Shown here: piece by piece, positions 1 through 64,000 of the stretch | Layout of the letters: every line of letters starts with the position of its first letter | Numbering within the stretch: position 1 is the stretch's first letter | From: Dethiobacter alkaliphilus | Lineage (GTDB): Bacteria > Bacillota > Dethiobacteria > DTU022 > UBA8154 | Direction: 5' to 3' | NCBI GenBank assembly: GCA_016841605.1 | Contig: JAENYV010000001.1 | Coordinates: 429,056-493,055, forward strand | Length of the DNA: 64,000 nt | The notes under the pieces: model-generated | Told to the model about the DNA's origin: nothing | Databases searched by the model: none | What the model saw: only the letters and a program-made list of their open reading frames with translations | Made by a program: the position numbers and the translations under genes

Positions 1-58
1 AATCAAGAAGAGCAGGCAGCGCTCCCTGACGGGTTTGTCCGATGCAGTTAGGGGCTAC

Positions 59-89
59 AAAACCTTTTATTTGCGCTGTCTGTCGATTA
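59..89 (+). repeat. 31-bp direct repeat, copy 1 (AAAACCTTTTATTTGCGCTGTCTGTCGATTA)
   Basis: Matches 9224-9254 with 2 mismatches, both G/A. Weaker similarity (AATAAG.GG) continues for about 15 bp. Confidence 0.8.
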
Positions 90-308
90 GGAAAATAAGC
101 GGGTTTTTTGAGAGTATTGTGATATAATAATACATCAATGAAAAAAAGATTGAACTATATATATTGCATATTGGGACAAGGGAAAATTTTTATAATGAAT
201 TAAAACGACGGATATAACTAACAAAGGAACAACCTTTCTATATAGGAACGACTGGCTGTTTGTTACTACGGAAAGTTGAATTAAGAAGTTTTGCAAAGGT
301 GATTTCGC

Positions 309-2779
309 TTGAAGAAACTTAAATTATTGAAAAGAGTGCGTATTAACAGAGCTTTGGAAAGTATATTTGATTATCCGCTTACAGTTATTGAAACCCCGAT
401 GGGTTATGGAAAAACTACGGCAGCCAAAGAATTTCTGGCAGCAGGATCCGGACCGGTTATGTGGCTTTCTTTTCTTAACTCCAATGATACGGTCTCTTTT
501 TTTTGGGATGGACTGACAAATGAGATCGGAAAGAACGATGAACAAGCCGGGATGAAACTAAAAAGACTCGGTTTTCCCTCAGATGCGCCCCGAATTAAAT
601 ATATTTTGTCCGTTTTAAACGGTCTGGACTTTGAAAAAAATACAGTGCTGGTAATTGATGATTTTCACCTGGTAAAAGAGACACAAATCAGCGAGCTGAT
701 TTGCCAAATTGTTAAAGAAGAGCTTGCCTTCCTCCATATGGTAATAATCACCAGAGATACTTCAAATCTGGATTTATCCGAGCTGATCGCCAAAGGATTC
801 TGCAATATAATATCTCAAGAGGTTCTAAGGTTTACAAACGATGAAATATGGGATTATTGTGAAATGGCAGGTTACAAGCTTTCTGAGGAAAATTTTGCAA
901 AATATGTGAATACACCGGCGGCTGGATTTCACTTATTTATCTTATTTTGCTCGGGCTGGATAAAGGCATTCCGGTGGGCAGAAACAGTATTATTGATGAA
1001 TTGATTGATAAAGTTATTTATAATACCTATGACCAGCGCATCCGGCAGTTTTTATTAAAGATTGCAGTATTGGACAGTTTTACAGCGGAGCAGGCTTTAT
1101 TTGTTACACAGGAAAACAAGGCCAACGAATTTTTAAAAAAGCTTTGCAGGCAAAACGCCTTTATCAAATATGATGAGGTATTGGAATTTTATAAAATACA
1201 TAATGTATTGCTCGATTTTATAAGAGTTAAACAGCAGGGGTATTCAGAGCTTACGATGCTTTATAAACGGGCAGGTGACTGGTATGTTAAAAAGGAAGAG
1301 TATATCTCAGCTTATGAATATTTTTACCGTGCGGGAGAAACGGAATATATCCTCTCCCTGTTAAACAGTGTAGGTACAGTGACAAACGGCCATGCGCAAT
1401 TTTATGGTTCCTTTAAATTGTTCGAAAGTGTATCTCGCGAGTTGCTTTTTAAGTATCCTATTGCCTATTTGCAATATATCAGTCTTCTTTTATTGAGCGG
1501 AAACGCAAAGGCGGCAGAGAACGGGGCCAAAAGGCTAAATGAACTCGAGAAATATTATGAAAATGCGGAAAATATCTATCCGAACTTAAAAAAATATATG
1601 CTTGCGGAAATCTGTATTATTCGGATTTTTGCTGTATTTAACGATGCTGAGAAGATGATCGAATGCAGTAATAAGGCCTTAGATTTAATTGAAGGAGGGC
1701 AATCCTGCCTGATTAAGAGGAACAGCCCGTTTACTTTTGGTTCCCCGCATTTTCTATATTCCTATTTTAAACAACCTGGTTTTTTAAAACAGACTGTCAA
1801 AACTGTGGCAGCCGGTTTTCCGTCCTTCGCATTATGTTCTGACGGATGTGGTACAGGCTGTGAATACGTTGTCCTTGCCGAATATGCCCTGGAAACAGGT
1901 GACAGGAAATCGGTTGAGCTCAATGCCTTTAAGGCTAAATACAAGGCAAAAACTAAGGAACAGACGGGTATTGTCATATGTGCTGTTTTTACTCTGATCC
2001 GGTTATACATATTAGAGGGAAAAACATCTGAGGGACTGGCGCTTCTCCGTGAGCTCCGGGAGGATGTTGCAAAGGAAAACGACGCCATTTACAACACTAC
2101 GCTTGATTTATGCGAAGGTTATATATACGGCTGTCTGGGGCAGCTTTCTAATATCCCGCTGTGGCTGCAAACAGGGGAAATGTCTCCTGCCAGCTTTCTC
2201 TATCAGGGAATGGCGTTTAATTATATCGTTTACGGTAAAGCAGTGCTTCTTTCCAAAAATTATATTGAACTTGAAATGCTGACCGAAATTTTTCCACAAT
2301 ATTTTTCAATATTAGGAAATCGTTTGGGATTTCTCCATAATCAAATCCTGAATGCAGCGGCTAAATTTCGGCTGTATGGTTCGGCTGAGGGCTGCGCGGC
2401 TATGTACAAGGCTTTGGAAATGGGACAGGAGGATGATATTATTCTGCCTTTCGCCGAGTATTCGCCTGACATTATTGAAATGGTGCGGCATATTGCCGGC
2501 AGAAACACGGAGGATAAATATATAAAAGCCGTGTACAGGTGCTGTCGGCAATATCTGTCTAACCTGAAAAAATTGCCTGGGAGTATGGTTTCACTTTCCC
2601 CAAGAGAGAAAGAGGTTTTGATACTGACCTCAGAAGGCTTAAAAAGGCATGAAATTGCCCAAAGGCTTATGATTTCAGACAGCACAGTAAAGACCCATTT
2701 GGAAAACATATATAGGAAGCTGAAGGTCAGAGGCAAAACGGAGGCGATAAAAAAGGTAGCATTATTGAAAATTGTTTAG
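309..2779 (+). pseudogene. MalT/LuxR-family STAND regulator (P-loop NTPase, TPR-like middle, C-terminal LuxR HTH), split by a frameshift near 885-947
   Basis: ORF 309-1004 carries Walker A 'ETPMGYGKTT' and Walker B 'LVIDDFH'. ORF 947-2779 ends with the LuxR HTH 'LSPREKEVLILTSEGLKRHEIAQRLMISDSTVKTHLENIYRKL'. Reading the second frame upstream from 947 gives 'EYTGGWISLIYLILLGL', the expected continuation, so the two ORFs are one gene in two frames. Confidence 0.75.
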
Positions 2780-2893
2780 AAAAATCCGCCGTTTGGCCGA
2801 TATATAACTAAAAAAAAATCTTTTATTCTTATAAAGGTAAAGGATTTTTTTCTTAATTAAATTAAAAAAAATAATTTGAAATGGAGAATGGTG

Positions 2894-5800
2894 ATGAAGA
2901 AACAAAATTTCAAAACAATATCTGCCATGATGTTTGTCGTCTTTATACTGCAGTTAATACTTCCACATACTGTTTCCACATACTCAGAGACACCTGTGGC
3001 CGCCAGTTTCAGCGAGGACGAGGCGTGCTTTGATGAAAGCGACAGTGATGTTTCAAACGGTACGGCCGGCAACTTTATCACAGTTAGCGATATGGTATAC
3101 ATGGTCGACATGGAGGGGGACGCTGCCCAAGACGCGGCGGGGGACGAAAATATGGCGGAAACGCAGTTTTCGGTAACTTACGGGAGTGAGGCCGTCAGTT
3201 CCGTATCCGCATATCAGGAGCTGATTTCGGCCGTTGCGGCCGCTTCGGATGGCGATATCATTGACATTGCCGCCGATATTGTGGTTGAGGCTGAGGTATC
3301 TGTTTCAAAAAGCCTAATGATTAACGGCAACGGTCATAACATTTCTGTGCCGGTTCCCGGTTTTGCCGATTCGGGAGTTTTCAATACAGATCCCTCGAAT
3401 TTCTGCGTGTTTAACATTGCGTCGGGGACGGTTACGATCAAGGATGCCACAATCAAAGGCGGCGCCAAATCCGGCCGGGGATCAGGTATCTCTGTAACCA
3501 GCGGCGCTACACTATATCTGGATACCGTCACTGTCAGCAATTCCGGAAAATTGGGCTGCTCCGGTGGCGGCATAGTCAACAGCGGCACGGCGTATCTCAA
3601 CAACTGCAACATTATCCGGAACGGTGCTTCATACGGGGGCGGATTTTTAAATTTAAGTTCCGGAAAGATGTTCGTTGAAAACTGCTCATTCAGTGAAAAC
3701 CGCAGCCTGAGCGGCGGCGGTGGCGCCGGGGAAAACCAGGGGTATTTGTACATCAACAATTCCACGTTTTCCAACAATAAGAGCACCGAGCTGGGCGGAG
3801 CCATCAACAACTACCGCGGAACAGGCTATATACTTAACAGCACTTTTACGGGCAACGTGAGTATTCATAGCTCTTACGCCGCCGGCGCTCTGCGATGCAG
3901 TGGTAACTTATATCTTATTAATGATATTTTTGCTTATAATTACGGCTCCGCAAACGGAAGTTCATACAGCCTGAACGATTTCAACACAAGTTTTTGGAGC
4001 GGGGTAACGGCCTACGGCTGCATCTTCCACGGGAGCGTATATTCAGGCGGCGGGGCAAATAATACACAATACAGCGGCAATGCGGACGGCTCGGATGATG
4101 CCCTCTTTACCGGCGGCTCCACATCCCCGGTGCTGGCTGCGGACGGTTCCTTAGTCAGTACTGCGACTGTTTATCAGCCGTACCTTGCCAAGGTCGCCGG
4201 ATCTCTTACGACCTCAGTGCCGCTGAAGTCCGGGAGCAATGCGCTCAGCGCGGGAATTACGACCGCATTTACCAACGGAAACGGAACTCCGGTTATCGGG
4301 TATAAATCGGGTGAAACCTGGACTGAGCTGACCGGCAGCAATCCGGAAAACTATCAGGTAACGGCCGACCAAAACGGCAGTGCAAGATCAGGCTCGGCCC
4401 CCGCGATAGGCGCGGTGGAATCGACAGTTGATACTTTATATATGGTCAAAGTCAATGCGGCCGCACACGGTACCGTTAGCGGCGGCTCTATCTATGGCGA
4501 TACTTATTCCTCCGGTGTTTCGATCACGCTCACGGCCATCCCGGAGAGCGGATATAAGTTCTCCGAATGGCAGGATGCCTCGACTTCAACTAGAATTTCC
4601 GGCGAGAACCCTTATATTTTCGAGGTTACGTCAGATATAACGTTGGTGCCGGTTTTCACGGCGCTGGGAGCGGGTGAGTACACCATTACATATGTCGGTA
4701 ACGGGAATACGTCCGGTGTGGTGCCGGATTGCTCCGGGACGACATACACTGCCCCTGCGACGATCGCCGGCAATACCGGCAATCTCGCCAAAGTGGGATA
4801 TGTTTTTGACGGGTGGAATACCCGTGAGAACGGTTCCGGGACATCATATTCTGCCGGAGATTCATATTCTGCCGGCGAAAATATGACCCTGTACGCCCAA
4901 TGGACGGAAACCACGGCCGCACCCACAGCTTCCGATGTGCAAATCAGCGGTACACCCCAAATGGGTGAAACGCTGACCGGAAGCTATACATATAATGATC
5001 CGAACGGCGGCGGAGAGGGAACAAGCACCTTCAAGTGGTATCGCGCCGACGATTCAAGCGGAACAAACAAAACGGAAATCAGCGGGGCAACCGCAATCAC
5101 ATATGTATCGCAGCCGGAGGATATCGGAAAATATATCAGCTTTGAGGTAACACCTGTTGCGGAGTCGGGGGGCGTCCAGGGAGCCGCGGCGGAAAGTGCC
5201 GCCGTAGGACCGGTTGAAAAGAGCGCGCAGGAGGCCGTTAGCTATGATAATGTGACAAAGACATACGGCGACGCAGACTTTATCCATACTGCAGCGGGCG
5301 GCAGCGGCACCGGGACATTCAGCTATGAATCAAGCGACCCTTCGGTGGCAACGATAGACGCGTCAAACGGCAGCGTTACCATTAAGAAGGCGGGAACATC
5401 AACATTGACAGCAACCAAAGCCGGGGACAGCGAATATCTTCCTGCAAGTCAGGAATGCACATTGACCGTCAATCAAGCGGAACTGACTGCAACAGTCGGA
5501 GATTATAACAAAATCTACGGGGAGGAAAACCCCAGCTTTACGGTTACGGTAACAGGGTTTGTAAGCGGTGAAACCGATCAGACGGCTCTGGACTACATCA
5601 CTCCCATAGCGAGCAGCACGGCGACGGCGGGAACCGGCGCCGGAACAGCGGAGATCACTATCAGCGGCGGCAGTGCGGCGAACTATACATTTGATTTAAC
5701 TGACACGGGAACACTGACCATCAATAAAAAAGATCTGACTGCAACTGCAGCGGCTGACGATAAAACTTATGACGGCGGCACCGCGGCAACGGGAACGATC

Positions 5801-8788
5801 AGCCTGGAAGGGATATACGGCACAGACGACGTTTCGGCGGAGGGAAGCTTTGCGTTTGGCGACGCGAACGTGGGTGCGGATAAAACAGTCAATGTGACGG
5901 GCATCACACTGAAGGGAGCGAAGGCGGGCAACTATACCGCGAATGACACAGCGACCACAACCGCAAAAATAAGCATAAAGGCGGCAACCGTTATCCCCGA
6001 CAGCAGTTTAGGCAAGATTTACTCAAGTTCAGACCCAACCTTAACCTATACTGTCAGCGATTTGGTATACGGCGATTCCCTGACGGGCGCGCTCTCAAGG
6101 GAACCGGGGGAAGATGCGGGAAGTTACGCGATCGTGATCGGCAGCCTTTCAAACATAAACTATCAGCTTACACTGTCACCGGAGAGCTTTACAATCACCC
6201 CGAAAGAACTGACCGTGGTAGGGATAAGCGTCAGCAAAACCTATGACGGAACGGCCGATGCGACACAGTATGTTTCCGGCGCGGCGCTGTCCGGCATCGT
6301 AAACAATGATGATGTGTCCCTTGACGCGGCAAACATGACGGCTGTGTTTGACAATAAGGATATCGGGGCAAATAAAACTGTCACTATCTCCGGATACGCC
6401 CTGACGGGAACTAAGGCGGGCAACTACACAGTGAAACAACCGACAGGAATTACAGGCATTATTACAAGTGAAACGGCTGATGATGTCACCGTTCAAACCA
6501 CAACCAGCTATGACGGAAGCTGGACGAAGGAGGATGTAACGGTAACACTATCCGGAGAGGCGTCGTCCGGCATTCAGAAATATCAATATTCGGTTGATAA
6601 CGGGGTGAATTGGGTTGATATTGACGGCAGCAGCCGGACATTCAATCAGACCATTGACGCGGATGTTATATTTAGAGCAATTAATAACGGCGGCATTGCA
6701 AGCAATCCAAGCGCAGTTGTTACACTAAAGGTTGATAAAACTAAGCCGGTAATTGAGAATATTACGGGCAATCCAACAGAGCCGGTCAATAGCGAACAGG
6801 TGATTGCTTTTGCGGTATATGATGTCAACAGCGGTGTGGATACGCAAAACATAATTGTCAAAAAGGGTGAAACAATCCTTGAAGTGATGACTGAAACCGA
6901 AGGAATATACAGCTTTACCACGCAAGGCAACGGCGAATATCAGATTACTGTTTCCGACAGTACAGGGAATGTTTCCGAAAAGGCTGTTAATGTAATTGAA
7001 CTGGATTTTGATAAGCCGCTGATTTCAACGCTGTCTCCCGCAAATAACGAACTAAATACGGAGGCCGACTCCCTTACCGTTGCATTCAATGAAGATATAA
7101 AAAAGGCAAAGCCGGGCGTGAACGGTGACATTGTTGTTTATCACGCGGACGGAACGGTATTTGAAAGGGTGGATATCCAAAACCACCGTATTAAAATATC
7201 CGGTCAGCAAATGAAAATATACTTTACAAAGCCTTTTGAAAAGAACCAAAGCTATTATGTCAATATCGTCAAAGATATCGTCTGTGATTTAGCCGGCAAT
7301 TCTTTTGACGGTATCGCCGATAAGACAACATGGGCATTCAAAACAAAGGGAGAAATTACCATCAACCGATTGCTGGGAATATACCTTGTCGTGCATGGCG
7401 AACAGTATCCTGCGGTTGTCGACAACTGGGACGATACAAAGTTCAGCACAATCGCGGAGCCGAATACCGACGGCACGGTGGAGGCAGTAATCTCACCCGT
7501 ATTGCTTGACAGCGGAGCGGACGTTGTTATCTCTACGGAGGATGACGGCGTGACAATTACCGGCAGCAGAATCCATATCACCGACACCGCAAAGAAAAAG
7601 GCAACATTTCATATTCAGATTAAAAATGCCGACGGCACAATGGACAGTATGATTTATACGCTGATTATTAACAAGGGATCGATGGAAACCAAGGTGGAAA
7701 ACACAAATATTACGGCTGAATCTTCCGACTTAACCGGCGCGCTGGACGTTTCATCCCATATTACTAACGGAAAACAGCTTCAATTGCTTTTGGATGTGGC
7801 AGATAATGAAAGTACATTAACAGATACGCAAAAATCCGAAATTAAAAGTGTTCTGGGTGACCAGACGATTGCCCTGTATATTGATATTACCCTCATGCTG
7901 AATAATATAACGGACAATACGTCGGATGAGGTTCATAATACGCAAAATCCCATAACAATCAGGATTTTACTACCGGAAAGCATGCGCGGCGGAAGCGATT
8001 ACAAGGTTATCCGTTCGCACAACGGCGTTATAGAAATTATTGAGGCGAAGTTGGACGGCAATTATATCGTGTTTGAAACCGACCGTTTCAGCCAGTATGC
8101 GATAGCCTATACTGAACCGAAGAAAAAACACTCAAGCAGTAGCTCAAGCAGTTCAAGTATTGCAATTGTTATACCTACGGATGAGCACACCCCGTATATA
8201 AACGGCTATTCGGACGGCACGTTCAGGCCCGACAGCATCATATCCCGCGCGGAGGCAGCGGCAATACTCTCCAGACTTTCGGAAAGCTTCAACGAAGATC
8301 AGTATTACGCAAACGGTTTCTCGGATGTTAATCCTCATGTTTGGTACGCAAATTATGTCGGCTTCGGCAGCCAAAACGGAATGATCAAAGGCTATGAGGA
8401 TGGAAGCTTTTTGCCGGACGGGCAAATAACGAGAGCGGAATTCGCGGCGCTGATTGTTCGGTTTAAAGCTTTGTCCGCTTCAGCCGGTTATGACAAAATA
8501 TTTTCGGATATATCCGGCCATTGGGCGGAAGCAAATATTATGAAGCTGTACGCACAGGGCTGGATAACCGGTTATGCGGATAAGACATTTAAGCCGGACG
8601 AACCCATCACTAGGGCGGAGGCAGTAAAAATCATCAATGCCGCCATCGGCAGGACGCCAAGTAAGGAGAAGGTGGACGCGTCCATTGGCAATTACAAAAA
8701 TCCGTTCAGTGATGTTGTGAATAGGCACTGGGCATATTATGAAATATTAGAGGCGGCAGTTGTCCATATAGTAACCGATTTCCATTGA
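2894..8788 (+). CDS. Giant secreted cell-surface protein: signal peptide, right-handed beta-helix (Pmp-like GGAI repeats), Listeria-Bacteroides-type repeats, MBG/YDG repeats, Ig-like/SbsA-like domains, poly-Ser linker, three C-terminal SLH domains
   Basis: N-terminus 'MKKQNFKTISAMMFVVFILQLI' follows a GGAGA RBS (the ORF track opens at a TTG at 2876). Beta-helix repeats include 'GGGFLNLSSGKMFVENCSFSEN' and 'GGAINNYRGTGYILNSTFTGN'. 'GYKFSEWQD' and 'GYVFDGWNT' are Flg_new-type repeats. MBG/YDG repeats recur as 'KTYGDADF', 'KIYGEENPSFT' and 'KTYDGGTAATG'. The poly-Ser linker reads 'HSSSSSSSSS'. The SLH motifs are 'FSDVNPHVWYANYV', 'FSDISGHWAEANIMKL' and 'ITRAEA'. Confidence 0.85.
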   Translation: MKKQNFKTISAMMFVVFILQLILPHTVSTYSETPVAASFSEDEACFDESDSDVSNGTAGNFITVSDMVYMVDMEGDAAQDAAGDENMAETQFSVTYGSEAVSSVSAYQELISAVAAASDGDIIDIAADIVVEAEVSVSKSLMINGNGHNISVPVPGFADSGVFNTDPSNFCVFNIASGTVTIKDATIKGGAKSGRGSGISVTSGATLYLDTVTVSNSGKLGCSGGGIVNSGTAYLNNCNIIRNGASYGGGFLNLSSGKMFVENCSFSENRSLSGGGGAGENQGYLYINNSTFSNNKSTELGGAINNYRGTGYILNSTFTGNVSIHSSYAAGALRCSGNLYLINDIFAYNYGSANGSSYSLNDFNTSFWSGVTAYGCIFHGSVYSGGGANNTQYSGNADGSDDALFTGGSTSPVLAADGSLVSTATVYQPYLAKVAGSLTTSVPLKSGSNALSAGITTAFTNGNGTPVIGYKSGETWTELTGSNPENYQVTADQNGSARSGSAPAIGAVESTVDTLYMVKVNAAAHGTVSGGSIYGDTYSSGVSITLTAIPESGYKFSEWQDASTSTRISGENPYIFEVTSDITLVPVFTALGAGEYTITYVGNGNTSGVVPDCSGTTYTAPATIAGNTGNLAKVGYVFDGWNTRENGSGTSYSAGDSYSAGENMTLYAQWTETTAAPTASDVQISGTPQMGETLTGSYTYNDPNGGGEGTSTFKWYRADDSSGTNKTEISGATAITYVSQPEDIGKYISFEVTPVAESGGVQGAAAESAAVGPVEKSAQEAVSYDNVTKTYGDADFIHTAAGGSGTGTFSYESSDPSVATIDASNGSVTIKKAGTSTLTATKAGDSEYLPASQECTLTVNQAELTATVGDYNKIYGEENPSFTVTVTGFVSGETDQTALDYITPIASSTATAGTGAGTAEITISGGSAANYTFDLTDTGTLTINKKDLTATAAADDKTYDGGTAATGTISLEGIYGTDDVSAEGSFAFGDANVGADKTVNVTGITLKGAKAGNYTANDTATTTAKISIKAATVIPDSSLGKIYSSSDPTLTYTVSDLVYGDSLTGALSREPGEDAGSYAIVIGSLSNINYQLTLSPESFTITPKELTVVGISVSKTYDGTADATQYVSGAALSGIVNNDDVSLDAANMTAVFDNKDIGANKTVTISGYALTGTKAGNYTVKQPTGITGIITSETADDVTVQTTTSYDGSWTKEDVTVTLSGEASSGIQKYQYSVDNGVNWVDIDGSSRTFNQTIDADVIFRAINNGGIASNPSAVVTLKVDKTKPVIENITGNPTEPVNSEQVIAFAVYDVNSGVDTQNIIVKKGETILEVMTETEGIYSFTTQGNGEYQITVSDSTGNVSEKAVNVIELDFDKPLISTLSPANNELNTEADSLTVAFNEDIKKAKPGVNGDIVVYHADGTVFERVDIQNHRIKISGQQMKIYFTKPFEKNQSYYVNIVKDIVCDLAGNSFDGIADKTTWAFKTKGEITINRLLGIYLVVHGEQYPAVVDNWDDTKFSTIAEPNTDGTVEAVISPVLLDSGADVVISTEDDGVTITGSRIHITDTAKKKATFHIQIKNADGTMDSMIYTLIINKGSMETKVENTNITAESSDLTGALDVSSHITNGKQLQLLLDVADNESTLTDTQKSEIKSVLGDQTIALYIDITLMLNNITDNTSDEVHNTQNPITIRILLPESMRGGSDYKVIRSHNGVIEIIEAKLDGNYIVFETDRFSQYAIAYTEPKKKHSSSSSSSSSIAIVIPTDEHTPYINGYSDGTFRPDSIISRAEAAAILSRLSESFNEDQYYANGFSDVNPHVWYANYVGFGSQNGMIKGYEDGSFLPDGQITRAEFAALIVRFKALSASAGYDKIFSDISGHWAEANIMKLYAQGWITGYADKTFKPDEPITRAEAVKIINAAIGRTPSKEKVDASIGNYKNPFSDVVNRHWAYYEILEAAVVHIVTDFH

Positions 8789-8969
8789 TGTCTACCGCGT
8801 CTGCAGGATATGAAACTGTTATAACTATCATGCTACTAATAATGTTTACGCCATTTTGGGGAGTTTACACAAAGTTTAAATCAGATTTCAAAGATAATCA
8901 AAAACGTTGATTTATGATCTGGAGCTAAACCTCCGTCATTAAAGAAAAGAAATGAGACAAAACATTTTT

Positions 8970-9016
8970 GCAATGAGGCCCTGGGAAGAGTGTTCTTCCT
9001 AGGGTTTTTATTTTTT
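8970..9016 (+). terminator. Intrinsic terminator after the giant surface-protein gene; same sequence family as the nifH-leader modules
   Basis: The sequence GCAATGAGGCCCTGGGAAGAGTGTTCTTCCTAGGG forms a hairpin and is followed by TTTTTATTTTTT. Confidence 0.6.
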
Positions 9017-9223
9017 ATGAATGTTCTACCCTACCCTCAAAACCCAAGTTCCGAAAAAGGAACAAAAGTATTACTTAGCTAGCGGCTTACTTTTTACCAG
9101 ACGGGATTCCCAGGTACAGGTTTCATTGTCAAATTAAACGATATAATTTATAATTTACGAAATTCGGTCAGTTACGATCTTAAACCTTACCAACAAATCG
9201 GGCGGGATTAATGCGGTATTTAT

Positions 9224-9254
9224 AAAACCTTTTATTTGCACTGTCTGTCAATTA
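9224..9254 (+). repeat. 31-bp direct repeat, copy 2 (AAAACCTTTTATTTGCACTGTCTGTCAATTA)
   Basis: Matches 59-89. Lies directly upstream of sfsA. Confidence 0.8.
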
Positions 9255-9328
9255 ATAAAAAAATAAGAGGAGCGGATTATCCTTCTCAAAATGTCGAACC
9301 AGAGAGGTCAGGAGGGGAATTTAAGGCT

Positions 9329-10093
9329 ATGGTAAAAAATACGGCAGTTACCTTTGGAACGGCTTTGCAAGAAACGATTTTTTTGGAGAGACCCAACCGT
9401 TTTCTTATCCGGTGTGTATTAAATCGCCATACTGATGAGAATGTTTCCGGCTTTTCCGGATCAGGAGGCGAATTTGTGGAAGCACATCTGCCTGATCCGG
9501 GTCGGCTTAAGGAACTTCTTATTCCCGGGCGGCGAGTATGGCTTCGGCCTGCCAACAATCCCCACAGAAAAACAAGGTGGTCTGCAGTCCTGTGCGAGAA
9601 GCCTGAGGGATCAGGTCTTGTTTCCCTTGATTCAACTCTGCCCAACCGGCTTATTGCCAGGGCCTTAAATGATGGCACTCTGGAAGAATTTAAGGGGTGG
9701 TCGCTGGTTTCTTCCGAGTATAAAATGGGGCGCTCCCGATGGGATTTTTTACTGTCGGAGTCTTCCGGTGCCGGGTCCCGTTTAGTGATTGAAGTAAAAA
9801 GTGTAACGCTTGTGAAAGGCGAGGTGGGGCTCTTTCCGGATGCGATTACGGCAAGGGGAACCAAGCACCTGCATGAACTTGCTCAGCTCGCTCAAAGACC
9901 CGGCTGGAAAGCTTCTGTTCTTTTTGTTCTACAAAGAGATGATGCTATGCGTATTGAGGCAGCCCGGTCTATTGATCCCCTTTTTGCCGATACGCTGGCG
10001 AAGGCCAAAGCCGCGGGCGTTAGTGTATTTGGCCGGAGATGTAAAATTACCCTTAAGAATGTCGTGCTGGGGGACAGGATCCCAGCGGGATAA
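9329..10093 (+). CDS. sfsA: Sugar fermentation stimulation protein SfsA (DNA-binding/nuclease-fold family)
   Basis: Family-typical stretches are 'FLERPNRFLIRCVL', 'VEAHLPDPGRLKELL', 'IEVKSVTL', 'FPDAITARGTKHL' and 'VLFVLQRDD'. The ATG at 9329 lies downstream of a GGAGGGG RBS. Confidence 0.85.
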   Translation: MVKNTAVTFGTALQETIFLERPNRFLIRCVLNRHTDENVSGFSGSGGEFVEAHLPDPGRLKELLIPGRRVWLRPANNPHRKTRWSAVLCEKPEGSGLVSLDSTLPNRLIARALNDGTLEEFKGWSLVSSEYKMGRSRWDFLLSESSGAGSRLVIEVKSVTLVKGEVGLFPDAITARGTKHLHELAQLAQRPGWKASVLFVLQRDDAMRIEAARSIDPLFADTLAKAKAAGVSVFGRRCKITLKNVVLGDRIPAG

Positions 10094-10390
10094 AGACTTT
10101 AAGGAGAGTCAATTTGATAAGATCGTTGGAGAGTGAATTCTTAGGACAATAGAATAATGTCTATCACTACTGCAAAAATAGTAATTAGCGGTGCCATAGA
10201 GACGGTTTGGCGGTTGTTTGGGTGAAATGCCGGACCGGTGCTCCGGTTTCCTGCCTGCAAGTCCTGCGGCTCTTCTTAGCCCTTCGTTTAACTGTCCGGC
10301 TCGCTGTCCTATTACAAAATGGAGGGCAAGGTATTCTATTGACATGTCGGACTGAATAAAGTATCATATTTGTATTGAGGTGATAGCTCA

Positions 10391-10675
10391 ATGAATATTA
10401 AAGACGATATCAGGTCTATCTCTTATATTAAAGCCAATGCAGCTGAAATTTTGGCGCAAGTGAACGAGACTCACCGACCTGTCTATGTTACACAAAACGG
10501 AGAGGCTAAGGCGGTTTTGTTGGATACTGACTCCTTTGAAAAAATGAAAAAGGCTTTCGGTTTATTAAAACTTCTAGCTCAAGGGGAACGTGATGCTGCC
10601 GACGGGAAAGCTTTGTCACAGGAAGAATTTTTTTTATCCGTAGAGCGTGATTTGGCAACAAGGGACCATGACTAA
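10391..10675 (+). CDS. Type II antitoxin, Phd/YefM family
   Basis: This 94-aa protein has the Phd/YefM-like N-terminus 'SISYIKANAAEILAQVNETHRPVYVTQNGEAKAVLL'. It overlaps the downstream toxin gene by 8 nt. Confidence 0.8.
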   Translation: MNIKDDIRSISYIKANAAEILAQVNETHRPVYVTQNGEAKAVLLDTDSFEKMKKAFGLLKLLAQGERDAADGKALSQEEFFLSVERDLATRDHD

Positions 10676-10997
10676 GGGGATATATCAGGTCTTCTGGACA
10701 CAGACTGCCCAGCAGGATTTACGAAAAATAATTGAATACATCGCCGCTGACAGCAAGATTCAAGCAAAAAAAGTCTATCTCGCTATTAAGCAAAAAGCTG
10801 TCAACTTGCGGGAAATGCCCCTACGAGGAAGGATAGTCCCGGAGTTGAGGTATTACAGTGTTTTAACCTACAGGGAATTAATTAGCCCGCCCTGGCGAAT
10901 TATTTATAAAGTTGAAAAAGAGACGGTATGGGTGCTGGCAATTATTGATGGACGAAGAAATGTTGAGGATATATTGCTGGAGAGGTTCTTGAGCTAG
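10668..10997 (+). CDS. Type II toxin, RelE/ParE family
   Basis: The protein is about 109 aa. 'WTQTAQQDLRKIIEYIA' and 'YRIIYKVEKETVWVLAIIDGRR' form the characteristic ParE/RelE pattern. Its ATG overlaps the end of the antitoxin gene. Confidence 0.8.
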   Translation: MTKGIYQVFWTQTAQQDLRKIIEYIAADSKIQAKKVYLAIKQKAVNLREMPLRGRIVPELRYYSVLTYRELISPPWRIIYKVEKETVWVLAIIDGRRNVEDILLERFLS

Positions 10998-11218
10998 AGA
11001 TTATCCCGGAATTCCTTCTCTGTTATCTTTAATTGCTTATGGAGAATACGATTCCAGATATTTGATGGTATTTCTTTATGGGTGGCATGACTTATTTTTG
11101 TTTGAAGCACGTTTCCATTTGCCAATACTTTTTCATAATACCAATGATCTGTATTGCGAATTAGAACCCAACCATTTTTTTCACAATACCTTTTTAGATC
11201 CTTGAATTTTGGAGGCAA
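10994..11218 (-). CDS. HicA/YcfA-like small toxin (tentative)
   Basis: This 74-aa protein contains 'KFKDLKRYCEKNGWVLIRNTDHW', which resembles the HicA 'K..D.I..L...GW...R..GSH' core. It is encoded directly downstream of an antitoxin-like gene. Confidence 0.5.
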   Translation of the reverse strand: MPPKFKDLKRYCEKNGWVLIRNTDHWYYEKVLANGNVLQTKISHATHKEIPSNIWNRILHKQLKITEKEFRDNL

Positions 11219-11220
11219 TC

Positions 11221-11649
11221 TTATAACTCCAGTAAATCCCGAATTTCTTTATCTGTTTCGCATAAAAGAACTCTGAGTATATAGGGGAAATGAGCACGTC
11301 GGTTGGGTGCGTGCAAGAATAATTGAGATCGTTGAATATAATCCTGAGAATAATATTTTAAGTCGGCAATCAATTCTTGAATAGCATCTTCCAAGGAACC
11401 TCCATTTACAAATATTTCAAGATGGTCAAGAGCTAAAGTCACCGATTTATCATCTTCCAAGATTACTTCCGGTTTTAAAGAGAAATGAGACAAAAGCATT
11501 TTTTGTAAATCAACTCTAAGAAGCAGAACTTCCTCCGCCTTTTTTCTTTTGATAATGGCAGGTTTAAAGGAATTGAATACTTGATCATAGAGTGAAGATA
11601 ATCCTTTGCGTGCATCTGTAAAATTATGCTCAGGCAACATGGACATCAT
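11221..11649 (-). CDS. Antitoxin-like protein with a Phd/YefM-type N-terminal domain and an extra C-terminal domain
   Basis: The N-terminus is 'FTDARKGLSSLYDQVFNSFKPAIIKRKKAEEVLLLRVD'. The gene ends 2 nt before the HicA-like gene. Confidence 0.5.
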   Translation of the reverse strand: MMSMLPEHNFTDARKGLSSLYDQVFNSFKPAIIKRKKAEEVLLLRVDLQKMLLSHFSLKPEVILEDDKSVTLALDHLEIFVNGGSLEDAIQELIADLKYYSQDYIQRSQLFLHAPNRRAHFPYILRVLLCETDKEIRDLLEL

Positions 11650-11737
11650 CCCTTCACCTCCTTATAATATCATAATATGCACAATCTGTACAGATATTAC
11701 ATGCATATTTCTCTTCATTGGCCTAAAAATATGTAAA

Positions 11738-11867
11738 CCGTTTACTTTTGGTTCTCCGCATTTTCTATATTCCTATTTTAAACAACCTGGTCTTAAAACA
11801 GACTGTCAAAACTGTGGCAGACGGTTTTCCATTCTTCGCATTATGTTCTGTCGGATGTAGTACAGGC
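11738..11867 (+). pseudogene. Relic: 130-bp internal fragment of a MalT/LuxR-type regulator gene
   Basis: The fragment is near-identical to 1727-1858 inside the LuxR pseudogene. A 2-nt indel at GGTTTTTTAAAAC versus GGTCTTAAAAC breaks the frame. The two ORF-track ORFs over it carry 'FTFGSPHFLYSYFKQPG' and 'LKQTVKTVADGFPFFALCS' in different frames. Confidence 0.85.
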
Positions 11868-12010
11868 CAAGAAAGGACGATAATCGAAGTATTATATCCT
11901 TATATCCTTTACGGTAACATAAAATTTATCTTTTACTACTTGGCAAATCTTCAAAGTTGTAGTATAATAGCTTATCTTTTATCAATCGGATAATGACATG
12001 ATATCTAAAC

Positions 12011-13097
<1,087 letters not shown>

Positions 13098-13120
13098 CAA
13101 TTGAAAGGGTGTGTTCGTAA

Positions 13121-13447
13121 ATGTTAATGATCAAGGCCATTATCAGGCCGGAGAAAACCGGTCAACTTTTGAAGGAGCTGAACGATGCCGGTTTTCCGGC
13201 GGCAACCAAACTGGAAGTTGTCGGCCGGGGAAAACAAAGGGGTGTCATGATTGGAGAAGTAATTTACGATGAGATTCCCAAAGAGATGCTTATCATGGTG
13301 GTGGAAGACGGGGATAAGGACGATGTGGTGGGGATTCTCCTCAAGTATGCCAAAACGGGTGAAACAGGGCATTATGGAGACGGGAAAATATTCGTTACCC
13401 CGGTGGAAGAAGTCTATACCATCAGCACCGGGACCAGGGACTTTTAG
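13121..13447 (+). CDS. nifI1: P-II family nitrogenase regulator NifI1
   Basis: The 108-aa P-II fold shows 'MIKAIIRPEK' and 'GDGKIFVTPVEEVYTISTG'. The gene sits between nifH and nifD. Confidence 0.85.
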   Translation: MLMIKAIIRPEKTGQLLKELNDAGFPAATKLEVVGRGKQRGVMIGEVIYDEIPKEMLIMVVEDGDKDDVVGILLKYAKTGETGHYGDGKIFVTPVEEVYTISTGTRDF

Positions 13448-13452
13448 GGGGT

Positions 13453-13839
13453 ATGCTCAGGATGAAAGAGATCATCGCCATTGTGCGCATGAATAAAAGC
13501 GGCCAAACCCGGGACGCGCTGGCTGAGGCGGGCTTCAGCAGTTTGACTGCTGTGAAGGTGATGGGCAGAGGAAGATCCCTTAAACATGTCAACATGATCG
13601 ATAAAGTGGACGAGGGGACCCGGGAGATGCTCCTGATGAGTATGCTCCAGGGGGGGAGGCTGATTCCCAAAAGGATGCTCATGCTGGTCGTACCCGATCA
13701 TGAGGTCACCAGAGCGGTGGAGACGATCATCTCCGTGAACCGGGAAGGGCACGCGGGTGACGGCAAAATTTTTGTCCTGCCCATGCTGGATGCGATGCGG
13801 GTGCGGACGGGTGAGAGCGGGGAAGCAGCTATTTTATAA
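13453..13839 (+). CDS. nifI2: P-II family nitrogenase regulator NifI2 (extended T-loop)
   Basis: Motifs are 'MKEIIAIVRMNK' and 'GDGKIFVLPMLDAMRVRTGE', with a long insert in the T-loop region. The true start may be the ATG at 13462. Confidence 0.85.
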   Translation: MLRMKEIIAIVRMNKSGQTRDALAEAGFSSLTAVKVMGRGRSLKHVNMIDKVDEGTREMLLMSMLQGGRLIPKRMLMLVVPDHEVTRAVETIISVNREGHAGDGKIFVLPMLDAMRVRTGESGEAAIL

Positions 13840-13858
13840 ATAAGGAGGCGAAAAGATT

Positions 13859-15499
13859 ATGGGTCTTCGTGAACAGGATATTGATTCCATTCTGGATGTT
13901 TACCCGGCTAAGGTGAAGAGAAACCGGAAAAAACACATTCTTCTCAGGGATACAGCACTGGAGACGCAGGAGATCGAGGCCAATGCCCGGACTATCCCCG
14001 GGATTATTAGCAACCGGGGGTGCGCTTTTGCCGGCTGCAAAGGGGTTGTTCTCGGTCCGTTAAAAGATTTTGTGCATATTGTCCACGGCCCTATCGGCTG
14101 TGCTTATTATACCTGGGGGACGCGGCGCAACAAAGCCCGGATTGAGGACCCTAAACAATATTTTTTGAATTATTGTTTTTCCACCGACATGCAGGAGAGT
14201 GATATTGTTTTCGGCGGGGAAAAAAAGTTGGCCGGCATGATCGATGAGGTGGTGGAAACCTTCCACCCCAACGCCATCGCTGTCACAGCTACCTGTCCGG
14301 TGGGGCTCATCGGCGACGATATTCAGGCGGTAGCCCGGGAAGCGGAGAAAAGGCACGGCGTTCCTGTTATGGCTTTTAATTGCGAAGGTTACAGGGGTGT
14401 CAGCCAGTCTGCCGGTCACCATATTGCCAACAACGGCCTCATGGAACATGTCATAGGAAGGGGTGACCTGGAAGAGCCTCCGACCAGGTTTGCCGTCAAC
14501 ATGCTGGGAGAGTACAACATCGGAGGGGATAGCTGGGAGATTGAGCGTGTGCTCAGGGATATCGGTTACGAAGTGATTGCCGTCATGACAGGCGGGGGCT
14601 CTTTTGAAACATTGAAAAATGCCCATGTAGCCAACCTGAACCTGGTCCAGTGCCACCGTTCCATTAATTATATCGCAGATATGCTGGAGAAGAAATACGG
14701 GACACCCTGGCTGAAGATTAACTTTATCGGTATCAATAATACCATCCAGTCTCTCCGCAACATGGCCGTTTACTTCGGAGATGCAAAACTGCAGGAGCGA
14801 ACGGAAGAGGTCATTGCCCGGGAAATGAGCAGGGTGGAACCGGTGCTGGAACAGTACCGCAAAATTTGTCAGGGGAAAACCGCGTTCTGCTTTGTTGGGG
14901 GTTCCCGCGGGCACAACTATCAGGGAATTTTTGCCGAACTGGGCGTGGAAACCATTCTGGCCGGCTATGAGTTCGCCCACCGGGACGATTACGAGGGCCG
15001 GGCGATCATTCCGCAGATCAAGATTAATGCGGATAACCAAAATATTCCGGAATTAACAGTGGAGCCGGACAAGAAGCGCTTTAGAATGAAAGTTTCTCCG
15101 GAAAAAATGGCTGAACTGCAAGAAAAAATCCCCCTGTGTGAATACAAAGGGATGATCGTGGAAATGCAGAGTTCCAGCCTTATTGTTGACGATCTGAACC
15201 ATTTTGAGACGGAGGCTTTTATCGAGCGGCTTAAACCGGATATTTTCTGTTCAGGAATTAAAGACAAATATGTGGCGCATAAAATGGGCGTCCCTTCCAA
15301 ACAACTTCATTCCTATGATTACAGCGGCCCTTACTACGGCTTTAAAGGTGCCGTCAAGTTTGCCCAGGATATTACCATGGGTTTTGTCTCACCTACCTGG
15401 AATTATATTACCCCGCCCTGGAAAAACAAGCCTCTCCTGAAGGGGGATGTGCAGAAGGAGGAAGTGCAAAATGTTGGACTCTACACCAAAAGAACTTAA
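13859..15499 (+). CDS. nifD: Mo-nitrogenase alpha chain NifD, anaerobe (group II) type with a roughly 50-aa insertion
   Basis: Motifs are 'HGPIGCAYY', 'LVQCHRS' (FeMo-co Cys) and 'LHSYDYSGPY' (FeMo-co His). An extra segment, 'IKINADNQNIPELTVEPDKKRFRMKVSPEKMAELQEKIPLCEY', is present. Length is 546 aa. Confidence 0.95.
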   Translation: MGLREQDIDSILDVYPAKVKRNRKKHILLRDTALETQEIEANARTIPGIISNRGCAFAGCKGVVLGPLKDFVHIVHGPIGCAYYTWGTRRNKARIEDPKQYFLNYCFSTDMQESDIVFGGEKKLAGMIDEVVETFHPNAIAVTATCPVGLIGDDIQAVAREAEKRHGVPVMAFNCEGYRGVSQSAGHHIANNGLMEHVIGRGDLEEPPTRFAVNMLGEYNIGGDSWEIERVLRDIGYEVIAVMTGGGSFETLKNAHVANLNLVQCHRSINYIADMLEKKYGTPWLKINFIGINNTIQSLRNMAVYFGDAKLQERTEEVIAREMSRVEPVLEQYRKICQGKTAFCFVGGSRGHNYQGIFAELGVETILAGYEFAHRDDYEGRAIIPQIKINADNQNIPELTVEPDKKRFRMKVSPEKMAELQEKIPLCEYKGMIVEMQSSSLIVDDLNHFETEAFIERLKPDIFCSGIKDKYVAHKMGVPSKQLHSYDYSGPYYGFKGAVKFAQDITMGFVSPTWNYITPPWKNKPLLKGDVQKEEVQNVGLYTKRT

Positions 15500-16835
15500 G
15501 GAGCGGCGCTTTGGCGTTATAAATCCGGCCAAGACCTGTCAACCTCTCGGGGCCATGTACGCTGCGCTGGGGCTGCACCGCTGTCTCCCGCACAGCCACG
15601 GTTCCCAGGGCTGCTGTTCCTATCACCGCATGCACCTGACCAGGCATTTTCGGGACCCTATTATGGCTTCCACCAGTTCCTTTACTGAAGGCTCCTCCAT
15701 TTTCGGCGGTGCCGCAAACCTGAAGACAGCTATCCGCAATGTTTTTGAAATCTATAACCCGGATATTGTGGCTATTCATACGACCTGTCTCTCGGAAACT
15801 ATCGGTGACGATCTTCCCTCTTTCCTCGGAACGATCGATATCCCGGCAGGTAAGCGGATCATTCATGCCAATACGCCCAGCTATGCGGGTTCGCATATTA
15901 CGGGTTTTTCCAGTATGACACGGGCCATGGTGGATTACTTCGCGGAGGCCTCCCTCCCGGAGAAAAAAGAACAGGTTAATGTGCTTCCCGGTTTTGTCAA
16001 TCCCGGGGATATGCGGGAGATCAAAAGGATTGTCCGCACGATGGGACTGGAACCGATTCTTTTCCCGGATACTGCCGGTGTGGTGGATGCTCCCATGACC
16101 GGACAGTTTTCCATGTATCCCGAGGGCGGTGCCCGGGTGGAAAAGATTATTGACGCCGGGAATTCCAGGTATACTCTGGCCCTGGGACTCTTTGCTTCCT
16201 CCGATCCGGCCATGCTCCTGGAGCGCAAATGCGGGGTAGAGGAAATTCTTCTGAAAACGCCCATCGGCATCAAGGCCACGGACAATTTGCTCATGGCTCT
16301 GCGCTTTGGCTTTTTGCGGGAAATTTCTCCGGAACTGGCCGAGGAACGGGGGCAGCTGGTGGATATTATGACTGATACTCATTTCCATTTTCACGGCAAA
16401 AAGGTAGCCCTCTTCGGCGATCCCGACATCGTGTCCGCACTGACGGAATTTCTCCTCAGTCTGGGGATGCAGCCTGTGCATGTTCTTACGGGAACGCCGG
16501 GTAAGGCTTTTGAAAATGAGGTAGGCACTATGCTGGAGGAGGCAGGGATCAGGGGCAGGGTTAAAGCCGGGGGCGACCTGTTTGAGTTTCACCAGTGGAT
16601 CAAAAACGAGCCGGTCGATCTGCTGATCGGAAACACCTACGGCAAATATATTGCCAGGGCGGAGGATATCCCCTTTGTCCGTATGGGGTTCCCCAACCTG
16701 GACCGGAGTGTGCATTCTTATCTTCCAGTGGTGGGTTATAAGGGGGCCATGCGTATTATTGAAATGGTAAGCAATGCTCTGCTGGACCGGGTGGACCGGG
16801 ACGCGCTGGACGAGGATTTTGAACTGGTCATGTAG
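15471..16835 (+). CDS. nifK: Mo-nitrogenase beta chain NifK (short, anaerobe type)
   Basis: Motifs are 'CQPLGAMYAALG', 'HGSQGCCSY' and 'TTCLSETIGDD'. The ATG at 15471 overlaps the nifD 3' end. Confidence 0.93.
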   Translation: MLDSTPKELKERRFGVINPAKTCQPLGAMYAALGLHRCLPHSHGSQGCCSYHRMHLTRHFRDPIMASTSSFTEGSSIFGGAANLKTAIRNVFEIYNPDIVAIHTTCLSETIGDDLPSFLGTIDIPAGKRIIHANTPSYAGSHITGFSSMTRAMVDYFAEASLPEKKEQVNVLPGFVNPGDMREIKRIVRTMGLEPILFPDTAGVVDAPMTGQFSMYPEGGARVEKIIDAGNSRYTLALGLFASSDPAMLLERKCGVEEILLKTPIGIKATDNLLMALRFGFLREISPELAEERGQLVDIMTDTHFHFHGKKVALFGDPDIVSALTEFLLSLGMQPVHVLTGTPGKAFENEVGTMLEEAGIRGRVKAGGDLFEFHQWIKNEPVDLLIGNTYGKYIARAEDIPFVRMGFPNLDRSVHSYLPVVGYKGAMRIIEMVSNALLDRVDRDALDEDFELVM

Positions 16836-16878
16836 AGCTTATCTGTAAAAAGAGTTTGTAGAAAGGATGTGCTGAGAA

Positions 16879-18306
16879 ATGCGAGCCGGAAAAGAAACAG
16901 GGATGCCCATTGCCGAGAGGTTTGAATCTATCGGCAGGAAGGGGAGGCAGAAAAAAACGCTTCGCTGCGGTGCAGACAGCCTGGCCGGCAGTGTGAGCCA
17001 GCGCGCCTGTGTCTACTGCGGGGCAAGGGTGGTTTTAAACCCGGTAACCGATGCGGTGCACCTGGTCCACGGTCCCATCGGTTGTGCCGTCTACACCTGG
17101 GATATCCGGGGAAGCCTGAGCAGCGACGCGGAACTCTACCGTAGCAGTTTTTCCACTGATTTGAAGGAGCGTGATGTGGTTTTCGGCGGAGAGGAAAAGC
17201 TGACCCGGGCTATTGATCAGCTGGTGGAAAAATATCATCCCCCCGTTGTATTTGTCTATTCCACCTGTATAGTGGGGGTGATCGGCGACGACCTGGAGGC
17301 AGTCTGCAAGTCTGCCTCCAGGAGGCACGCTATTGAGGTGATCCCGGTGGAGTCGACCGGTTTTTCCGGGAACAAGGCTGATGGTTACCGGGCCGCGTGT
17401 GATGTTCTTATGCGCGTCATTGCCTCCGGGCAGAGGGAAAGAGAAGAGGCAGGGGAAAGCGGGAGCTCTTCCCGGGATGAATTGGCCATCAATTACCTGG
17501 GGGATTTCAACCTGGCAGGGGAGGCCTGGATCATCCGGGATTATTTCCGGGAAATAGGGATTCCTGTGAATACCGTGTTTACCGGGGATTCCACTTATGA
17601 AAGCATACGCGGGGCCGGCCGGGCGCGGCTAAATATCATGCAGTGTGCCGGTTCCATGAATTACCTGGCCGGGAAAATGGAGGAACAGTTCGGTATCCCC
17701 TGTTTGCAGGTTTCCTTCGTGGGGCTGACCGATACAGCGGATTCTTTGCGCAGGGTAGCCGCCTTTTTGGGGGATGAAAAGATCTGCTGGCGAGCTGAGG
17801 AGCTTATTGCCAGGGAGAGCGAGAAAGTTAAGCCGCTGATCCGGGAGTACCGCCGGAAAATGAAAGGGAAAAAGGCGGCTATCTACGTGGGCGGGGGCTT
17901 TAAGGCCATCTCCCTTGTCAGACAGTTCGGGGAGCTGGGTATTGATGTTGTCATGGTCGGGACTCAGACCGGCCGTAAAGAGGAATACGAGACCCTTTTC
18001 GACCTGGCCAGTGAGGGGACGGTCATTTTGGATGATGCCAACCCGTCTGAACTGGAAAAATTCATGGTGGAGGAGGGTGCCGACCTCCTGGTAGGGGGTG
18101 TGAAGGAGCGTCCCCTGGCTTACAAATTGGGAGTGGCCTTTATCGACCACAACCATGACCGGAAACACCCGTTGAGCGGTTTTACCGGTGCCGTTAATTT
18201 TGCCGGGGAAGTTTACACCACTCTTTTCTCTCCGGTCTGGAAATTTACCCGCGGCGGAGAAGTCTGGGAGAACGGGGGATATTCTTATGGAAGAGCAAGC
18301 TGTTAG
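16879..18306 (+). CDS. nifE: FeMo-cofactor scaffold NifE
   Basis: This NifD paralog carries 'HGPIGCAVYTW' and 'STCIVGVIGDD'. It follows nifK. Confidence 0.9.
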   Translation: MRAGKETGMPIAERFESIGRKGRQKKTLRCGADSLAGSVSQRACVYCGARVVLNPVTDAVHLVHGPIGCAVYTWDIRGSLSSDAELYRSSFSTDLKERDVVFGGEEKLTRAIDQLVEKYHPPVVFVYSTCIVGVIGDDLEAVCKSASRRHAIEVIPVESTGFSGNKADGYRAACDVLMRVIASGQREREEAGESGSSSRDELAINYLGDFNLAGEAWIIRDYFREIGIPVNTVFTGDSTYESIRGAGRARLNIMQCAGSMNYLAGKMEEQFGIPCLQVSFVGLTDTADSLRRVAAFLGDEKICWRAEELIARESEKVKPLIREYRRKMKGKKAAIYVGGGFKAISLVRQFGELGIDVVMVGTQTGRKEEYETLFDLASEGTVILDDANPSELEKFMVEEGADLLVGGVKERPLAYKLGVAFIDHNHDRKHPLSGFTGAVNFAGEVYTTLFSPVWKFTRGGEVWENGGYSYGRASC

Positions 18307-19705
18307 TTACCGCAGTGTCAACGAAAATCCGTGCCATATGTGCATGCCCATCGGTGCGATCCTCCCTTTTAAAGGAGTGGAGCGGTCCATGGTATTGATT
18401 CACGGATCCCAGGGCTGCAGCACTTATATGAGGAGACATATCTCCGAGCATTTTAACGAGCCCGTAGATGTGGGTTCGTCTTCCCTGAATGAAAAAGGAA
18501 CTGTCTACGGGGGAGAGGCCAACCTGAAACAGGGACTGGATAACCTGATCAAGATTTATCATCCGTCGTTAATCGGTGTTCTGACCACCTGCCTGGCAGA
18601 GACGATCGGTGAAGATATCGATCGCATCGGGCAGGAGTATCTCAGAGAGAGGAAAATGGATAATTTCCCTCTGGTAACGGTGCCTACCCCCGGATATGGT
18701 CACAGCCACAGTGAAGGGTTCTCCCTGGCTGTGAAGCGGATTCTGGCCCGTTTAGCCCGGAAGTCGCCGTCCCATGGCCGCATAAACGTGCTGGTTCCCA
18801 ACATCAGCCCCGCGGATCTCCGGGAGATCAAACGCCTCCTGGAGATCATGGGGGTCCGGTATACCCTTTTGCCCGACTTTTCGGAGACCTTAGATGCACC
18901 CTTTACCAGTCCGTATCATAAGATCCCGTCAGGAGGGACCGGGCTTAATTCCATTCGTGAAATGCCCGGTGCGATTGCTACCCTGCAGATGGGGGTAACC
19001 TTGGAGGAGGGGTTCTCCCCGGGAAAATACCTGGAAGAAGAGTATCGTGTTCCCCTTTTCAATCTTCCGCTGCCCATCGGGCTGGAAAACACGGATACAT
19101 TTATCCGCAGCTTGCAGAAGGTGACAGGCGCACCTGTCCCGGAGATCCTGCTGAAAGAACGGGGGCGGTTGCTGGATGCCATGGTCGATGCCCACAAGTA
19201 CAATTTTGCCGGGAGATGTATCATCTTCGGCGAACCGGAGCTGGTTTACGCTATGGCCGGGACCTGCCTGGAGAACGGGGTTACCCCTGTGGCGGTGGCT
19301 ACCGGTGGAAAAGGAGCAAAGCTGAAAACTCTTCTGCAAACACTCCGGGACCGTTATGCTGCCGATGCCCCTGATACCGGCAACGGCAAGGGAGTCGGCC
19401 CCGTCTTTCTTCCTGAAGCGGATTTCGACATTATGCGGAGAACCGCACGGGAGAGGGGAGCCAACCTGGCCATCGGTCATTCCGGGGGGAAATACCTGAC
19501 AGAGAAGGAAGGTATCCCCCTGGTGCGCATGGGCTTTCCCATCCATGACCGGGTCGGGGGACAGCGGATTTTCTCTGCCGGTTATGCCGGAACGACCGTC
19601 TTCCTCGACCGGATTACCAATACTCTGCTGGAGAGGAAGCTCTCCGGGTACCGGGAGCGTATTTACCGACAATTTTACAGGGGGAAAAAATATGACTTGG
19701 TCTAG
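18287..19705 (+). CDS. nifN: FeMo-cofactor scaffold NifN
   Basis: This NifK paralog carries 'HGSQGCSTY' and 'TTCLAETIGED'. The ATG at 18287 overlaps the nifE end. Confidence 0.9.
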   Translation: MEEQAVSYRSVNENPCHMCMPIGAILPFKGVERSMVLIHGSQGCSTYMRRHISEHFNEPVDVGSSSLNEKGTVYGGEANLKQGLDNLIKIYHPSLIGVLTTCLAETIGEDIDRIGQEYLRERKMDNFPLVTVPTPGYGHSHSEGFSLAVKRILARLARKSPSHGRINVLVPNISPADLREIKRLLEIMGVRYTLLPDFSETLDAPFTSPYHKIPSGGTGLNSIREMPGAIATLQMGVTLEEGFSPGKYLEEEYRVPLFNLPLPIGLENTDTFIRSLQKVTGAPVPEILLKERGRLLDAMVDAHKYNFAGRCIIFGEPELVYAMAGTCLENGVTPVAVATGGKGAKLKTLLQTLRDRYAADAPDTGNGKGVGPVFLPEADFDIMRRTARERGANLAIGHSGGKYLTEKEGIPLVRMGFPIHDRVGGQRIFSAGYAGTTVFLDRITNTLLERKLSGYRERIYRQFYRGKKYDLV

Positions 19706-20606
19706 AAATCTTAATCAACATCAACATGCTACAGCAGCCGCCGGCATTCACCCGTGTTTCTTTGAGGGAGCGAGCCGCCGTTTTGCCCGTATGCACCTGC
19801 CTGTGGCTCCCCGGTGCAATATCCAGTGCAATTACTGCAACCGGCTCTTTGACTGCCTGCATGAGAGCAGGCCGGGTGTAACCAGTACAATTCTTACTCC
19901 GGAGGCGGCCCTGCAAAAATTTCTGTTCGTGCGGGAAAAATTGCCCAATTTAAGCGTGGTGGGAATCGCGGGTCCGGGAGATGCCCTGGCGGAATGGGAG
20001 AAAACCTCCGCCGCGCTGGCACTGATCAGAAAAGTCGATGCAGACGTTTCCTTCTGTTTATCCACCAACGGGCTGCTGCTGCCCCGTTACAGCGAGGAGA
20101 TCCTGGAACTCGGGATCAATTATGTTACCGTGACGGTAAACTGTATCAGCCCGGCATCGGGAAGACGCATCTACAAGTATATTCTCTATGAAGGAGAGCG
20201 CTACGAAGGGGAAGATGCTTTTGAGATACTGTACCGGAACCAGATGAGCGGGATCGAGCGCCTGGCCCGTGCAGGGGTTAACATCAAAGTGAATACAGTT
20301 ATGATCAGAGGAATAAACGACCGGGAGATACCCGGCATTGTGGAGGAAGTCAGACAGCGGGGAGCCTTCATGAGCAATATTATGCCGCTCATTCCGGCTC
20401 CGGGGAGCGCTTTTGCCGATTTTTCCCCAACCAGCCCTGCGGAAGTAAACGCCATGAGAAATAAATGCCGGCTCATCCTCAAGCAGATGCGCCACTGCCG
20501 GCAGTGCAGGGCCGATGCGGTTGGACTGCTGCATGAGGATCTTTCGGAAGAAATATATGGGGGCAAGGGCCTTTCGATAAAAAGGGGTGGTCTCAGTGGG
20601 AGTTAA
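19692..20606 (+). CDS. nifB: Radical-SAM FeMo-co biosynthesis protein NifB, SAM-domain-only form (no NifX-like C-terminal domain)
   Basis: Motifs are 'HPCF', 'ARMHLPVAPRCNIQCNYCNR' (CxxxCxxC) and 'CRQCRADAVG'. Length is about 305 aa from the ATG at 19692. Confidence 0.9.
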   Translation: MTWSRNLNQHQHATAAAGIHPCFFEGASRRFARMHLPVAPRCNIQCNYCNRLFDCLHESRPGVTSTILTPEAALQKFLFVREKLPNLSVVGIAGPGDALAEWEKTSAALALIRKVDADVSFCLSTNGLLLPRYSEEILELGINYVTVTVNCISPASGRRIYKYILYEGERYEGEDAFEILYRNQMSGIERLARAGVNIKVNTVMIRGINDREIPGIVEEVRQRGAFMSNIMPLIPAPGSAFADFSPTSPAEVNAMRNKCRLILKQMRHCRQCRADAVGLLHEDLSEEIYGGKGLSIKRGGLSGS

Positions 20607-21237
20607 AATAGATACAATAACCGTCTTTACCGGCCGGGACGGCACAACAGCGTCGCTTTTACAGCCTGGGAAGCTGATCTTTTACTGCTGGGAAAAGGAC
20701 TCCTGGAACAGTATCCGGGAGCGGGATTTTTATCTGAATAATGATGACGGGATTCCGCAACTGCGCCGTAAAATGGAAGAAGTGCTGGAATTTATGGGGG
20801 ATTGTAAAACCTTTGTGGGGAGCGCAGTCATCGGCCTCCCCTACTTTATCCTGGAAAAAGCGGGATGCAGTATCTGGGAATTTCCCGGGAAACCGGCTGC
20901 ATTTCTCGATCAGATCCTGGCAGAGGAAAATCATGCTTCTTGCGAACAAACAGGCCGGGGAAAAGAGAACACCCCCCCGGCCCCGGAGGAGATTGCTCCC
21001 GGATGTTACCGTATATCCCTGCTCGATATCCAGACCAAAAATCCGGGGATTACTTCCAAGCAGGTGCTGATTCCCTTTTTAGCCCAAACGCGCTTCTATT
21101 CTCTGGAGATTCACTGCCGTCATATTCCTCCATGGCTGGAAAACAAACCATATACGGATAAGTTTCTCTTTTTTGTTGACCTGCCTGCTTTAAACCGCAT
21201 CATTCTAACTCTTAAGCCCAAGACCTGTTTAGATTAG
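20587..21237 (+). CDS. AnfO-like nitrogenase accessory protein (tentative)
   Basis: The pattern 'ITVFTGRDGTTASLLQPGKLIFY..W......F.L' followed by 'C.TFVGSAVIGLPYFILEKAGCSIWEFPG' resembles the AnfO family as I remember it. The gene overlaps the nifB end. The start could be the GTG at 20596. Confidence 0.4.
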   Translation: MVSVGVKIDTITVFTGRDGTTASLLQPGKLIFYCWEKDSWNSIRERDFYLNNDDGIPQLRRKMEEVLEFMGDCKTFVGSAVIGLPYFILEKAGCSIWEFPGKPAAFLDQILAEENHASCEQTGRGKENTPPAPEEIAPGCYRISLLDIQTKNPGITSKQVLIPFLAQTRFYSLEIHCRHIPPWLENKPYTDKFLFFVDLPALNRIILTLKPKTCLD

Positions 21238-21266
21238 GGATGCAACGGAAAACAACATAAAAGTGC

Positions 21267-21295
21267 GGCCCCAAATTTTTTGGGGCTGTGATTTG
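21267..21295 (+). terminator. Hairpin after the nif cluster (weak U-tract)
   Basis: GGCCCCAAA-TTT-TTTGGGGCT forms a stem-loop immediately downstream of the AnfO-like gene. Confidence 0.4.
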
Positions 21296-21401
21296 AAAAT
21301 AAACACTTGATTTTCTACCCGAAATCCATTAGAATCATATTACTAATTACTAACAGAATCCTTAAAAAAGAATATTGTATTTTTGTTTGTCAAAGTAATG
21401 G

Positions 21402-21463
21402 CGCTTTGCAAAGAAGAGGAACTCTTAAAAAAGAGGACCTCTTCTTGATAGGGCGTTTTTTTT
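21402..21463 (+). terminator. Intrinsic terminator/attenuator about 190 nt upstream of amt
   Basis: The inner stem is AAGAAGAGG/CCTCTTCTT. The outer stem is CGCTT/GGGCG. T8 follows immediately. Confidence 0.6.
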
Positions 21464-21656
21464 GTTTTTCCGCCTTCTTTTCAGCGCGCCCATTTTACTG
21501 CTTTGAAGCGTCTCATGTCTCATATCCGGAAGATCATTACAGAATGGGATAACGCTTTAAAGACTTACCAGCCGGCTTTGGCAAAATAAAATCCAGGGCT
21601 CTATTTATCAATAATATATATAAATAGAGAAAAAAAGAGATGAAGGGAGCAAGAAA

Positions 21657-22841
21657 ATGGATTCAACAAATGTATTATTTTTATTGATCGGAGCGGTTAT
21701 GATTCTCTCCATGCATGCAGGATTTGCCTTTTTAGAGGTAGGAACAGTCAGTAAAAAGAATCAGGTTAATGCTTTTAACAAAATCATCTTTGATTGGTCA
21801 ACTTCAACAATTGTTTATTTTATCGTCGGATTTCCACTTGCTTACGGAACAGCTTTATATGTAAATAATGCTTTATTTACATATAACAATGGTATTGAAC
21901 TGGTAAGATTTTTCTTTTTATTAGGATTTGCTGCCTGTATCCCTGCCATTATCTCAGGAGGAGTTGTGGGAAGAATGAAATTTTTTCCGCAATGTCTGGC
22001 AGCTGTTTTCTTGACTGGAATAATTTATCCCTTTTTTGAAAGCCTGGTATGGGGAAAAATTTCTTTCATGGGGCAGGATGGTTCCTTTTTTGCACAATTA
22101 TTTGGGACTTCCTTCCACGATTTTGCAGGCTCAGTTGTGGTGCATTCTATTGGGGGATGGATAGCACTACCGGCAATTATTCTGTTAAGACCCAGAACAG
22201 GAAGGTATGAAGGGCATTTGGATACACGTCCAAGCAGCATCCCTTTTCTATCTTTGGGCAGCTGGATCTTAATTGTCGGATGGTTCGGCTTTAATGTGAT
22301 GAGCGCTCAGAGCCTGGATAACATTTCAGGTCTTGTCGCATTGAATTCTTTAATGGCAATGGTCGGCGGCACCATTTCCAGCCTTATATTCTCCAAAAAT
22401 GATGCGGGATTTACACATAACGGTGCATTGGCGGGACTTATCGCCATCTGCGCAGGCTCAGATGTTGTTCACCCATTTGCAGCTGTATTGATCGGTGCTG
22501 TTGCCGGAATCATCTTTATCAAATTTTTTGAATTTGAAACAGAAAAGCTGAAGATAGATGATGTTTTGGGCGTATGGCCCCTTCACGGAATTAATGGAAC
22601 GTGGGGCGGGATAGCCGCGGGCATTTTTGGTAGCAAGGCTCTTGGCGGAGTCTATGATTTAAACTTTTTTTCACAATTGACAGGTTCATTGCTGGCAGTA
22701 GTATATGCCCTGGCGGCAGGCTTTATTTTATATAAGGTAATTGATGTGGTTTTCGGATTGCGGATGACCCCTCATCAGGAGATGATGGGCGCGGATCTTA
22801 CTTTCCACAGGATTGAAACAAACCCGGAAGAAAGCCTGTGA
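21657..22841 (+). CDS. amt: Ammonium transporter (Amt family)
   Basis: The protein has 11-12 TM helices. Motifs are 'HAGFAFLEVG', 'FAGSVVVHSIGGW' and 'VWPLHGINGTWGG' (twin-His). Confidence 0.92.
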   Translation: MDSTNVLFLLIGAVMILSMHAGFAFLEVGTVSKKNQVNAFNKIIFDWSTSTIVYFIVGFPLAYGTALYVNNALFTYNNGIELVRFFFLLGFAACIPAIISGGVVGRMKFFPQCLAAVFLTGIIYPFFESLVWGKISFMGQDGSFFAQLFGTSFHDFAGSVVVHSIGGWIALPAIILLRPRTGRYEGHLDTRPSSIPFLSLGSWILIVGWFGFNVMSAQSLDNISGLVALNSLMAMVGGTISSLIFSKNDAGFTHNGALAGLIAICAGSDVVHPFAAVLIGAVAGIIFIKFFEFETEKLKIDDVLGVWPLHGINGTWGGIAAGIFGSKALGGVYDLNFFSQLTGSLLAVVYALAAGFILYKVIDVVFGLRMTPHQEMMGADLTFHRIETNPEESL

Positions 22842-22902
22842 TGATTTAATTATAAAATTATATTATACCAATACATAAATTCATATTGAAGGAGTGAAAA
22901 TA

Positions 22903-23244
22903 ATGAAATTAATTGTTGCCATTGTCAGGCCTGAAGCGGTTCAGGATGTGAAAGATGCACTTCGCAAGGCAGAGATTCATAAGATGACTGTTAGTCATGT
23001 TAAAGGCTGCGGACAGCAAATGGGTTATAGTGAAAGCTTTCGCGGTATTAAAACGCAAGTTAATCTTTTGAACAAGGTACGTTTTGAGATCGGTGTTAAT
23101 GATAATTTTGTCAAACCAGCCCTTGAAGCCATTATGGGTGTGGCAAGAACCGGCAAAATTGGCGATGGTAAAATATTTGTCCTCCCGATAGAGGAATGCT
23201 ACCGCATCAGAACCGGAGAAGACGGTAGCATTGCAATAGGTTAA
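22903..23244 (+). CDS. glnK: P-II nitrogen regulatory protein GlnK/GlnB
   Basis: Motifs are 'MKLIVAIVRPE' and 'GKIGDGKIFVLPIEECYRIRTGE'. The gene sits directly downstream of amt. The ATG at 22903 follows a GAAGGAG RBS. Confidence 0.9.
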   Translation: MKLIVAIVRPEAVQDVKDALRKAEIHKMTVSHVKGCGQQMGYSESFRGIKTQVNLLNKVRFEIGVNDNFVKPALEAIMGVARTGKIGDGKIFVLPIEECYRIRTGEDGSIAIG

Positions 23245-23245
23245 T

Positions 23246-23574
23246 AATTTCGATAATTTCGGGACACAATGAAAATTATTGTCGTTACGGAACTAAGAAT
23301 AGACGGGATTACTCTCGGAACTAAGTTATCTATTTCTGAACTTGAAGAAACGTCTTTAATATGGACTTTAGGTTATATAAGTAATGTCCAAAAGTACCCT
23401 GGGAGACACAAAAAAACTTATGCTGAGTAGCCATTGTTCATTGAGTGGGGGCGGTTGTGCCCAATAATTAAGAATGTGTCCCGAAATTATGCTTGTCCCG
23501 AAATTTTCCCTGAATAATTTCCAATGTGTCCCGAAATTTTCTCCAATGTGTCCCGAAATTTTCCCGAAATTTTC
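23246..23574. repeat. GTCCCGAAATT repeat cluster: one inverted copy (23255-23268) and five direct copies (23475-23574), including a 22-bp tandem unit
   Basis: AATTTCGGGACACA lies at 23255. TGTGTCCCGAAATT(TTC) lies at 23475, 23494, 23525 and 23547, with a partial copy at 23563. CCAATGTGTCCCGAAATTTTCT is repeated in tandem at 23521 and 23543. Confidence 0.8.
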
Positions 23575-24103
23575 AATTTACCTTCTCTTGCAGGTTTTAG
23601 TAAATTCATAACGAAATAAAGTAATTGAAGTTTAATAGACATCTATGAAGCTTAGCTTTACTATCAGAGTAGAGATCAAAGGAACAATAGTTTATTACTG
23701 TTTTTCACTGTCGTGATAGGATGATTTATGTATTATTTACTGAATGAGATAAACCGGATTGAGAGTTAAAAATTGGATGTCATATGATCCGCAAGTGTAA
23801 CGCTACTTTTCAAGTAACCTATTCGAGAATCAAATCTATAGCATCTTTACATACACCTGCCCAAGTTTTTGAATTTTTTCTTCAGGTGCAATTGCCGGCT
23901 ACATAAATCAAGAGTATTATGAAGAGGAAATTGACGATGGCTATATAGAATCCTTTTGCGATATTGTAAAAAAGGAATTTGAGAGACAAGCAAATAAGAA
24001 GGATGTTGTTGAACTGATTTTTAAACGAATATATCTAGTGGCTATTAAAAAATAAACTAACTTTAGTTACCTTTCGTTTGTAGTGACAAAAGGAGACTGT
24101 TCT

Positions 24104-24706
24104 ATGCACGTCTATATTATTTTTGCACATCCGGGAAAAATGTCCTTCAATAAAGAAGTTCTGGAGGCTTTTACACGAGGTCTTCGAGAAGTTGGGCATA
24201 CTTACGAGATTGGCGATTTATACGAAATGGGATTCAAATCGGAAATGGACGGTGAGCAGTATCATCGCGAAACCGGCCTTGATCCCAATGTACCGGTTCC
24301 AAACGATGTTCTCCAAGAGCAAGAGAAAATAGATAGAGCCGATGCCCTGGCTTTTATCTATCCAGTGTGGTGGAGCGACTGTCCTGCAAAGCTTAAAGGC
24401 TGGTTTGACAGGGTTTTAACATACGGATACGCTTATTACTATGATGAAGATGAACAACGGCAGACGAGGGTTGCCGTCAAAAAGGCTGTTGTAATCTGTT
24501 CTGCGGGTCACACGGTAGAGCATCTCAAAGAAATTGGTATTGCGGAGAGCATGAGCCGTGTTATGTTGAATGACCGGTTGCTTGGCATAGGTGTAAAAGA
24601 AGCTGTTATGGAAATTCTCGGAGGAATGATGCCTCAAGATGATTCTTTCAAAGAAGACAATTTAAAAAAAGCCTATAATTTTGGTAGAAACTTAGAAACG
24701 GGATGA
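24104..24706 (+). CDS. Flavodoxin-like-fold NAD(P)H dehydrogenase (quinone)/FMN reductase family protein
   Basis: Motifs 'MHVYIIFAHPGKMSFNKEV' and 'DALAFIYPVWWSDCPAKLKGWFDRV' are typical of the Flavodoxin_2 family. The ATG at 24104 follows an AAGGAG RBS. Confidence 0.8.
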   Translation: MHVYIIFAHPGKMSFNKEVLEAFTRGLREVGHTYEIGDLYEMGFKSEMDGEQYHRETGLDPNVPVPNDVLQEQEKIDRADALAFIYPVWWSDCPAKLKGWFDRVLTYGYAYYYDEDEQRQTRVAVKKAVVICSAGHTVEHLKEIGIAESMSRVMLNDRLLGIGVKEAVMEILGGMMPQDDSFKEDNLKKAYNFGRNLETG

Positions 24707-24762
24707 TCACGGGGACGTTTCTGGATGATCACGTGATCACGCGTGATCACGGGGACGGTTCT
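24701..24762. repeat. Short repeat cluster: GATGATCACGGGGACG(T/G)TTCTG twice, with two tandem 10-bp palindromes CGTGATCACG
   Basis: Read directly. The cluster starts at the stop codon of the preceding gene. Confidence 0.8.
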
Positions 24763-24810
24763 GTTGATACTAAAGAGTACATAAACAATAGATAATGAAG
24801 GGAGAAATGA

Positions 24811-25272
24811 ATGATGACGTTAAAAATTGAATTGAATGAGCAAAATGCTCAACCGGTACTGTCAATCAGGACAAGAACAACCCTTGAAGAGTTGCCGGCA
24901 TTAATCGGTGAGAGTTACATGAAGATCATGAGCTATTTAAACGAGCTTGGAGAACAACCGGCAAACGCCCCATTTACGGCTTATTACAATCTTGATATGC
25001 AGGACCTGGATGTGGAGATGGGTTTTCCTGTTGCAAAATTACTGACGGAAAAAGATGAAATTAAAGCTGGTGAAATACCGCAGGGCAAGGTTGTCTCAAC
25101 TATGTATAAGGGACCTTATACCGACATGGAACAACCGTATAACGAGATGTCTGAATGGATTGCTCAAAATGGGTATGAACCGGCAGGAGTCTGCTATGAA
25201 TATTACTTCAATTCCCCTGCTGATGTTCCGGAAAGTGAGCTTCTGACAAAAATAGTAATGCCTATAAAGTAA
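24811..25272 (+). CDS. GyrI-like small-molecule-binding domain protein
   Basis: The 153-aa protein carries 'QPVLSIRTRTT', 'FTAYYN', 'VEMGFPV' and 'YEYYFNSPADVPESELLTKIVMPI'. Confidence 0.75.
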   Translation: MMTLKIELNEQNAQPVLSIRTRTTLEELPALIGESYMKIMSYLNELGEQPANAPFTAYYNLDMQDLDVEMGFPVAKLLTEKDEIKAGEIPQGKVVSTMYKGPYTDMEQPYNEMSEWIAQNGYEPAGVCYEYYFNSPADVPESELLTKIVMPIK

Positions 25273-25340
25273 TTGAGAGATTGTGATGAAAAAAGAACAT
25301 GATGCCGCGTTATGTGCGTTTAAGTGGGAGTACAAAATGC

Positions 25341-26459
25341 ATGTATGATATAGCTATTATCGGAGCAGGTCCGGCTGGAGCTACTTTGGCCAGGTTAATC
25401 GGGAAGAATTACAAAGTATTATTAATTGATAAAAGAGCGCTTTTGGGAGGGGAAGAGGGATCTTTTGAAAAATGCTGTGGAGGATTAATTGCTCCGGATG
25501 CTCAATATATGCTCGGCAAACTTGGCCTCGGAGTTCCCAAAAGTGTTTTGGTAGGTCCCCAGCTCTTTGTTGTAAGAACAATTGATATTCAAAATAAAAT
25601 TGAAAGGTTCTATCAGAGACATTATATTAACGTAGATCGAGAGAAGTTTGATTCCTGGTTAGTATCATTGCTCCCGTCATCAATAGAGATAAGATGCGGG
25701 TTTTTATTTAAGTCCTTTGAGAAAACAGATACGGGAGTTAATGTTAAAATAAGTCATAAAGGAAAAGAATATGTGGAAAAAGCACGATTTTTAATCGGAG
25801 CGGACGGCGCTTTTTCAAAAGTGCGCAGGCTGCTTGCACCACACACATTTCCAAAGAAATATATTGCGATTCAAGAATGGTTCAAGGTGGACAAAAGTTT
25901 GCCGTATTTTTCCGCCATATTTGATAAAAATATTACAGACTATTATTCATGGACTATTCCGAAAGAAGATTGTTTACTGATTGGAACGGCGATTCCAGTA
26001 CAGAGTAATGCCCGTCAAAAATTTGAGTTACTGAAAGAAAATTTGAGGAACTACGGATTTGTATGGAAGCAACAAATAAAAAAACAGGGATGTTATCTTA
26101 TCAGACCCCAAAAAGTAAGCCAAATTTGTTTAGGAAAAGAAAACATTTTGCTGCTCGGTGAAGCAGCAGGTTGGATAAGTCCAACATCTGCAGAAGGACT
26201 TAGTTACTCATTCAGAAGTGCATTAGCTTTAGCCAAAAGCTTGCGGAAAAACCCTGAGAAATGTTTTCTCGATTATACAAAACAAACTAAAGAGTTGAAG
26301 GCAAATATTTTCAGCAAGAAGTTGAAAGCACCATTTATGTATAACCCGATAATGAGAAATATTGTCATGAAATCCAAAATATTGAGCATGAATATGTTTA
26401 TGAACCTGGAAAGACTGGATTGTTCCGCCTGTAAGGAGGAGGAAGGAGAAGAATTGTGA
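25341..26459 (+). CDS. FAD-dependent oxidoreductase (geranylgeranyl-reductase-like family)
   Basis: The Rossmann motif 'YDIAIIGAGPAGATLA' and 'LIGADGAFSKVR' are present. Confidence 0.7.
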   Translation: MYDIAIIGAGPAGATLARLIGKNYKVLLIDKRALLGGEEGSFEKCCGGLIAPDAQYMLGKLGLGVPKSVLVGPQLFVVRTIDIQNKIERFYQRHYINVDREKFDSWLVSLLPSSIEIRCGFLFKSFEKTDTGVNVKISHKGKEYVEKARFLIGADGAFSKVRRLLAPHTFPKKYIAIQEWFKVDKSLPYFSAIFDKNITDYYSWTIPKEDCLLIGTAIPVQSNARQKFELLKENLRNYGFVWKQQIKKQGCYLIRPQKVSQICLGKENILLLGEAAGWISPTSAEGLSYSFRSALALAKSLRKNPEKCFLDYTKQTKELKANIFSKKLKAPFMYNPIMRNIVMKSKILSMNMFMNLERLDCSACKEEEGEEL

Positions 26460-27241
26460 TTATTGAGGATTTAACTCCGGAGCATGAAAAGTTATATTTC
26501 ATGTGCTTGGAAGACTGGTCTGCTGAGATGAAAGAAGCCGGCAATCATAAAGAAAAATGGTATTGCTCGATGAAGGATAAAGGTCTGAGAGTTAAGTTGG
26601 CGAGAGATGATCGCGGGGAAATAGGCGGCATGATTCAATATATTCCCATTGAGTATTCCTTTGTAGAAGGGAAAAATTTATACTTTCTAAATTGCATATG
26701 GGTTCATGGTCATAAACAAGGAAGAGGAAATTTCCAGAAAAAAGGTTTAGGCAAGGCATTGCTGACAGCTGCTGAAGAGGATGTCAAAGCACTGGGAGCA
26801 AAGGGAATTGCCGCGTGGGGTTTGATGCTGCCCTTTTTTATGAAGTCAGCATGGTTTAAAAAGCAGGGATATAAAGCTGTTGACCGGCAAGGGGTGCAAG
26901 TTCTTTTATGGAAGACCTTTACTGATGATGCGATTCCGCCAAAATGGATACGTCCAAAAAAGAAGCCGAAAATCGAACAAGGGAAAGTAAATGTCACAGC
27001 ATTTCTTAATGGATGGTGTCCGGCACAAAATATTGTCTTTGAAAGAGCGAAAAGGGCTTCGGCAGAGTTTGAAGGGAAAGTATTATTTCAAGCATATGAT
27101 ACTTCAGACCGGGACACTTTTCTTGAATGGGGCATATCTGATGCCTTGTTTGTTGATGGGAAGGAAGTCCGGAGCGGTCCTCCCCCTTCGTATGAAAAGA
27201 TAAAAAGAATAATCGAAAAGAGAGTAAGAAAATTAAAATAG
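26456..27241 (+). CDS. GNAT N-acetyltransferase fused to a thioredoxin-like C-terminal domain
   Basis: The acetyl-CoA motif is 'HKQGRGNFQKKGLGKALL'. The C-terminal part, 'VNVTAFLNGWCPAQ...VLFQAYDTSDR', resembles a thioredoxin fold. Confidence 0.6.
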   Translation: MIIEDLTPEHEKLYFMCLEDWSAEMKEAGNHKEKWYCSMKDKGLRVKLARDDRGEIGGMIQYIPIEYSFVEGKNLYFLNCIWVHGHKQGRGNFQKKGLGKALLTAAEEDVKALGAKGIAAWGLMLPFFMKSAWFKKQGYKAVDRQGVQVLLWKTFTDDAIPPKWIRPKKKPKIEQGKVNVTAFLNGWCPAQNIVFERAKRASAEFEGKVLFQAYDTSDRDTFLEWGISDALFVDGKEVRSGPPPSYEKIKRIIEKRVRKLK

Positions 27242-27320
27242 CAGACCAGATTCCTGTAAAGCCCGGATATTTATTTGTACCGGCTTTGTCACAAACACCG
27301 CGTTCGCGGTGTTTATAATT

Positions 27321-27860
27321 ATGAGAGGGGGGGGAGCTAAGATTACCAGAGAGGAGTATGAACGCTTCTACAGGCAGCATTTTCCCGCAGTCCGACGCCA
27401 TCTCCGCTACCTGCTGGGGACAGGCGGGGAGGCCGATGATATTGCCCAGGAAACCTTTCTGCGTCTTTACAGAAGTCCTCCCCCCCGGGATGATCATATA
27501 GCAGGGTGGTTGAGACAGGTGGCGACTAATCTGGCATACAATCGGATGCGTTCTGAAAAAAGGCGGCGGCAGCGGGAAGAAAAAGATTTTCTTCTCTCGG
27601 GAGAGTTATCTCTGAGCCCGGACCCTGAGCAATTGGCTCTCTCCGGCTTGGCCCGGGAGACAATCCGCCGGGCTCTCCATACCCTGATCCCCAGGGATCA
27701 AATGGCCCTGCTTTTGCGGGCCGAAGGCTGCCGCTACCGGGAGATTGCCCTTGCTTTGGGTGTGCAGGAGTCCTCTGTGGGGACGATTCTTGTTCGGGCG
27801 CAGAAGAAGCTCCTGCTCAAATTACAGGAGGAGGGAGGTCATGAAGATGAAGTGCCCTGA
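27321..27860 (+). CDS. ECF-type RNA polymerase sigma factor
   Basis: Region 2 is 'EADDIAQETFLRLY'. Region 4 is 'YREIALALGVQESSVGTILVRAQKKL'. The ORF track opens at a GTG at 27309. Confidence 0.85.
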   Translation: MRGGGAKITREEYERFYRQHFPAVRRHLRYLLGTGGEADDIAQETFLRLYRSPPPRDDHIAGWLRQVATNLAYNRMRSEKRRRQREEKDFLLSGELSLSPDPEQLALSGLARETIRRALHTLIPRDQMALLLRAEGCRYREIALALGVQESSVGTILVRAQKKLLLKLQEEGGHEDEVP

Positions 27861-28923
27861 CGATAATATTCTCATGGCTTACATTGACGGGGAAACAGAC
27901 GGGGGAGCAGATGAAATTGAAGCTCATTGTCAGGAGTGCCCCGCTTGCCGGGATAGGCTGCAGCAGCTACAGAGAGAAGCACAGGCCGTCAATACTTTGC
28001 TTGTTTCCCTCCAGGAGTTGCCGCAGGCAGCAGTTATCCCGGAAAATAGACTTGCTGAAAGGAGATGGAGTAAAGTGAAACAAAACAGTCGTTGGGTGGC
28101 CGCAGCTGCCGCCCTGATTCTGGTACTGGTATTTACCGTTACTCCCGCCCGGAGTTTGGCCCTTCAGTTTTTGGGATTGTTCCGGGCTGAGCATGTGAAG
28201 ATTGTGGATCTGACCCAGACCGACATGAAGGATTTGCAGGAGTTGCTGAAACAGTATGATTCCCTGGAGATTGAGCAGCTGGGCACATTCAGCAGGGAGC
28301 AGGAGGGGGATTACTGCAGTTACGAAAGCTTTGATGCCGCCCAGGCCGCCGCGCCTTATAACCTGAACTTTCCCCCGGAGTTGGATGGTGTCCCTATTGA
28401 TAAGATTTCTGCATATCCGGCTGAGCTAATGCATTATTCTCCTGACGTGACCCAGGTTAATGCCCTGCTGGCTCAAATGGGTTCCGCCACCATGCTGCCC
28501 GCATCTCTGGAAGGAAAGACCGTTACTTTCAGTATGGGACCTGTTTTTGAGACCGCTTATCTTATCGACAACAGTCCTGTCCGCTTGATGCAGTCCCCTC
28601 CGCCCTCGGTCAGCGGTACCGCAGGGATGGAGGAAAAAGTCTTCTGGGAAGCTCTGGCCGGTCTTCCGTTCCTGCCTACACAGCTGCAGAGCGCTCTGGA
28701 ACAGAATCCTTTCCGCGCCACTACTTTCCTTTTTCCCCGGGTTGAAGGCGTGAATGACGGAGAAATGGTCATAATCAACGGCAGTGAAGGGGTGTTTTCC
28801 ACCCTGGAAAAAACACAGGAGCATCTTCTGCTCTGGCCCCAGGGGGACCACTGGAACCTGATGCTCTCCTCTCTGGACAAAGAGAGAATGCTTTCCCTGG
28901 CGAAGCAGGTGAGCAATCCCTGA
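27841..28923 (+). CDS. Membrane anti-sigma factor (zf-HC2 N-terminus, one TM helix, large extracytoplasmic domain)
   Basis: The zinc-finger region is 'CPDDNILMAYIDGE...HCQECPACRDRL'. The TM helix is 'WVAAAAALILVLVFTV'. The ATG at 27841 overlaps the sigma gene end. Confidence 0.75.
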   Translation: MKMKCPDDNILMAYIDGETDGGADEIEAHCQECPACRDRLQQLQREAQAVNTLLVSLQELPQAAVIPENRLAERRWSKVKQNSRWVAAAAALILVLVFTVTPARSLALQFLGLFRAEHVKIVDLTQTDMKDLQELLKQYDSLEIEQLGTFSREQEGDYCSYESFDAAQAAAPYNLNFPPELDGVPIDKISAYPAELMHYSPDVTQVNALLAQMGSATMLPASLEGKTVTFSMGPVFETAYLIDNSPVRLMQSPPPSVSGTAGMEEKVFWEALAGLPFLPTQLQSALEQNPFRATTFLFPRVEGVNDGEMVIINGSEGVFSTLEKTQEHLLLWPQGDHWNLMLSSLDKERMLSLAKQVSNP

Positions 28924-29834
28924 TGGCGGCAGCCGTTGAGACGCAAAGCTTGAGCAAAACTTACGGTCTGAACACCGGCTGCCGCAATATTTCCCTGCTG
29001 GTGGAGGATGGAGAAGTTTTCGGCCTGTTAGGGCCCAACGGTGCCGGTAAAAGCACCTTTGTGAAAATGCTGACCGGCCTGCTCCCTCCCACATCCGGCC
29101 AGGGTTGGCTATTGGGAAAACCCATTACCCTTCCTGCGGCTCGCCAGGCAGTGGGATATCTCCCGGAAAAATTTGCTTATCATCCCTGGTTGACAGCCCT
29201 TGAAATATTGGAATTGCACGGGCGTCTCAGCAACCTGAGGCCCGCGGAAATATCCCGGCGCAGCCGGGAAGTGCTGGCACTGGCAGGCCTGACGGAAAAA
29301 GGAGGGCAGCGGGTAGGCAGCTTCTCCAAAGGGATGCAGCAGCGTTTGGGCCTGGCGGTAGCCCTGATAGCGGACCCGAAACTGCTCCTGCTGGACGAAC
29401 CCACCTCTGCTCTGGACCCCCTGGGACGCCGGGAGGTCCGGCAGTTAATCCAGGTCCTGTGCCGGGAGGGGAAGACCATTTTTTTGAATACCCATCTCCT
29501 TACTGAAGCGGAGCAGCTCTGCAACCGGGTGGCCATTATAAACCGGGGAGAGGTCGTATCTCAGGGAACACTGGCAGAACTCCAGGGAGGCGGGGTACAG
29601 GTCGATATCCGACTGGGCGGCGACATTGAAGCTGTTAAAAATGCTCTTGCCTTCTTGGAGGATCTTACTGCCATTCCCGGGGGTTTGCGCGTCAACCTGG
29701 CCGGTGAAGATGAAATACCTCTGGTGGCCAGGACAATTATAGAGGCTGGTGGTAATATTTATGCTCTGATGCCCCGGTATTCCTCCCTGGAGGATGTTTT
29801 TATCCAGCTGGTGGAGAAAGGAGGGGAGGCCTGA
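28923..29834 (+). CDS. ABC transporter ATP-binding protein
   Basis: Walker A is 'GPNGAGKST', the signature is 'FSKGMQQRL', and Walker B is 'LLLLDEPTSALD'. The start overlaps the upstream stop. Confidence 0.9.
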   Translation: MAAAVETQSLSKTYGLNTGCRNISLLVEDGEVFGLLGPNGAGKSTFVKMLTGLLPPTSGQGWLLGKPITLPAARQAVGYLPEKFAYHPWLTALEILELHGRLSNLRPAEISRRSREVLALAGLTEKGGQRVGSFSKGMQQRLGLAVALIADPKLLLLDEPTSALDPLGRREVRQLIQVLCREGKTIFLNTHLLTEAEQLCNRVAIINRGEVVSQGTLAELQGGGVQVDIRLGGDIEAVKNALAFLEDLTAIPGGLRVNLAGEDEIPLVARTIIEAGGNIYALMPRYSSLEDVFIQLVEKGGEA

Positions 29835-30661
29835 TGCGCCGGTTACTGGTAATCGCCGGATTGGCTCGCCGGGAATCACAGCGGAAGAAGGCACTGCTCT
29901 TGGGAGTTGTCCTTTCCCTATTGTTCCTGCTCATATATGGAGTGGGGCTGCATTATTTACAAAAAGATCTTCCTGCTTCAGCGGAGCTATTCTACCCGCA
30001 ATTTCTTTTTCTCGGTCTCTATATGGCCTCGTTTTTGGTAGCGATCATTTCCGCTCTTCTGGGAGTTGGAGCAGTTTCCGGAGAATTGGAAAGCGGGACC
30101 GGTTTCGCCCTCCTGAGCCGGCCCTTTTCCCGTTCGACTTTTTTGCTGGGCAAATTCCTCGGTTACTGCCAGATGGTGCTGCCGCTTTCGGTAGTTTTAT
30201 TCCTGGGAGTAACAGGCTTAGTGTCCTGGTTTACCCCCTTTCCACTTGGAGGAGTATTGCCCGCGCTGCTTTCTTTTTTGCTTATTCCCCTTGTTTTACT
30301 GTCCTTAGCTACGCTGGGCAGCATTTACCTGCCAACCTTGGGCAACGGCATATTTATCCTTCTTCTTTACGGCAGTGCCACCATCGGCGGCATGTTGGAG
30401 CAATTCGGAGCCCTGGCAAACAGCCGGTCTTTAATTAATATAGGTATCATTACCAGCCTGCTGCTGCCCACTGATTCCGCCTATCGGTTGACTGTCGTCT
30501 ACAGCTCCAGTGGTTATACCGGACCTCGGAATCTGCTGACCGCCATGGGACCTTTCGGGGCTGTTTCCCTTCCCAGTCCGTGGATGATCGTGTACATCTT
30601 GTTATACATCACCGCTTTGCTGGTGCTGGCCAACTACAGCTTTTCCCGCAAGGATCTCTAG
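29834..30661 (+). CDS. ABC-2 type transporter permease
   Basis: Six predicted TM helices. The gene is translationally coupled to the ATPase gene (TGATG overlap). Confidence 0.75.
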   Translation: MRRLLVIAGLARRESQRKKALLLGVVLSLLFLLIYGVGLHYLQKDLPASAELFYPQFLFLGLYMASFLVAIISALLGVGAVSGELESGTGFALLSRPFSRSTFLLGKFLGYCQMVLPLSVVLFLGVTGLVSWFTPFPLGGVLPALLSFLLIPLVLLSLATLGSIYLPTLGNGIFILLLYGSATIGGMLEQFGALANSRSLINIGIITSLLLPTDSAYRLTVVYSSSGYTGPRNLLTAMGPFGAVSLPSPWMIVYILLYITALLVLANYSFSRKDL

Positions 30662-30715
30662 CACCCTGCTATGCGGGGCTCCGCTGCGGTCGGGCCGCTT
30701 AGAAGATATATTTTG

Positions 30716-30765
30716 CCGCCTGGAGCATGTTGTCGTAATCATAACGTACTCCAGGCGGTTTTTTT
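30716..30765 (+). terminator. Intrinsic terminator of the sigma/ABC operon
   Basis: The stem CCGCCTGGAG/CTCCAGGCGG is followed by T7. Confidence 0.7.
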
Positions 30766-30853
30766 GCCGGAAATGCGGCTCTGTCATAGATCCGCATTTC
30801 CGGAACTTGCTGCCGTATAGCACAAGCCGGCATGCCAAGACGCTTCACGAATA

Positions 30854-33800
30854 TCAATTGTCAATTATATCCGCATGATACTCTTGCAAGGATTTTAATC
30901 CGGCATTTTGTAAATTATTTTCTTTAAATGCTGCAATGCCTTTGGCGCTTGCCAGGGCTGCGGCCATGGTGGTGATATACGGCACTTTTTTTCTGATTGC
31001 CGTCTTGCGGATATAAGAGTCATCATATTGGCTGAGTTTGCCGGAAGGTGTATTAATAACCAGATTAATTTCATTGTTCATGATGCCGTCAACTATATTT
31101 GGGCGGCCTTCATATAACTTTTTAATCTCTTCAGAAGGGATCCCGTTTTCTTGAAGAAATTTATTGGTTCCTGCTGTTGCTTTAATATGAAAACCCAATC
31201 TGTTAAATTCCCTGGCCGTTTCCAGCGCAGCCGGTTTATCCTTATCGATGACGCTGATAAGTACAGTCCCCAGGGTAGGCAAGGGGGATTGGGTAGCTTC
31301 CTGAGCTTTAAAATATGCTAATCCAAATGAATCGGCCATTCCTAATACCTCACCGGTAGAGCGCATTTCCGGACTGAGTAAGGGATCAACTTCCGGAAAC
31401 ATATTAAAGGGGAAGACCGCTTCTTTTACCCCAAAATGGGGAATTTTTTGAGAGACAAGTTGTTTTACGGAGAATTTTTTGCCGGTTATTTCCGCCAGCA
31501 TGATTTCCGTAGCAACCCGGGCCATGGAGATGTTGCAGACTTTTGACACAAGGGGAACGGTCCGTGAGGCTCTTGGATTTGCTTCCAGAACATAAACCTT
31601 ATCATCAGCGATAGCATACTGCATATTCATCAGGCCTACCACATTCATTTCCCCGGCGATCTTCTTTGTATATTCCACAATAGTGTCGATATGTTTTTGA
31701 GGTATGCTTGTGGGCGGGATTACACAGGCTGAGTCTCCGGAATGAATGCCCGCCAATTCAATATGCTCCATAACCGTGGGGACATAAGCATCAATTCCGT
31801 CGGCTATGGCATCAGCTTCTGCTTCGATGGCATTGTTTAAAAATTTATCAATTAAAATAGGTCTTTCCGGAGTGACCCAGACTGCCGCAGCCAGGTAATG
31901 GCGGAGCATTTCCTCATCGTAAACAACTTCCATGCCGCGACCGCCCAAAACATATGAGGGCCGGACCATCAAAGGATAACCAATCCGGCCGGCAATAGCC
32001 AGGGCTTCCTCAAAATTAACCGCCATCCCTGATTCCGGCATGGGAATTTCAAGCTTTTCCATGATTTGGCGGAACCGGTCGCGGTCTTCCGCCAGGTCGA
32101 TTGTTTCAGGAGAAGTACCGAAAATTTTTACCCCTGCTTGCGCCAGTTCCCCGGCAATATTTAAGGGTGTTTGCCCGCCAAACTGCACGATTACTCCTTC
32201 TGGCTTTTCCTTTTTGTATATGCTCAGCACATCTTCCACTGTCAACGGTTCAAAGTACAGTTTGTCGGAAGTGTCGTAGTCTGTGGAAACCGTTTCAGGA
32301 TTGCAGTTGATGATTACTGTTTCAAAACCCATATCGCGCAGGGCAAAGGCTGCATGGACACAGCAATAGTCAAACTCAATTCCCTGGCCGATCCGGTTTG
32401 GGCCTCCGCCCAGTATCATAACTTTTTGTCTGTCACTGGATACGGTCCGGTCAGGGGCGTTGTACGTGGAAAAATAATAGGCTGCGTTTTCAACTCCGCT
32501 CACCGGAACAGGTTCCCAGGCTTCCACTAACCCTAAAGCAATTCTACACCGACGAATTTCCGCTTCCGGCAGATTTAAGAGCATGGCCAAATAACGATCC
32601 GCAAAACCGTCTTTTTTCGCCTGTAACAGCAGCTCGTCCGGAAGATGCCCGTTTTTATATTTTAAGATTTCTTCTTCCAGTTGAACCAGTTCTTTCATTT
32701 GCTTAATAAACCATGGTTTAATATGAGTCAGCCGGTTAAGCTGTTCGATATCCGCACCTTTACGTAATGCCTCATACATGATAAATTGACGTTCACTGGA
32801 TGGCTCCGCCAAAAGTGACAGCAATTCTTCCAGGGAGCGCCGGTTAAAATCCCCGGCAAAGCCCAGTCCGTAGCGGCCTATTTCCAGGGAGCGGATTGCC
32901 TTATGAAAAGCTTCTTTGTAGTTTTTGCCGATGCTCATTACTTCACCGACAGCCCGCATCTGTGTTCCCAGTTTATCCAGTGAACCGGGGAATTTTTCAA
33001 AGGCCCAGCGGGCAAACTTTACGACTACATAATCACCGGAAGGGGTATATTTATCCAGGGTACCTTCCCGCCAGTAAGGTATTTCGTCAAGGGTTAAACC
33101 GGCTGCCAGCATGGCCGAAATTAAAGCGATGGGAAAGCCTGTGGCTTTTGAAGCAAGGGCAGAAGAGCGAGAAGTCCGGGGATTTATTTCAATAATAACA
33201 ACCCGGCCGGTTTTGGGATCATGGGCAAACTGCACATTGGTTCCGCCAATTACTTCTATTGCTTCGACAATGGCATAGGAATATTTTTGCAACCTTTCTT
33301 GCAGTTCCGGACTAATGGTCAGCATAGGTGCCGTACAAAAAGAATCGCCGGTATGCACACCCATAGCATCAATGTTCTCAATAAAACATACCGTCAACAT
33401 CTGATTCTTGGCGTCCCGGACGATCTCCAGTTCCAGCTCTTCCCAACCGAGGACTGATTCCTCTACAAGGACTTGACCAAGCATACTTGCGGCAATCCCT
33501 CGATTAGTAACAGTTCTCAGCTCCTCAACATTATAGACCAGACCGCCGCCGGTGCCTCCCATGGTGTAAGCAGGACGGATGACAACCGGATAACCGAGTT
33601 CCTGCGCAATTTTTTCCGCCTCATCTACACTGTAAGCCGCTTTGCTGCGAGGCATTTCAATACCCAACCGGTTCATTGTTTCTTTAAAAGCAATGCGGTC
33701 TTCGCCACGCTCAATAGCGTCAATCTGCACCCCTATTACTTTAACTCCGTATTTCTCTAAAAAACCGGCTTTTGCTAATTCCGAACATAAGTTTAGGGCA

Positions 33801-34081
33801 GACTGCCCGCCTAAATTAGGCAGCACAGCGTCAGGCCGTTCTTTAACTATTATCCGGGACAGACTTTTGGCATTTAGCGGTTCAATATAGGTTGTATCAG
33901 CGATTCCCGGGTCAGTCATAATGGTGGCAGGGTTTGAGTTGACCAAAATAATTTTGTAACCTAATTTACGCAGAGCTTTACAGGCCTGGGTTCCTGAATA
34001 ATCAAATTCACATGCTTGTCCTATAATTATTGGTCCTGAACCAATAATTAAAATACTGTCAATGTCCGCTCGTTTCGGCAT
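30854..34081 (-). CDS. carB: Carbamoyl-phosphate synthase large subunit
   Basis: The 1075-aa protein starts 'ILIIGSGPIIIGQACEFDYSGTQACKAL'. It has a duplicated ATP-grasp halves and an MGS-like C-terminus. Confidence 0.97.
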   Translation of the reverse strand: MPKRADIDSILIIGSGPIIIGQACEFDYSGTQACKALRKLGYKIILVNSNPATIMTDPGIADTTYIEPLNAKSLSRIIVKERPDAVLPNLGGQSALNLCSELAKAGFLEKYGVKVIGVQIDAIERGEDRIAFKETMNRLGIEMPRSKAAYSVDEAEKIAQELGYPVVIRPAYTMGGTGGGLVYNVEELRTVTNRGIAASMLGQVLVEESVLGWEELELEIVRDAKNQMLTVCFIENIDAMGVHTGDSFCTAPMLTISPELQERLQKYSYAIVEAIEVIGGTNVQFAHDPKTGRVVIIEINPRTSRSSALASKATGFPIALISAMLAAGLTLDEIPYWREGTLDKYTPSGDYVVVKFARWAFEKFPGSLDKLGTQMRAVGEVMSIGKNYKEAFHKAIRSLEIGRYGLGFAGDFNRRSLEELLSLLAEPSSERQFIMYEALRKGADIEQLNRLTHIKPWFIKQMKELVQLEEEILKYKNGHLPDELLLQAKKDGFADRYLAMLLNLPEAEIRRCRIALGLVEAWEPVPVSGVENAAYYFSTYNAPDRTVSSDRQKVMILGGGPNRIGQGIEFDYCCVHAAFALRDMGFETVIINCNPETVSTDYDTSDKLYFEPLTVEDVLSIYKKEKPEGVIVQFGGQTPLNIAGELAQAGVKIFGTSPETIDLAEDRDRFRQIMEKLEIPMPESGMAVNFEEALAIAGRIGYPLMVRPSYVLGGRGMEVVYDEEMLRHYLAAAVWVTPERPILIDKFLNNAIEAEADAIADGIDAYVPTVMEHIELAGIHSGDSACVIPPTSIPQKHIDTIVEYTKKIAGEMNVVGLMNMQYAIADDKVYVLEANPRASRTVPLVSKVCNISMARVATEIMLAEITGKKFSVKQLVSQKIPHFGVKEAVFPFNMFPEVDPLLSPEMRSTGEVLGMADSFGLAYFKAQEATQSPLPTLGTVLISVIDKDKPAALETAREFNRLGFHIKATAGTNKFLQENGIPSEEIKKLYEGRPNIVDGIMNNEINLVINTPSGKLSQYDDSYIRKTAIRKKVPYITTMAAALASAKGIAAFKENNLQNAGLKSLQEYHADIIDN

Positions 34082-34255
34082 AAAATTTCCCCCAACTGAT
34101 TAAAAGTTTATTTTTCACTCTTTGAAAGAAGAGGCCAGAAGTATTATAACAAAAAAACATTTATTTGGGAGGGGAGTTCGGAAAGCTTTCCATGTTACGG
34201 GAGGGAATAAAACACAAGTATGCGGAGATAATTAAAAAAAAGAAAGGACAACTCC

Positions 34256-35668
34256 ATGAATTTACATTCTTTTTTTCGACGAAAAACAATAAAACAGATT
34301 CTTTATGAAGAAACAGGTTCCAAGGAAATTGGTTTAAAACGCCGTCTCACTTCCTTTGATCTTGTTACAATGGGTATTGGTGCCATAATTGGAACCGGTA
34401 TTTTCGTTTTAACAGGAGTGGCTTCAGCACGTTATGCCGGTCCCGGCGCAGTTTTATCTTTTATACTGGCAGGCATTGCCAGTGCCTTAGCTGCTCTGGT
34501 TTATGCAGAACTGGCTTCATCTGTACCGGTTGCCGGAAGTGCCTATGTTTATTCATATGCGAGCCTGGGGGAGATTATCGCCTGGATCATCGGATGGGAC
34601 TTAATCCTGGAATATACTGTTGCTGCCGGAGCAGTATCCATCGGCTGGTCGGGTTATCTGGTCAACCTGCTTGAAGCAGCGGGCATTAACTTGCCGGCAG
34701 TTATTACCAACCCGCCTTCGTTGGGGGGGATAGTTAATTTGCCGGCCATAATTATCGTTGGGTTTGTCGCTTTTATCCTTATCCTCGGTACCAGGCAGTC
34801 GGCTATTGTAAATAATATAATTGTTCTCATAAAGCTCGGCGTCATTATCCTTTTTATTATTGTCGGATTGCTTCATCTCCAGCCCGAGTTATGGGTCCCT
34901 TTTCTACCTTTTGGTTTTCAGGGTGTAATAACCGGCGCGGCTATTGTTTTTTTCGCTTATATTGGTTTTGATGCAGTATCTACTGCAGCAGAAGAAGTAA
35001 AAAATCCGGGGCGTGAACTTCCCAGAGGAATCCTGGGATCATTATGTGTTTCCAGCGTGCTTTATGTCCTGGTAGCTTTGATCCTGACCGGCCTTGTCAG
35101 CTATCGTTTTCTTGATGTTCCTTCTCCTCTCAGTTTTGCTATGTTAAAAATTGGCTTTCCCTGGATCTCCGGAATCATTTCGGTCGGAGCACTTACCGGG
35201 CTCAGCAGTGTTATTCTGGTCAGTATCTTCGGCCAAAGCCGCATTTTTTTCTCCATGGCAAGGGACGGCCTTTTACCATTTAAATTCTCCCGGCTCCATC
35301 CAAGATTTCAAACCCCTTATGTAATTCTTATTCTGACAGCTTTAATGGTAGCTTTTATCGGCGGCTTTCTCCCTTTAGGGGTAGTCGCGGAATTGGCTAA
35401 TATCGGTACATTAACTGCTTTTATTCTGGTTTCTATCGGTGTGATAATTTTACGCTATAAGCAGCCTGAATTGGTGCGTCCGTTTAAAACTCCGCTGTTT
35501 CCCTATCTTCCTCTTTTATCTGCAATTATATCTTTTTACCTGGCTCTTCATCTTCCGCGCATTACCTGGATACGCTTTCTTTCCTGGTTAATTATCGGCA
35601 TGATTATTTATTTTATATATGGTTTCAGAACCAGCAAGCTGGCGGCGAAACAAAAATTAAAGGAATAG
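34256..35668 (+). CDS. APC-superfamily amino acid permease (cationic amino acid transporter-like)
   Basis: The 470-aa protein has about 12 TM helices. Motifs are 'LVTMGIGAIIGTGIFVLTG' and 'FFAYIGFDAVSTAAEEVKNP'. Confidence 0.85.
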   Translation: MNLHSFFRRKTIKQILYEETGSKEIGLKRRLTSFDLVTMGIGAIIGTGIFVLTGVASARYAGPGAVLSFILAGIASALAALVYAELASSVPVAGSAYVYSYASLGEIIAWIIGWDLILEYTVAAGAVSIGWSGYLVNLLEAAGINLPAVITNPPSLGGIVNLPAIIIVGFVAFILILGTRQSAIVNNIIVLIKLGVIILFIIVGLLHLQPELWVPFLPFGFQGVITGAAIVFFAYIGFDAVSTAAEEVKNPGRELPRGILGSLCVSSVLYVLVALILTGLVSYRFLDVPSPLSFAMLKIGFPWISGIISVGALTGLSSVILVSIFGQSRIFFSMARDGLLPFKFSRLHPRFQTPYVILILTALMVAFIGGFLPLGVVAELANIGTLTAFILVSIGVIILRYKQPELVRPFKTPLFPYLPLLSAIISFYLALHLPRITWIRFLSWLIIGMIIYFIYGFRTSKLAAKQKLKE

Positions 35669-35672
35669 GTTT

Positions 35673-36482
35673 TTACTGCCTGGGAGGTTTTTGCTTCTGT
35701 GCCCCTGAACTGCTGTCTATGTAGTAATTGTCCTGATACAGAAGCTGGGAGATAGGGAGAATTTCATATCCTTCCCCCTTAACAAAGTCGATAATTTCCG
35801 GTAAAGCTTCCGCGGTGTATGTGCCGTTATTATGGAAGAGAACGATCGCACCGGGATGTAAATTATCCGTTACTCTTTTAATCATGGTATCGACCCCCAA
35901 TTCTTTCCAGTCCAGGGAGTCGATGCTCCACTGAATTGTTTGGTATCCGCATCTCTCGGCGGTGCTGATTACTCTGTCGCTGTATTCGCCATAGGGTGGC
36001 CGGAAAAGATGGGGCTGAAGTTCGGTAAGCTGGAAGATCATGTCACCCACTCTTTCTAATTCTATTTTAATCTCTTCTTCATTGAGGCTATTCAAGTGAG
36101 GATGGCTGTAGGTATGGTTGCCGATTTCGTGACCTGCCTGGGCAATTGTTTTAACCATTTCCGGGTATTTTTCCACCCAGAAACCGGTAAGAAAAAACGT
36201 TGTTTTCAAGTTGTTTTCTTTTAATATTTCCAGGAGTGTGGGAGTGTACGAGGAACCCCAACAGGCATCAAAACTAAAGGCCACTTTTTTATCCGCGGTA
36301 TCTACGTAATAAATGGGGACAAGTCTTTCACCGATCGCATAATTTAAAACAGGCTGCACTACACCGGGTAAAAGAAAATATACTCCAACAAGGACTACCA
36401 CGAGAACGAACAGCGAAGGAATAATTTTTCCCCGCTTGCCAAAAATCTTGACAGGGTAAAAAACGCTTCTTTTCTTTTTCAT
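35673..36482 (-). CDS. pdaB: Polysaccharide deacetylase (NodB domain), sporulation PdaB-like
   Basis: An N-terminal TM helix is present. Motifs are 'FSFDACWG', 'TFFLTGFWVEKYP' and 'GHEIGNHTYSHPHL'. Confidence 0.7.
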   Translation of the reverse strand: MKKKRSVFYPVKIFGKRGKIIPSLFVLVVVLVGVYFLLPGVVQPVLNYAIGERLVPIYYVDTADKKVAFSFDACWGSSYTPTLLEILKENNLKTTFFLTGFWVEKYPEMVKTIAQAGHEIGNHTYSHPHLNSLNEEEIKIELERVGDMIFQLTELQPHLFRPPYGEYSDRVISTAERCGYQTIQWSIDSLDWKELGVDTMIKRVTDNLHPGAIVLFHNNGTYTAEALPEIIDFVKGEGYEILPISQLLYQDNYYIDSSSGAQKQKPPRQ

Positions 36483-36571
36483 TTGTTCATCACCTCCAAA
36501 AAAACCTTTCTAAATTATATTCTTTAGAAAGGTTTTTTATTGTACCCATTTTTTTGCCGTCAGGGTTTCTA

Positions 36572-38464
36572 TCAATCAATTATTCTCGACATATACTTTA
36601 AAACTTCCCGGGAGCAGATCTCGCAGTACTCTTCTTTTTTAAGGGCTTCAACCACCTGGTCAAGCCTTTTTTCCTGCCCCTTATCCAGAATTTTCGCTGA
36701 TACTATTGTCTTGACAATAGATTTAACATCAGAGAATAATTTTTTCTCAATGGCTTCTTTGAGATTGTCATGAGAGTGGTAATCGAATTTTTTGCCCTCC
36801 AGGGCAAGATCCGCCACCTTGGCAATAATTTCTTCCCGGAACTCCTTGGAGGCATTTTCGGAGATGCCGATCTGCTCCTCAATATCCCTCATAAACTTCT
36901 CGTTTGGTACCCTCTCTTCACCGGTAACAGGGTCTTTAATTTTGTCTTTTTTACGCCAGGCATTAATTTCTATCAGATAATCGTCCACCATTGCCCGGGC
37001 CTGCTCTTTATAACCTACGACAAAAGCCGACATGACTTGCTTTTTCAGCATGTCATGATACACTTCCCTGACACGTTCAATATGGTTCTTATATTCTTCT
37101 TTAGTTTTTTGATCAATTCGCGGATGATTATCCAGATGTTCAATAATACTTCTGAGCGCCTGAATCGGGTTGATACAATCAAGGTCCGATTTCACTGTTC
37201 CCTTGCTCAGAGCATCGATCATGAAACGGGGGCCTGCTCCGCTCATTCCTTCATCGGGATTTTTCTGCTTTAACAGCCTAACTTCATGGTCCGTCCATCC
37301 CTTGAGCTTTTTACCGTCGTATACTTTCATCTTGTCGATCAGGCTGATTTTTTTTTCAGTCTCAACGTCTTTTAAACGGGTAAGGACACCAAAGATAGCC
37401 GCTACTTTTGTAGTATTAGGGGCAATATGGATATGATTCGACCCCTGGCTTAACAGCTTGCTATAGATCTGTTCCTCGTCGGAGACAGCCATATTATAAG
37501 GAAACTTGATCAAATGAATCCTGTCCTGCAGTGCTTCATTGGTTTTTTCAGCAATAAATTTAATGTACTCCGCTTCATTGGAATGAGAAATAACAATTTC
37601 GTCCGCATAGATAAGCGGATAGCGAGGGGCCTTAATCCGCTGCTCTTGTGCCAGGTTCAGCAGCAGGTACAAAAATTTAGCATCGACTTTTAAAAGCTCG
37701 ATAAATTCACAAACACCCCTGTTAGCTATATTAAGCTCACCGTCGAAACGCCAGGCCCGGGGATCCGATTCAGAACCGTACTCTCCGATCTGGGCAAGGT
37801 CGATCGAGCCGATTAGTTCGGCCACATCCTGCGTATGCGGATCCGACGGTGAAAATGTGCCGATTCCTTTGCGTCCCTGTTCGGAAAAAATAACGCGCTT
37901 TACCTGTGCCTTCATAAAATTGCCGTTCCATTCATTTTCCAGCCGCCACTGGCAATAGGGACAGAGATCTCCTTCAATATAAATGCTGTACTTTTCTTTA
38001 ATTTCTTTTCTTAAATTTTCAGGCAGCAGATGCAACGGCTCTTCGTGCATTGGGCACCCTGCAATGCCGTAAAGAATCCCCTCATCAGTGCGTGTGTATG
38101 CTTCCAGCCGTTTTTTTATCAAAGCCACCATTGAGGATTTCCCGCCGCCGGCCGGGCCCATTAAAAGCAAAATTCTTTTTCGCGGCTCAAGGCCCTGGGC
38201 TGCAGCCCGGAAATATTCCACGATAGCTTTAATAGGCTGCCGGCAGCCGAAAATCTCGCCCTCAAAAAAATTATACTTTGTAATGTTTCCTTCGTCATCC
38301 TTCTCTACTCCATAGGACATGATCATATCGTAAACCCTGGCGTGAGAAAGTCTGGCCACCCTGGGGTTTTTCTCCACAATTTCCAGATACTCCAGAAGAG
38401 ATCCCGTCCAGGACAGTGCCTCCTGACTCTTGCTAAAACCGCTTATCATCTCTCCTAAAGACAT
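36572..38464 (-). CDS. prkA: PrkA family serine protein kinase
   Basis: The 630-aa protein has the Walker A 'LLLMGPAGGGKSS' and a PrkA C-terminal domain. Confidence 0.92.
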   Translation of the reverse strand: MSLGEMISGFSKSQEALSWTGSLLEYLEIVEKNPRVARLSHARVYDMIMSYGVEKDDEGNITKYNFFEGEIFGCRQPIKAIVEYFRAAAQGLEPRKRILLLMGPAGGGKSSMVALIKKRLEAYTRTDEGILYGIAGCPMHEEPLHLLPENLRKEIKEKYSIYIEGDLCPYCQWRLENEWNGNFMKAQVKRVIFSEQGRKGIGTFSPSDPHTQDVAELIGSIDLAQIGEYGSESDPRAWRFDGELNIANRGVCEFIELLKVDAKFLYLLLNLAQEQRIKAPRYPLIYADEIVISHSNEAEYIKFIAEKTNEALQDRIHLIKFPYNMAVSDEEQIYSKLLSQGSNHIHIAPNTTKVAAIFGVLTRLKDVETEKKISLIDKMKVYDGKKLKGWTDHEVRLLKQKNPDEGMSGAGPRFMIDALSKGTVKSDLDCINPIQALRSIIEHLDNHPRIDQKTKEEYKNHIERVREVYHDMLKKQVMSAFVVGYKEQARAMVDDYLIEINAWRKKDKIKDPVTGEERVPNEKFMRDIEEQIGISENASKEFREEIIAKVADLALEGKKFDYHSHDNLKEAIEKKLFSDVKSIVKTIVSAKILDKGQEKRLDQVVEALKKEEYCEICSREVLKYMSRIID

Positions 38465-39756
38465 TATTTCACCTCTTTTTCACTGCCGTCGGCAGCCCAA
38501 ATTTTTTTCTTACCATTATATAACGTTTCTAAGAAAACCTTATTTCTCCACAGCTCTTCCAGATGATTTAATACTTTTATTGCATCGAATTTTTTGAGAT
38601 TTCTTCCGTCATGTTCATGCCTGAGCAGCAAGATTCCCTGCTGGTCGAAATTTTTATCGGCTACATGTACTGACGGAAATCTGCTGCAGATATCATTGAC
38701 AAGCCCGTCTCTAACTTTTTTCCACTCCGTCTCTTCGACTATATAAAAATCTCCTTTTGTCCCATAGCGAATCAAGCCCAGCTCATCGATCAGCTCTTCA
38801 TTCAGATAATTTCTGAGAAATCCGGCATTCGATTCCAGGCGTCTAACCTCCAGCGCCTTTTTCAAGCCGTAGTTTCTCTCTATATTCTTAAAAATCTGCA
38901 CGCCGAGCCAGTACGGGTTTATACTGTATTCTACCGCTTGAACTACTCCGGCATTTACCTGTGCGTATTCAATAAAATCACCGCCACTTAAATCGATTTT
39001 TTTCATTATCTTGCTGTGAATAAAAGAAGCCCAGCCTTCATTAATAATGTTGGTCTTAATATTAGGTGAGAAGTAGATGCTATCCTGGCGAACAATGGAG
39101 AGAATATCCCTCTTCCACTCTTCTAAGGGAGCCTCTGTAGCTAAAAAAAGCAGTATATCATCACAGGGCAAGCCGGAGTATCTCATTTGTTCCGCATAGT
39201 CCACTTGTTCTTTGACAAACTTTTTATTCAGGTCCAATAATTCATCATACGGTCTTTCTGCAGGCGCTTCTTTGATCGTTGCATCATAACCGTCTTTATT
39301 AACATAGAATTCAATGGTCAGGGCCGCGTCCAGAACCTTTCTTACTTTTTCTTCGCCGTGTTCTTCTTCATAGTTTCTGATTCTTTTCGCTCTGAGGGCC
39401 GCATTAATGTGCATGTTTCGCTCCGAATCCTTATAAGCAATATTATTTTTAAAAAAATCCGCATGTCCATAAACATGGGCAACAACCATGGAATTAATAA
39501 TATCCGAGTTGACATCCAGCAGGTAAGCCTGACAGGGATCCGAGTTAATGACCAGCTCATAGATCCTGGAAAAGCGGTGATCATGCCTGAGAATTCCGTC
39601 ATAAAAAGACTTGCCGTGTGACCAGTGACTGTAACGTCCGGGTATCACCCTGGCTGCCATATCGTAAAGGACTTCCGCCGGAACAATATAAAAATCTACC
39701 GGAAAAGGATCAAGGCCAAGTTCTTTGATATGTTCTAAAATTAGCTTCCGGTTCAT
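38464..39756 (-). CDS. spoVR: SpoVR family stage V sporulation protein
   Basis: Motifs are 'HWSHGKSF' and 'INEGWASFIHSKIM'. The gene is coupled to prkA and yhbH. Confidence 0.9.
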   Translation of the reverse strand: MNRKLILEHIKELGLDPFPVDFYIVPAEVLYDMAARVIPGRYSHWSHGKSFYDGILRHDHRFSRIYELVINSDPCQAYLLDVNSDIINSMVVAHVYGHADFFKNNIAYKDSERNMHINAALRAKRIRNYEEEHGEEKVRKVLDAALTIEFYVNKDGYDATIKEAPAERPYDELLDLNKKFVKEQVDYAEQMRYSGLPCDDILLFLATEAPLEEWKRDILSIVRQDSIYFSPNIKTNIINEGWASFIHSKIMKKIDLSGGDFIEYAQVNAGVVQAVEYSINPYWLGVQIFKNIERNYGLKKALEVRRLESNAGFLRNYLNEELIDELGLIRYGTKGDFYIVEETEWKKVRDGLVNDICSRFPSVHVADKNFDQQGILLLRHEHDGRNLKKFDAIKVLNHLEELWRNKVFLETLYNGKKKIWAADGSEKEVK

Positions 39757-40895
39757 TTTTTTGTCCTCCCGAAAAACGCATTCATACAGGCCATCACATC
39801 TTCCTGGTTTGTCAGTTCGGCAACAATAACATTGGGCTTATTAAGTTCTTTAATGCTGTTTATAAAGCGCAAATCAGAATAATAGCTGTATGCACCTTGG
39901 GCTCTGATGTGCACAATACCCGCTAAGTTGTTGACGGCTGCCATTTTCTCAACCATTTCCCTGGCCTGTAAATTATCATTAAAATTGTTGTCTCCGTCTG
40001 TAAATAGAAAGGTATAGAGGTTATATGATTCCGGAGGAAACTTTGCTGCAATAATCTCATCGGCCAGTTGAAATCCGGAGGAGATTCTTGTGCCGCCTCC
40101 TTCCGACCTGGTGATAAAGGCTTCCTGATCAACTTCCTCTGCCTTCGTGTCGAAAATGATATAGCTGCGTTCTGTTACTTTTTTATACTTGGATTCTAAA
40201 AATTTTATAATCCAAAAGGCCATAACACGGGATAAATGTTTTTTCGTAGCATCCATAGACCCGGAACGGTCCCTGATAAAAATGACAGCGACCCGGTCAT
40301 GGGGCACTCTTTTCAACACATTAGTGTCAAAGCGCAGATCATCATCTATAATGTTCTTAAACCCTGGATCTCCTTTCGCTGCATTACGTTTAATATTCTG
40401 AATTATTGTCTTCTTTTTGGCCAGATTAGAGATGGAACCTCTCTTTTTTGTCCCCTCTCTGACTACTTCTTCTTTATAGCCGATAGCTTTTTGCTTTTCT
40501 TTAAGTTCTGGGAGCTCCAAATCCTGGAATAATATTTCAGCTATCTGATCAGCATTAACAACAACTTCATAAAATCCCTCTTCGCTCTCGCTTGAGTCTC
40601 CCGAACTGCTTTGACCTTTACTTTTTTGCGGCTTTTTACCGATGGTATCACCTTTTTCCATTTTTTTGTCTAACATGATAGTTCCCGCTCCACCGGGGTC
40701 TTCATAGACAAACTTATACTGTTTTAAATGTGTTACCGGAATAACAACGTTATCACCGGTTATAATCTTTCCGTGAGAGACCAGATCCGTCATATTTTTG
40801 CGAATTATATCCCTTAGAATCTTTAAATGGCGCTCCTGGTCCAAATGTCCTCTGCGGAATAAATCCCAAGCGCCGTACTGCTCCATCTTCATCAC
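39753..40895 (-). CDS. yhbH: YhbH/DUF444 sporulation protein (vWA-like)
   Basis: Motifs are 'VAVIFIRDRSGSM' and 'LFTDGDN'. The gene overlaps the spoVR start. Confidence 0.88.
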   Translation of the reverse strand: MMKMEQYGAWDLFRRGHLDQERHLKILRDIIRKNMTDLVSHGKIITGDNVVIPVTHLKQYKFVYEDPGGAGTIMLDKKMEKGDTIGKKPQKSKGQSSSGDSSESEEGFYEVVVNADQIAEILFQDLELPELKEKQKAIGYKEEVVREGTKKRGSISNLAKKKTIIQNIKRNAAKGDPGFKNIIDDDLRFDTNVLKRVPHDRVAVIFIRDRSGSMDATKKHLSRVMAFWIIKFLESKYKKVTERSYIIFDTKAEEVDQEAFITRSEGGGTRISSGFQLADEIIAAKFPPESYNLYTFLFTDGDNNFNDNLQAREMVEKMAAVNNLAGIVHIRAQGAYSYYSDLRFINSIKELNKPNVIVAELTNQEDVMACMNAFFGRTKK

Positions 40896-41236
40896 TCCAA
40901 TTCAAGTTCCCGAAACCTTTGATAAAAATTAGGACAGTAATTCTTATATTATATGTAGTTAACAACAATGAAATTAATCGGCAGTTTGTACAATTTACTC
41001 AAAATTCTTTCATTCATCCTGATTAGTAACAAATTTACAAATATATTACCGCATTACATTATATTATAGTTTAGTAGCACGATCTGTTCCTCCGGAAAGA
41101 AAGGGAAGACTTGGGAAATAAGAGCCATGGCTAAGCAACCGTCTTCACTGAATATACACCTCCGGTTGTTGACAATTAATCGCTGAAGATTTAAAATTAT
41201 ATAAAAATAGCAAATGAATTAGAAAGGGTGGTTCTC

Positions 41237-41644
41237 ATGAAAGAAGCAATCAGAACGTTTGTCGAGGGGGATGAACCTTATCAAGTGCAGATATCAGTTA
41301 TCTCCATCAGCGATGACCTCGTTGTCATCGTTGGAGGCGGGGAAAAACCTCATGTGGGTGCTGTGGCGGTCAGTGTCCCGCGTCCCAGCCTGGCTGATTC
41401 TGAGGAAGTCAGTTCTTCTACTTCCGTTTTTACTCTAACCGGGCATAAAGAGGACGATCTGGCCAAGATGCTGGCCGGTAAAATTGCAGCAGCTTTGCAA
41501 AAAAATGTCGTTTTAACCGCGGGGATTCATGTCGATGATATACCGGAGGAGGGTATTAAAAAAGTGCAAAATAATTGCCGGAATGCGCTGGAGCAGTTAA
41601 TAGAAGATTTTTCTTCATCTTTTGAACAGGAAAGGCGTGCATAA
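41237..41644 (+). CDS. LpdD-like prenylated-flavin chaperone (tentative)
   Basis: Motifs 'VVIVGGGEKPHVGAVAV', 'LTGHKEDDLAKMLAGKIA' and 'VLTAGIHVDDIPEEGI' match my recollection of Lactobacillus LpdD ('GGTNPHIGDV', 'HKD', 'TAGIHVN.IT'). The ATG at 41237 follows an AAAGGGTGG RBS. Confidence 0.6.
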   Translation: MKEAIRTFVEGDEPYQVQISVISISDDLVVIVGGGEKPHVGAVAVSVPRPSLADSEEVSSSTSVFTLTGHKEDDLAKMLAGKIAAALQKNVVLTAGIHVDDIPEEGIKKVQNNCRNALEQLIEDFSSSFEQERRA

Positions 41645-41645
41645 G

Positions 41646-42707
41646 ATGCGAGGCCAGCGCAAGCTGGACCACCTGAGGCTGGTCCAAACCCTGGAAGACG
41701 GTCCCGGAAATACGGGTTTCAATGACATTCATTTTATACATAACTGTCTGCCGGAACTAAATTCCCGGGAAATTAACACGGATTGTACTTTCTGTGGGAA
41801 AACTTTTCCTTTTCCCTTGATGATCAATGCCATAACCGGTGGGGTTGAGGAAGGGGAAAAAGTTAACCGCTCTCTGGCCGGAGCGGCGCGGCATCTGGGT
41901 ATCCCCATGGCGGTTGGGTCTCAGGCCGCTGCCCTGGAAGCGGAAGAAACTTACTCCACCTATCAGGTGGTCAGAAAAGAGAATCCCGACGGTTTCATTA
42001 TCGCCAATCTTTCCCCAGGGGTTTCTCCGGAAAATGCTCTGACAGCAGTGGAAATGATCCGGGCCGACGCTCTTCAGCTTCACCTTAATATTCCCCAGGA
42101 AGCGATGATGCCCCGGGGAGAGGGGGATTCCTTTTTCAGGGGTTATCTGGATAATATTCGCCGTATTGCCGAATCTGTTTCCGTGCCTGTGATCGTTAAG
42201 GAGGTCGGTTTCGGCATTGCCCGGGAGGAAGCTCTCCGGCTGCTGGATACGGGGATTGCAGCTTTGGATATAGGAGGAAAAGGAGGGACGAATTTTATCC
42301 GGGTGGAGGGAGAGAGGTCTCATCCGGAGGAAGGGGAGCCTTTTTTCCATTGGGGTATTCCCACGGCGGTTTCACTTGTAGAAGTAGTTGAGGCCGTTGA
42401 CTTCAAACTAGAGATTGTAGCCAGCGGAGGGATTCGGAGCGGACTGGATATTGCCAGAGTTCTCAGCCTGGGAGCCGGTATAGCCGGCGTTGCAGGTCCC
42501 CTGGTCCGGTGTTATTACGGGGAAGGGGAAGAGAGTATCATTAAATACCTTTCTGCGCTGGAAAAGCAGCTCAGACAGGTGATGCTCATGCAGGGTGCAA
42601 AAGATATCTACCAGCTGCGAAAAAGGCCCCTGGTTATCTTAGGTGAAACAGGTCAGTGGCTGGAAAGGAGAGGGATACGGGTTAATCATTTTGCCCTGCG
42701 AGGGTAG
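41646..42707 (+). CDS. fni: Type 2 (FMN-dependent) isopentenyl-diphosphate delta-isomerase
   Basis: Motifs are 'MINAITGG', 'VIVKEVGFGI', 'DIGGKGGTNF' and 'VASGGIRSGLD'. The ATG lies 1 nt after the upstream stop codon. Confidence 0.9.
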   Translation: MRGQRKLDHLRLVQTLEDGPGNTGFNDIHFIHNCLPELNSREINTDCTFCGKTFPFPLMINAITGGVEEGEKVNRSLAGAARHLGIPMAVGSQAAALEAEETYSTYQVVRKENPDGFIIANLSPGVSPENALTAVEMIRADALQLHLNIPQEAMMPRGEGDSFFRGYLDNIRRIAESVSVPVIVKEVGFGIAREEALRLLDTGIAALDIGGKGGTNFIRVEGERSHPEEGEPFFHWGIPTAVSLVEVVEAVDFKLEIVASGGIRSGLDIARVLSLGAGIAGVAGPLVRCYYGEGEESIIKYLSALEKQLRQVMLMQGAKDIYQLRKRPLVILGETGQWLERRGIRVNHFALRG

Positions 42708-42750
42708 AAATGAGAAGGCTAAGGAAGAAAAGGTAGGCAAATGCTAAACA

Positions 42751-42788
42751 AAAAAAAAGGGCAGGTTAGAAACCCGCCCTTTTTTTTT
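42751..42788. terminator. Bidirectional intrinsic terminator between fni and the satP-like gene
   Basis: An upstream A-run precedes the stem GGGCAGGTT/AACCCGCCC (1 mismatch), and T9 follows. Confidence 0.7.
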
Positions 42789-42887
42789 GTTTCAAGAAAG
42801 CTTTTTTTCAGTAAAGCTTTCTTTCAAAAAGTATGAAGATATTAATTGAACATATTATTCCTGCTTCGGTAATTATGTTGTATTATT

Positions 42888-43502
42888 TTAAGATGCAACA
42901 TTCTTTGATTCCGGTACCCCGCCTGGTTGGAATAAAGGTGAACCTATGGGCAGTAAAGGCTTATTGAACATTTCATTTAAGAATAGGGCACAGGCCATGT
43001 AAAGCATACCCAGAGCAAAAATAAGCAGACAATACCATCCTATTGTTCCTGCTCCTGCCCCGAGCACTCCCGCACCTGCAAATCCTACGAGCCATAGTCC
43101 GAGGTCGAGCAAGAGAACAAGAGTGAATAAAAACCAGCTTACAAGGCCGCAAGCGATAAAAAAGGCTGCCACATAAACAGCAACAACTAAAAATCCAACG
43201 CCTGATACAGCAGCGGAAACAGCATCGGTTTTAATCCATATTTTAACAATTTCTCCAAATGCCGGAGTAATACATAACATAAAGCCGAAAACTAATAGTG
43301 GTGTGGCAAAAAGCAAGCCGCCTCTTTTAAATTCGATTATACCGGTAATTACCTGAACTAACCCTCCAAATATTAGCCAACCGATAAGAAGAGGTGAAGG
43401 TTCGATCCATCCAAGGTTTGTCATTGCTAGCGGTATAACAACAGTGCATAAACCCATAATTCCCGCAGTTGCAGGATTCGCCCAAGTCATTTGGTTATTC
43501 AT
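42888..43502 (-). CDS. satP: GPR1/FUN34/YaaH (AceTr) family acetate/succinate channel
   Basis: Motifs are 'WANPATAGIMGL', 'FGGLVQVITGIIEFKRGG' and a C-terminal 'LNEMFNKPLLPIG'. The protein is collinear with E. coli SatP as I remember it. Confidence 0.75.
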   Translation of the reverse strand: MNNQMTWANPATAGIMGLCTVVIPLAMTNLGWIEPSPLLIGWLIFGGLVQVITGIIEFKRGGLLFATPLLVFGFMLCITPAFGEIVKIWIKTDAVSAAVSGVGFLVVAVYVAAFFIACGLVSWFLFTLVLLLDLGLWLVGFAGAGVLGAGAGTIGWYCLLIFALGMLYMACALFLNEMFNKPLLPIGSPLFQPGGVPESKNVAS

Positions 43503-43730
43503 ATTTATCCCTCTTTTCGCTTAAAATATATTGTTTCATAAACTAGAAACCGGTTTAAAATTCAGACCATTTATTTGAAAAAAACATTCCCCCCTTCAAT
43601 TAATCTATAATTTAGCATTTAAAGTATAGAAAATACCCCCTTTCATGTGTGCTTCATGTCATGATAAATTACTTATTTTAAAGATATTTTTTAAAAAATT
43701 TGCAAAGGTTCAAAGAGTTAATATAGACAG

Positions 43731-43758
43731 ATTATCCTACATTATTAGACACTGTCAA
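43731..43758 (-). promoter_or_regulatory. Putative sigma-A promoter for the satP-like gene inside a conserved roughly 85-bp element (43731-43815)
   Basis: On the minus strand, TTGACA (43758-43753) is separated by 16 nt from GATAAT (43736-43731). The surrounding sequence is repeated at 53476-53560. Confidence 0.5.
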
Positions 43759-44055
43759 TAACTAAATTGGTTGAAAATTTAAACATAGTTTTTACCCATA
43801 TTGGCCAAACTAAAAAATTATAAAAATTTAAAAATGTTTTATTAATATTTGTCTAATATGGCTTAAAGAAAAAAAGAAATATTACACCAATTTAGATATT
43901 GACATAATCGACAAAACTATACTAAATTTATTAATATAGATGTACTTACGGGTTAAAAGATAATAAATTTTTTGTAAAATCAATTATTATAGATTATTCA
44001 AACCAGGATATAATGAAGGGACCCAAAATACTATTTTTTAGGGGAGGTTTTAAGC

Positions 44056-45405
44056 ATGAGTTTTAAAGATCTGCGTGAGTTTATGAATCATTTAAGAGTA
44101 CATAATCAACTTTTGGAGGTGGATCAGCCGCTTTCTCCTTATTTTGAAATAGGTGCCGCACTTCGTTATCTGGACCGGGGGGACTCCGACCGAGCTGTTT
44201 ATTTTCCCAATGTAGTTGACTATTCCAGCCCTGTCGTAGGTAATCTTCTGGGCAGCTATGAGCGGATTGCTATGGCGTTGGGCGTGGAAAAGGACCAGCT
44301 TTTAGCGGAGTTTACTTCACGTACAAAAAACATGATTAAACCTCTTTTAGTTGAGCAAAGTCCCGTCGAAGAGGTCGTCTATCGGCAAGAAATCGATTTA
44401 ATGAAGATTCTTCCTGTTTTAACTCACCATGCCAAGGATACCGGTCCGTACCTGACTTCCGCGTTGTTGGTTTCCTCCGACCCGGAAACAGGAGAGCGGG
44501 GGATGGGGATTCATCGAATTCTTGTCAGGGGGAAAAACGAAATAGGGATTTTTCTCTATAATCCACCGATCAGGACCTTTTTCGATAAAGCGGAGGCTAT
44601 GGGCAAACCGCTCGATATCGCTGTTGTGTCAGGGGTCGAGCCCGCTCTATTTCTATCATCAATAGTTCCCATCAAAAATGAAAAAACAGATAAATTTGAA
44701 GTGGCCGGGGGGTTGAGAGGGGAACCGGTAGAGCTTTTTACCTGCGGAGAGAACCAACTTCAGGTTCCGGCTCAGGCTGAGTTTGTCTTGTTAGGTCAGG
44801 TGCTGCCCGGGGTTAGAAAAGAGGAAGGTCCTTTTGGGGAATCATCCGGTTACTACCTGACATACCATAATCCCGTCGCTTTAATCCATACGGTGATGCA
44901 CAGACGTAATCCTATTTACCATGCATTAATGCCTTTTAACAAGGAAAACGACCTGCTGCTGAACTTGATCTGGGAATATTCCGTAGGAAAGGATCTAAAG
45001 GAGAAAATACCTTCATTAACTGATTTTCGTCTAACTTCTGTTCTGGGGATGAGTGCTTTGCTGCAAATTGAAAAAACAGCGGAGAATCAGCCGAGGGAAA
45101 TTCTGGAATATATTTTAACTACAAACCCCCTGATTAAGAGTGCAATTATAGTGGATACCGATGTAGATCTTTCCCGGTGGGACGATATAAACTGGGCGCT
45201 TTCTACTCGTTTTCAACCCCATGCGGATCTATTTATCCTCAATGATATGGAGGGGTACCCACTGGATCCGTCAGCTAAAAATTTAGTTACTTCCAAGTGG
45301 GGAATCGACGCCACTGTGCCTTTGGCAGAGAAAAGCCTTTTTGAAAAAGTGGTAGTGCCTGCGGATGTTATGAAGAAGGTTAGCGGAATGTTGAAAAATA
45401 TATAA
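44056..45405 (+). CDS. UbiD-family (prFMN-dependent) decarboxylase, short form (449 aa)
   Basis: Motifs are 'DPETGERGMGIHR', 'EEGPFGESSGYY' and 'IIVDTDVD'. The ATG follows a strong RBS, AGGGGAGG. Confidence 0.85.
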   Translation: MSFKDLREFMNHLRVHNQLLEVDQPLSPYFEIGAALRYLDRGDSDRAVYFPNVVDYSSPVVGNLLGSYERIAMALGVEKDQLLAEFTSRTKNMIKPLLVEQSPVEEVVYRQEIDLMKILPVLTHHAKDTGPYLTSALLVSSDPETGERGMGIHRILVRGKNEIGIFLYNPPIRTFFDKAEAMGKPLDIAVVSGVEPALFLSSIVPIKNEKTDKFEVAGGLRGEPVELFTCGENQLQVPAQAEFVLLGQVLPGVRKEEGPFGESSGYYLTYHNPVALIHTVMHRRNPIYHALMPFNKENDLLLNLIWEYSVGKDLKEKIPSLTDFRLTSVLGMSALLQIEKTAENQPREILEYILTTNPLIKSAIIVDTDVDLSRWDDINWALSTRFQPHADLFILNDMEGYPLDPSAKNLVTSKWGIDATVPLAEKSLFEKVVVPADVMKKVSGMLKNI

Positions 45406-45424
45406 TAGTTAAAAGGAGTATAAA

Positions 45425-46510
45425 ATGACAGCCAAAGTAATGACAATAAACGGAACAATTCAAAGCGGAAGAGGAGAAGCAGGGCAGTTTATGGAGATCG
45501 ATTGGGTTAGGGAACAGTTCCGGCAAATAAGCGGTTTTGTTTCTTATCCCGGGACTGTTAACCTGGCAATTAACTCGATGGATGCCGATTTCATTCGCCA
45601 GCTAGCCTGTGCGCGGGGGGTGAGGGTGATTCCCCCTGCCGGGGCGGATTCGTTCTGTGAAGCCCGTATTCTTTTACTGGGTGTGGAGGACCAGCCTGCT
45701 GCCCTGGTTTTCCCTATGGTAAATGACTATTATGAGAATACGGCCGAGATAATTGCCCCGGTCAAACTTAAAACACACCTGGGAAAAGAAGATGGCGATG
45801 CTTTAATGGTGAGATTGATGGTACCGGAAAAATTGGCTCTTCCCAAGGGCATTATTTTTGACCTGGACGGGACGCTCATTGATTCCATAGAACTTTATTA
45901 TAGTATCCTCTGTGAAGGGTTGCGGCATTTCAACCTGCCTCTTCCGGAGAGAGCATGGATTATGGAGATTATGGGCGCAGGAACGGGCTTCTGGGAGGCA
46001 TGGGAGAGTATTACTGCCAATAAAGAGGAAGAATTTCGCAAGCAGAGCATGGCTCTTTTCGAGGAAATATGGGCCCGCCGCTATGACAGGGAGGTCAGGC
46101 TTTTTCCCGGGGTGTCCGAGCTACTTGCCCGCCTGCATAAAACCGATGTCAAAATGGGTGTGGTTACATCATCTTTTTATGTAAAAAAAATGAATTTGTT
46201 CGGCCAAAATGGTATGAACTATCACGAACTTTTTCAATCCATCATTACAAAAAGAGATACAGTAAAGAAAAAACCCGATCCCGAACCGATCAGGCGCTGT
46301 CTGAAACAAATGGGGTTGGAAAGCAAGGACTGCATCTGTGTGGGGGATTCCCCCTGCGACATTGCTGCCGGGCGGGATTGTGAAATGCTGACGATAGGAC
46401 TATTGACCGGGACAGGAACACGACAAAATCTCTCCAAAGAGGGTGCCGATTTGATTCTCGACGATGTTACCCGATTACCGGAATTTATTAATATAGAAAA
46501 AGTTCTTTAA
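45425..46510 (+). CDS. Fusion of an archaeal-type CTP-dependent riboflavin kinase domain (N) with a HAD-IA phosphatase domain (C)
   Basis: The N-terminal domain shows 'INGTIQSGRGEAGQFM', 'GFVSYPGTVNL' and 'AEIIAPVKLKTHLGKEDGD', collinear with MJ0056-type RibK. The C-terminal domain shows 'IIFDLDGTLIDS', 'KKKPDPEP' and 'VGDSPCDIAAG'. Confidence 0.75.
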   Translation: MTAKVMTINGTIQSGRGEAGQFMEIDWVREQFRQISGFVSYPGTVNLAINSMDADFIRQLACARGVRVIPPAGADSFCEARILLLGVEDQPAALVFPMVNDYYENTAEIIAPVKLKTHLGKEDGDALMVRLMVPEKLALPKGIIFDLDGTLIDSIELYYSILCEGLRHFNLPLPERAWIMEIMGAGTGFWEAWESITANKEEEFRKQSMALFEEIWARRYDREVRLFPGVSELLARLHKTDVKMGVVTSSFYVKKMNLFGQNGMNYHELFQSIITKRDTVKKKPDPEPIRRCLKQMGLESKDCICVGDSPCDIAAGRDCEMLTIGLLTGTGTRQNLSKEGADLILDDVTRLPEFINIEKVL

Positions 46511-46558
46511 AAGTTGTACAATAGATGTGTTTAATGTTTTTTAGGGGGTGGCATCACA

Positions 46559-47140
46559 ATGGAAGAGATGGAATTTTATGCGGGAAGCAAAAGGGATGTC
46601 AATAAAGGTTACTGGATGAGCTTTGAGAATCATTCCAGGCTGGAAGATACAAAAAAGAAGGTCTATTCACGGTGCGTTCCCTGTTTGGAAAAGCTTTACG
46701 AGCAATTGGGCAATGCTCCTGACCGGCTGGTTCTGGAAGAGCCCTTAAGCTGCTGGAAAGTGGTAGTGGTTCTGGAAAGCGAGGAAGAGTGTCTCTCTCT
46801 GCTGGAAGCCTATCAGGAAGAGAAATTTCCCCTTTCAAAAAGTTTGCGCGGCCGGATGGGGACAAGGGATAGGGAGAGCCCGGGTGTAGTTCTTATCTTT
46901 CATATTCACGATGAAGAGCAAAGGGATGAGCTTTTTGCCGATATGGAGAAGCTGGCCGAAAAAATTAATCCGAACTATAAAATTTTTGTGGAACGGGGCT
47001 GTGGAGATCTATACGGCGCTCTTTGTGGAGATTGGAACAAATGGCAAGAAACAACTCCCATTAAAAATTCTTCTATTATTCCTTTTGTCAGGGAAAAAGT
47101 TGCAAAATTACTGCGTGGGGAATACAATACGACAGATTAA
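46559..47140 (+). CDS. Hypothetical protein (no recognisable family; Cys pairs C39/C42 and C156/C164 in ORF numbering)
   Basis: The 193-aa ORF lies between the RibK-HAD gene and ubiX. Coding status is supported only by length and context. Confidence 0.4.
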   Translation: MEEMEFYAGSKRDVNKGYWMSFENHSRLEDTKKKVYSRCVPCLEKLYEQLGNAPDRLVLEEPLSCWKVVVVLESEEECLSLLEAYQEEKFPLSKSLRGRMGTRDRESPGVVLIFHIHDEEQRDELFADMEKLAEKINPNYKIFVERGCGDLYGALCGDWNKWQETTPIKNSSIIPFVREKVAKLLRGEYNTTD

Positions 47141-47209
47141 TTTTCTTATTAAATATAAAATTTTATTTAAGAAAAAAAATGTCACAGTTTTGAAAAAATT
47201 TTTAAAAAT

Positions 47210-47238
47210 GCTGCCCCTTACATCAAATTCGGGGCAGC
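47210..47238. terminator. Bidirectional terminator between the orphan gene and ubiX
   Basis: The 8-bp stem GCTGCCCC/GGGGCAGC is flanked by T-rich sequence on both strands. Confidence 0.5.
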
Positions 47239-47303
47239 ACAAATATTTTTGTCGGAAGATCGCCTGCCCGTCCTGCATCCTGCAAAAACCGGGACTTTGC
47301 AAA

Positions 47304-47897
47304 TTATATGGCCTCTTTTCTTTTTATCTTCTCGATATATTCAGCACCGCGCCAGCGGTTGAACAGATCGTGAGTAAGGTCAAATTGATCCAGAGCTTTT
47401 CCAACTGTCTGATTAATAACATCATCAATAGTTTTGGGCAAATTATAGAAGGCAGGCATAGGCGGCAAAATCAGTCCTCCATTTTCTGCCACTGCCGACA
47501 TCAACTTTAAATGGCCCAGGTGGAGAGGAGTCTCTCTAACTATGAGGACTAGTTTTTTCTTTTCCTTTAACATCACATCTGCAGCCCTTACCAGCAGGTT
47601 TGAGTTAAAAGAATTGGCTATGGCAGACAGACTTCTAATGGAGCAGGGCGCGACAATCATTCCCTGTATTTTAAAAGAACCGCTGGAGATAGAAGCTCCA
47701 ATATCATTGATATCATGTAACTCGGTAGCCATATCTTCGACTTCCTGGACAGTATAGTCGGTCTCCAGTTCAATAGTTCTTTTAGCGGCGTCTGTGAGCA
47801 CAAGGTGGACTTTCACACCAAGGTGGTGTAATGTTTCTACAATTCTGATACCGTATATGGCTCCTGTCGCTCCTGATATACCAACCGCTAGCCTCAC
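47304..47897 (-). CDS. ubiX: Flavin prenyltransferase UbiX
   Basis: Motifs are 'RLAVGISGATGAIYGIR' and 'MIVAPCSIRSLSAIANS'. GTG start after an AAGGAGG RBS. Confidence 0.92.
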   Translation of the reverse strand: MRLAVGISGATGAIYGIRIVETLHHLGVKVHLVLTDAAKRTIELETDYTVQEVEDMATELHDINDIGASISSGSFKIQGMIVAPCSIRSLSAIANSFNSNLLVRAADVMLKEKKKLVLIVRETPLHLGHLKLMSAVAENGGLILPPMPAFYNLPKTIDDVINQTVGKALDQFDLTHDLFNRWRGAEYIEKIKRKEAI

Positions 47898-47938
47898 TTT
47901 TTGCTACCTCCTTTTATACGCTGATTCACCAAAAGGTG

Positions 47939-47996
47939 AAAAAAACCGGCAGAAGAAATGTTGCAGTTATCATACAATCTGCCGGTTTTCTAATTA
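47939..47996 (-). terminator. Intrinsic terminator between the ppcD-like gene and ubiX
   Basis: On the minus strand the 9-bp stem ACCGGCAGA/TCTGCCGGT is followed by T7. Confidence 0.6.
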
Positions 47997-48036
47997 ACAG
48001 CAGCAATATTATGTTTTTTTATATTATGCTTTTAAT

Positions 48037-48291
48037 TTACAGATAGCGTTCGGGAACAATACTAACTTCCTTGACAACCTGGATGGAATAAGGCTGATTA
48101 TGGACCTGCCCTCTTCCAAAACGGACCTGTAATTTCTCGGGATATTTATCCGCATCCGGAGAAACCATCGCCATTACGTGCTTGTAAGCATACTTTTGGA
48201 GTCCCGGCGATAAATCCCTGACCGACAGTTTAATTTCCTTTCCTTCCGGTAGATCTGCAAGACTATTTATAAAGACGTCATATTTGAACAT
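48037..48291 (-). CDS. ppcD: Small (about 10 kDa) subunit, PpcD-like by size and position
   Basis: The 84-aa product runs from the ATG at 48291, which is preceded by GGAAGGAG. The ORF track opens at 48309. It lies immediately after the second UbiD-like gene. No family motif was recognised. Confidence 0.5.
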   Translation of the reverse strand: MFKYDVFINSLADLPEGKEIKLSVRDLSPGLQKYAYKHVMAMVSPDADKYPEKLQVRFGRGQVHNQPYSIQVVKEVSIVPERYL

Positions 48292-48308
48292 TTTAGCAAC
48301 TCCTTCCA

Positions 48309-49748
48309 TTAAGACTTAAATCCATATTTTTCCCAGTTGGCAAGAACCTTGTCCTGGAGTTCCTGGGGATAAACAGTTTTAAAGGAAACCAGACTTGGAA
48401 CCTCACTGAATGAATCCCAGTCCAGCGGGAAGGTGCAGTCAAAGAGAACTTTCGGTCCGACGGACTTGATACGCTCTGCAGCACTGAGGAAGGGATAGAG
48501 AGGAGTCCCCACTCCCTGCCAGATGTGAATCCCGGTACCCGGATGGCACTTGGTTGTCCAGGCATGTAAAACCTCGTTAAAATTATAGATATCGCATTTG
48601 TCATCAACAACTACAACCATATGGAACCAGGGGCCCAGTTTGCTGCCAAAAACTGTCTGGGCAATCTGCGCAGCTATATTGGTATAAATCGGCTTTACAC
48701 CGACGATAACAAGGTGATGGGTAGACTCAGGCATCATAAATACACCTGTGATGGGTATACCCTGGCTGCGGAGAAGTTTATCCATCTCCAGACCGAGGGA
48801 GAAGGAGCGGAGCAACTGCCCTTCATCGGTGGGCACGCCCATATTGGAGATAGTGGTAATGGGGTCATTGCGGAAAGTTATGGCTTTGACACGATAACAG
48901 GTCCTCATATCCCTGGGGGAAGTGCGGTAACCGGTGTATTCGCCAAAGGGTCCTTCTTCCAGGGAGACATCGGGAAGGATTTCTCCCTCAATAATTATCT
49001 CCGCATTAGCCGGAACTTCCAGGTCTACGGTTTCGCATTTGACCAACTCGATGGGTTTCCCCATCAGCATACCTGCAAAATCAGTCTCGGGAATGGGTGA
49101 AGGAGCCGAGGCCGCGATAGCTGAAATGGGATCCGGTCCGATAACTGTGGCAAAAGGCATCGGTTTTCCCGCGGGCTTATATTTGCCGTGGAAGACCTTG
49201 CCGCCATCAGAAAAGGGAAGCAGGGGACCGGTCATTGTTTTGCCGTCATAAACCATCTGGCGGTACATTCCCCAGTTGACATCGCCGTTGTCGGGATCTT
49301 TCGTAACAATAAAGTGCCAGGTGCAGAGGTAACGTCCCCCATCTCCTTCGTGCACAATAGGGGCAGGGAGGAGGTTGAGTATATCCGCTTCGTCACCGAT
49401 GAAAATGTTTTCCTTGCAGGGAGCTTTGTCCTTATCAACCAGGACAGGCTTTACAGGAGCTTTATTTGTTGTCCTTTCCAGGTAGACATTGGCAATTTCA
49501 GGGATACTGCTGTTAGGGTCCAGTCCCATAGCAATGGCCAGCTTCCGGTAGGTTGACAGAGGGGCCCCGAAGTAGCGGTGGCCGGGATACTCTTTAATTT
49601 TATTCATTAACGGGGATTGTAATTTTTCTTCGCAAACTTTGCGGACAATGGCGCCGGCTTCCATATCCCAGTCAACTTCCTGGTTGATGGTTACTAATTC
49701 GCCTGCAGCTTCTAAAGCTTTAATATATTCACGATTATCTTTGTACAC
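48309..49748 (-). CDS. ppcA: UbiD-family carboxylase subunit (phenylphosphate carboxylase alpha/beta-like)
   Basis: The 479-aa protein carries 'DVNWGMYRQ', 'EEGPFGEYTGY' and 'VVVVDDKCDI'. The A versus B assignment rests on gene order only. Confidence 0.6.
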   Translation of the reverse strand: MYKDNREYIKALEAAGELVTINQEVDWDMEAGAIVRKVCEEKLQSPLMNKIKEYPGHRYFGAPLSTYRKLAIAMGLDPNSSIPEIANVYLERTTNKAPVKPVLVDKDKAPCKENIFIGDEADILNLLPAPIVHEGDGGRYLCTWHFIVTKDPDNGDVNWGMYRQMVYDGKTMTGPLLPFSDGGKVFHGKYKPAGKPMPFATVIGPDPISAIAASAPSPIPETDFAGMLMGKPIELVKCETVDLEVPANAEIIIEGEILPDVSLEEGPFGEYTGYRTSPRDMRTCYRVKAITFRNDPITTISNMGVPTDEGQLLRSFSLGLEMDKLLRSQGIPITGVFMMPESTHHLVIVGVKPIYTNIAAQIAQTVFGSKLGPWFHMVVVVDDKCDIYNFNEVLHAWTTKCHPGTGIHIWQGVGTPLYPFLSAAERIKSVGPKVLFDCTFPLDWDSFSEVPSLVSFKTVYPQELQDKVLANWEKYGFKS

Positions 49749-49823
49749 GTATTGAACCTCCTTTATTTGGTTTGAATGTCTGGTAAGAATGGAGATAGCG
49801 ATCGAGATAAGATAAGATAGAGA

Positions 49824-50366
49824 TTACCAGCCCTTGGCCATTACCTTGTCACAGAAGGGCTGCCATTTGCCCTGGGCTTCCAGGAGAAACTCGGCCAGTT
49901 CTCTGGCCACACCTTTACCGCCGGCTTTTTCCGTTATCCAGTCGGCTATTTCATAAGCCAGTTTTTTAGCATCCGAGGGAGCGACGGAGAACCCTACTCT
50001 TTTCATTACGCCACAATCGATAACTTCATCGCCCACATAGCAGGCTTCCTCATCTGTGATGCCCAATTCTTCCAGTAGTTGTTCATACTTTTTAACTTTT
50101 TCTTTTTCCTGGTAAAATCTTTTAACCCCGATATCTGCCATCCTGGCGGCCACTGAGGCGGACTTTCTGGTGATAACTGCCACTTCAATGCCCATTAACA
50201 TCATGGCATTCATGCCAAAGCCGTCCTCATGGCAGAACTGCCTGATTCTTTTACCTTCGTCAGTGTAAAGAACGTCATTATCCGAAAGTACTCCGTGAAC
50301 ATCAAAAACGACGAGTTTAATCTTTTTTGCCTTCTCAACAGCTGCTGCAATATTTTTTTCCATCAT
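49824..50366 (-). CDS. ppcC: KdsC-like HAD-superfamily subunit (phenylphosphate carboxylase gamma-like)
   Basis: The 180-aa protein carries 'LVVFDVHGVLSDNDVLY', 'AVITRKS', 'YVGDEVIDCGVMKRVG' and 'GGKGVARE', collinear with KdsC. Confidence 0.6.
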   Translation of the reverse strand: MMEKNIAAAVEKAKKIKLVVFDVHGVLSDNDVLYTDEGKRIRQFCHEDGFGMNAMMLMGIEVAVITRKSASVAARMADIGVKRFYQEKEKVKKYEQLLEELGITDEEACYVGDEVIDCGVMKRVGFSVAPSDAKKLAYEIADWITEKAGGKGVARELAEFLLEAQGKWQPFCDKVMAKGW

Positions 50367-50433
50367 TTGTTTTAATCCCCTTTCATATATATTATTTTTT
50401 AATTGTTACCTTTAACGTTAAGTAAACTAAGAC

Positions 50434-51858
50434 CTACAGTGCATCAAAACCGTACTCTTCCCAGCGGGCCAGAACCTTTTTCTGGGTTTCATCATCAAGT
50501 TTTACTTCCTTGGGTCCCTTGTCGCCCCATTCGAATGGTGTAGTGGCGTCGATGAGGATACGGGAGGTAATCAGTTTGTCGGAAGTGAGATCCAGGGCCG
50601 GGTCAAGGGGAGTTGAACGACCCCTTTTGATTATTTCCGTATCGCGAGCGGGGTTATAACGGACAGAAAGGGCCCAAATTACTCTCCCGATATCGTCTGC
50701 CTGGATGTCGTCATCAACAACAATTACTCCCTTGATACCGTAGCTGCCTGTAGTGCTGGAAATAATGCCGGTGGCTACCTGGTTGGCGTGACCCGGATAG
50801 GCTGTTTTTACCGAAGCGATGGCCCAGAAACGTCCTGCTGCCTCCGGAGGAGTATAGACGGACTGAATGCCGGGAATCTTCATATTGGTCAGATCGCTCC
50901 ACAGGGTAGCGTTCCTGGTAAAAGCCAGGAGCATATGAATATCAGTAACGGGTCTTCCCACGGAAGTAGACCAGAGAACCGGATTATTGCGGTGCAGCAC
51001 ACGCTTTACTTCAAGGCAGGGCTTCTTAATAACCTTATCAAGCTCATCCGTATAGTAACCGGTGTATTCGCCGAAGGGACCTTCAGGCTGGAAGTTTTCC
51101 GGATCAACTTCTCCTTCCAAAACTATTTCAGCATTGGCAGGGATGGGGAGTCCTGTAAAGTCGCTGACGATATACTCTGCCGGTGCCCCTCTCATGGTCC
51201 CGACTACGTCGTACTGGTTGACTCCTTCTTGCTGGAGTGCGCCGGCCATGAAAAGAAGGGGATCGCAACCGATAACAGCCGCAGCCTTCATTTTCTTGCC
51301 CAATTTTTTGTACTTCGCCAGGATCCTAGTGCCGCGCTTGCCGGGCAGCATCTGAATTCCGCAGTGGCCGTTGTCCAGCATCTGCATGCGGTATGTTCCC
51401 AGGTTGACCTTTCCTGAATCGGGGTCCTCAATTACCAGGAAGACCGTTGTCCCGATATAGCGGCCGCCATCCAGGGGATAAAACTTCGGCACGGGGAACT
51501 TATCCAGCTTAATGTTACCAATATCATCAATGTTTTCCGTTACCGGACCGCTCTTGACTTCAACGGCCTTGATAACTTTACCCAGAGAGAGCCTCATCCA
51601 TTCCTTGGAAAGTTCAACAAAGGAGTTGGTGGGCTTCATACCCAAGACGAGGGAGAGACGTTCAGTAGTCGCAAATGCTCCGGTGAAGACAGGTGAACTG
51701 TAACCCTTAACATTTTCAAAAAGAAGGGCCGGGCCTCCCCTTTCCTCGTTCATTTTGGAGATGTGAGAGATCTCCATATCCCAGTCGACCTCTGCGGTGA
51801 TCCGTTTCAACTGACCAATTTTTTCACAACGGGCAATATACTCTCTTAAATCGATCAC
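50434..51858 (-). CDS. ppcB: UbiD-family carboxylase subunit (phenylphosphate carboxylase alpha/beta-like)
   Basis: The 474-aa protein carries 'KVNLGTYRMQ', 'PEGPFGEYTGYY' and 'VIVVDDDIQ'. Confidence 0.6.
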   Translation of the reverse strand: MIDLREYIARCEKIGQLKRITAEVDWDMEISHISKMNEERGGPALLFENVKGYSSPVFTGAFATTERLSLVLGMKPTNSFVELSKEWMRLSLGKVIKAVEVKSGPVTENIDDIGNIKLDKFPVPKFYPLDGGRYIGTTVFLVIEDPDSGKVNLGTYRMQMLDNGHCGIQMLPGKRGTRILAKYKKLGKKMKAAAVIGCDPLLFMAGALQQEGVNQYDVVGTMRGAPAEYIVSDFTGLPIPANAEIVLEGEVDPENFQPEGPFGEYTGYYTDELDKVIKKPCLEVKRVLHRNNPVLWSTSVGRPVTDIHMLLAFTRNATLWSDLTNMKIPGIQSVYTPPEAAGRFWAIASVKTAYPGHANQVATGIISSTTGSYGIKGVIVVDDDIQADDIGRVIWALSVRYNPARDTEIIKRGRSTPLDPALDLTSDKLITSRILIDATTPFEWGDKGPKEVKLDDETQKKVLARWEEYGFDAL

Positions 51859-51951
51859 TTTAAGAACCTCCTCTTTAAAATTAAAATTTTAATGTTAGTT
51901 TGGAAATTACTGCATTTTTCCCGCAGTTAGTTCTGAGACCCTATGCTTATT

Positions 51952-53151
51952 TTAGTTCATCTCCATAAAGGAGTCAATTATTGCATCGACAAAACTATCA
52001 TCCAGAACATGGGCATCGACTCTTTTTACGGTAACATTTGGCTTGGCGTTGGCCTCGCAAGCCTCAACAAATCCCATGTTGGCATCAGGATCATAAAGGG
52101 GTCCGCCTTCACGGTCATGGACACAGAAGCCCTTCATGGGAAGGAGAATAGTAACCGGCCCGAGGCTTTTATTTAACTTTTCGCACATAACTTCTCCGAG
52201 TTTTTTAAATTCTTCTCTGGAGGTCCGGTATAAGGTGATGGCAGCGTTGTGGACATGCGTTACACGGCCTGCGAATTGTTCCTGTCCCGGACCGTGGACG
52301 ATAAAATCTGACGAGCCGGGGACGTAGACCTGCGGAAGGCCTTTTTTACCGGCATTTTCGTAACGGTCGGCCGGGGCCTGGTAAAGACCGCCCGCAATAC
52401 TGTCAACCCATTCGTGGAGAGAAATCTCTACTACTCCACCGTCAATCATGCCGTCCGCTGTAAGTTGTTCCAGAGCTGTTCCCCCTACGCCTGTGGTATG
52501 GAAAGTGACAGTTTCAAATCCTTTCTCGGCAAGTCTGTTTCTGACCCTGGCGGCGGTTCCTTCAGTTGTTCCCAGCGTTGTAATGGCGACAAGCTTTTTA
52601 TTCTCTTTATCAATCTGGGGAGCATTGACCATGCCCACCACCGCAGCGGCTGCATTAGTAAAGACTTTTCTGGTCAGGCGGTTCAGGCCGGCCACATCTG
52701 TTACCGAATGGTACATCAGGATATCTTTCGTGCCGACAGCAGCGCTGACAACATTCCCCACCGCGGCTACTGTTGATATCTGAACTTTCGGCACTCCAAA
52801 GGGAAGAGAACGCATAACCGCGGATCCCAGACCGGTTCCCATAGCTCCGCCGAGGCTGAGGACTCCGTCAAATTTACCTTGACTGAACAGATCTTGTGCT
52901 ATCGTTATAGCTCCCCCGATCATTGTCCCTAAAGCGTCACCCTCGGAAGGAATCTTTTGAACTTCCGCGTGAGTAGTACCGGCTGCTACGGCAACCTCAT
53001 CACGTGTTATATCAGGCGTAAAATAGGGTTCTCCCAAAATTCCGCAATCCATAACCATAACATTGGCTCCAAGAGCCGTAATTTGTTCTTTTAAGTAAGT
53101 AACTTCTACTCCTTTTGTATCTAAAACAGAAACAATAAGTACAGTTTTCAT
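51952..53151 (-). CDS. UPF0261 / Tm-1-like ATP-binding domain protein
   Basis: Motifs 'VLIVSVLDTKGVEVTYLKEQI' and 'LSLGGAMGTGLGSAVMRSLPFGVPKV' are typical of UPF0261. It is the first gene of the ppc-like operon. Confidence 0.75.
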   Translation of the reverse strand: MKTVLIVSVLDTKGVEVTYLKEQITALGANVMVMDCGILGEPYFTPDITRDEVAVAAGTTHAEVQKIPSEGDALGTMIGGAITIAQDLFSQGKFDGVLSLGGAMGTGLGSAVMRSLPFGVPKVQISTVAAVGNVVSAAVGTKDILMYHSVTDVAGLNRLTRKVFTNAAAAVVGMVNAPQIDKENKKLVAITTLGTTEGTAARVRNRLAEKGFETVTFHTTGVGGTALEQLTADGMIDGGVVEISLHEWVDSIAGGLYQAPADRYENAGKKGLPQVYVPGSSDFIVHGPGQEQFAGRVTHVHNAAITLYRTSREEFKKLGEVMCEKLNKSLGPVTILLPMKGFCVHDREGGPLYDPDANMGFVEACEANAKPNVTVKRVDAHVLDDSFVDAIIDSFMEMN

Positions 53152-53475
53152 GTTCTTACCTCCCTCTTATTTTTGCCCATATTAAAGAAAAGATTTATCC
53201 GCAAAATTAGACATATGGAAAAAACGAAAGAATAAACTTTATAATACTTTTACTTTTTTATCTTTTTACCTCCCATAAAAACATTTTACCTCACAAAAAA
53301 CACTGTTTTCCAGAAAATCCTGACTATTTCGTTACTGTTAATTCTCCTTTAACACCCCCTCTTCGACAAAATTTGCATAGCTTGCAGGTATAGAACCTTG
53401 TTCAACTATTACAATTAAGTATTTAAGAAATAGTATTTAAAAATGTATTAGTATTTAAAAAATTTCATAGTATCA

Positions 53476-53503
53476 AACTATCCCATCATCTGTATACTGT
53501 CAA
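53476..53503 (-). promoter_or_regulatory. Putative sigma-A promoter for the UPF0261-ppc operon inside the second copy of the conserved element (53476-53560)
   Basis: On the minus strand, TTGACA (53503-53498) is separated by 16 nt from ATAGTT. The shared core with 43731-43815 is ACTGTCAATAAC(C)TAAATTGG..GAAAATTTA. Confidence 0.45.
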
Positions 53504-53886
53504 TAACCTAAATTGGGGGAAAATTTAGTATTTAAGATTAACCAAATTGGTTAAAGTGTTTTTTTTCAACTATAAGATGAAGAACCATCGGAATTTACTT
53601 AAATGCTTTGAAGCTTGAAGCTAATTATTTGGAAAAAATTGCAGTGTTGATGTTAACCGTGTTACCGGCAGGAAAATTAACATTTAGGATAGAATTAATA
53701 AACATGAAAGTGTAATGCATAATGTTCGGCGGAACAGAATGCTTGCCACTACAAGCGTATTTTGCCTAAAGTGGATAAAATTAATTGAATTGTTTTCATT
53801 ACCTTAGGAGTATCATGGCAATATTAACTAAAATATTTGTCCAATCTGGACAAAAGAAATGGAAATAATTTTGTCTACATTAGTTA

Positions 53887-53915
53887 TTGACACTGCCTAA
53901 ACGTTAGGTTAAATT
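53887..53915 (+). promoter_or_regulatory. Putative promoter facing the GAF-PucR regulator gene; shares TAGTTATTGACA with the two minus-strand promoters
   Basis: TTGACA (53887-53892) is separated by 17 nt from TAAATT. Confidence 0.35.
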
Positions 53916-54342
53916 TGCATTATAGTTAAGAAATGTACTAAAGTTTAAAATTAATTACGTTTTTCAAATTTAATTTATTTACCCTTAATTTACTTGGCGC
54001 TGATTTGCAACTCTATCAGTCTTTTTACATTTTTGATGTGTAGGAGGTGAGCCCATGCACGTTTTTTTTTAAATCGTCTGTTTCGCGGGATCCCTTATCG
54101 GCAATTCAAATCTTTTACAACCAAACAGCTTTTGCCCACAGGGTAAAATGTCCAGTTCGCCGATTATTGGGGCTTTGGTAGCCTGAAAATACGTTTTTAT
54201 TAAGCCGGCATCTACCGTCCGCTAATTATTTACATTTACAATGTCATTATCGTCGTTTCTTCTAATATCCTTATTTAACGGACAGCTATCGAGATCGGTG
54301 GTAGATACGAAAAGGGAGACGATTTGAAAAGGAGACGATTGT

Positions 54343-56184
54343 ATGTTAGCAGAACCTGAAAATTTATGGCAAGAGCTTCAAAAAGAACGAAAGCGCGTCA
54401 TTCAATGGCGTATCTTAACTGAAGCGGCAGTTCTTTTAAATTCAGAGTTGCACTCTGAAAGCTTACCTCTAAAGTTTATAAAATGCGCAAAAAAATTAGT
54501 ATCAGCTAACGAAGCGATGGTAGCTCTTAAAGAAGAAAAAAAAGAGGGCTTAAAAATACTAAAGCACTATACTTTGGACAATGAAGCCAAAGAAAAACAG
54601 GTTGAAGAAAGTGGAAAGAGTCCCTATGGAGCGATAGACGTAATCTTGAAGAATGAGGAAATAATAAACAGAAATGCCTCCCAGTTTACGTCTCAAGAGC
54701 TTTGCGGCTTCTCCGCTATTAAAAGAAACCTGCTCGGCGTTCCTCTTTATGCCGGAGGAGAAGTAACCGGTGCTCTCTTAATGGCCAACAAAAGCGGAGA
54801 AGAGTCTTTTACCCAGGACGATCAGGAGTTACTCTTAATTCTGGCATCACAGCTCAGTATTGCTTTAGAAAATTCCAGGCTGTATGAAAAGACAGATGAG
54901 AAATTGCAAATAAAAGTTGACGAATTGGAGCATGTTAATAAAATTTTAGTAAAACAAACTAAGATTTTGGAAAAATCAATTGAGATTCATAAACAATTAA
55001 CTGAATTGGTTTTAAGAGGTAAAGGAATTGAAGCGATTTGCAGGACATTGACAGCTTTTATTGGTTGCCCTGTTCAAATAGAGGATCATAATTTTAATGT
55101 TAAAGCAACAACGATAAACAATGATCTGACGAATTTATTTCTTAGCGGTAAGGATTTACTGGAAAATAAAGACTATACAATGCAAGTTAAAGATCTTTTT
55201 CAGGAAAGAAAAATTATCAAAATTAAGTTGGATACAGCGGCAATACAATATGTGGTTCCTATTGTTGCCGGAGAGCAAATTTTAGGAATAATAACTACTG
55301 TTCTTGTTAATAAACCCCTAAGACCGCTTTATCTTGTGGCCATGGAACAAGGAGCCACGATTATCGCGCTGGAGATGTTGAAAGAAAGGTCTGCTGCTGA
55401 GCAAAACAGGCGTTTAAAAGAAAACTTTTTAGAGCAGGTTTTGGATGGAGATTTTGAATCCGAAGAGCAGGTACAGCACCGTGCCCTGCAATTAAATTTT
55501 GGATTAAATAATATTTATCAAATAATGACAGTTGATATGGAACCGGGGGATAATGATCAAAGCAGACCGGAGTTATACCAGGAGATTCGAGAATTTTGCG
55601 TTGATTCTTTTGCCAACAGTATTGTTGTGACCAAAAATAACTTACTATTAATTATGGTTACTTTCGAGAAAAAGAATCAAGAGAGAGCAATTGCCAAACC
55701 GGCAAATATGTTAAAAGAATTTCTGATCAAATTGGTGGAGAACGGAACCTGGAGAATCGCTATTGGTACAAGCTGCACCAAAATAACTGATTGTGCGGTA
55801 TCTTATCGTAAGGCTGTTACTACTCTGGATATTATGAAAGCATTACGATTGACGAACAAAATTGTTTACTACAATAATCTAGGTATTTTCTCATTAATTG
55901 AAATAAATCCTCAACGTTTTGCTGATTTTACCCAAAAAACCCTTGGACTCTTGATGGAATATGATCAAAAACATAAAACACAGCTCGTTGATACCTTAAA
56001 TCTTTACTTTAATTATAACAGCAATGTTTTAAAAGCATCTCGAGAAGGTTACTTAAATCCAAGCACAATGAAGTACAGACTGCGTAGAATTCAGGAAATT
56101 ACAGGATTAGATTTAAAGGACGCGGATGTGGGCTTACAATTGCAACTTGCTATGAGACTGATTAATTGCGGATGTTTTCAATAA
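54343..56184 (+). CDS. GAF-domain / PucR (CdaR)-family transcriptional regulator
   Basis: The GAF domain reads 'LLGVPLYAGGEVTGALLMANKSGEESFTQDDQELLLILASQLSIALEN'. The C-terminal PucR HTH reads 'LVDTLNLYFNYNSNVLKASREGYLNPSTMKYRLRRIQEITGLDL'. Confidence 0.8.
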   Translation: MLAEPENLWQELQKERKRVIQWRILTEAAVLLNSELHSESLPLKFIKCAKKLVSANEAMVALKEEKKEGLKILKHYTLDNEAKEKQVEESGKSPYGAIDVILKNEEIINRNASQFTSQELCGFSAIKRNLLGVPLYAGGEVTGALLMANKSGEESFTQDDQELLLILASQLSIALENSRLYEKTDEKLQIKVDELEHVNKILVKQTKILEKSIEIHKQLTELVLRGKGIEAICRTLTAFIGCPVQIEDHNFNVKATTINNDLTNLFLSGKDLLENKDYTMQVKDLFQERKIIKIKLDTAAIQYVVPIVAGEQILGIITTVLVNKPLRPLYLVAMEQGATIIALEMLKERSAAEQNRRLKENFLEQVLDGDFESEEQVQHRALQLNFGLNNIYQIMTVDMEPGDNDQSRPELYQEIREFCVDSFANSIVVTKNNLLLIMVTFEKKNQERAIAKPANMLKEFLIKLVENGTWRIAIGTSCTKITDCAVSYRKAVTTLDIMKALRLTNKIVYYNNLGIFSLIEINPQRFADFTQKTLGLLMEYDQKHKTQLVDTLNLYFNYNSNVLKASREGYLNPSTMKYRLRRIQEITGLDLKDADVGLQLQLAMRLINCGCFQ

Positions 56185-56304
56185 ATATTAACACTACAGC
56201 AAATTATTGTTAATTAATTGCGAATGTTTCTAGTAAAAAGAGAAAAACTCACCGTTTGTAAATTGTGTTATATAAGCATGATTTACCAGGGTGAGTTTTT
56301 TTGT

Positions 56305-57216
56305 TTAGGCAATGGAACTACTTTTAAGCACAGACAAAAAGTGAGTTATTTCATTAATATAATTTTGCTTATTGCTATCTTGATTTACTACTAATTTGTA
56401 AGTTAAAACCGGTATTTCAAAAGTAGGTACTATCTCAACAATTTCGCCTCGGTTTATTTCTTCTTGTACTGTCACGTAATGCAAAATTGAAACAAAATTT
56501 TCAGTCTTAATAAGTTCTTTGATAGCAAAGGGATAATTAAGTTCCAAAACTATATTGGGTAAAATATTATTTTGGATAAAAAAATCGTCTATTATTTTTC
56601 TAGTTACAAACGATTTAGGAAGCAGAACCAAAGGAATTTTTTCAAAATCCCGATAAGAAGTTATTAAAAATTTCTTATTGGCAATTATTGATATTTTCTG
56701 TTTGAATGTAAAAACTAAATTTGCAAAGGGCACATCTATATCAATCGGGACTATGCCAATATCACACGTTTTATTTTTTAAAAGATTGACCATAGATGAA
56801 TAGTCATCAGTTTCAATAATTATTTTCAAGTTTAATTTATCAAAGCTTAATTTAAACCTTTCAATTAATTTAGGAAGTAAATTAATACCTAAAGCAGCAT
56901 TTGTAATAATACTTACAGTTTCTTTTTCAAACGTTTCTTCATCTCTTTTTAAAACTTCAATATCTTTATATATTTTTTCTTTAAGGTTTAATATCTCTTT
57001 GGCTGTATAATAGAAGGATTTTCCGGCTGCAGTTAATTCCAACTTATCATAGCTAGATTCCCGTCTTTTTATTAATTTTATTTTTAGCTCTTTTTCTAAT
57101 GTTTTTATGGCGGCACTAACAGAAGATTGGGATATTAATAATTTTTCAGCAGCTTTGGTAAAACCGTTGTTTTCGATTACATTGCAAAAAATATTAAGTA
57201 AATTAAAAGTGATTAT
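56305..57216 (-). CDS. LysR-family transcriptional regulator (N-terminal HTH lies upstream of the ORF-track start; no canonical start codon)
   Basis: The frame continues upstream of 57042 as 'IITFNLLNIFCNVIENNGFTKAAEKLLISQSSVSAAIKTLEKELKIKLIKR', a LysR HTH. An in-frame TAA lies at 57219-57217. The first codons are ATA ATC, 4-7 nt after AGAGGTGG. Confidence 0.7.
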   Translation of the reverse strand: MITFNLLNIFCNVIENNGFTKAAEKLLISQSSVSAAIKTLEKELKIKLIKRRESSYDKLELTAAGKSFYYTAKEILNLKEKIYKDIEVLKRDEETFEKETVSIITNAALGINLLPKLIERFKLSFDKLNLKIIIETDDYSSMVNLLKNKTCDIGIVPIDIDVPFANLVFTFKQKISIIANKKFLITSYRDFEKIPLVLLPKSFVTRKIIDDFFIQNNILPNIVLELNYPFAIKELIKTENFVSILHYVTVQEEINRGEIVEIVPTFEIPVLTYKLVVNQDSNKQNYINEITHFLSVLKSSSIA

Positions 57217-57469
57217 TTATCCACCTCTTTCTTTAAAAGCTATAGTAATTATACAAAAGAAATTTTGACAATACAAGAAATAAAAATAGGAAACACATCG
57301 AAAAATAGAAATATTTGCACAATGGTTCGGAGTAATTTTTTTAACACATTGAAAAATTATAATATGTTAAATAGAGTAAATAGTATTTGACTATTATTGA
57401 TTGCCTATGCTACTTTTGAGCCAAGAATTTAAAGATTTAAAAAGTAAAATTAACTGAGAGGTGAAGAAA

Positions 57470-58855
57470 ATGGCCAAAGATTTACGAGATTTTTTAGAAA
57501 AAGTTAAAAATGAGTTACCTGATGATTACGTCGAGGTTACACGCTCTGTTAATCCGGACAATTTCGATATAACAGCGCTTCTGGAGCATTTGACCAAACA
57601 AAATAAGTTTCCCCTGGTTTTATTTAAAAATCCCAAAAACCTAAAGGGGGAAGACGTAGAAATTCAGGTTGTATCCAATGTTTTTGCGAAAAGAGAAAGA
57701 TGTGCCCTTGCTCTTGATTGGCCTGCGGACAGATCCAACCTTCCTTTAAGCCTGGAATATGCCCGTTTGGAACGGGAGGTAGTTCCTCCGTTGGAAATTG
57801 GGAAGAATGATGCTCCGGTTAAAGAAGTAATTCTACGGGGGACCGAAGCAGATCCTGCAATTTTACCCGGAGTGCGGCATTATGAGATGGATTTGTGTCC
57901 GGTTTTTACCATGACACTTGTGATGAAAGATCCGGACACCGGGATCTATGATATTACCTTTGCGAAAACATTTTACAAAGGTTCACAAAGAATGGGAGCA
58001 TCCATTCATACTCCCCACCTTGAACGGATTTTAAATAAATATGAGGAACGAAAAGAGCCTGCTCCCGTAGTACAGATTCTTGGACATCATCCCGCATTCT
58101 ATCTCGGTTCACTGGCATTAAGCCCTTACGATGCCGATGATTATGCCGGAGTCGGTTCTTTTTTACATGAACCCCTTCGACTTGTCGAATCAGAAACCTG
58201 GGGAAAAGATTTTCTTGTTCCTGCAGATGCGGAAATAATAATGGAAGGAGAAATCATGCCCGGCGATAAAGAAATAGTAGATCCGTTTGGTGAAGTGACA
58301 AGACATTACCAGGCCCAATGCATACGTCAAGCAATGAATGTGACAGCAATCACGCGGCGCAAAGGCGCCATCATGCAGGACATTTTTTCCGGTCACGAAG
58401 GACACTGGAACCTGGGTGCCTTACCGAAAGAAGGCAGCGTATATAATGCTGTAAACCGCCGATATGGAAATGTCAAGGCTGTGCATATGCCCCATTCCGG
58501 GATCGGAAGGCTGGCATGCTATATCTCTATTGACAAAAAGCGTGAAGGAGACGCCAAAATTGCCGGTATGGCAGCGCTTTTAGAGTCATGGACTTTTCAG
58601 GTTGTCGTTGTGGTCGATGATGATATTGATGTCTTTAATGAAAAAGAAGTGGTCTGGGCTATATTAACCATGGTAGATCCCAAACGGGATATAACCATGG
58701 TGGACAATGTTCATACTGTTTTTACCACTGCTATGGGACATAACAAAATTATTATTGATGCAACAAAACCGCTTGATAGGGCCTTCCCTGAACGTTTTAA
58801 AGTTCCGGAAAGCGCTATGCAGCGGATAAAATTAGATGAGTGGATCAAACTTTAA
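57470..58855 (+). CDS. Divergent UbiD-family decarboxylase
   Basis: The protein shows 'DPDTGIYDITFAK' where paralogs have 'DPDSGKVNLGTYR', and 'VDPFGEVTRHY' where paralogs have 'EGPFGEYTGYY'. 'VVVVVDDDIDV' is conserved. The ATG at 57470 follows a GAGAGGTGA RBS. Confidence 0.8.
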   Translation: MAKDLRDFLEKVKNELPDDYVEVTRSVNPDNFDITALLEHLTKQNKFPLVLFKNPKNLKGEDVEIQVVSNVFAKRERCALALDWPADRSNLPLSLEYARLEREVVPPLEIGKNDAPVKEVILRGTEADPAILPGVRHYEMDLCPVFTMTLVMKDPDTGIYDITFAKTFYKGSQRMGASIHTPHLERILNKYEERKEPAPVVQILGHHPAFYLGSLALSPYDADDYAGVGSFLHEPLRLVESETWGKDFLVPADAEIIMEGEIMPGDKEIVDPFGEVTRHYQAQCIRQAMNVTAITRRKGAIMQDIFSGHEGHWNLGALPKEGSVYNAVNRRYGNVKAVHMPHSGIGRLACYISIDKKREGDAKIAGMAALLESWTFQVVVVVDDDIDVFNEKEVVWAILTMVDPKRDITMVDNVHTVFTTAMGHNKIIIDATKPLDRAFPERFKVPESAMQRIKLDEWIKL

Positions 58856-58874
58856 ATAAGGGAGGTAATAGTAA

Positions 58875-59027
58875 ATGGAAAGGATTTTTTGGGTTAAATG
58901 TCCGAAATGCGGTGATCGTTTTTGCTGTGATTATGAATTACGACATTCGAAACTCAAGTTAATCTGCCCGTTTTGTCTTGAACAGTTCCTTGATGTAGAT
59001 AGTTTGGAAATTGATGAACGTCTTTAG
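58875..59027 (+). CDS. Unlisted 50-aa Cys4 zinc-ribbon mini-protein
   Basis: Its sequence is MERIFWVKCPKCGDRFCCDYELRHSKLKLICPFCLEQFLDVDSLEIDERL. The GGGAGG RBS lies 9 nt upstream. The gene starts 19 nt after the UbiD stop codon. CPKC and CPFC form a knuckle pair. Confidence 0.6.
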   Translation: MERIFWVKCPKCGDRFCCDYELRHSKLKLICPFCLEQFLDVDSLEIDERL

Positions 59028-59227
59028 TAGAATGTTCCCGAAAGTTAAATTGTTATTGATTGCCTTTCCGGGAAAGTGTACAAGCAAGGTGAGCTTTTTT
59101 TCCTGTGTTAGCCGGACCTTGAGGCAATCGACCAAAAATTGTTCTATGCAAATAAGGGGGTGAAATATGGTAGTATATCGAACAATATTAACAAGTGTAG
59201 TTATTAATAAAAAAGAGGAGGGTCTTT

Positions 59228-60304
59228 ATGAAAAAGAAGTACTTACTTATAACGGTTTGTTTGCTTGTGCTGGCTTTAGTAATGCAAGTTACCGGTTGTG
59301 CTAATAAACCGGAAGAAGAAAATATAGGGGCCGGCGGGACAGAAGAGGCAGAAGGGTTACCCTCAATGTTAACTATCGGTACTCACGCTATGAGTTCGCT
59401 TTTTAATGCAATGGGATCCGGGATCGCTACAGTGGCGAGCAAGCATACTCCTGTGGAAGTTAAAGCGATAGCTACATCCGGGCCAATCGAGTGGTTTCCC
59501 ATGTTTCTAAACGGAGAAATGGATATGGGAGTTTTAAATTGTTGGGACGCCAAAATGGGCTGGCTTGGGCAATCGGATTATGGGAATATCTCTCAAGGCA
59601 AAGGCTTTCCTGTCCGCCTGCTGACCAACGGTGCTTTCTCCATTTATAGTGCCGTTGTGGCAGAAGATTCAGGTATAAAAACCGCTCAGGATCTTAAAGG
59701 TAAAAATTTTATTTTAAATTATACCGGCGCGGCAGGTATTACCGCCCAGTCCAAGGCATTTTTAGCAAATCATAACTTAACTGAAGATGATGTGAATGTT
59801 ATCTCTGTTCCCGGCATTTCAGACGGTGTTAAGGCGATTATTGAAAGGCGTGCAGATTGCGCCGGTTCGGCCAATATCGGGTTTGCCCTTGTAGAAGAAT
59901 TAGAGGCAACAAGAGGAGCGCGTTTTTTAGGCTTTGATCCTTCTCCTGAGGCAGTAGAACGTGCACAAAAAGAATTTACGTTATATCCCATTGATGTCGA
60001 GCCGGGACCGGGATTTACCGGAGTGAGGGAACCTATTACAATGATGGCATATGATATTTATCTGGTTGGACGCACAGATCTCTCTGATGAAGCAGCGTAT
60101 ACTATTGTTAAAGCCCTTTGGGAAAACAACGAGGAGCTAGGTGCCATCCATCCGAGATTAAAAGAGTGGAAGACTGAAAGATTTGTATCTGAACAAGCTA
60201 CTATACCTTATCATCCCGGCGCAATTAAATTCTATAAAGAAAAAGGCATCTGGAACGAACAAATGGATGCTTTGCAGGAAGAGCTTCTTTCCTTAAAGCA
60301 ATAG
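59228..60304 (+). CDS. TAXI-family TRAP transporter solute-binding lipoprotein
   Basis: The lipobox is 'LVMQVTGC'. A TAXI-like core, 'LTIGTHAMSSLFNAMGSGIATV', and 'YHPGAIKFYKEKG' are present. Confidence 0.8.
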   Translation: MKKKYLLITVCLLVLALVMQVTGCANKPEEENIGAGGTEEAEGLPSMLTIGTHAMSSLFNAMGSGIATVASKHTPVEVKAIATSGPIEWFPMFLNGEMDMGVLNCWDAKMGWLGQSDYGNISQGKGFPVRLLTNGAFSIYSAVVAEDSGIKTAQDLKGKNFILNYTGAAGITAQSKAFLANHNLTEDDVNVISVPGISDGVKAIIERRADCAGSANIGFALVEELEATRGARFLGFDPSPEAVERAQKEFTLYPIDVEPGPGFTGVREPITMMAYDIYLVGRTDLSDEAAYTIVKALWENNEELGAIHPRLKEWKTERFVSEQATIPYHPGAIKFYKEKGIWNEQMDALQEELLSLKQ

Positions 60305-60392
60305 AAATCTACGCTATGGAGGAGGTATGGGGTTTGCGGTGAGTGAGTAAGCCCCTGCCCTCCTCTTCAGTTAATGATAGGGAGGGATAATA

Positions 60393-62324
60393 ATGGCAGA
60401 GGAAAAACAGCGCTATCGTACGTTAAAAGGGCCGGCCCGTCTATATCAAAAAATAATCGGCCTATTAATACCAATTATAGGGATTATTTTTATCATAAAT
60501 ATACCCCTGTACTTTGGATTATCGCTTTTTAACCAACAGTTTTTGGGATTATTTTTAGGACTTCTAATGGCATTGATGTTTATAATAATGCCGCCATTTA
60601 CTAACTCTTCCCGCAATACGCTCCCCTGGTACGACCTTGCTTTTTCTTTGTTAAGTCTTTTTTCCGGTGTGTATATATTTATCTGTTATCCGAATCTGAT
60701 CAGTACGATCGGACTGATAACGCCGTTCAGAGTTGTAATGGGCATTATTGTAATATTTCTGGTAATCGAAGGGACAAGAAGAGCTAGCGGTTGGACTTTA
60801 GTCAGTGTTATCTTGTTCTTTATAGCCTATTTTAAATTTGGGCATTTGTTTCCGGGAGTATTGGAAATTCAAAATATTTCCTGGCCAAGAATGATAACAC
60901 AGTTGTTCCTGGGCGCAGATTCCATTTATGGTGTAGCTCTGCGTACTGCCGCAATAATTGTGTTTGGTTTTATCCTCTTTGCCCAAGTTATGTTCGGAAC
61001 CGGAGGGGCAAAATTTTTGTTCGGCCTGGCTGAATCAGCAATGGGGCGCTACCGGGGGGGGCCTGCCAAAGCAGGCATTTTGGCCAGTGCGTTTTTTGGT
61101 ATGTTGTCCGGCAGCGCTGTGGCCAATGTAGCTGCAACAGGGACGCTTACTATTCCCATGATGAAAGATGTTGGGTATAAGCCTTATTTTGCTGCAGCCG
61201 TATCAGCGGTGGCTTCGACGGGGGGAGTCATTACCCCGCCGATTATGGGTGCGGCCGCCTTTATTATTTCGGAATTTCTCGGTGTACCTTATGCAGACGT
61301 GTTGTATATCGCCATAGTTCCGGCAGCATTATTTTATATTAGTCTTTTTATGCAGGTTGATCTCAGGGCTTCCAAAAACGGGCTTAAAGGAATGCCTCCC
61401 GAGCAAGTACCCTCTTTAATTAAAGTATTAAAAGGAGGTTGGTTTTTTTTAATTCCCATAGTGGTTCTTATTTACGTTATCTTCATTCTCTATTTAAGAC
61501 CGGAAACCGCGGCTCTCTATTCGCTGGCTTCATTGCTGATAGTCAGTCTATTGAAAAAAGATCTCCGGGTTAAGTTAAAGGACTTTGCCGGCTTTCTGGA
61601 GAACACCAGCCGAAGCATGCTGGAAGTAGCTATCATCTGCGGTGCGGCCGGGCTTGTCATCGGTGTCATAACTTATAGCGGTTTAGGTCTTACCCTGTCT
61701 CGGGTTTTAACAGAGATGGCCGGAAATAGTCTTTTGCTTCTAACGATTATGACAGCGATAGCCAGTGTAATATTGGGAATGGGGATGCCTGCTACAGCAG
61801 CATATTTGCTTTTGGCGCTTCTCGTGGCTCCCGCATTAATCGAAATAGGAGTAAACCCTTTGCTTGCTCATTTATTTATTTTTTATTTCGGTTGTTTTTC
61901 CTTTATTACTCCACCGGTTTGTCTGGCTACTTATGCCGCAGCATCCATAGCCGGTTCGAATCTTATGAATACGGCTGTTCAAGGAATAAAACTGGCAATC
62001 CCGGCCTTTGTTGTTCCCTTTATCTTTATTTTTAATCCTCCCGTGGCACTGGACGGGACTACGATAGAAATTGTAAGGGAATTGTTTTTTGCGGTTATTG
62101 CTGTGTTTGCAATGAGTATAGCCCTTGAAGGTTTTTTGAGAAAAGAAAAAAGTATGGTGGGCAGGTTTTTGTTCGGTATAATTTCACTATGCCTGTTCTT
62201 ACCGCTTCCTCCGACAATTTCTTTTGTAGCAGTTGTAGTTTTTGTAATTTTAGTAATTGCTGAATATCTGCCTGCCGGTAAACACTTAATAATAAATAAA
62301 AAGATATCAGGGGCAAAGGAATAA
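60393..62324 (+). CDS. TRAP transporter fused (small+large) permease, TAXI type
   Basis: The 643-aa protein is highly hydrophobic. Motifs are 'GGPAKAGILASAFFGMLSGSAVANVAATG' and 'ITPPVCLATYAAASIAG'. Confidence 0.85.
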   Translation: MAEEKQRYRTLKGPARLYQKIIGLLIPIIGIIFIINIPLYFGLSLFNQQFLGLFLGLLMALMFIIMPPFTNSSRNTLPWYDLAFSLLSLFSGVYIFICYPNLISTIGLITPFRVVMGIIVIFLVIEGTRRASGWTLVSVILFFIAYFKFGHLFPGVLEIQNISWPRMITQLFLGADSIYGVALRTAAIIVFGFILFAQVMFGTGGAKFLFGLAESAMGRYRGGPAKAGILASAFFGMLSGSAVANVAATGTLTIPMMKDVGYKPYFAAAVSAVASTGGVITPPIMGAAAFIISEFLGVPYADVLYIAIVPAALFYISLFMQVDLRASKNGLKGMPPEQVPSLIKVLKGGWFFLIPIVVLIYVIFILYLRPETAALYSLASLLIVSLLKKDLRVKLKDFAGFLENTSRSMLEVAIICGAAGLVIGVITYSGLGLTLSRVLTEMAGNSLLLLTIMTAIASVILGMGMPATAAYLLLALLVAPALIEIGVNPLLAHLFIFYFGCFSFITPPVCLATYAAASIAGSNLMNTAVQGIKLAIPAFVVPFIFIFNPPVALDGTTIEIVRELFFAVIAVFAMSIALEGFLRKEKSMVGRFLFGIISLCLFLPLPPTISFVAVVVFVILVIAEYLPAGKHLIINKKISGAKE

Positions 62325-62421
62325 AATAACATAAAAAGCAGCAGTTATGGAGAAGTAAAAGAAGGAGAAATTATTGTTGATCTCGAAGTAGCAATTATCC
62401 TGGATAGAGAGGTTGTCGTGG

Positions 62422-62958
62422 ATGGATCTGCAGGAAAAGACAATTGAGAGCAGGAAGGTGTATGATGGTAAAGTAATCCGCGTTCGTCTGGATAAGGTTC
62501 TCCTTCCCGACGGAAGAGAAGGTATGCGCGAGATCGTGGAACATAGCGGAGCTGTTGCAGTTGTTCCGGTGGACCACGATAACAGGGTGTATTTTGTCCG
62601 CCAGTACCGCAAACCTTTGGAAAAATTACTGCTGGAGATACCCGCGGGAAAGCTGGAGCCGGGGGAAGATCCGCAGGAGTGCGCCAAACGGGAACTTGCG
62701 GAGGAGATCGGTTTTACCCCGGGAGAACTCAGACAAATGTCCTTTATGTATTCTTCACCCGGATTTTCCGATGAGAAAATTTATCTTTACCTGGCCCGGG
62801 ACCTGACCAGGTACCGGTTGGAAAATGACGAAGGAGAATTCCTGGAGGTAGAGTGTATTCCTCTTGCTGATGCTCTTGATATGGTTTTAGACGGAACTAT
62901 TGAAGATGGAAAAACGATTGCCGGTATACTTTTAGCCTCGCACTTTCTTTCCCTGTAA
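62422..62958 (+). CDS. nudF: NUDIX hydrolase, ADP-ribose pyrophosphatase-like
   Basis: The Nudix box is 'GKLEPGEDPQECAKRELAEEIGF'. The ORF track opens at a TTG at 62413. Confidence 0.8.
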   Translation: MDLQEKTIESRKVYDGKVIRVRLDKVLLPDGREGMREIVEHSGAVAVVPVDHDNRVYFVRQYRKPLEKLLLEIPAGKLEPGEDPQECAKRELAEEIGFTPGELRQMSFMYSSPGFSDEKIYLYLARDLTRYRLENDEGEFLEVECIPLADALDMVLDGTIEDGKTIAGILLASHFLSL

Positions 62959-62993
62959 ATCAAACGTAAAGACAGGGCAGAGAGAAGAAGGAG

Positions 62994-63053
62994 ATGGGCT
63001 TATCCACGGCGAAGATTAACCGGCCGGTAAGTGATAAAAAGCCCATTTTTTTT
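62994..63053 (+). terminator. Intrinsic terminator after nudF
   Basis: The stem ATGGGCTT/AAGCCCAT has a long loop and is followed by T8. Confidence 0.5.
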
Positions 63054-63089
63054 AGAAGAACTTTATAATCATAAAGGTTGGTGAGAGGG

Positions 63090-64000
63090 ATGGAAAAGTT
63101 TTTCAAACGCTCCTGCCTGCAGCAGATTACTCCTTATGTCCCGGGAAAGCCTGTGGAAGAATTGGAAAGGGAGTTTGGTTTAAAAAACATTATTAAAATG
63201 GCTTCCAACGAGAACCCTCTGGGGCCTTCCCCCATGGCGTTGGAAGCTGTTCGTAACTTTCTCTCCGGGATGAACTTTTATCCCGACGGAAATGCCTTTC
63301 TTTTGAAAAAGGATTTGGCAAGTTACCTCGGTTTACAGGAAGAAAACATCATTCCAGGTAACGGTGCGGACGAACTCATTACCCTTGTGGGAGCTGCCTA
63401 TTTAAATCCGGGTGATGAAATTATCATGGCGCATCCTTCTTTCTCATGTTACGAATTTTCAGCCTTTTTAATGGATGCAGTTCCCCGGCGGATTTGTACC
63501 AGAGATTTTCACTTTGATCTGGAGGCCATGGCCGCTGCGGTTACTTCTAAAACCAGGATTATCTTTATCTGCAACCCTAATAACCCTACCGGGACGATTG
63601 TTACCCACCGCCAATTGGAATCATTTTTAAAGAATTTACCACCGGAAGTCCTCGTGGTAATTGATGAGGCGTACAATGAATACGTTACGGATCCGGATTA
63701 CCCATCCAGCCTGAGTTTTCTTGATGAAGGGTTAAATATCCTTATTTTGCGCACTTTTTCCAAAATATATGGTCTGGCCGGTTTGAGAATCGGCTACGGC
63801 CTGGCCGGCCGGGAAGTTATTGCAGACCTTAACTCCGTGCGGGAGCCCTTTAACGTCAACGCCGCGGCCCAGGTCGCTGCCCGGGCCGCGCTGCGGGATA
63901 CGGAGCACATCAGGGCCGGCCGGGAGTTGAATCTTCGGGCCAAGGAATACCTCTACAAGGAGTTTAAACGGCTGGGCCTCCCTTATGTGCCGACGGAAGC
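63090..64000 (+). CDS. hisC: Histidinol-phosphate aminotransferase, 5' part (runs off the window)
   Basis: My own translation from the ATG at 63090 gives 'MEKFFKRSCLQQITPYVPGKPVEE', 'MASNENPLGPSP', 'ICNPNNPTGT' and 'LRTFSKIYGLAGLRIGY'. No stop codon occurs before 64000. Confidence 0.88.
   Translation, partial: MEKFFKRSCLQQITPYVPGKPVEELEREFGLKNIIKMASNENPLGPSPMALEAVRNFLSGMNFYPDGNAFLLKKDLASYLGLQEENIIPGNGADELITLVGAAYLNPGDEIIMAHPSFSCYEFSAFLMDAVPRRICTRDFHFDLEAMAAAVTSKTRIIFICNPNNPTGTIVTHRQLESFLKNLPPEVLVVIDEAYNEYVTDPDYPSSLSFLDEGLNILILRTFSKIYGLAGLRIGYGLAGREVIADLNSVREPFNVNAAAQVAARAALRDTEHIRAGRELNLRAKEYLYKEFKRLGLPYVPTE

What the first reader, a model, noticed from the sequence alone, without database searches (positions are those of the whole stretch)
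41237..59027. A co-localised supply chain for prenylated FMN wrapped around four UbiD-family (de)carboxylases
Within 18 kb I read four UbiD paralogs (44056-45405, 48309-49748, 50434-51858, 57470-58855).

The same region holds every activity needed to make their cofactor from common metabolites:
- A type-2 IPP isomerase (fni), which converts IPP to DMAPP.
- A HAD phosphatase domain, a candidate for converting DMAPP to DMAP.
- An archaeal-type CTP-dependent riboflavin kinase domain fused to that HAD, which converts riboflavin to FMN.
- UbiX, which joins FMN and a dimethylallyl phosphate into prFMN.
- An LpdD-like protein, a family reported to chaperone prFMN.

Bacterial UbiX enzymes characterised so far use dimethylallyl monophosphate, and the physiological source of that monophosphate is not settled. 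A dedicated phosphatase linked to the flavin kinase would be a new answer. I know of no description of such a complete cofactor island. The linkage itself is seen in the sequence. The pathway reading is inference.
Basis: partly seen in the sequence, partly recalled or inferred. Interest (0 to 1): 0.8.

Follow-up and report, generated by a model that had tools for sequence, protein, structure and literature searches.

The report
Conserved prenylated-flavin supply cassette, phenol island

Summary

- Two of the UbiDs are the alpha and beta subunits of phenylphosphate carboxylase, with gamma and delta beside them.
- A 193-aa protein with four invariant cysteines (46559-47140), with no Pfam family and no fold match, is a core member.
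- A NudF-type Nudix gene (62413-62958) closes the island.

The linkage is not chance. The order lpdD-fni-[ubiD]-ribK/HAD-hyp193, optionally followed by ubiX-nudix, recurs in about 20 species-level Bacillota genomes. The RibK, hyp193 and UbiX genes are also linked in Syntrophorhabdus aromaticivorans and other lineages, as separate genes and in other orders.

The claim that the HAD converts DMAPP to DMAP is weak:
- This UbiX has Gln at the position that marks DMAPP-using enzymes.
- The premise that bacterial UbiX enzymes use DMAP is wrong.
- The HAD tracks RibK, not the isomerase.

I found no published description of this cassette. Every function given here is inferred. I rate it a new variant of a known system, with interest about 0.6.

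The parts
41228..41644 (+). LpdD-like prFMNH2 chaperone candidate (138 aa; first ATG at 41237)
   Evidence: PF21758 scores 128.8 bits. It matches solved LpdD 8pzh at E 3.5e-7, and the counterparts of His35 and His61 are kept. It is the first gene of the cassette in L003, L085, L086 and 13 other loci.
41622..42707 (+). Type-2 isopentenyl-diphosphate isomerase (Fni); probable ATG start at 41646
   Evidence: TIGR02151 equivalog scores 364.6 bits against a cut-off of 281.3. It is 53-74% identical and in the same position in the related cassettes.
42888..43502 (-). Gpr1/Fun34/YaaH-like membrane protein, a syntenic companion of unknown role
   Evidence: Weak match to AceTr. Orthologs at 74-78% identity flank the cassette in L085, L086, L091, L093 and L098.
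44056..45405 (+). UbiD-family (de)carboxylase 'UbiD1', embedded in the cassette; a likely client enzyme
   Evidence: Carries the three UbiD domains and passes TIGR00148 at 309.7 bits. The closest solved structure is 6h6v/6h6x at E 1e-83. The EGPFGE and GIHR motifs are kept. It sits between fni and ribK/HAD in L085, L086, L091, L092 and L098.
45425..46510 (+). Fusion of an archaeal-type (CTP-dependent) riboflavin kinase domain (aa 3-130) with a HAD-IA phosphatase domain (aa 141-355)
   Evidence: PF01982 scores 76 bits and HAD_2 scores 120 bits. The RibK domain aligns end to end with MJ0056, and the motifs GxxxSGxGE, PGT(L/V)NL and EIIAP are kept. HAD motifs are invariant across homologs: DLDGT, T248, K283 and GD308..D312. 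About 60 protein clusters share this architecture.
46559..47140 (+). hyp193: an uncharacterised protein with four invariant cysteines, a core cassette member
   Evidence: No Pfam or NCBIfam match. It has 52 clusters at 90% identity, and only 78 representatives among 1.84 billion proteins. C39, C42, C65 and C148 are invariant. The AF2 model has pLDDT 88 but no Foldseek PDB hit at E<=0.001. It follows ribK/HAD in 15 of 18 loci. In P0176 it is fused to RibK.
47304..47897 (-). UbiX flavin prenyltransferase, last gene of the ppc operon
   Evidence: NF004685 scores 256.7 bits against a cut-off of 188. The closest solved structures are A. niger PAD1 6qlg (E 3e-52) and O157 1sbz. Gln163 aligns with An Gln203 and O157 His164.
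48037..48309 (-). Phenylphosphate carboxylase gamma subunit
   Evidence: PF09662 scores 96 bits against a cut-off of 25. TIGR02725 scores 101.5 bits, below its equivalog cut-off of 135.6.
48309..49748 (-). Phenylphosphate carboxylase alpha subunit (UbiD family)
   Evidence: TIGR02723 scores 725.2 bits against a cut-off of 564.6. It is 91% identical to its counterpart in L085.
49824..50366 (-). KdsC-type HAD-IIIA phosphatase, the counterpart of the delta subunit
   Evidence: TIGR01670 scores 143 bits against a cut-off of 107. TIGR02726 (delta equivalog) scores 148 bits, below its cut-off of 282. It lies between beta and alpha, as in the relatives.
50434..51858 (-). Phenylphosphate carboxylase beta subunit (UbiD family)
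   Evidence: TIGR02724 scores 712.5 bits against a cut-off of 469.
51952..53151 (-). UPF0261 protein, first gene of the ppc operon
   Evidence: Matches PF06792 and PF23189. It holds the same position in L085. In Syntrophorhabdus it lies next to hyp193.
54343..56184 (+). GAF-PucR transcriptional regulator, the likely regulator of the island
   Evidence: Pfam domains GAF, GGDEF_2 and HTH_30. Orthologs at 61-71% identity sit inside or beside the pps/ppc clusters in 7 relatives.
57461..58855 (+). Divergent UbiD-family protein 'UbiD4', first gene of an operon with a TAXI-TRAP transporter
   Evidence: The UbiD domains are present but weaker, at 126.7 bits. The active-site motifs are altered: VDPFGE instead of EGPFGE, and ITFAK instead of G-x-(H/Y)-R.
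59228..62324 (+). TAXI solute-binding protein (59228-60304) and fused TRAP permease (60393-62324)
   Evidence: TIGR02122 scores 163 bits and TIGR02123 scores 605.7 bits.
62413..62958 (+). NudF/ADP-ribose-pyrophosphatase-type Nudix hydrolase, ortholog of the Nudix that follows ubiX in the compact cassettes
   Evidence: It is 62% identical to the L003 Nudix and matches PF00293. Closest solved structures are 8zr8 and 8wv3 at E about 1e-41. UbiX-Nudix follows hyp193 in 8 loci. A Nudix gene also follows the RibK-hyp193 fusion in L133.

Best explanation
The region is an anaerobic phenol-carboxylation island. On the minus strand it carries UPF0261-ppcB-ppcD-ppcA-ppcC-ubiX. It also carries two further UbiD paralogs, regulators and a TAXI-TRAP transporter.

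This island has grown inside an older, self-contained cassette for prenylated-FMN (prFMN) biogenesis. That cassette is lpdD-fni-ribK/HAD-hyp193-ubiX-nudF, and it occupies the same chromosomal site in relatives.

Proposed working of the cassette (all steps inferred):
- Fni raises the DMAPP pool.
- The RibK domain makes FMN from riboflavin, using CTP.
- UbiX is of the Gln163 type, like the DMAPP-using enzymes. It joins reduced FMN and DMAPP directly into prFMNH2.
- LpdD holds prFMNH2 and loads it onto the apo-UbiD clients: Ppc alpha and beta, UbiD1 and perhaps UbiD4.
- The HAD domain most likely serves the flavin branch. My first choice is dephosphorylation of 5-amino-6-ribitylaminouracil 5'-phosphate (ARPP), the riboflavin-pathway step that rib operons lack. 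My second choice is removal of the pyrophosphate that UbiX releases. I consider a DMAP-producing role less likely.
- hyp193 works directly with RibK and UbiX. I think it binds a metal or an iron-sulfur cluster through its four cysteines and handles the redox state or hand-over of the flavin. That could mean reducing FMN to FMNH2 for UbiX, or oxidising prFMNH2 to the active form without oxygen.

Shown: gene identities, conserved motifs and conserved linkage. Inferred: every biochemical step.
For: **Gene identities.** Family assignments pass curated cut-offs for Ppc alpha and beta, UbiX, Fni, LpdD (Pfam) and the UbiD domains.

**Conserved linkage in Bacillota.**
- L085 holds the same 12 genes, all on one strand.
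- L003, L004, L097, L102 and L103 hold the compact form lpdD-fni-ribK/HAD-hyp193-ubiX-nudix with no aromatic-degradation genes nearby. The cassette is therefore autonomous.
- Nine loci place it next to the phenylphosphate synthase and carboxylase genes.

**Nesting.** The flanks match the compact form. The polysaccharide deacetylase (window 35682-36326) is 77% identical to that of L003. The aminotransferase after the Nudix (63105-63998) is 65% identical.

**Linkage outside Bacillota.**
- S. aromaticivorans UI has ppcA-ppcC-ubiD-ubiX-ribK, with hyp193 6 kb away.
- L090 has ppc...ubiD-ubiX-ribK facing hyp193.
- L132 has ubiD-ubiD-ubiX...HAD-ribK-...-hyp193.
- The Aquificota locus L130 has ribK/HAD-fni-hyp193.

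**RibK as the hub.** It occurs as a RibK-HAD fusion, as a HAD-RibK fusion (P0067), as adjacent genes in both orders (L131, L132), and as a RibK-hyp193 fusion (P0176).

**UbiX type.** Gln163, and Gln or His in all orthologs.

**HAD on the flavin side.** In L132 a 50%-identical paralog of the HAD lies just downstream of ribBA.

**LpdD.** Counterparts of His35 and His61 are kept. LpdD binds prFMNH2 and activates apo-UbiD (PMC10865409).
Against: - No biochemical data exist for any of these proteins.
- The RibK domain scores below the NCBIfam equivalog cut-off (51 bits against 168). Riboflavin and CTP as substrates are therefore assumed.
- The HAD's substrate cannot be read from its sequence. Its best family matches, PpaX at 109 bits and phosphoglycolate phosphatase at 104 bits, are all below cut-off.
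- Position 181 of UbiX is the only known specificity marker. An F181Q change did not convert the P. aeruginosa enzyme to DMAPP use.
- hyp193 also occurs in Syntrophorhabdus-type loci with no UbiX or UbiD within 10 kb. There it sits next to Hdr-like iron-sulfur proteins.
- The RibK/HAD genes of Desulfobacula and related loci have no UbiX within 10 kb.
- The Nudix may be only a housekeeping neighbour.
- Most of the Bacillota loci are related uncultured genomes, so part of the synteny is inherited rather than independently selected.
- The RibK-hyp193 fusion rests on one 1.8-kb contig.
Confidence: 0.7

Rival explanations
1. The HAD domain is a dedicated phosphatase that turns DMAPP into DMAP. It is fused to the flavokinase so that both UbiX substrates are made side by side.
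For: - The HAD catalytic motifs are intact and invariant.
- The HAD is co-conserved with Fni and UbiX in most Bacillota cassettes.
- Its best family and structure matches include HAD enzymes that cleave P-O-P bonds: PpaX at 109 bits, and the BT2127-type diphosphatase 3qu2 at E 4e-12.
- Cassettes without a neighbouring Nudix (layouts A and B) always have the HAD.
Against: - UbiX has Gln163, the residue of the DMAPP-specific A. niger enzyme. No cassette UbiX has the Phe seen in the DMAP-only enzyme.
- The premise that bacterial UbiX enzymes use DMAP is contradicted by E. coli K12 (DMAPP only) and O157 (both).
- The HAD pairs with RibK in loci with no Fni or UbiX in the 8-10 kb read on either side: L001, L087, L088 and L131.
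- RibK sits next to UbiX without this HAD in L090 and L116.
- L101 and L104 have the fusion but no Fni.
- A HAD paralog lies next to ribBA in L132.
- Five loci have both the HAD and the Nudix.
Confidence: 0.2
2. RibK/HAD, and perhaps the Nudix, form a general flavin-homeostasis module. The HAD would act as an FMN hydrolase or ARPP phosphatase, and the Nudix as an FAD pyrophosphatase. The plant enzymes AtFMN/FHy and AtNUDX23 are the precedents. On this view the module is not dedicated to prFMN. It sits near UbiX only because anaerobic aromatic metabolism uses a lot of flavin.
For: - A HAD FMN hydrolase fused to a riboflavin kinase, and a Nudix FAD pyrophosphatase, are known in plants (PMC9678776).
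- HAD-RibK pairs stand alone next to molybdenum enzymes in Desulfobacula, L087 and L131.
- In L132 the pair lies near ribBA and chorismate synthase.
Against: - In Bacillota the fusion lies inside an operon bounded by lpdD and ubiX, both specific to prFMN.
- RibK is immediately next to UbiX in three unrelated layouts: L090, L116 and the type C cassettes.
- hyp193 is fused to RibK in P0176 and also follows UbiX-containing units.
Confidence: 0.15
3. The gene order is inherited synteny among closely related uncultured Bacillota and carries no functional coupling.
For: - Most loci are uncultured Dethiobacteria or Syntrophomonadaceae-like genomes.
- They share flanking genes.
- Protein identities are 46-80%.
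Against: - The content is kept while the order changes. There are three layouts, an inversion in the window relative to L085, and both fused and split genes.
- The linkage reappears in Syntrophorhabdus, an Aquificota genome and two unassigned metagenome contigs at 30-45% identity.
Confidence: 0.05

Closest known systems
UbiX-UbiD-LpdD prFMN system (Lactiplantibacillus plantarum lpdBCD gallate decarboxylase; Gahloth et al. 2024, PMC10865409)
   Same: - UbiX prenyltransferase.
- UbiD-family client enzymes.
- A small LpdD-family protein that keeps the metal-binding histidines His35 and His61.
- All three are clustered.
   Different: - This cluster adds a type-2 IPP isomerase, an archaeal-type riboflavin kinase fused to a HAD, a four-cysteine protein of unknown fold and a NudF-type Nudix.
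- The cassette also exists with no UbiD gene nearby.
- The LpdD paper does not mention any of these partner genes.
Phenylphosphate carboxylase of Thauera aromatica (ppcBCAD; Schuhle & Fuchs 2004, from my own knowledge and as cited in PMC10176493)
   Same: - Alpha and beta UbiD-like subunits that pass the equivalog cut-offs.
- A small gamma subunit.
- A KdsC-type HAD delta subunit.
- A neighbouring ubiX and an extra ubiD-like gene.
   Different: - The gene order is B-D-A-C.
- The host is a spore-forming member of the Bacillota.
- No phenylphosphate synthase genes lie within the 64-kb window, although they are adjacent in relatives.
- UPF0261 is the first gene of the operon.
- Gamma and delta score below the equivalog cut-offs.
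Archaeal CTP-dependent riboflavin kinase MJ0056 (PF01982; PDB 2p3m)
   Same: - Full-length alignment (aa 3-130 against 2-129).
- The glycine-rich, PGTLN and EIIAP motifs are conserved.
   Different: - It is bacterial and fused to a HAD-IA domain.
- It scores 51 bits against an equivalog cut-off of 168.
- It sits in a UbiX context rather than a general FMN-synthesis context.
Plant bifunctional AtFMN/FHy (HAD FMN hydrolase fused to a riboflavin kinase; Sandoval & Roje 2005, as cited in PMC9678776)
   Same: A HAD phosphatase and a riboflavin kinase in one polypeptide.
   Different: - The kinase domain is of the unrelated eukaryotic ATP-dependent type.
- The domain order is the reverse.
- The plant enzyme has no connection to prFMN.
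- The sequence relationship between the two HAD domains was not tested here.
PhdC/YclD prFMN maturase (HpaC-like flavin reductase fold; PMC13040415)
   Same: An accessory protein encoded beside ubiX and ubiD that supports cofactor maturation. An HpaC-like gene sits in the ppc operon of L090.
   Different: - The window has no PhdC homolog.
- hyp193 has no detectable sequence or fold similarity to PhdC.
- PhdC was shown to work with oxygen or ferricyanide, whereas these hosts are anaerobes.

Membership tests
UbiD family of prFMN-dependent (de)carboxylases | Three-domain architecture (UbiD_N, UbiD, UbiD_C) | tested here: met
   All four proteins pass the Pfam cut-offs for all three domains.
UbiD family of prFMN-dependent (de)carboxylases | Catalytic E-x4-E motif (EGPFGE) and the conserved Arg in G-x-(H/Y)-R | tested here: inconclusive
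   Kept in UbiD1, PpcA and PpcB. UbiD4 has VDPFGE and ITFAK instead. The motif definitions come from my own knowledge of Fdc1 and UbiD.
UbiD family of prFMN-dependent (de)carboxylases | Binds prFMN and needs it for activity | not testable with these tools
   Requires purified protein.
Phenylphosphate carboxylase (Ppc alpha-beta-gamma-delta) | Alpha and beta subunits that match the equivalog models | tested here: met
   TIGR02723 scores 725 bits (cut-off 565). TIGR02724 scores 712 bits (cut-off 469).
Phenylphosphate carboxylase (Ppc alpha-beta-gamma-delta) | Gamma subunit and HAD-type delta subunit encoded alongside | tested here: inconclusive
   Gamma passes Pfam PF09662 (96 bits) but is below TIGR02725 (101 against 136). 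Delta passes the KdsC subfamily model TIGR01670 but is below TIGR02726 (148 against 282).
Phenylphosphate carboxylase (Ppc alpha-beta-gamma-delta) | Partner phenylphosphate synthase (pps) genes | tested here: not met
   tblastn finds no PPDK_N or PEP-utilizer homolog in the 64-kb window. These genes are adjacent in 11 relatives. They may lie elsewhere in this genome.
UbiX flavin prenyltransferase | Matches the UbiX family model | tested here: met
   NF004685 scores 256.7 bits (cut-off 188). TIGR00421 scores 241.7 bits (cut-off 108.9).
UbiX flavin prenyltransferase | DMAP-only type, marked by Phe at P. aeruginosa position 181 | tested here: not met
   The window has Gln163, which aligns with An Gln203 and O157 His164. 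All 11 related UbiX have Gln or His.
LpdD prFMNH2 chaperone (PF21758) | Family model match and the conserved metal-site histidines His35 and His61 | tested here: met
   PF21758 scores 128.8 bits. In the alignment to 8pzh, GGxxPH and HK(D/E) are conserved.
LpdD prFMNH2 chaperone (PF21758) | Binds reduced prFMN and activates apo-UbiD | not testable with these tools
   Requires anaerobic reconstitution.
Type-2 isopentenyl-diphosphate isomerase | Equivalog model match | tested here: met
   TIGR02151 scores 364.6 bits (cut-off 281.3).
CTP-dependent riboflavin kinase (archaeal RibK, PF01982) | Domain model match and ligand-binding motifs | tested here: met
   PF01982 scores 76 bits (cut-off 25). The domain aligns over its full length with MJ0056, and the motifs are kept.
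CTP-dependent riboflavin kinase (archaeal RibK, PF01982) | Equivalog-level match (ribK_Meth) | tested here: not met
   NF040694 scores 51 bits against a cut-off of 168. It is a divergent bacterial branch, and its substrate and nucleotide specificity are unknown.
HAD-IA phosphatases | Catalytic motifs I-IV | tested here: met
   D146, D148, T248, K283, D308 and D312 are invariant in 12 homologs.
HAD-IA phosphatases | Assignment to a subfamily of known substrate (PpaX, phosphoglycolate phosphatase, BT2127-type diphosphatase) | tested here: not met
   All matches are below their cut-offs: 109 against 218, 104 against 225 and 81 against 245.
NudF / ADP-ribose pyrophosphatase Nudix | Nudix domain and closest similarity to NudF-type enzymes | tested here: met
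   PF00293 scores 72.8 bits. Closest structures are 8zr8, 8wv3 and 5c7q at E 1e-41 to 1e-35. The substrate in this cassette is unknown.

The most novel reading that the evidence does not exclude
hyp193 may be the missing oxygen-independent partner of UbiX in strict anaerobes. On this reading it is a metal or iron-sulfur protein that binds through its four cysteines. It would either reduce FMN to FMNH2 for prenylation, or oxidise prFMNH2 to the active iminium form without O2. It would work in a complex with the RibK-type kinase. How anaerobes mature prFMN is an open question that the LpdD paper itself raises. My evidence does not exclude this reading. The supporting points are four invariant cysteines, a confident model with no fold match, a fusion to RibK, and a position beside UbiX, LpdD and the oxygen-sensitive phenylphosphate carboxylase.
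Probability: 0.15. Interest if true: 0.85.

Novelty: new variant of a known kind. Interest (0 to 1): 0.6.

Why it matters
UbiD enzymes are wanted as reversible (de)carboxylases for CO2 fixation and aromatic chemistry. Many cannot be activated in heterologous hosts.

Three questions are unsettled:
- where cells obtain the prenyl and flavin substrates for UbiX;
- how FMN is kept reduced for the reaction;
- how prFMNH2 is matured without oxygen in anaerobes.

This cassette is a conserved, compact set of candidate helper genes: Fni, RibK/HAD, hyp193, LpdD and NudF. It comes from the organisms that run oxygen-sensitive UbiD carboxylases. The genes can be co-expressed and tested directly. One cultured host, Syntrophorhabdus aromaticivorans UI, carries the split version.

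The finding also marks a small protein family with no known relatives as a likely flavin-cofactor factor. It corrects the assumption that bacterial UbiX enzymes need DMAP.

Tried and rejected
1. The search for related loci with the whole fusion alignment seeded on the generic HAD motif FDLDGT. It returned 80 unrelated HAD loci (L005-L084), which I discarded. I repeated the scan with the hyp193 alignment.
2. An Rfam scan of the whole window at gathering thresholds found nothing, so no FMN riboswitch was detected.
3. For hyp193, a profile search of PDB sequences and a Foldseek search of PDB gave no significant match. The eIF4E-like and ferredoxin-like hits have TM scores below 0.4, and I do not treat them as evidence.
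4. I looked in the window for phenylphosphate synthase, a PhdC/HpaC-type flavin reductase and a DUF89 phosphatase. None is present.
5. I tested whether the roughly 109-aa protein that precedes RibK/HAD in the deltaproteobacterial loci is LpdD-like. It has no family match and no BLAST similarity to LpdD.
6. Literature searches found no paper that links UbiX or prFMN with riboflavin kinase, with IPP isomerase gene clusters, or with Nudix-derived DMAP. The library lacks most subscription journals, so absence there is not proof.
7. The promoter and terminator scan was not above the shuffled background.
8. Schuhle & Fuchs 2004 (PMC438602) could not be opened. Statements about the Thauera enzyme rest on my own knowledge and on its citation in PMC10176493.
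9. I considered that Fni might isomerise isopentenyl monophosphate to DMAP, and that UbiD1 might be a biosynthetic enzyme rather than a client. I have no evidence for either idea and did not pursue them.

Full report
**1. What is in the sequence**

| Coordinates | Strand | Identity | Evidence |
|---|---|---|---|
| 41228-41644 | + | LpdD-like | PF21758, 128.8 bits |
| 41622-42707 | + | Type-2 IPP isomerase (Fni) | TIGR02151, 364.6 bits, cut-off 281.3 |
| 44056-45405 | + | UbiD1 | three UbiD domains |
| 45425-46510 | + | RibK-HAD fusion | PF01982 aa 13-130; HAD_2 aa 143-325 |
| 47304-47897 | - | UbiX | NF004685, 256.7 bits, cut-off 188 |
| 48309-49748 | - | UbiD family | see section 2 |
| 50434-51858 | - | UbiD family | see section 2 |
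| 57461-58855 | + | UbiD4 | three UbiD domains |

The small differences in start coordinates reflect the choice of start codon. ORF 46911-47510 overlaps ubiX on the opposite strand, has no family match, and is spurious. ORF 46559-47140 (193 aa, called hyp193 here) is real (section 4).

**2. Two of the four UbiDs are phenylphosphate carboxylase subunits**

- 48309-49748 passes the alpha-subunit equivalog (TIGR02723, 725 bits, cut-off 565).
- 50434-51858 passes the beta-subunit equivalog (TIGR02724, 712 bits, cut-off 469).
- Between and after them lie a KdsC-type HAD (49824-50366), the counterpart of the delta subunit, and a gamma subunit (48037-48309, PF09662). Both are below their equivalog cut-offs.
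- The minus-strand unit is therefore UPF0261-ppcB-ppcD-ppcA-ppcC-ubiX.
- This is the known carboxylase of anaerobic phenol degradation (Thauera aromatica; my own knowledge, cited in PMC10176493).
- No phenylphosphate synthase genes occur anywhere in the window.
- UbiD1, PpcA and PpcB keep the EGPFGE and G-x-(H/Y)-R motifs. UbiD4 does not.

**3. The linkage is conserved**

The RibK+HAD architecture occurs in about 60 protein clusters. Contexts of seven of them, plus a scan of species-representative genomes with the hyp193 profile (40 loci, tabulated), show three layouts in Bacillota:

- **Layout A (as in the window):** lpdD-fni-ubiD1-ribK/HAD-hyp193. Seen in L085, L086, L091, L092 and L098, and in part in L093. 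L085 carries all twelve genes of the window on one strand, at 69-92% identity.
- **Layout B:** lpdD-fni-ribK/HAD-hyp193 lying back to back with the phenylphosphate synthase genes, followed by ppcB-ppcD-(GAF-PucR)-ppcA-ppcC. Seen in nine loci.
- **Layout C:** lpdD-fni-[ribK/HAD]-hyp193-ubiX-nudix with no aromatic-degradation genes. Seen in eight loci, three of them without the fusion.

Where enough flank exists:

| Gene relative to hyp193 | Loci with the gene | Loci with enough flank |
|---|---|---|
| RibK/HAD upstream | 15 | 18 |
| Fni | 12 | 14 |
| LpdD | 9 | 10 |

Outside Bacillota the linkage reappears with split genes:

- Syntrophorhabdus aromaticivorans UI has ppcA-ppcC-ubiD-ubiX-ribK, with DUF89-hyp193-UPF0261 6 kb away (L116).
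- L090 has ppcB...ppcA-ppcC-ubiD-ubiX-ribK facing hyp193.
- L132 has ubiD-ubiD-ubiX-PNPOx-[IS]-HAD-ribK-methyltransferase-hyp193.
- An Aquificota genome has ribK/HAD-fni-hyp193 (L130).

Random juxtaposition is therefore excluded.

**4. The island is nested in the compact cassette**

- The window has an ortholog (62% identity) of the layout-C Nudix at 62413-62958. This is outside the finding's coordinates.
- The gene after it (63105-63998, aminotransferase) is 65% identical to the L003 gene at the same position.
- The polysaccharide deacetylase at 35682-36326 is 77% identical to the L003 gene upstream of the cassette.
- So ubiD1, the ppc operon, the regulators and ubiD4-TAXI-TRAP appear to have been inserted into an ancestral lpdD-fni-ribK/HAD-hyp193-ubiX-nudF unit.

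**5. RibK is the hub of the accessory genes**

- RibK and the HAD occur in four arrangements: a RibK-HAD fusion; a HAD-RibK fusion (P0067); adjacent genes with RibK first (L131); and adjacent genes with HAD first (L132).
- One protein, P0176, fuses RibK to hyp193 and is followed by a Nudix gene. It comes from a single short contig.
- The RibK domain aligns end to end with the archaeal kinase MJ0056 and keeps its motifs. It is below the equivalog cut-off.

hyp193 itself:

- It is a very small family. It has 52 clusters at 90% identity and 78 representatives among 1.84 billion proteins.
- C39, C42, C65 and C148 are invariant, even in the most distant members and in the fusions.
- Its AlphaFold model is confident (pLDDT 88.3, pTM 0.83).
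- It has no significant sequence or fold match in PDB.

**6. The DMAP question**

- Marshall et al. 2019 (PMC6541611) show otherwise. P. aeruginosa UbiX is DMAP-specific. E. coli K12 UbiX is DMAPP-specific. O157 UbiX uses both. The only identified marker is Pa Phe181, which corresponds to An Gln203 and O157 His164.
- The window's UbiX is closest to the A. niger and O157 enzymes, and it has Gln163 at that position.
- All eleven related UbiX sequences have Gln or His there.
- A phosphatase is therefore not obviously required.
- The HAD follows RibK even where no Fni or UbiX lies within the 8-10 kb read on either side (L001, L087, L088, L131).
- In L132 a 50%-identical paralog of the HAD lies just downstream of ribBA.
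- Its best family matches are PpaX pyrophosphatase, phosphoglycolate phosphatase and the BT2127-type diphosphatase. All are below cut-off.
- The substrate is therefore unresolved. I rank a flavin-branch role first (ARPP phosphatase), then PPi removal, then DMAPP to DMAP.
- Precedents exist in plants for a HAD FMN hydrolase fused to a riboflavin kinase, and for a Nudix FAD pyrophosphatase.
- NudF-type enzymes are also known, from my own knowledge of isopentenol engineering, to hydrolyse DMAPP. The role of the Nudix is therefore open as well.

**7. Most likely working**

- Fni raises the DMAPP pool.
- RibK makes FMN.
- UbiX makes prFMNH2 from FMNH2 and DMAPP.
- LpdD, which keeps His35 and His61, carries prFMNH2 to the apo-UbiD clients, as shown for L. 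plantarum LpdD.
- hyp193 is a redox or hand-over factor for the flavin.
- Only the gene identities, motifs and linkage are shown. Every biochemical step is inferred.

**8. Novelty and caveats**

- I found no paper connecting UbiX or prFMN with a riboflavin kinase, an IPP isomerase gene cluster or this protein family.
- The LpdD paper notes only that unexplained accessory genes accompany ubiD.
- The literature library is incomplete.
- The components belong to known families except hyp193. I therefore class this as a new variant of a known system, the UbiX/UbiD/LpdD prFMN machinery joined to a ppc phenol island.
- Most supporting loci are uncultured genomes.
- The synteny within Bacillota is partly inherited.
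- hyp193 paralogs in Syntrophorhabdus also occur away from UbiX, next to Hdr-like iron-sulfur proteins.

Noticed in passing
window 57461-58855: The fourth UbiD paralog (UbiD4) has altered active-site motifs: VDPFGE in place of EGPFGE, and ITFAK in place of G-x-(H/Y)-R. It heads an operon with a TAXI-TRAP transporter. It may have a different chemistry or be non-catalytic.
   Followed up: partly
window 56305-57213 (minus strand): The LysR-type regulator ORF starts at a TTG that cuts off its DNA-binding helix-turn-helix. The HTH is encoded in the same frame upstream, to about 57213, but no ATG, GTG or TTG precedes it. Either the gene uses a non-canonical start codon or it has lost its start.
   Followed up: partly
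window 53152-54342: A 1.2-kb AT-rich stretch lies between the divergent UPF0261-ppc operon and the GAF-PucR regulator gene. It has no ORF of 40 aa or more except one of 44 aa, and no Rfam match. It is presumably a large regulatory region.
   Followed up: no
window 51952-53151; L085 12285-13502; L116 10692-11912: A UPF0261 protein is the first gene of the ppc operon in the window and in L085. In Syntrophorhabdus it sits directly after hyp193, preceded by a DUF89 damage-control phosphatase. Its role in phenol metabolism or cofactor handling is unknown.
   Followed up: partly
window 1-64000: No phenylphosphate synthase (PPDK_N or PEP-utilizer) genes occur in the window, although 11 related loci have them next to the cassette. 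The closest relative, L085, also lacks them within 10 kb.
   Followed up: partly
window 42888-43502; L085 6231-6848; L086 12033-12656: A Gpr1/Fun34/YaaH-type (acetate-channel-like) membrane protein travels with the cassette at 74-78% identity. It could be a channel for phenol, hydroxybenzoate or another small solute.
   Followed up: no
window 12282-21237: A nitrogenase-type cluster lies here: NifH, four Oxidored_nitro proteins, a radical-SAM protein and an AnfO-family protein. An ammonium transporter follows at 21657-22841. GC content across the window swings between 0.31 and 0.55.
   Followed up: no
window 2876-8788: A 1970-aa surface protein with SLH, YDG, MBG and Listeria-Bacteroides repeat domains.
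   Followed up: no
L001 9654-9983; L087 9666-10004; L131 435-761: A conserved protein of about 109 aa with no family match immediately precedes RibK or RibK/HAD in the deltaproteobacterial-type loci. The copies are 44-72% identical to each other. These loci lie next to xanthine-dehydrogenase-family molybdenum enzymes.
   Followed up: partly
L132 3682-4164 and 12085-14301: A PNPOx-like FMN-binding protein follows ubiX. Further along, ribBA is followed by a 71-aa UbiX fragment and a second HAD paralog, which ties this HAD family to riboflavin synthesis.
   Followed up: partly
L090 17616-18107: An HpaC-type flavin reductase gene lies inside a ppc operon. It belongs to the same broad family as the prFMN maturase PhdC. 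The window has no counterpart.
   Followed up: partly
P0204 (425 aa, metagenomic protein): This protein fuses a hyp193 domain to an N-terminal Pol-beta-type nucleotidyltransferase domain. The four cysteines are kept. It hints at a nucleotide- or flavin-nucleotide-linked function.
   Followed up: no
L122 5336-11159: A second, Syntrophorhabdus-type hyp193 paralog sits beside HdrA- and HdrD-like iron-sulfur flavoproteins and a histidine phosphatase. No UbiX or UbiD lies within 10 kb.
   Followed up: partly
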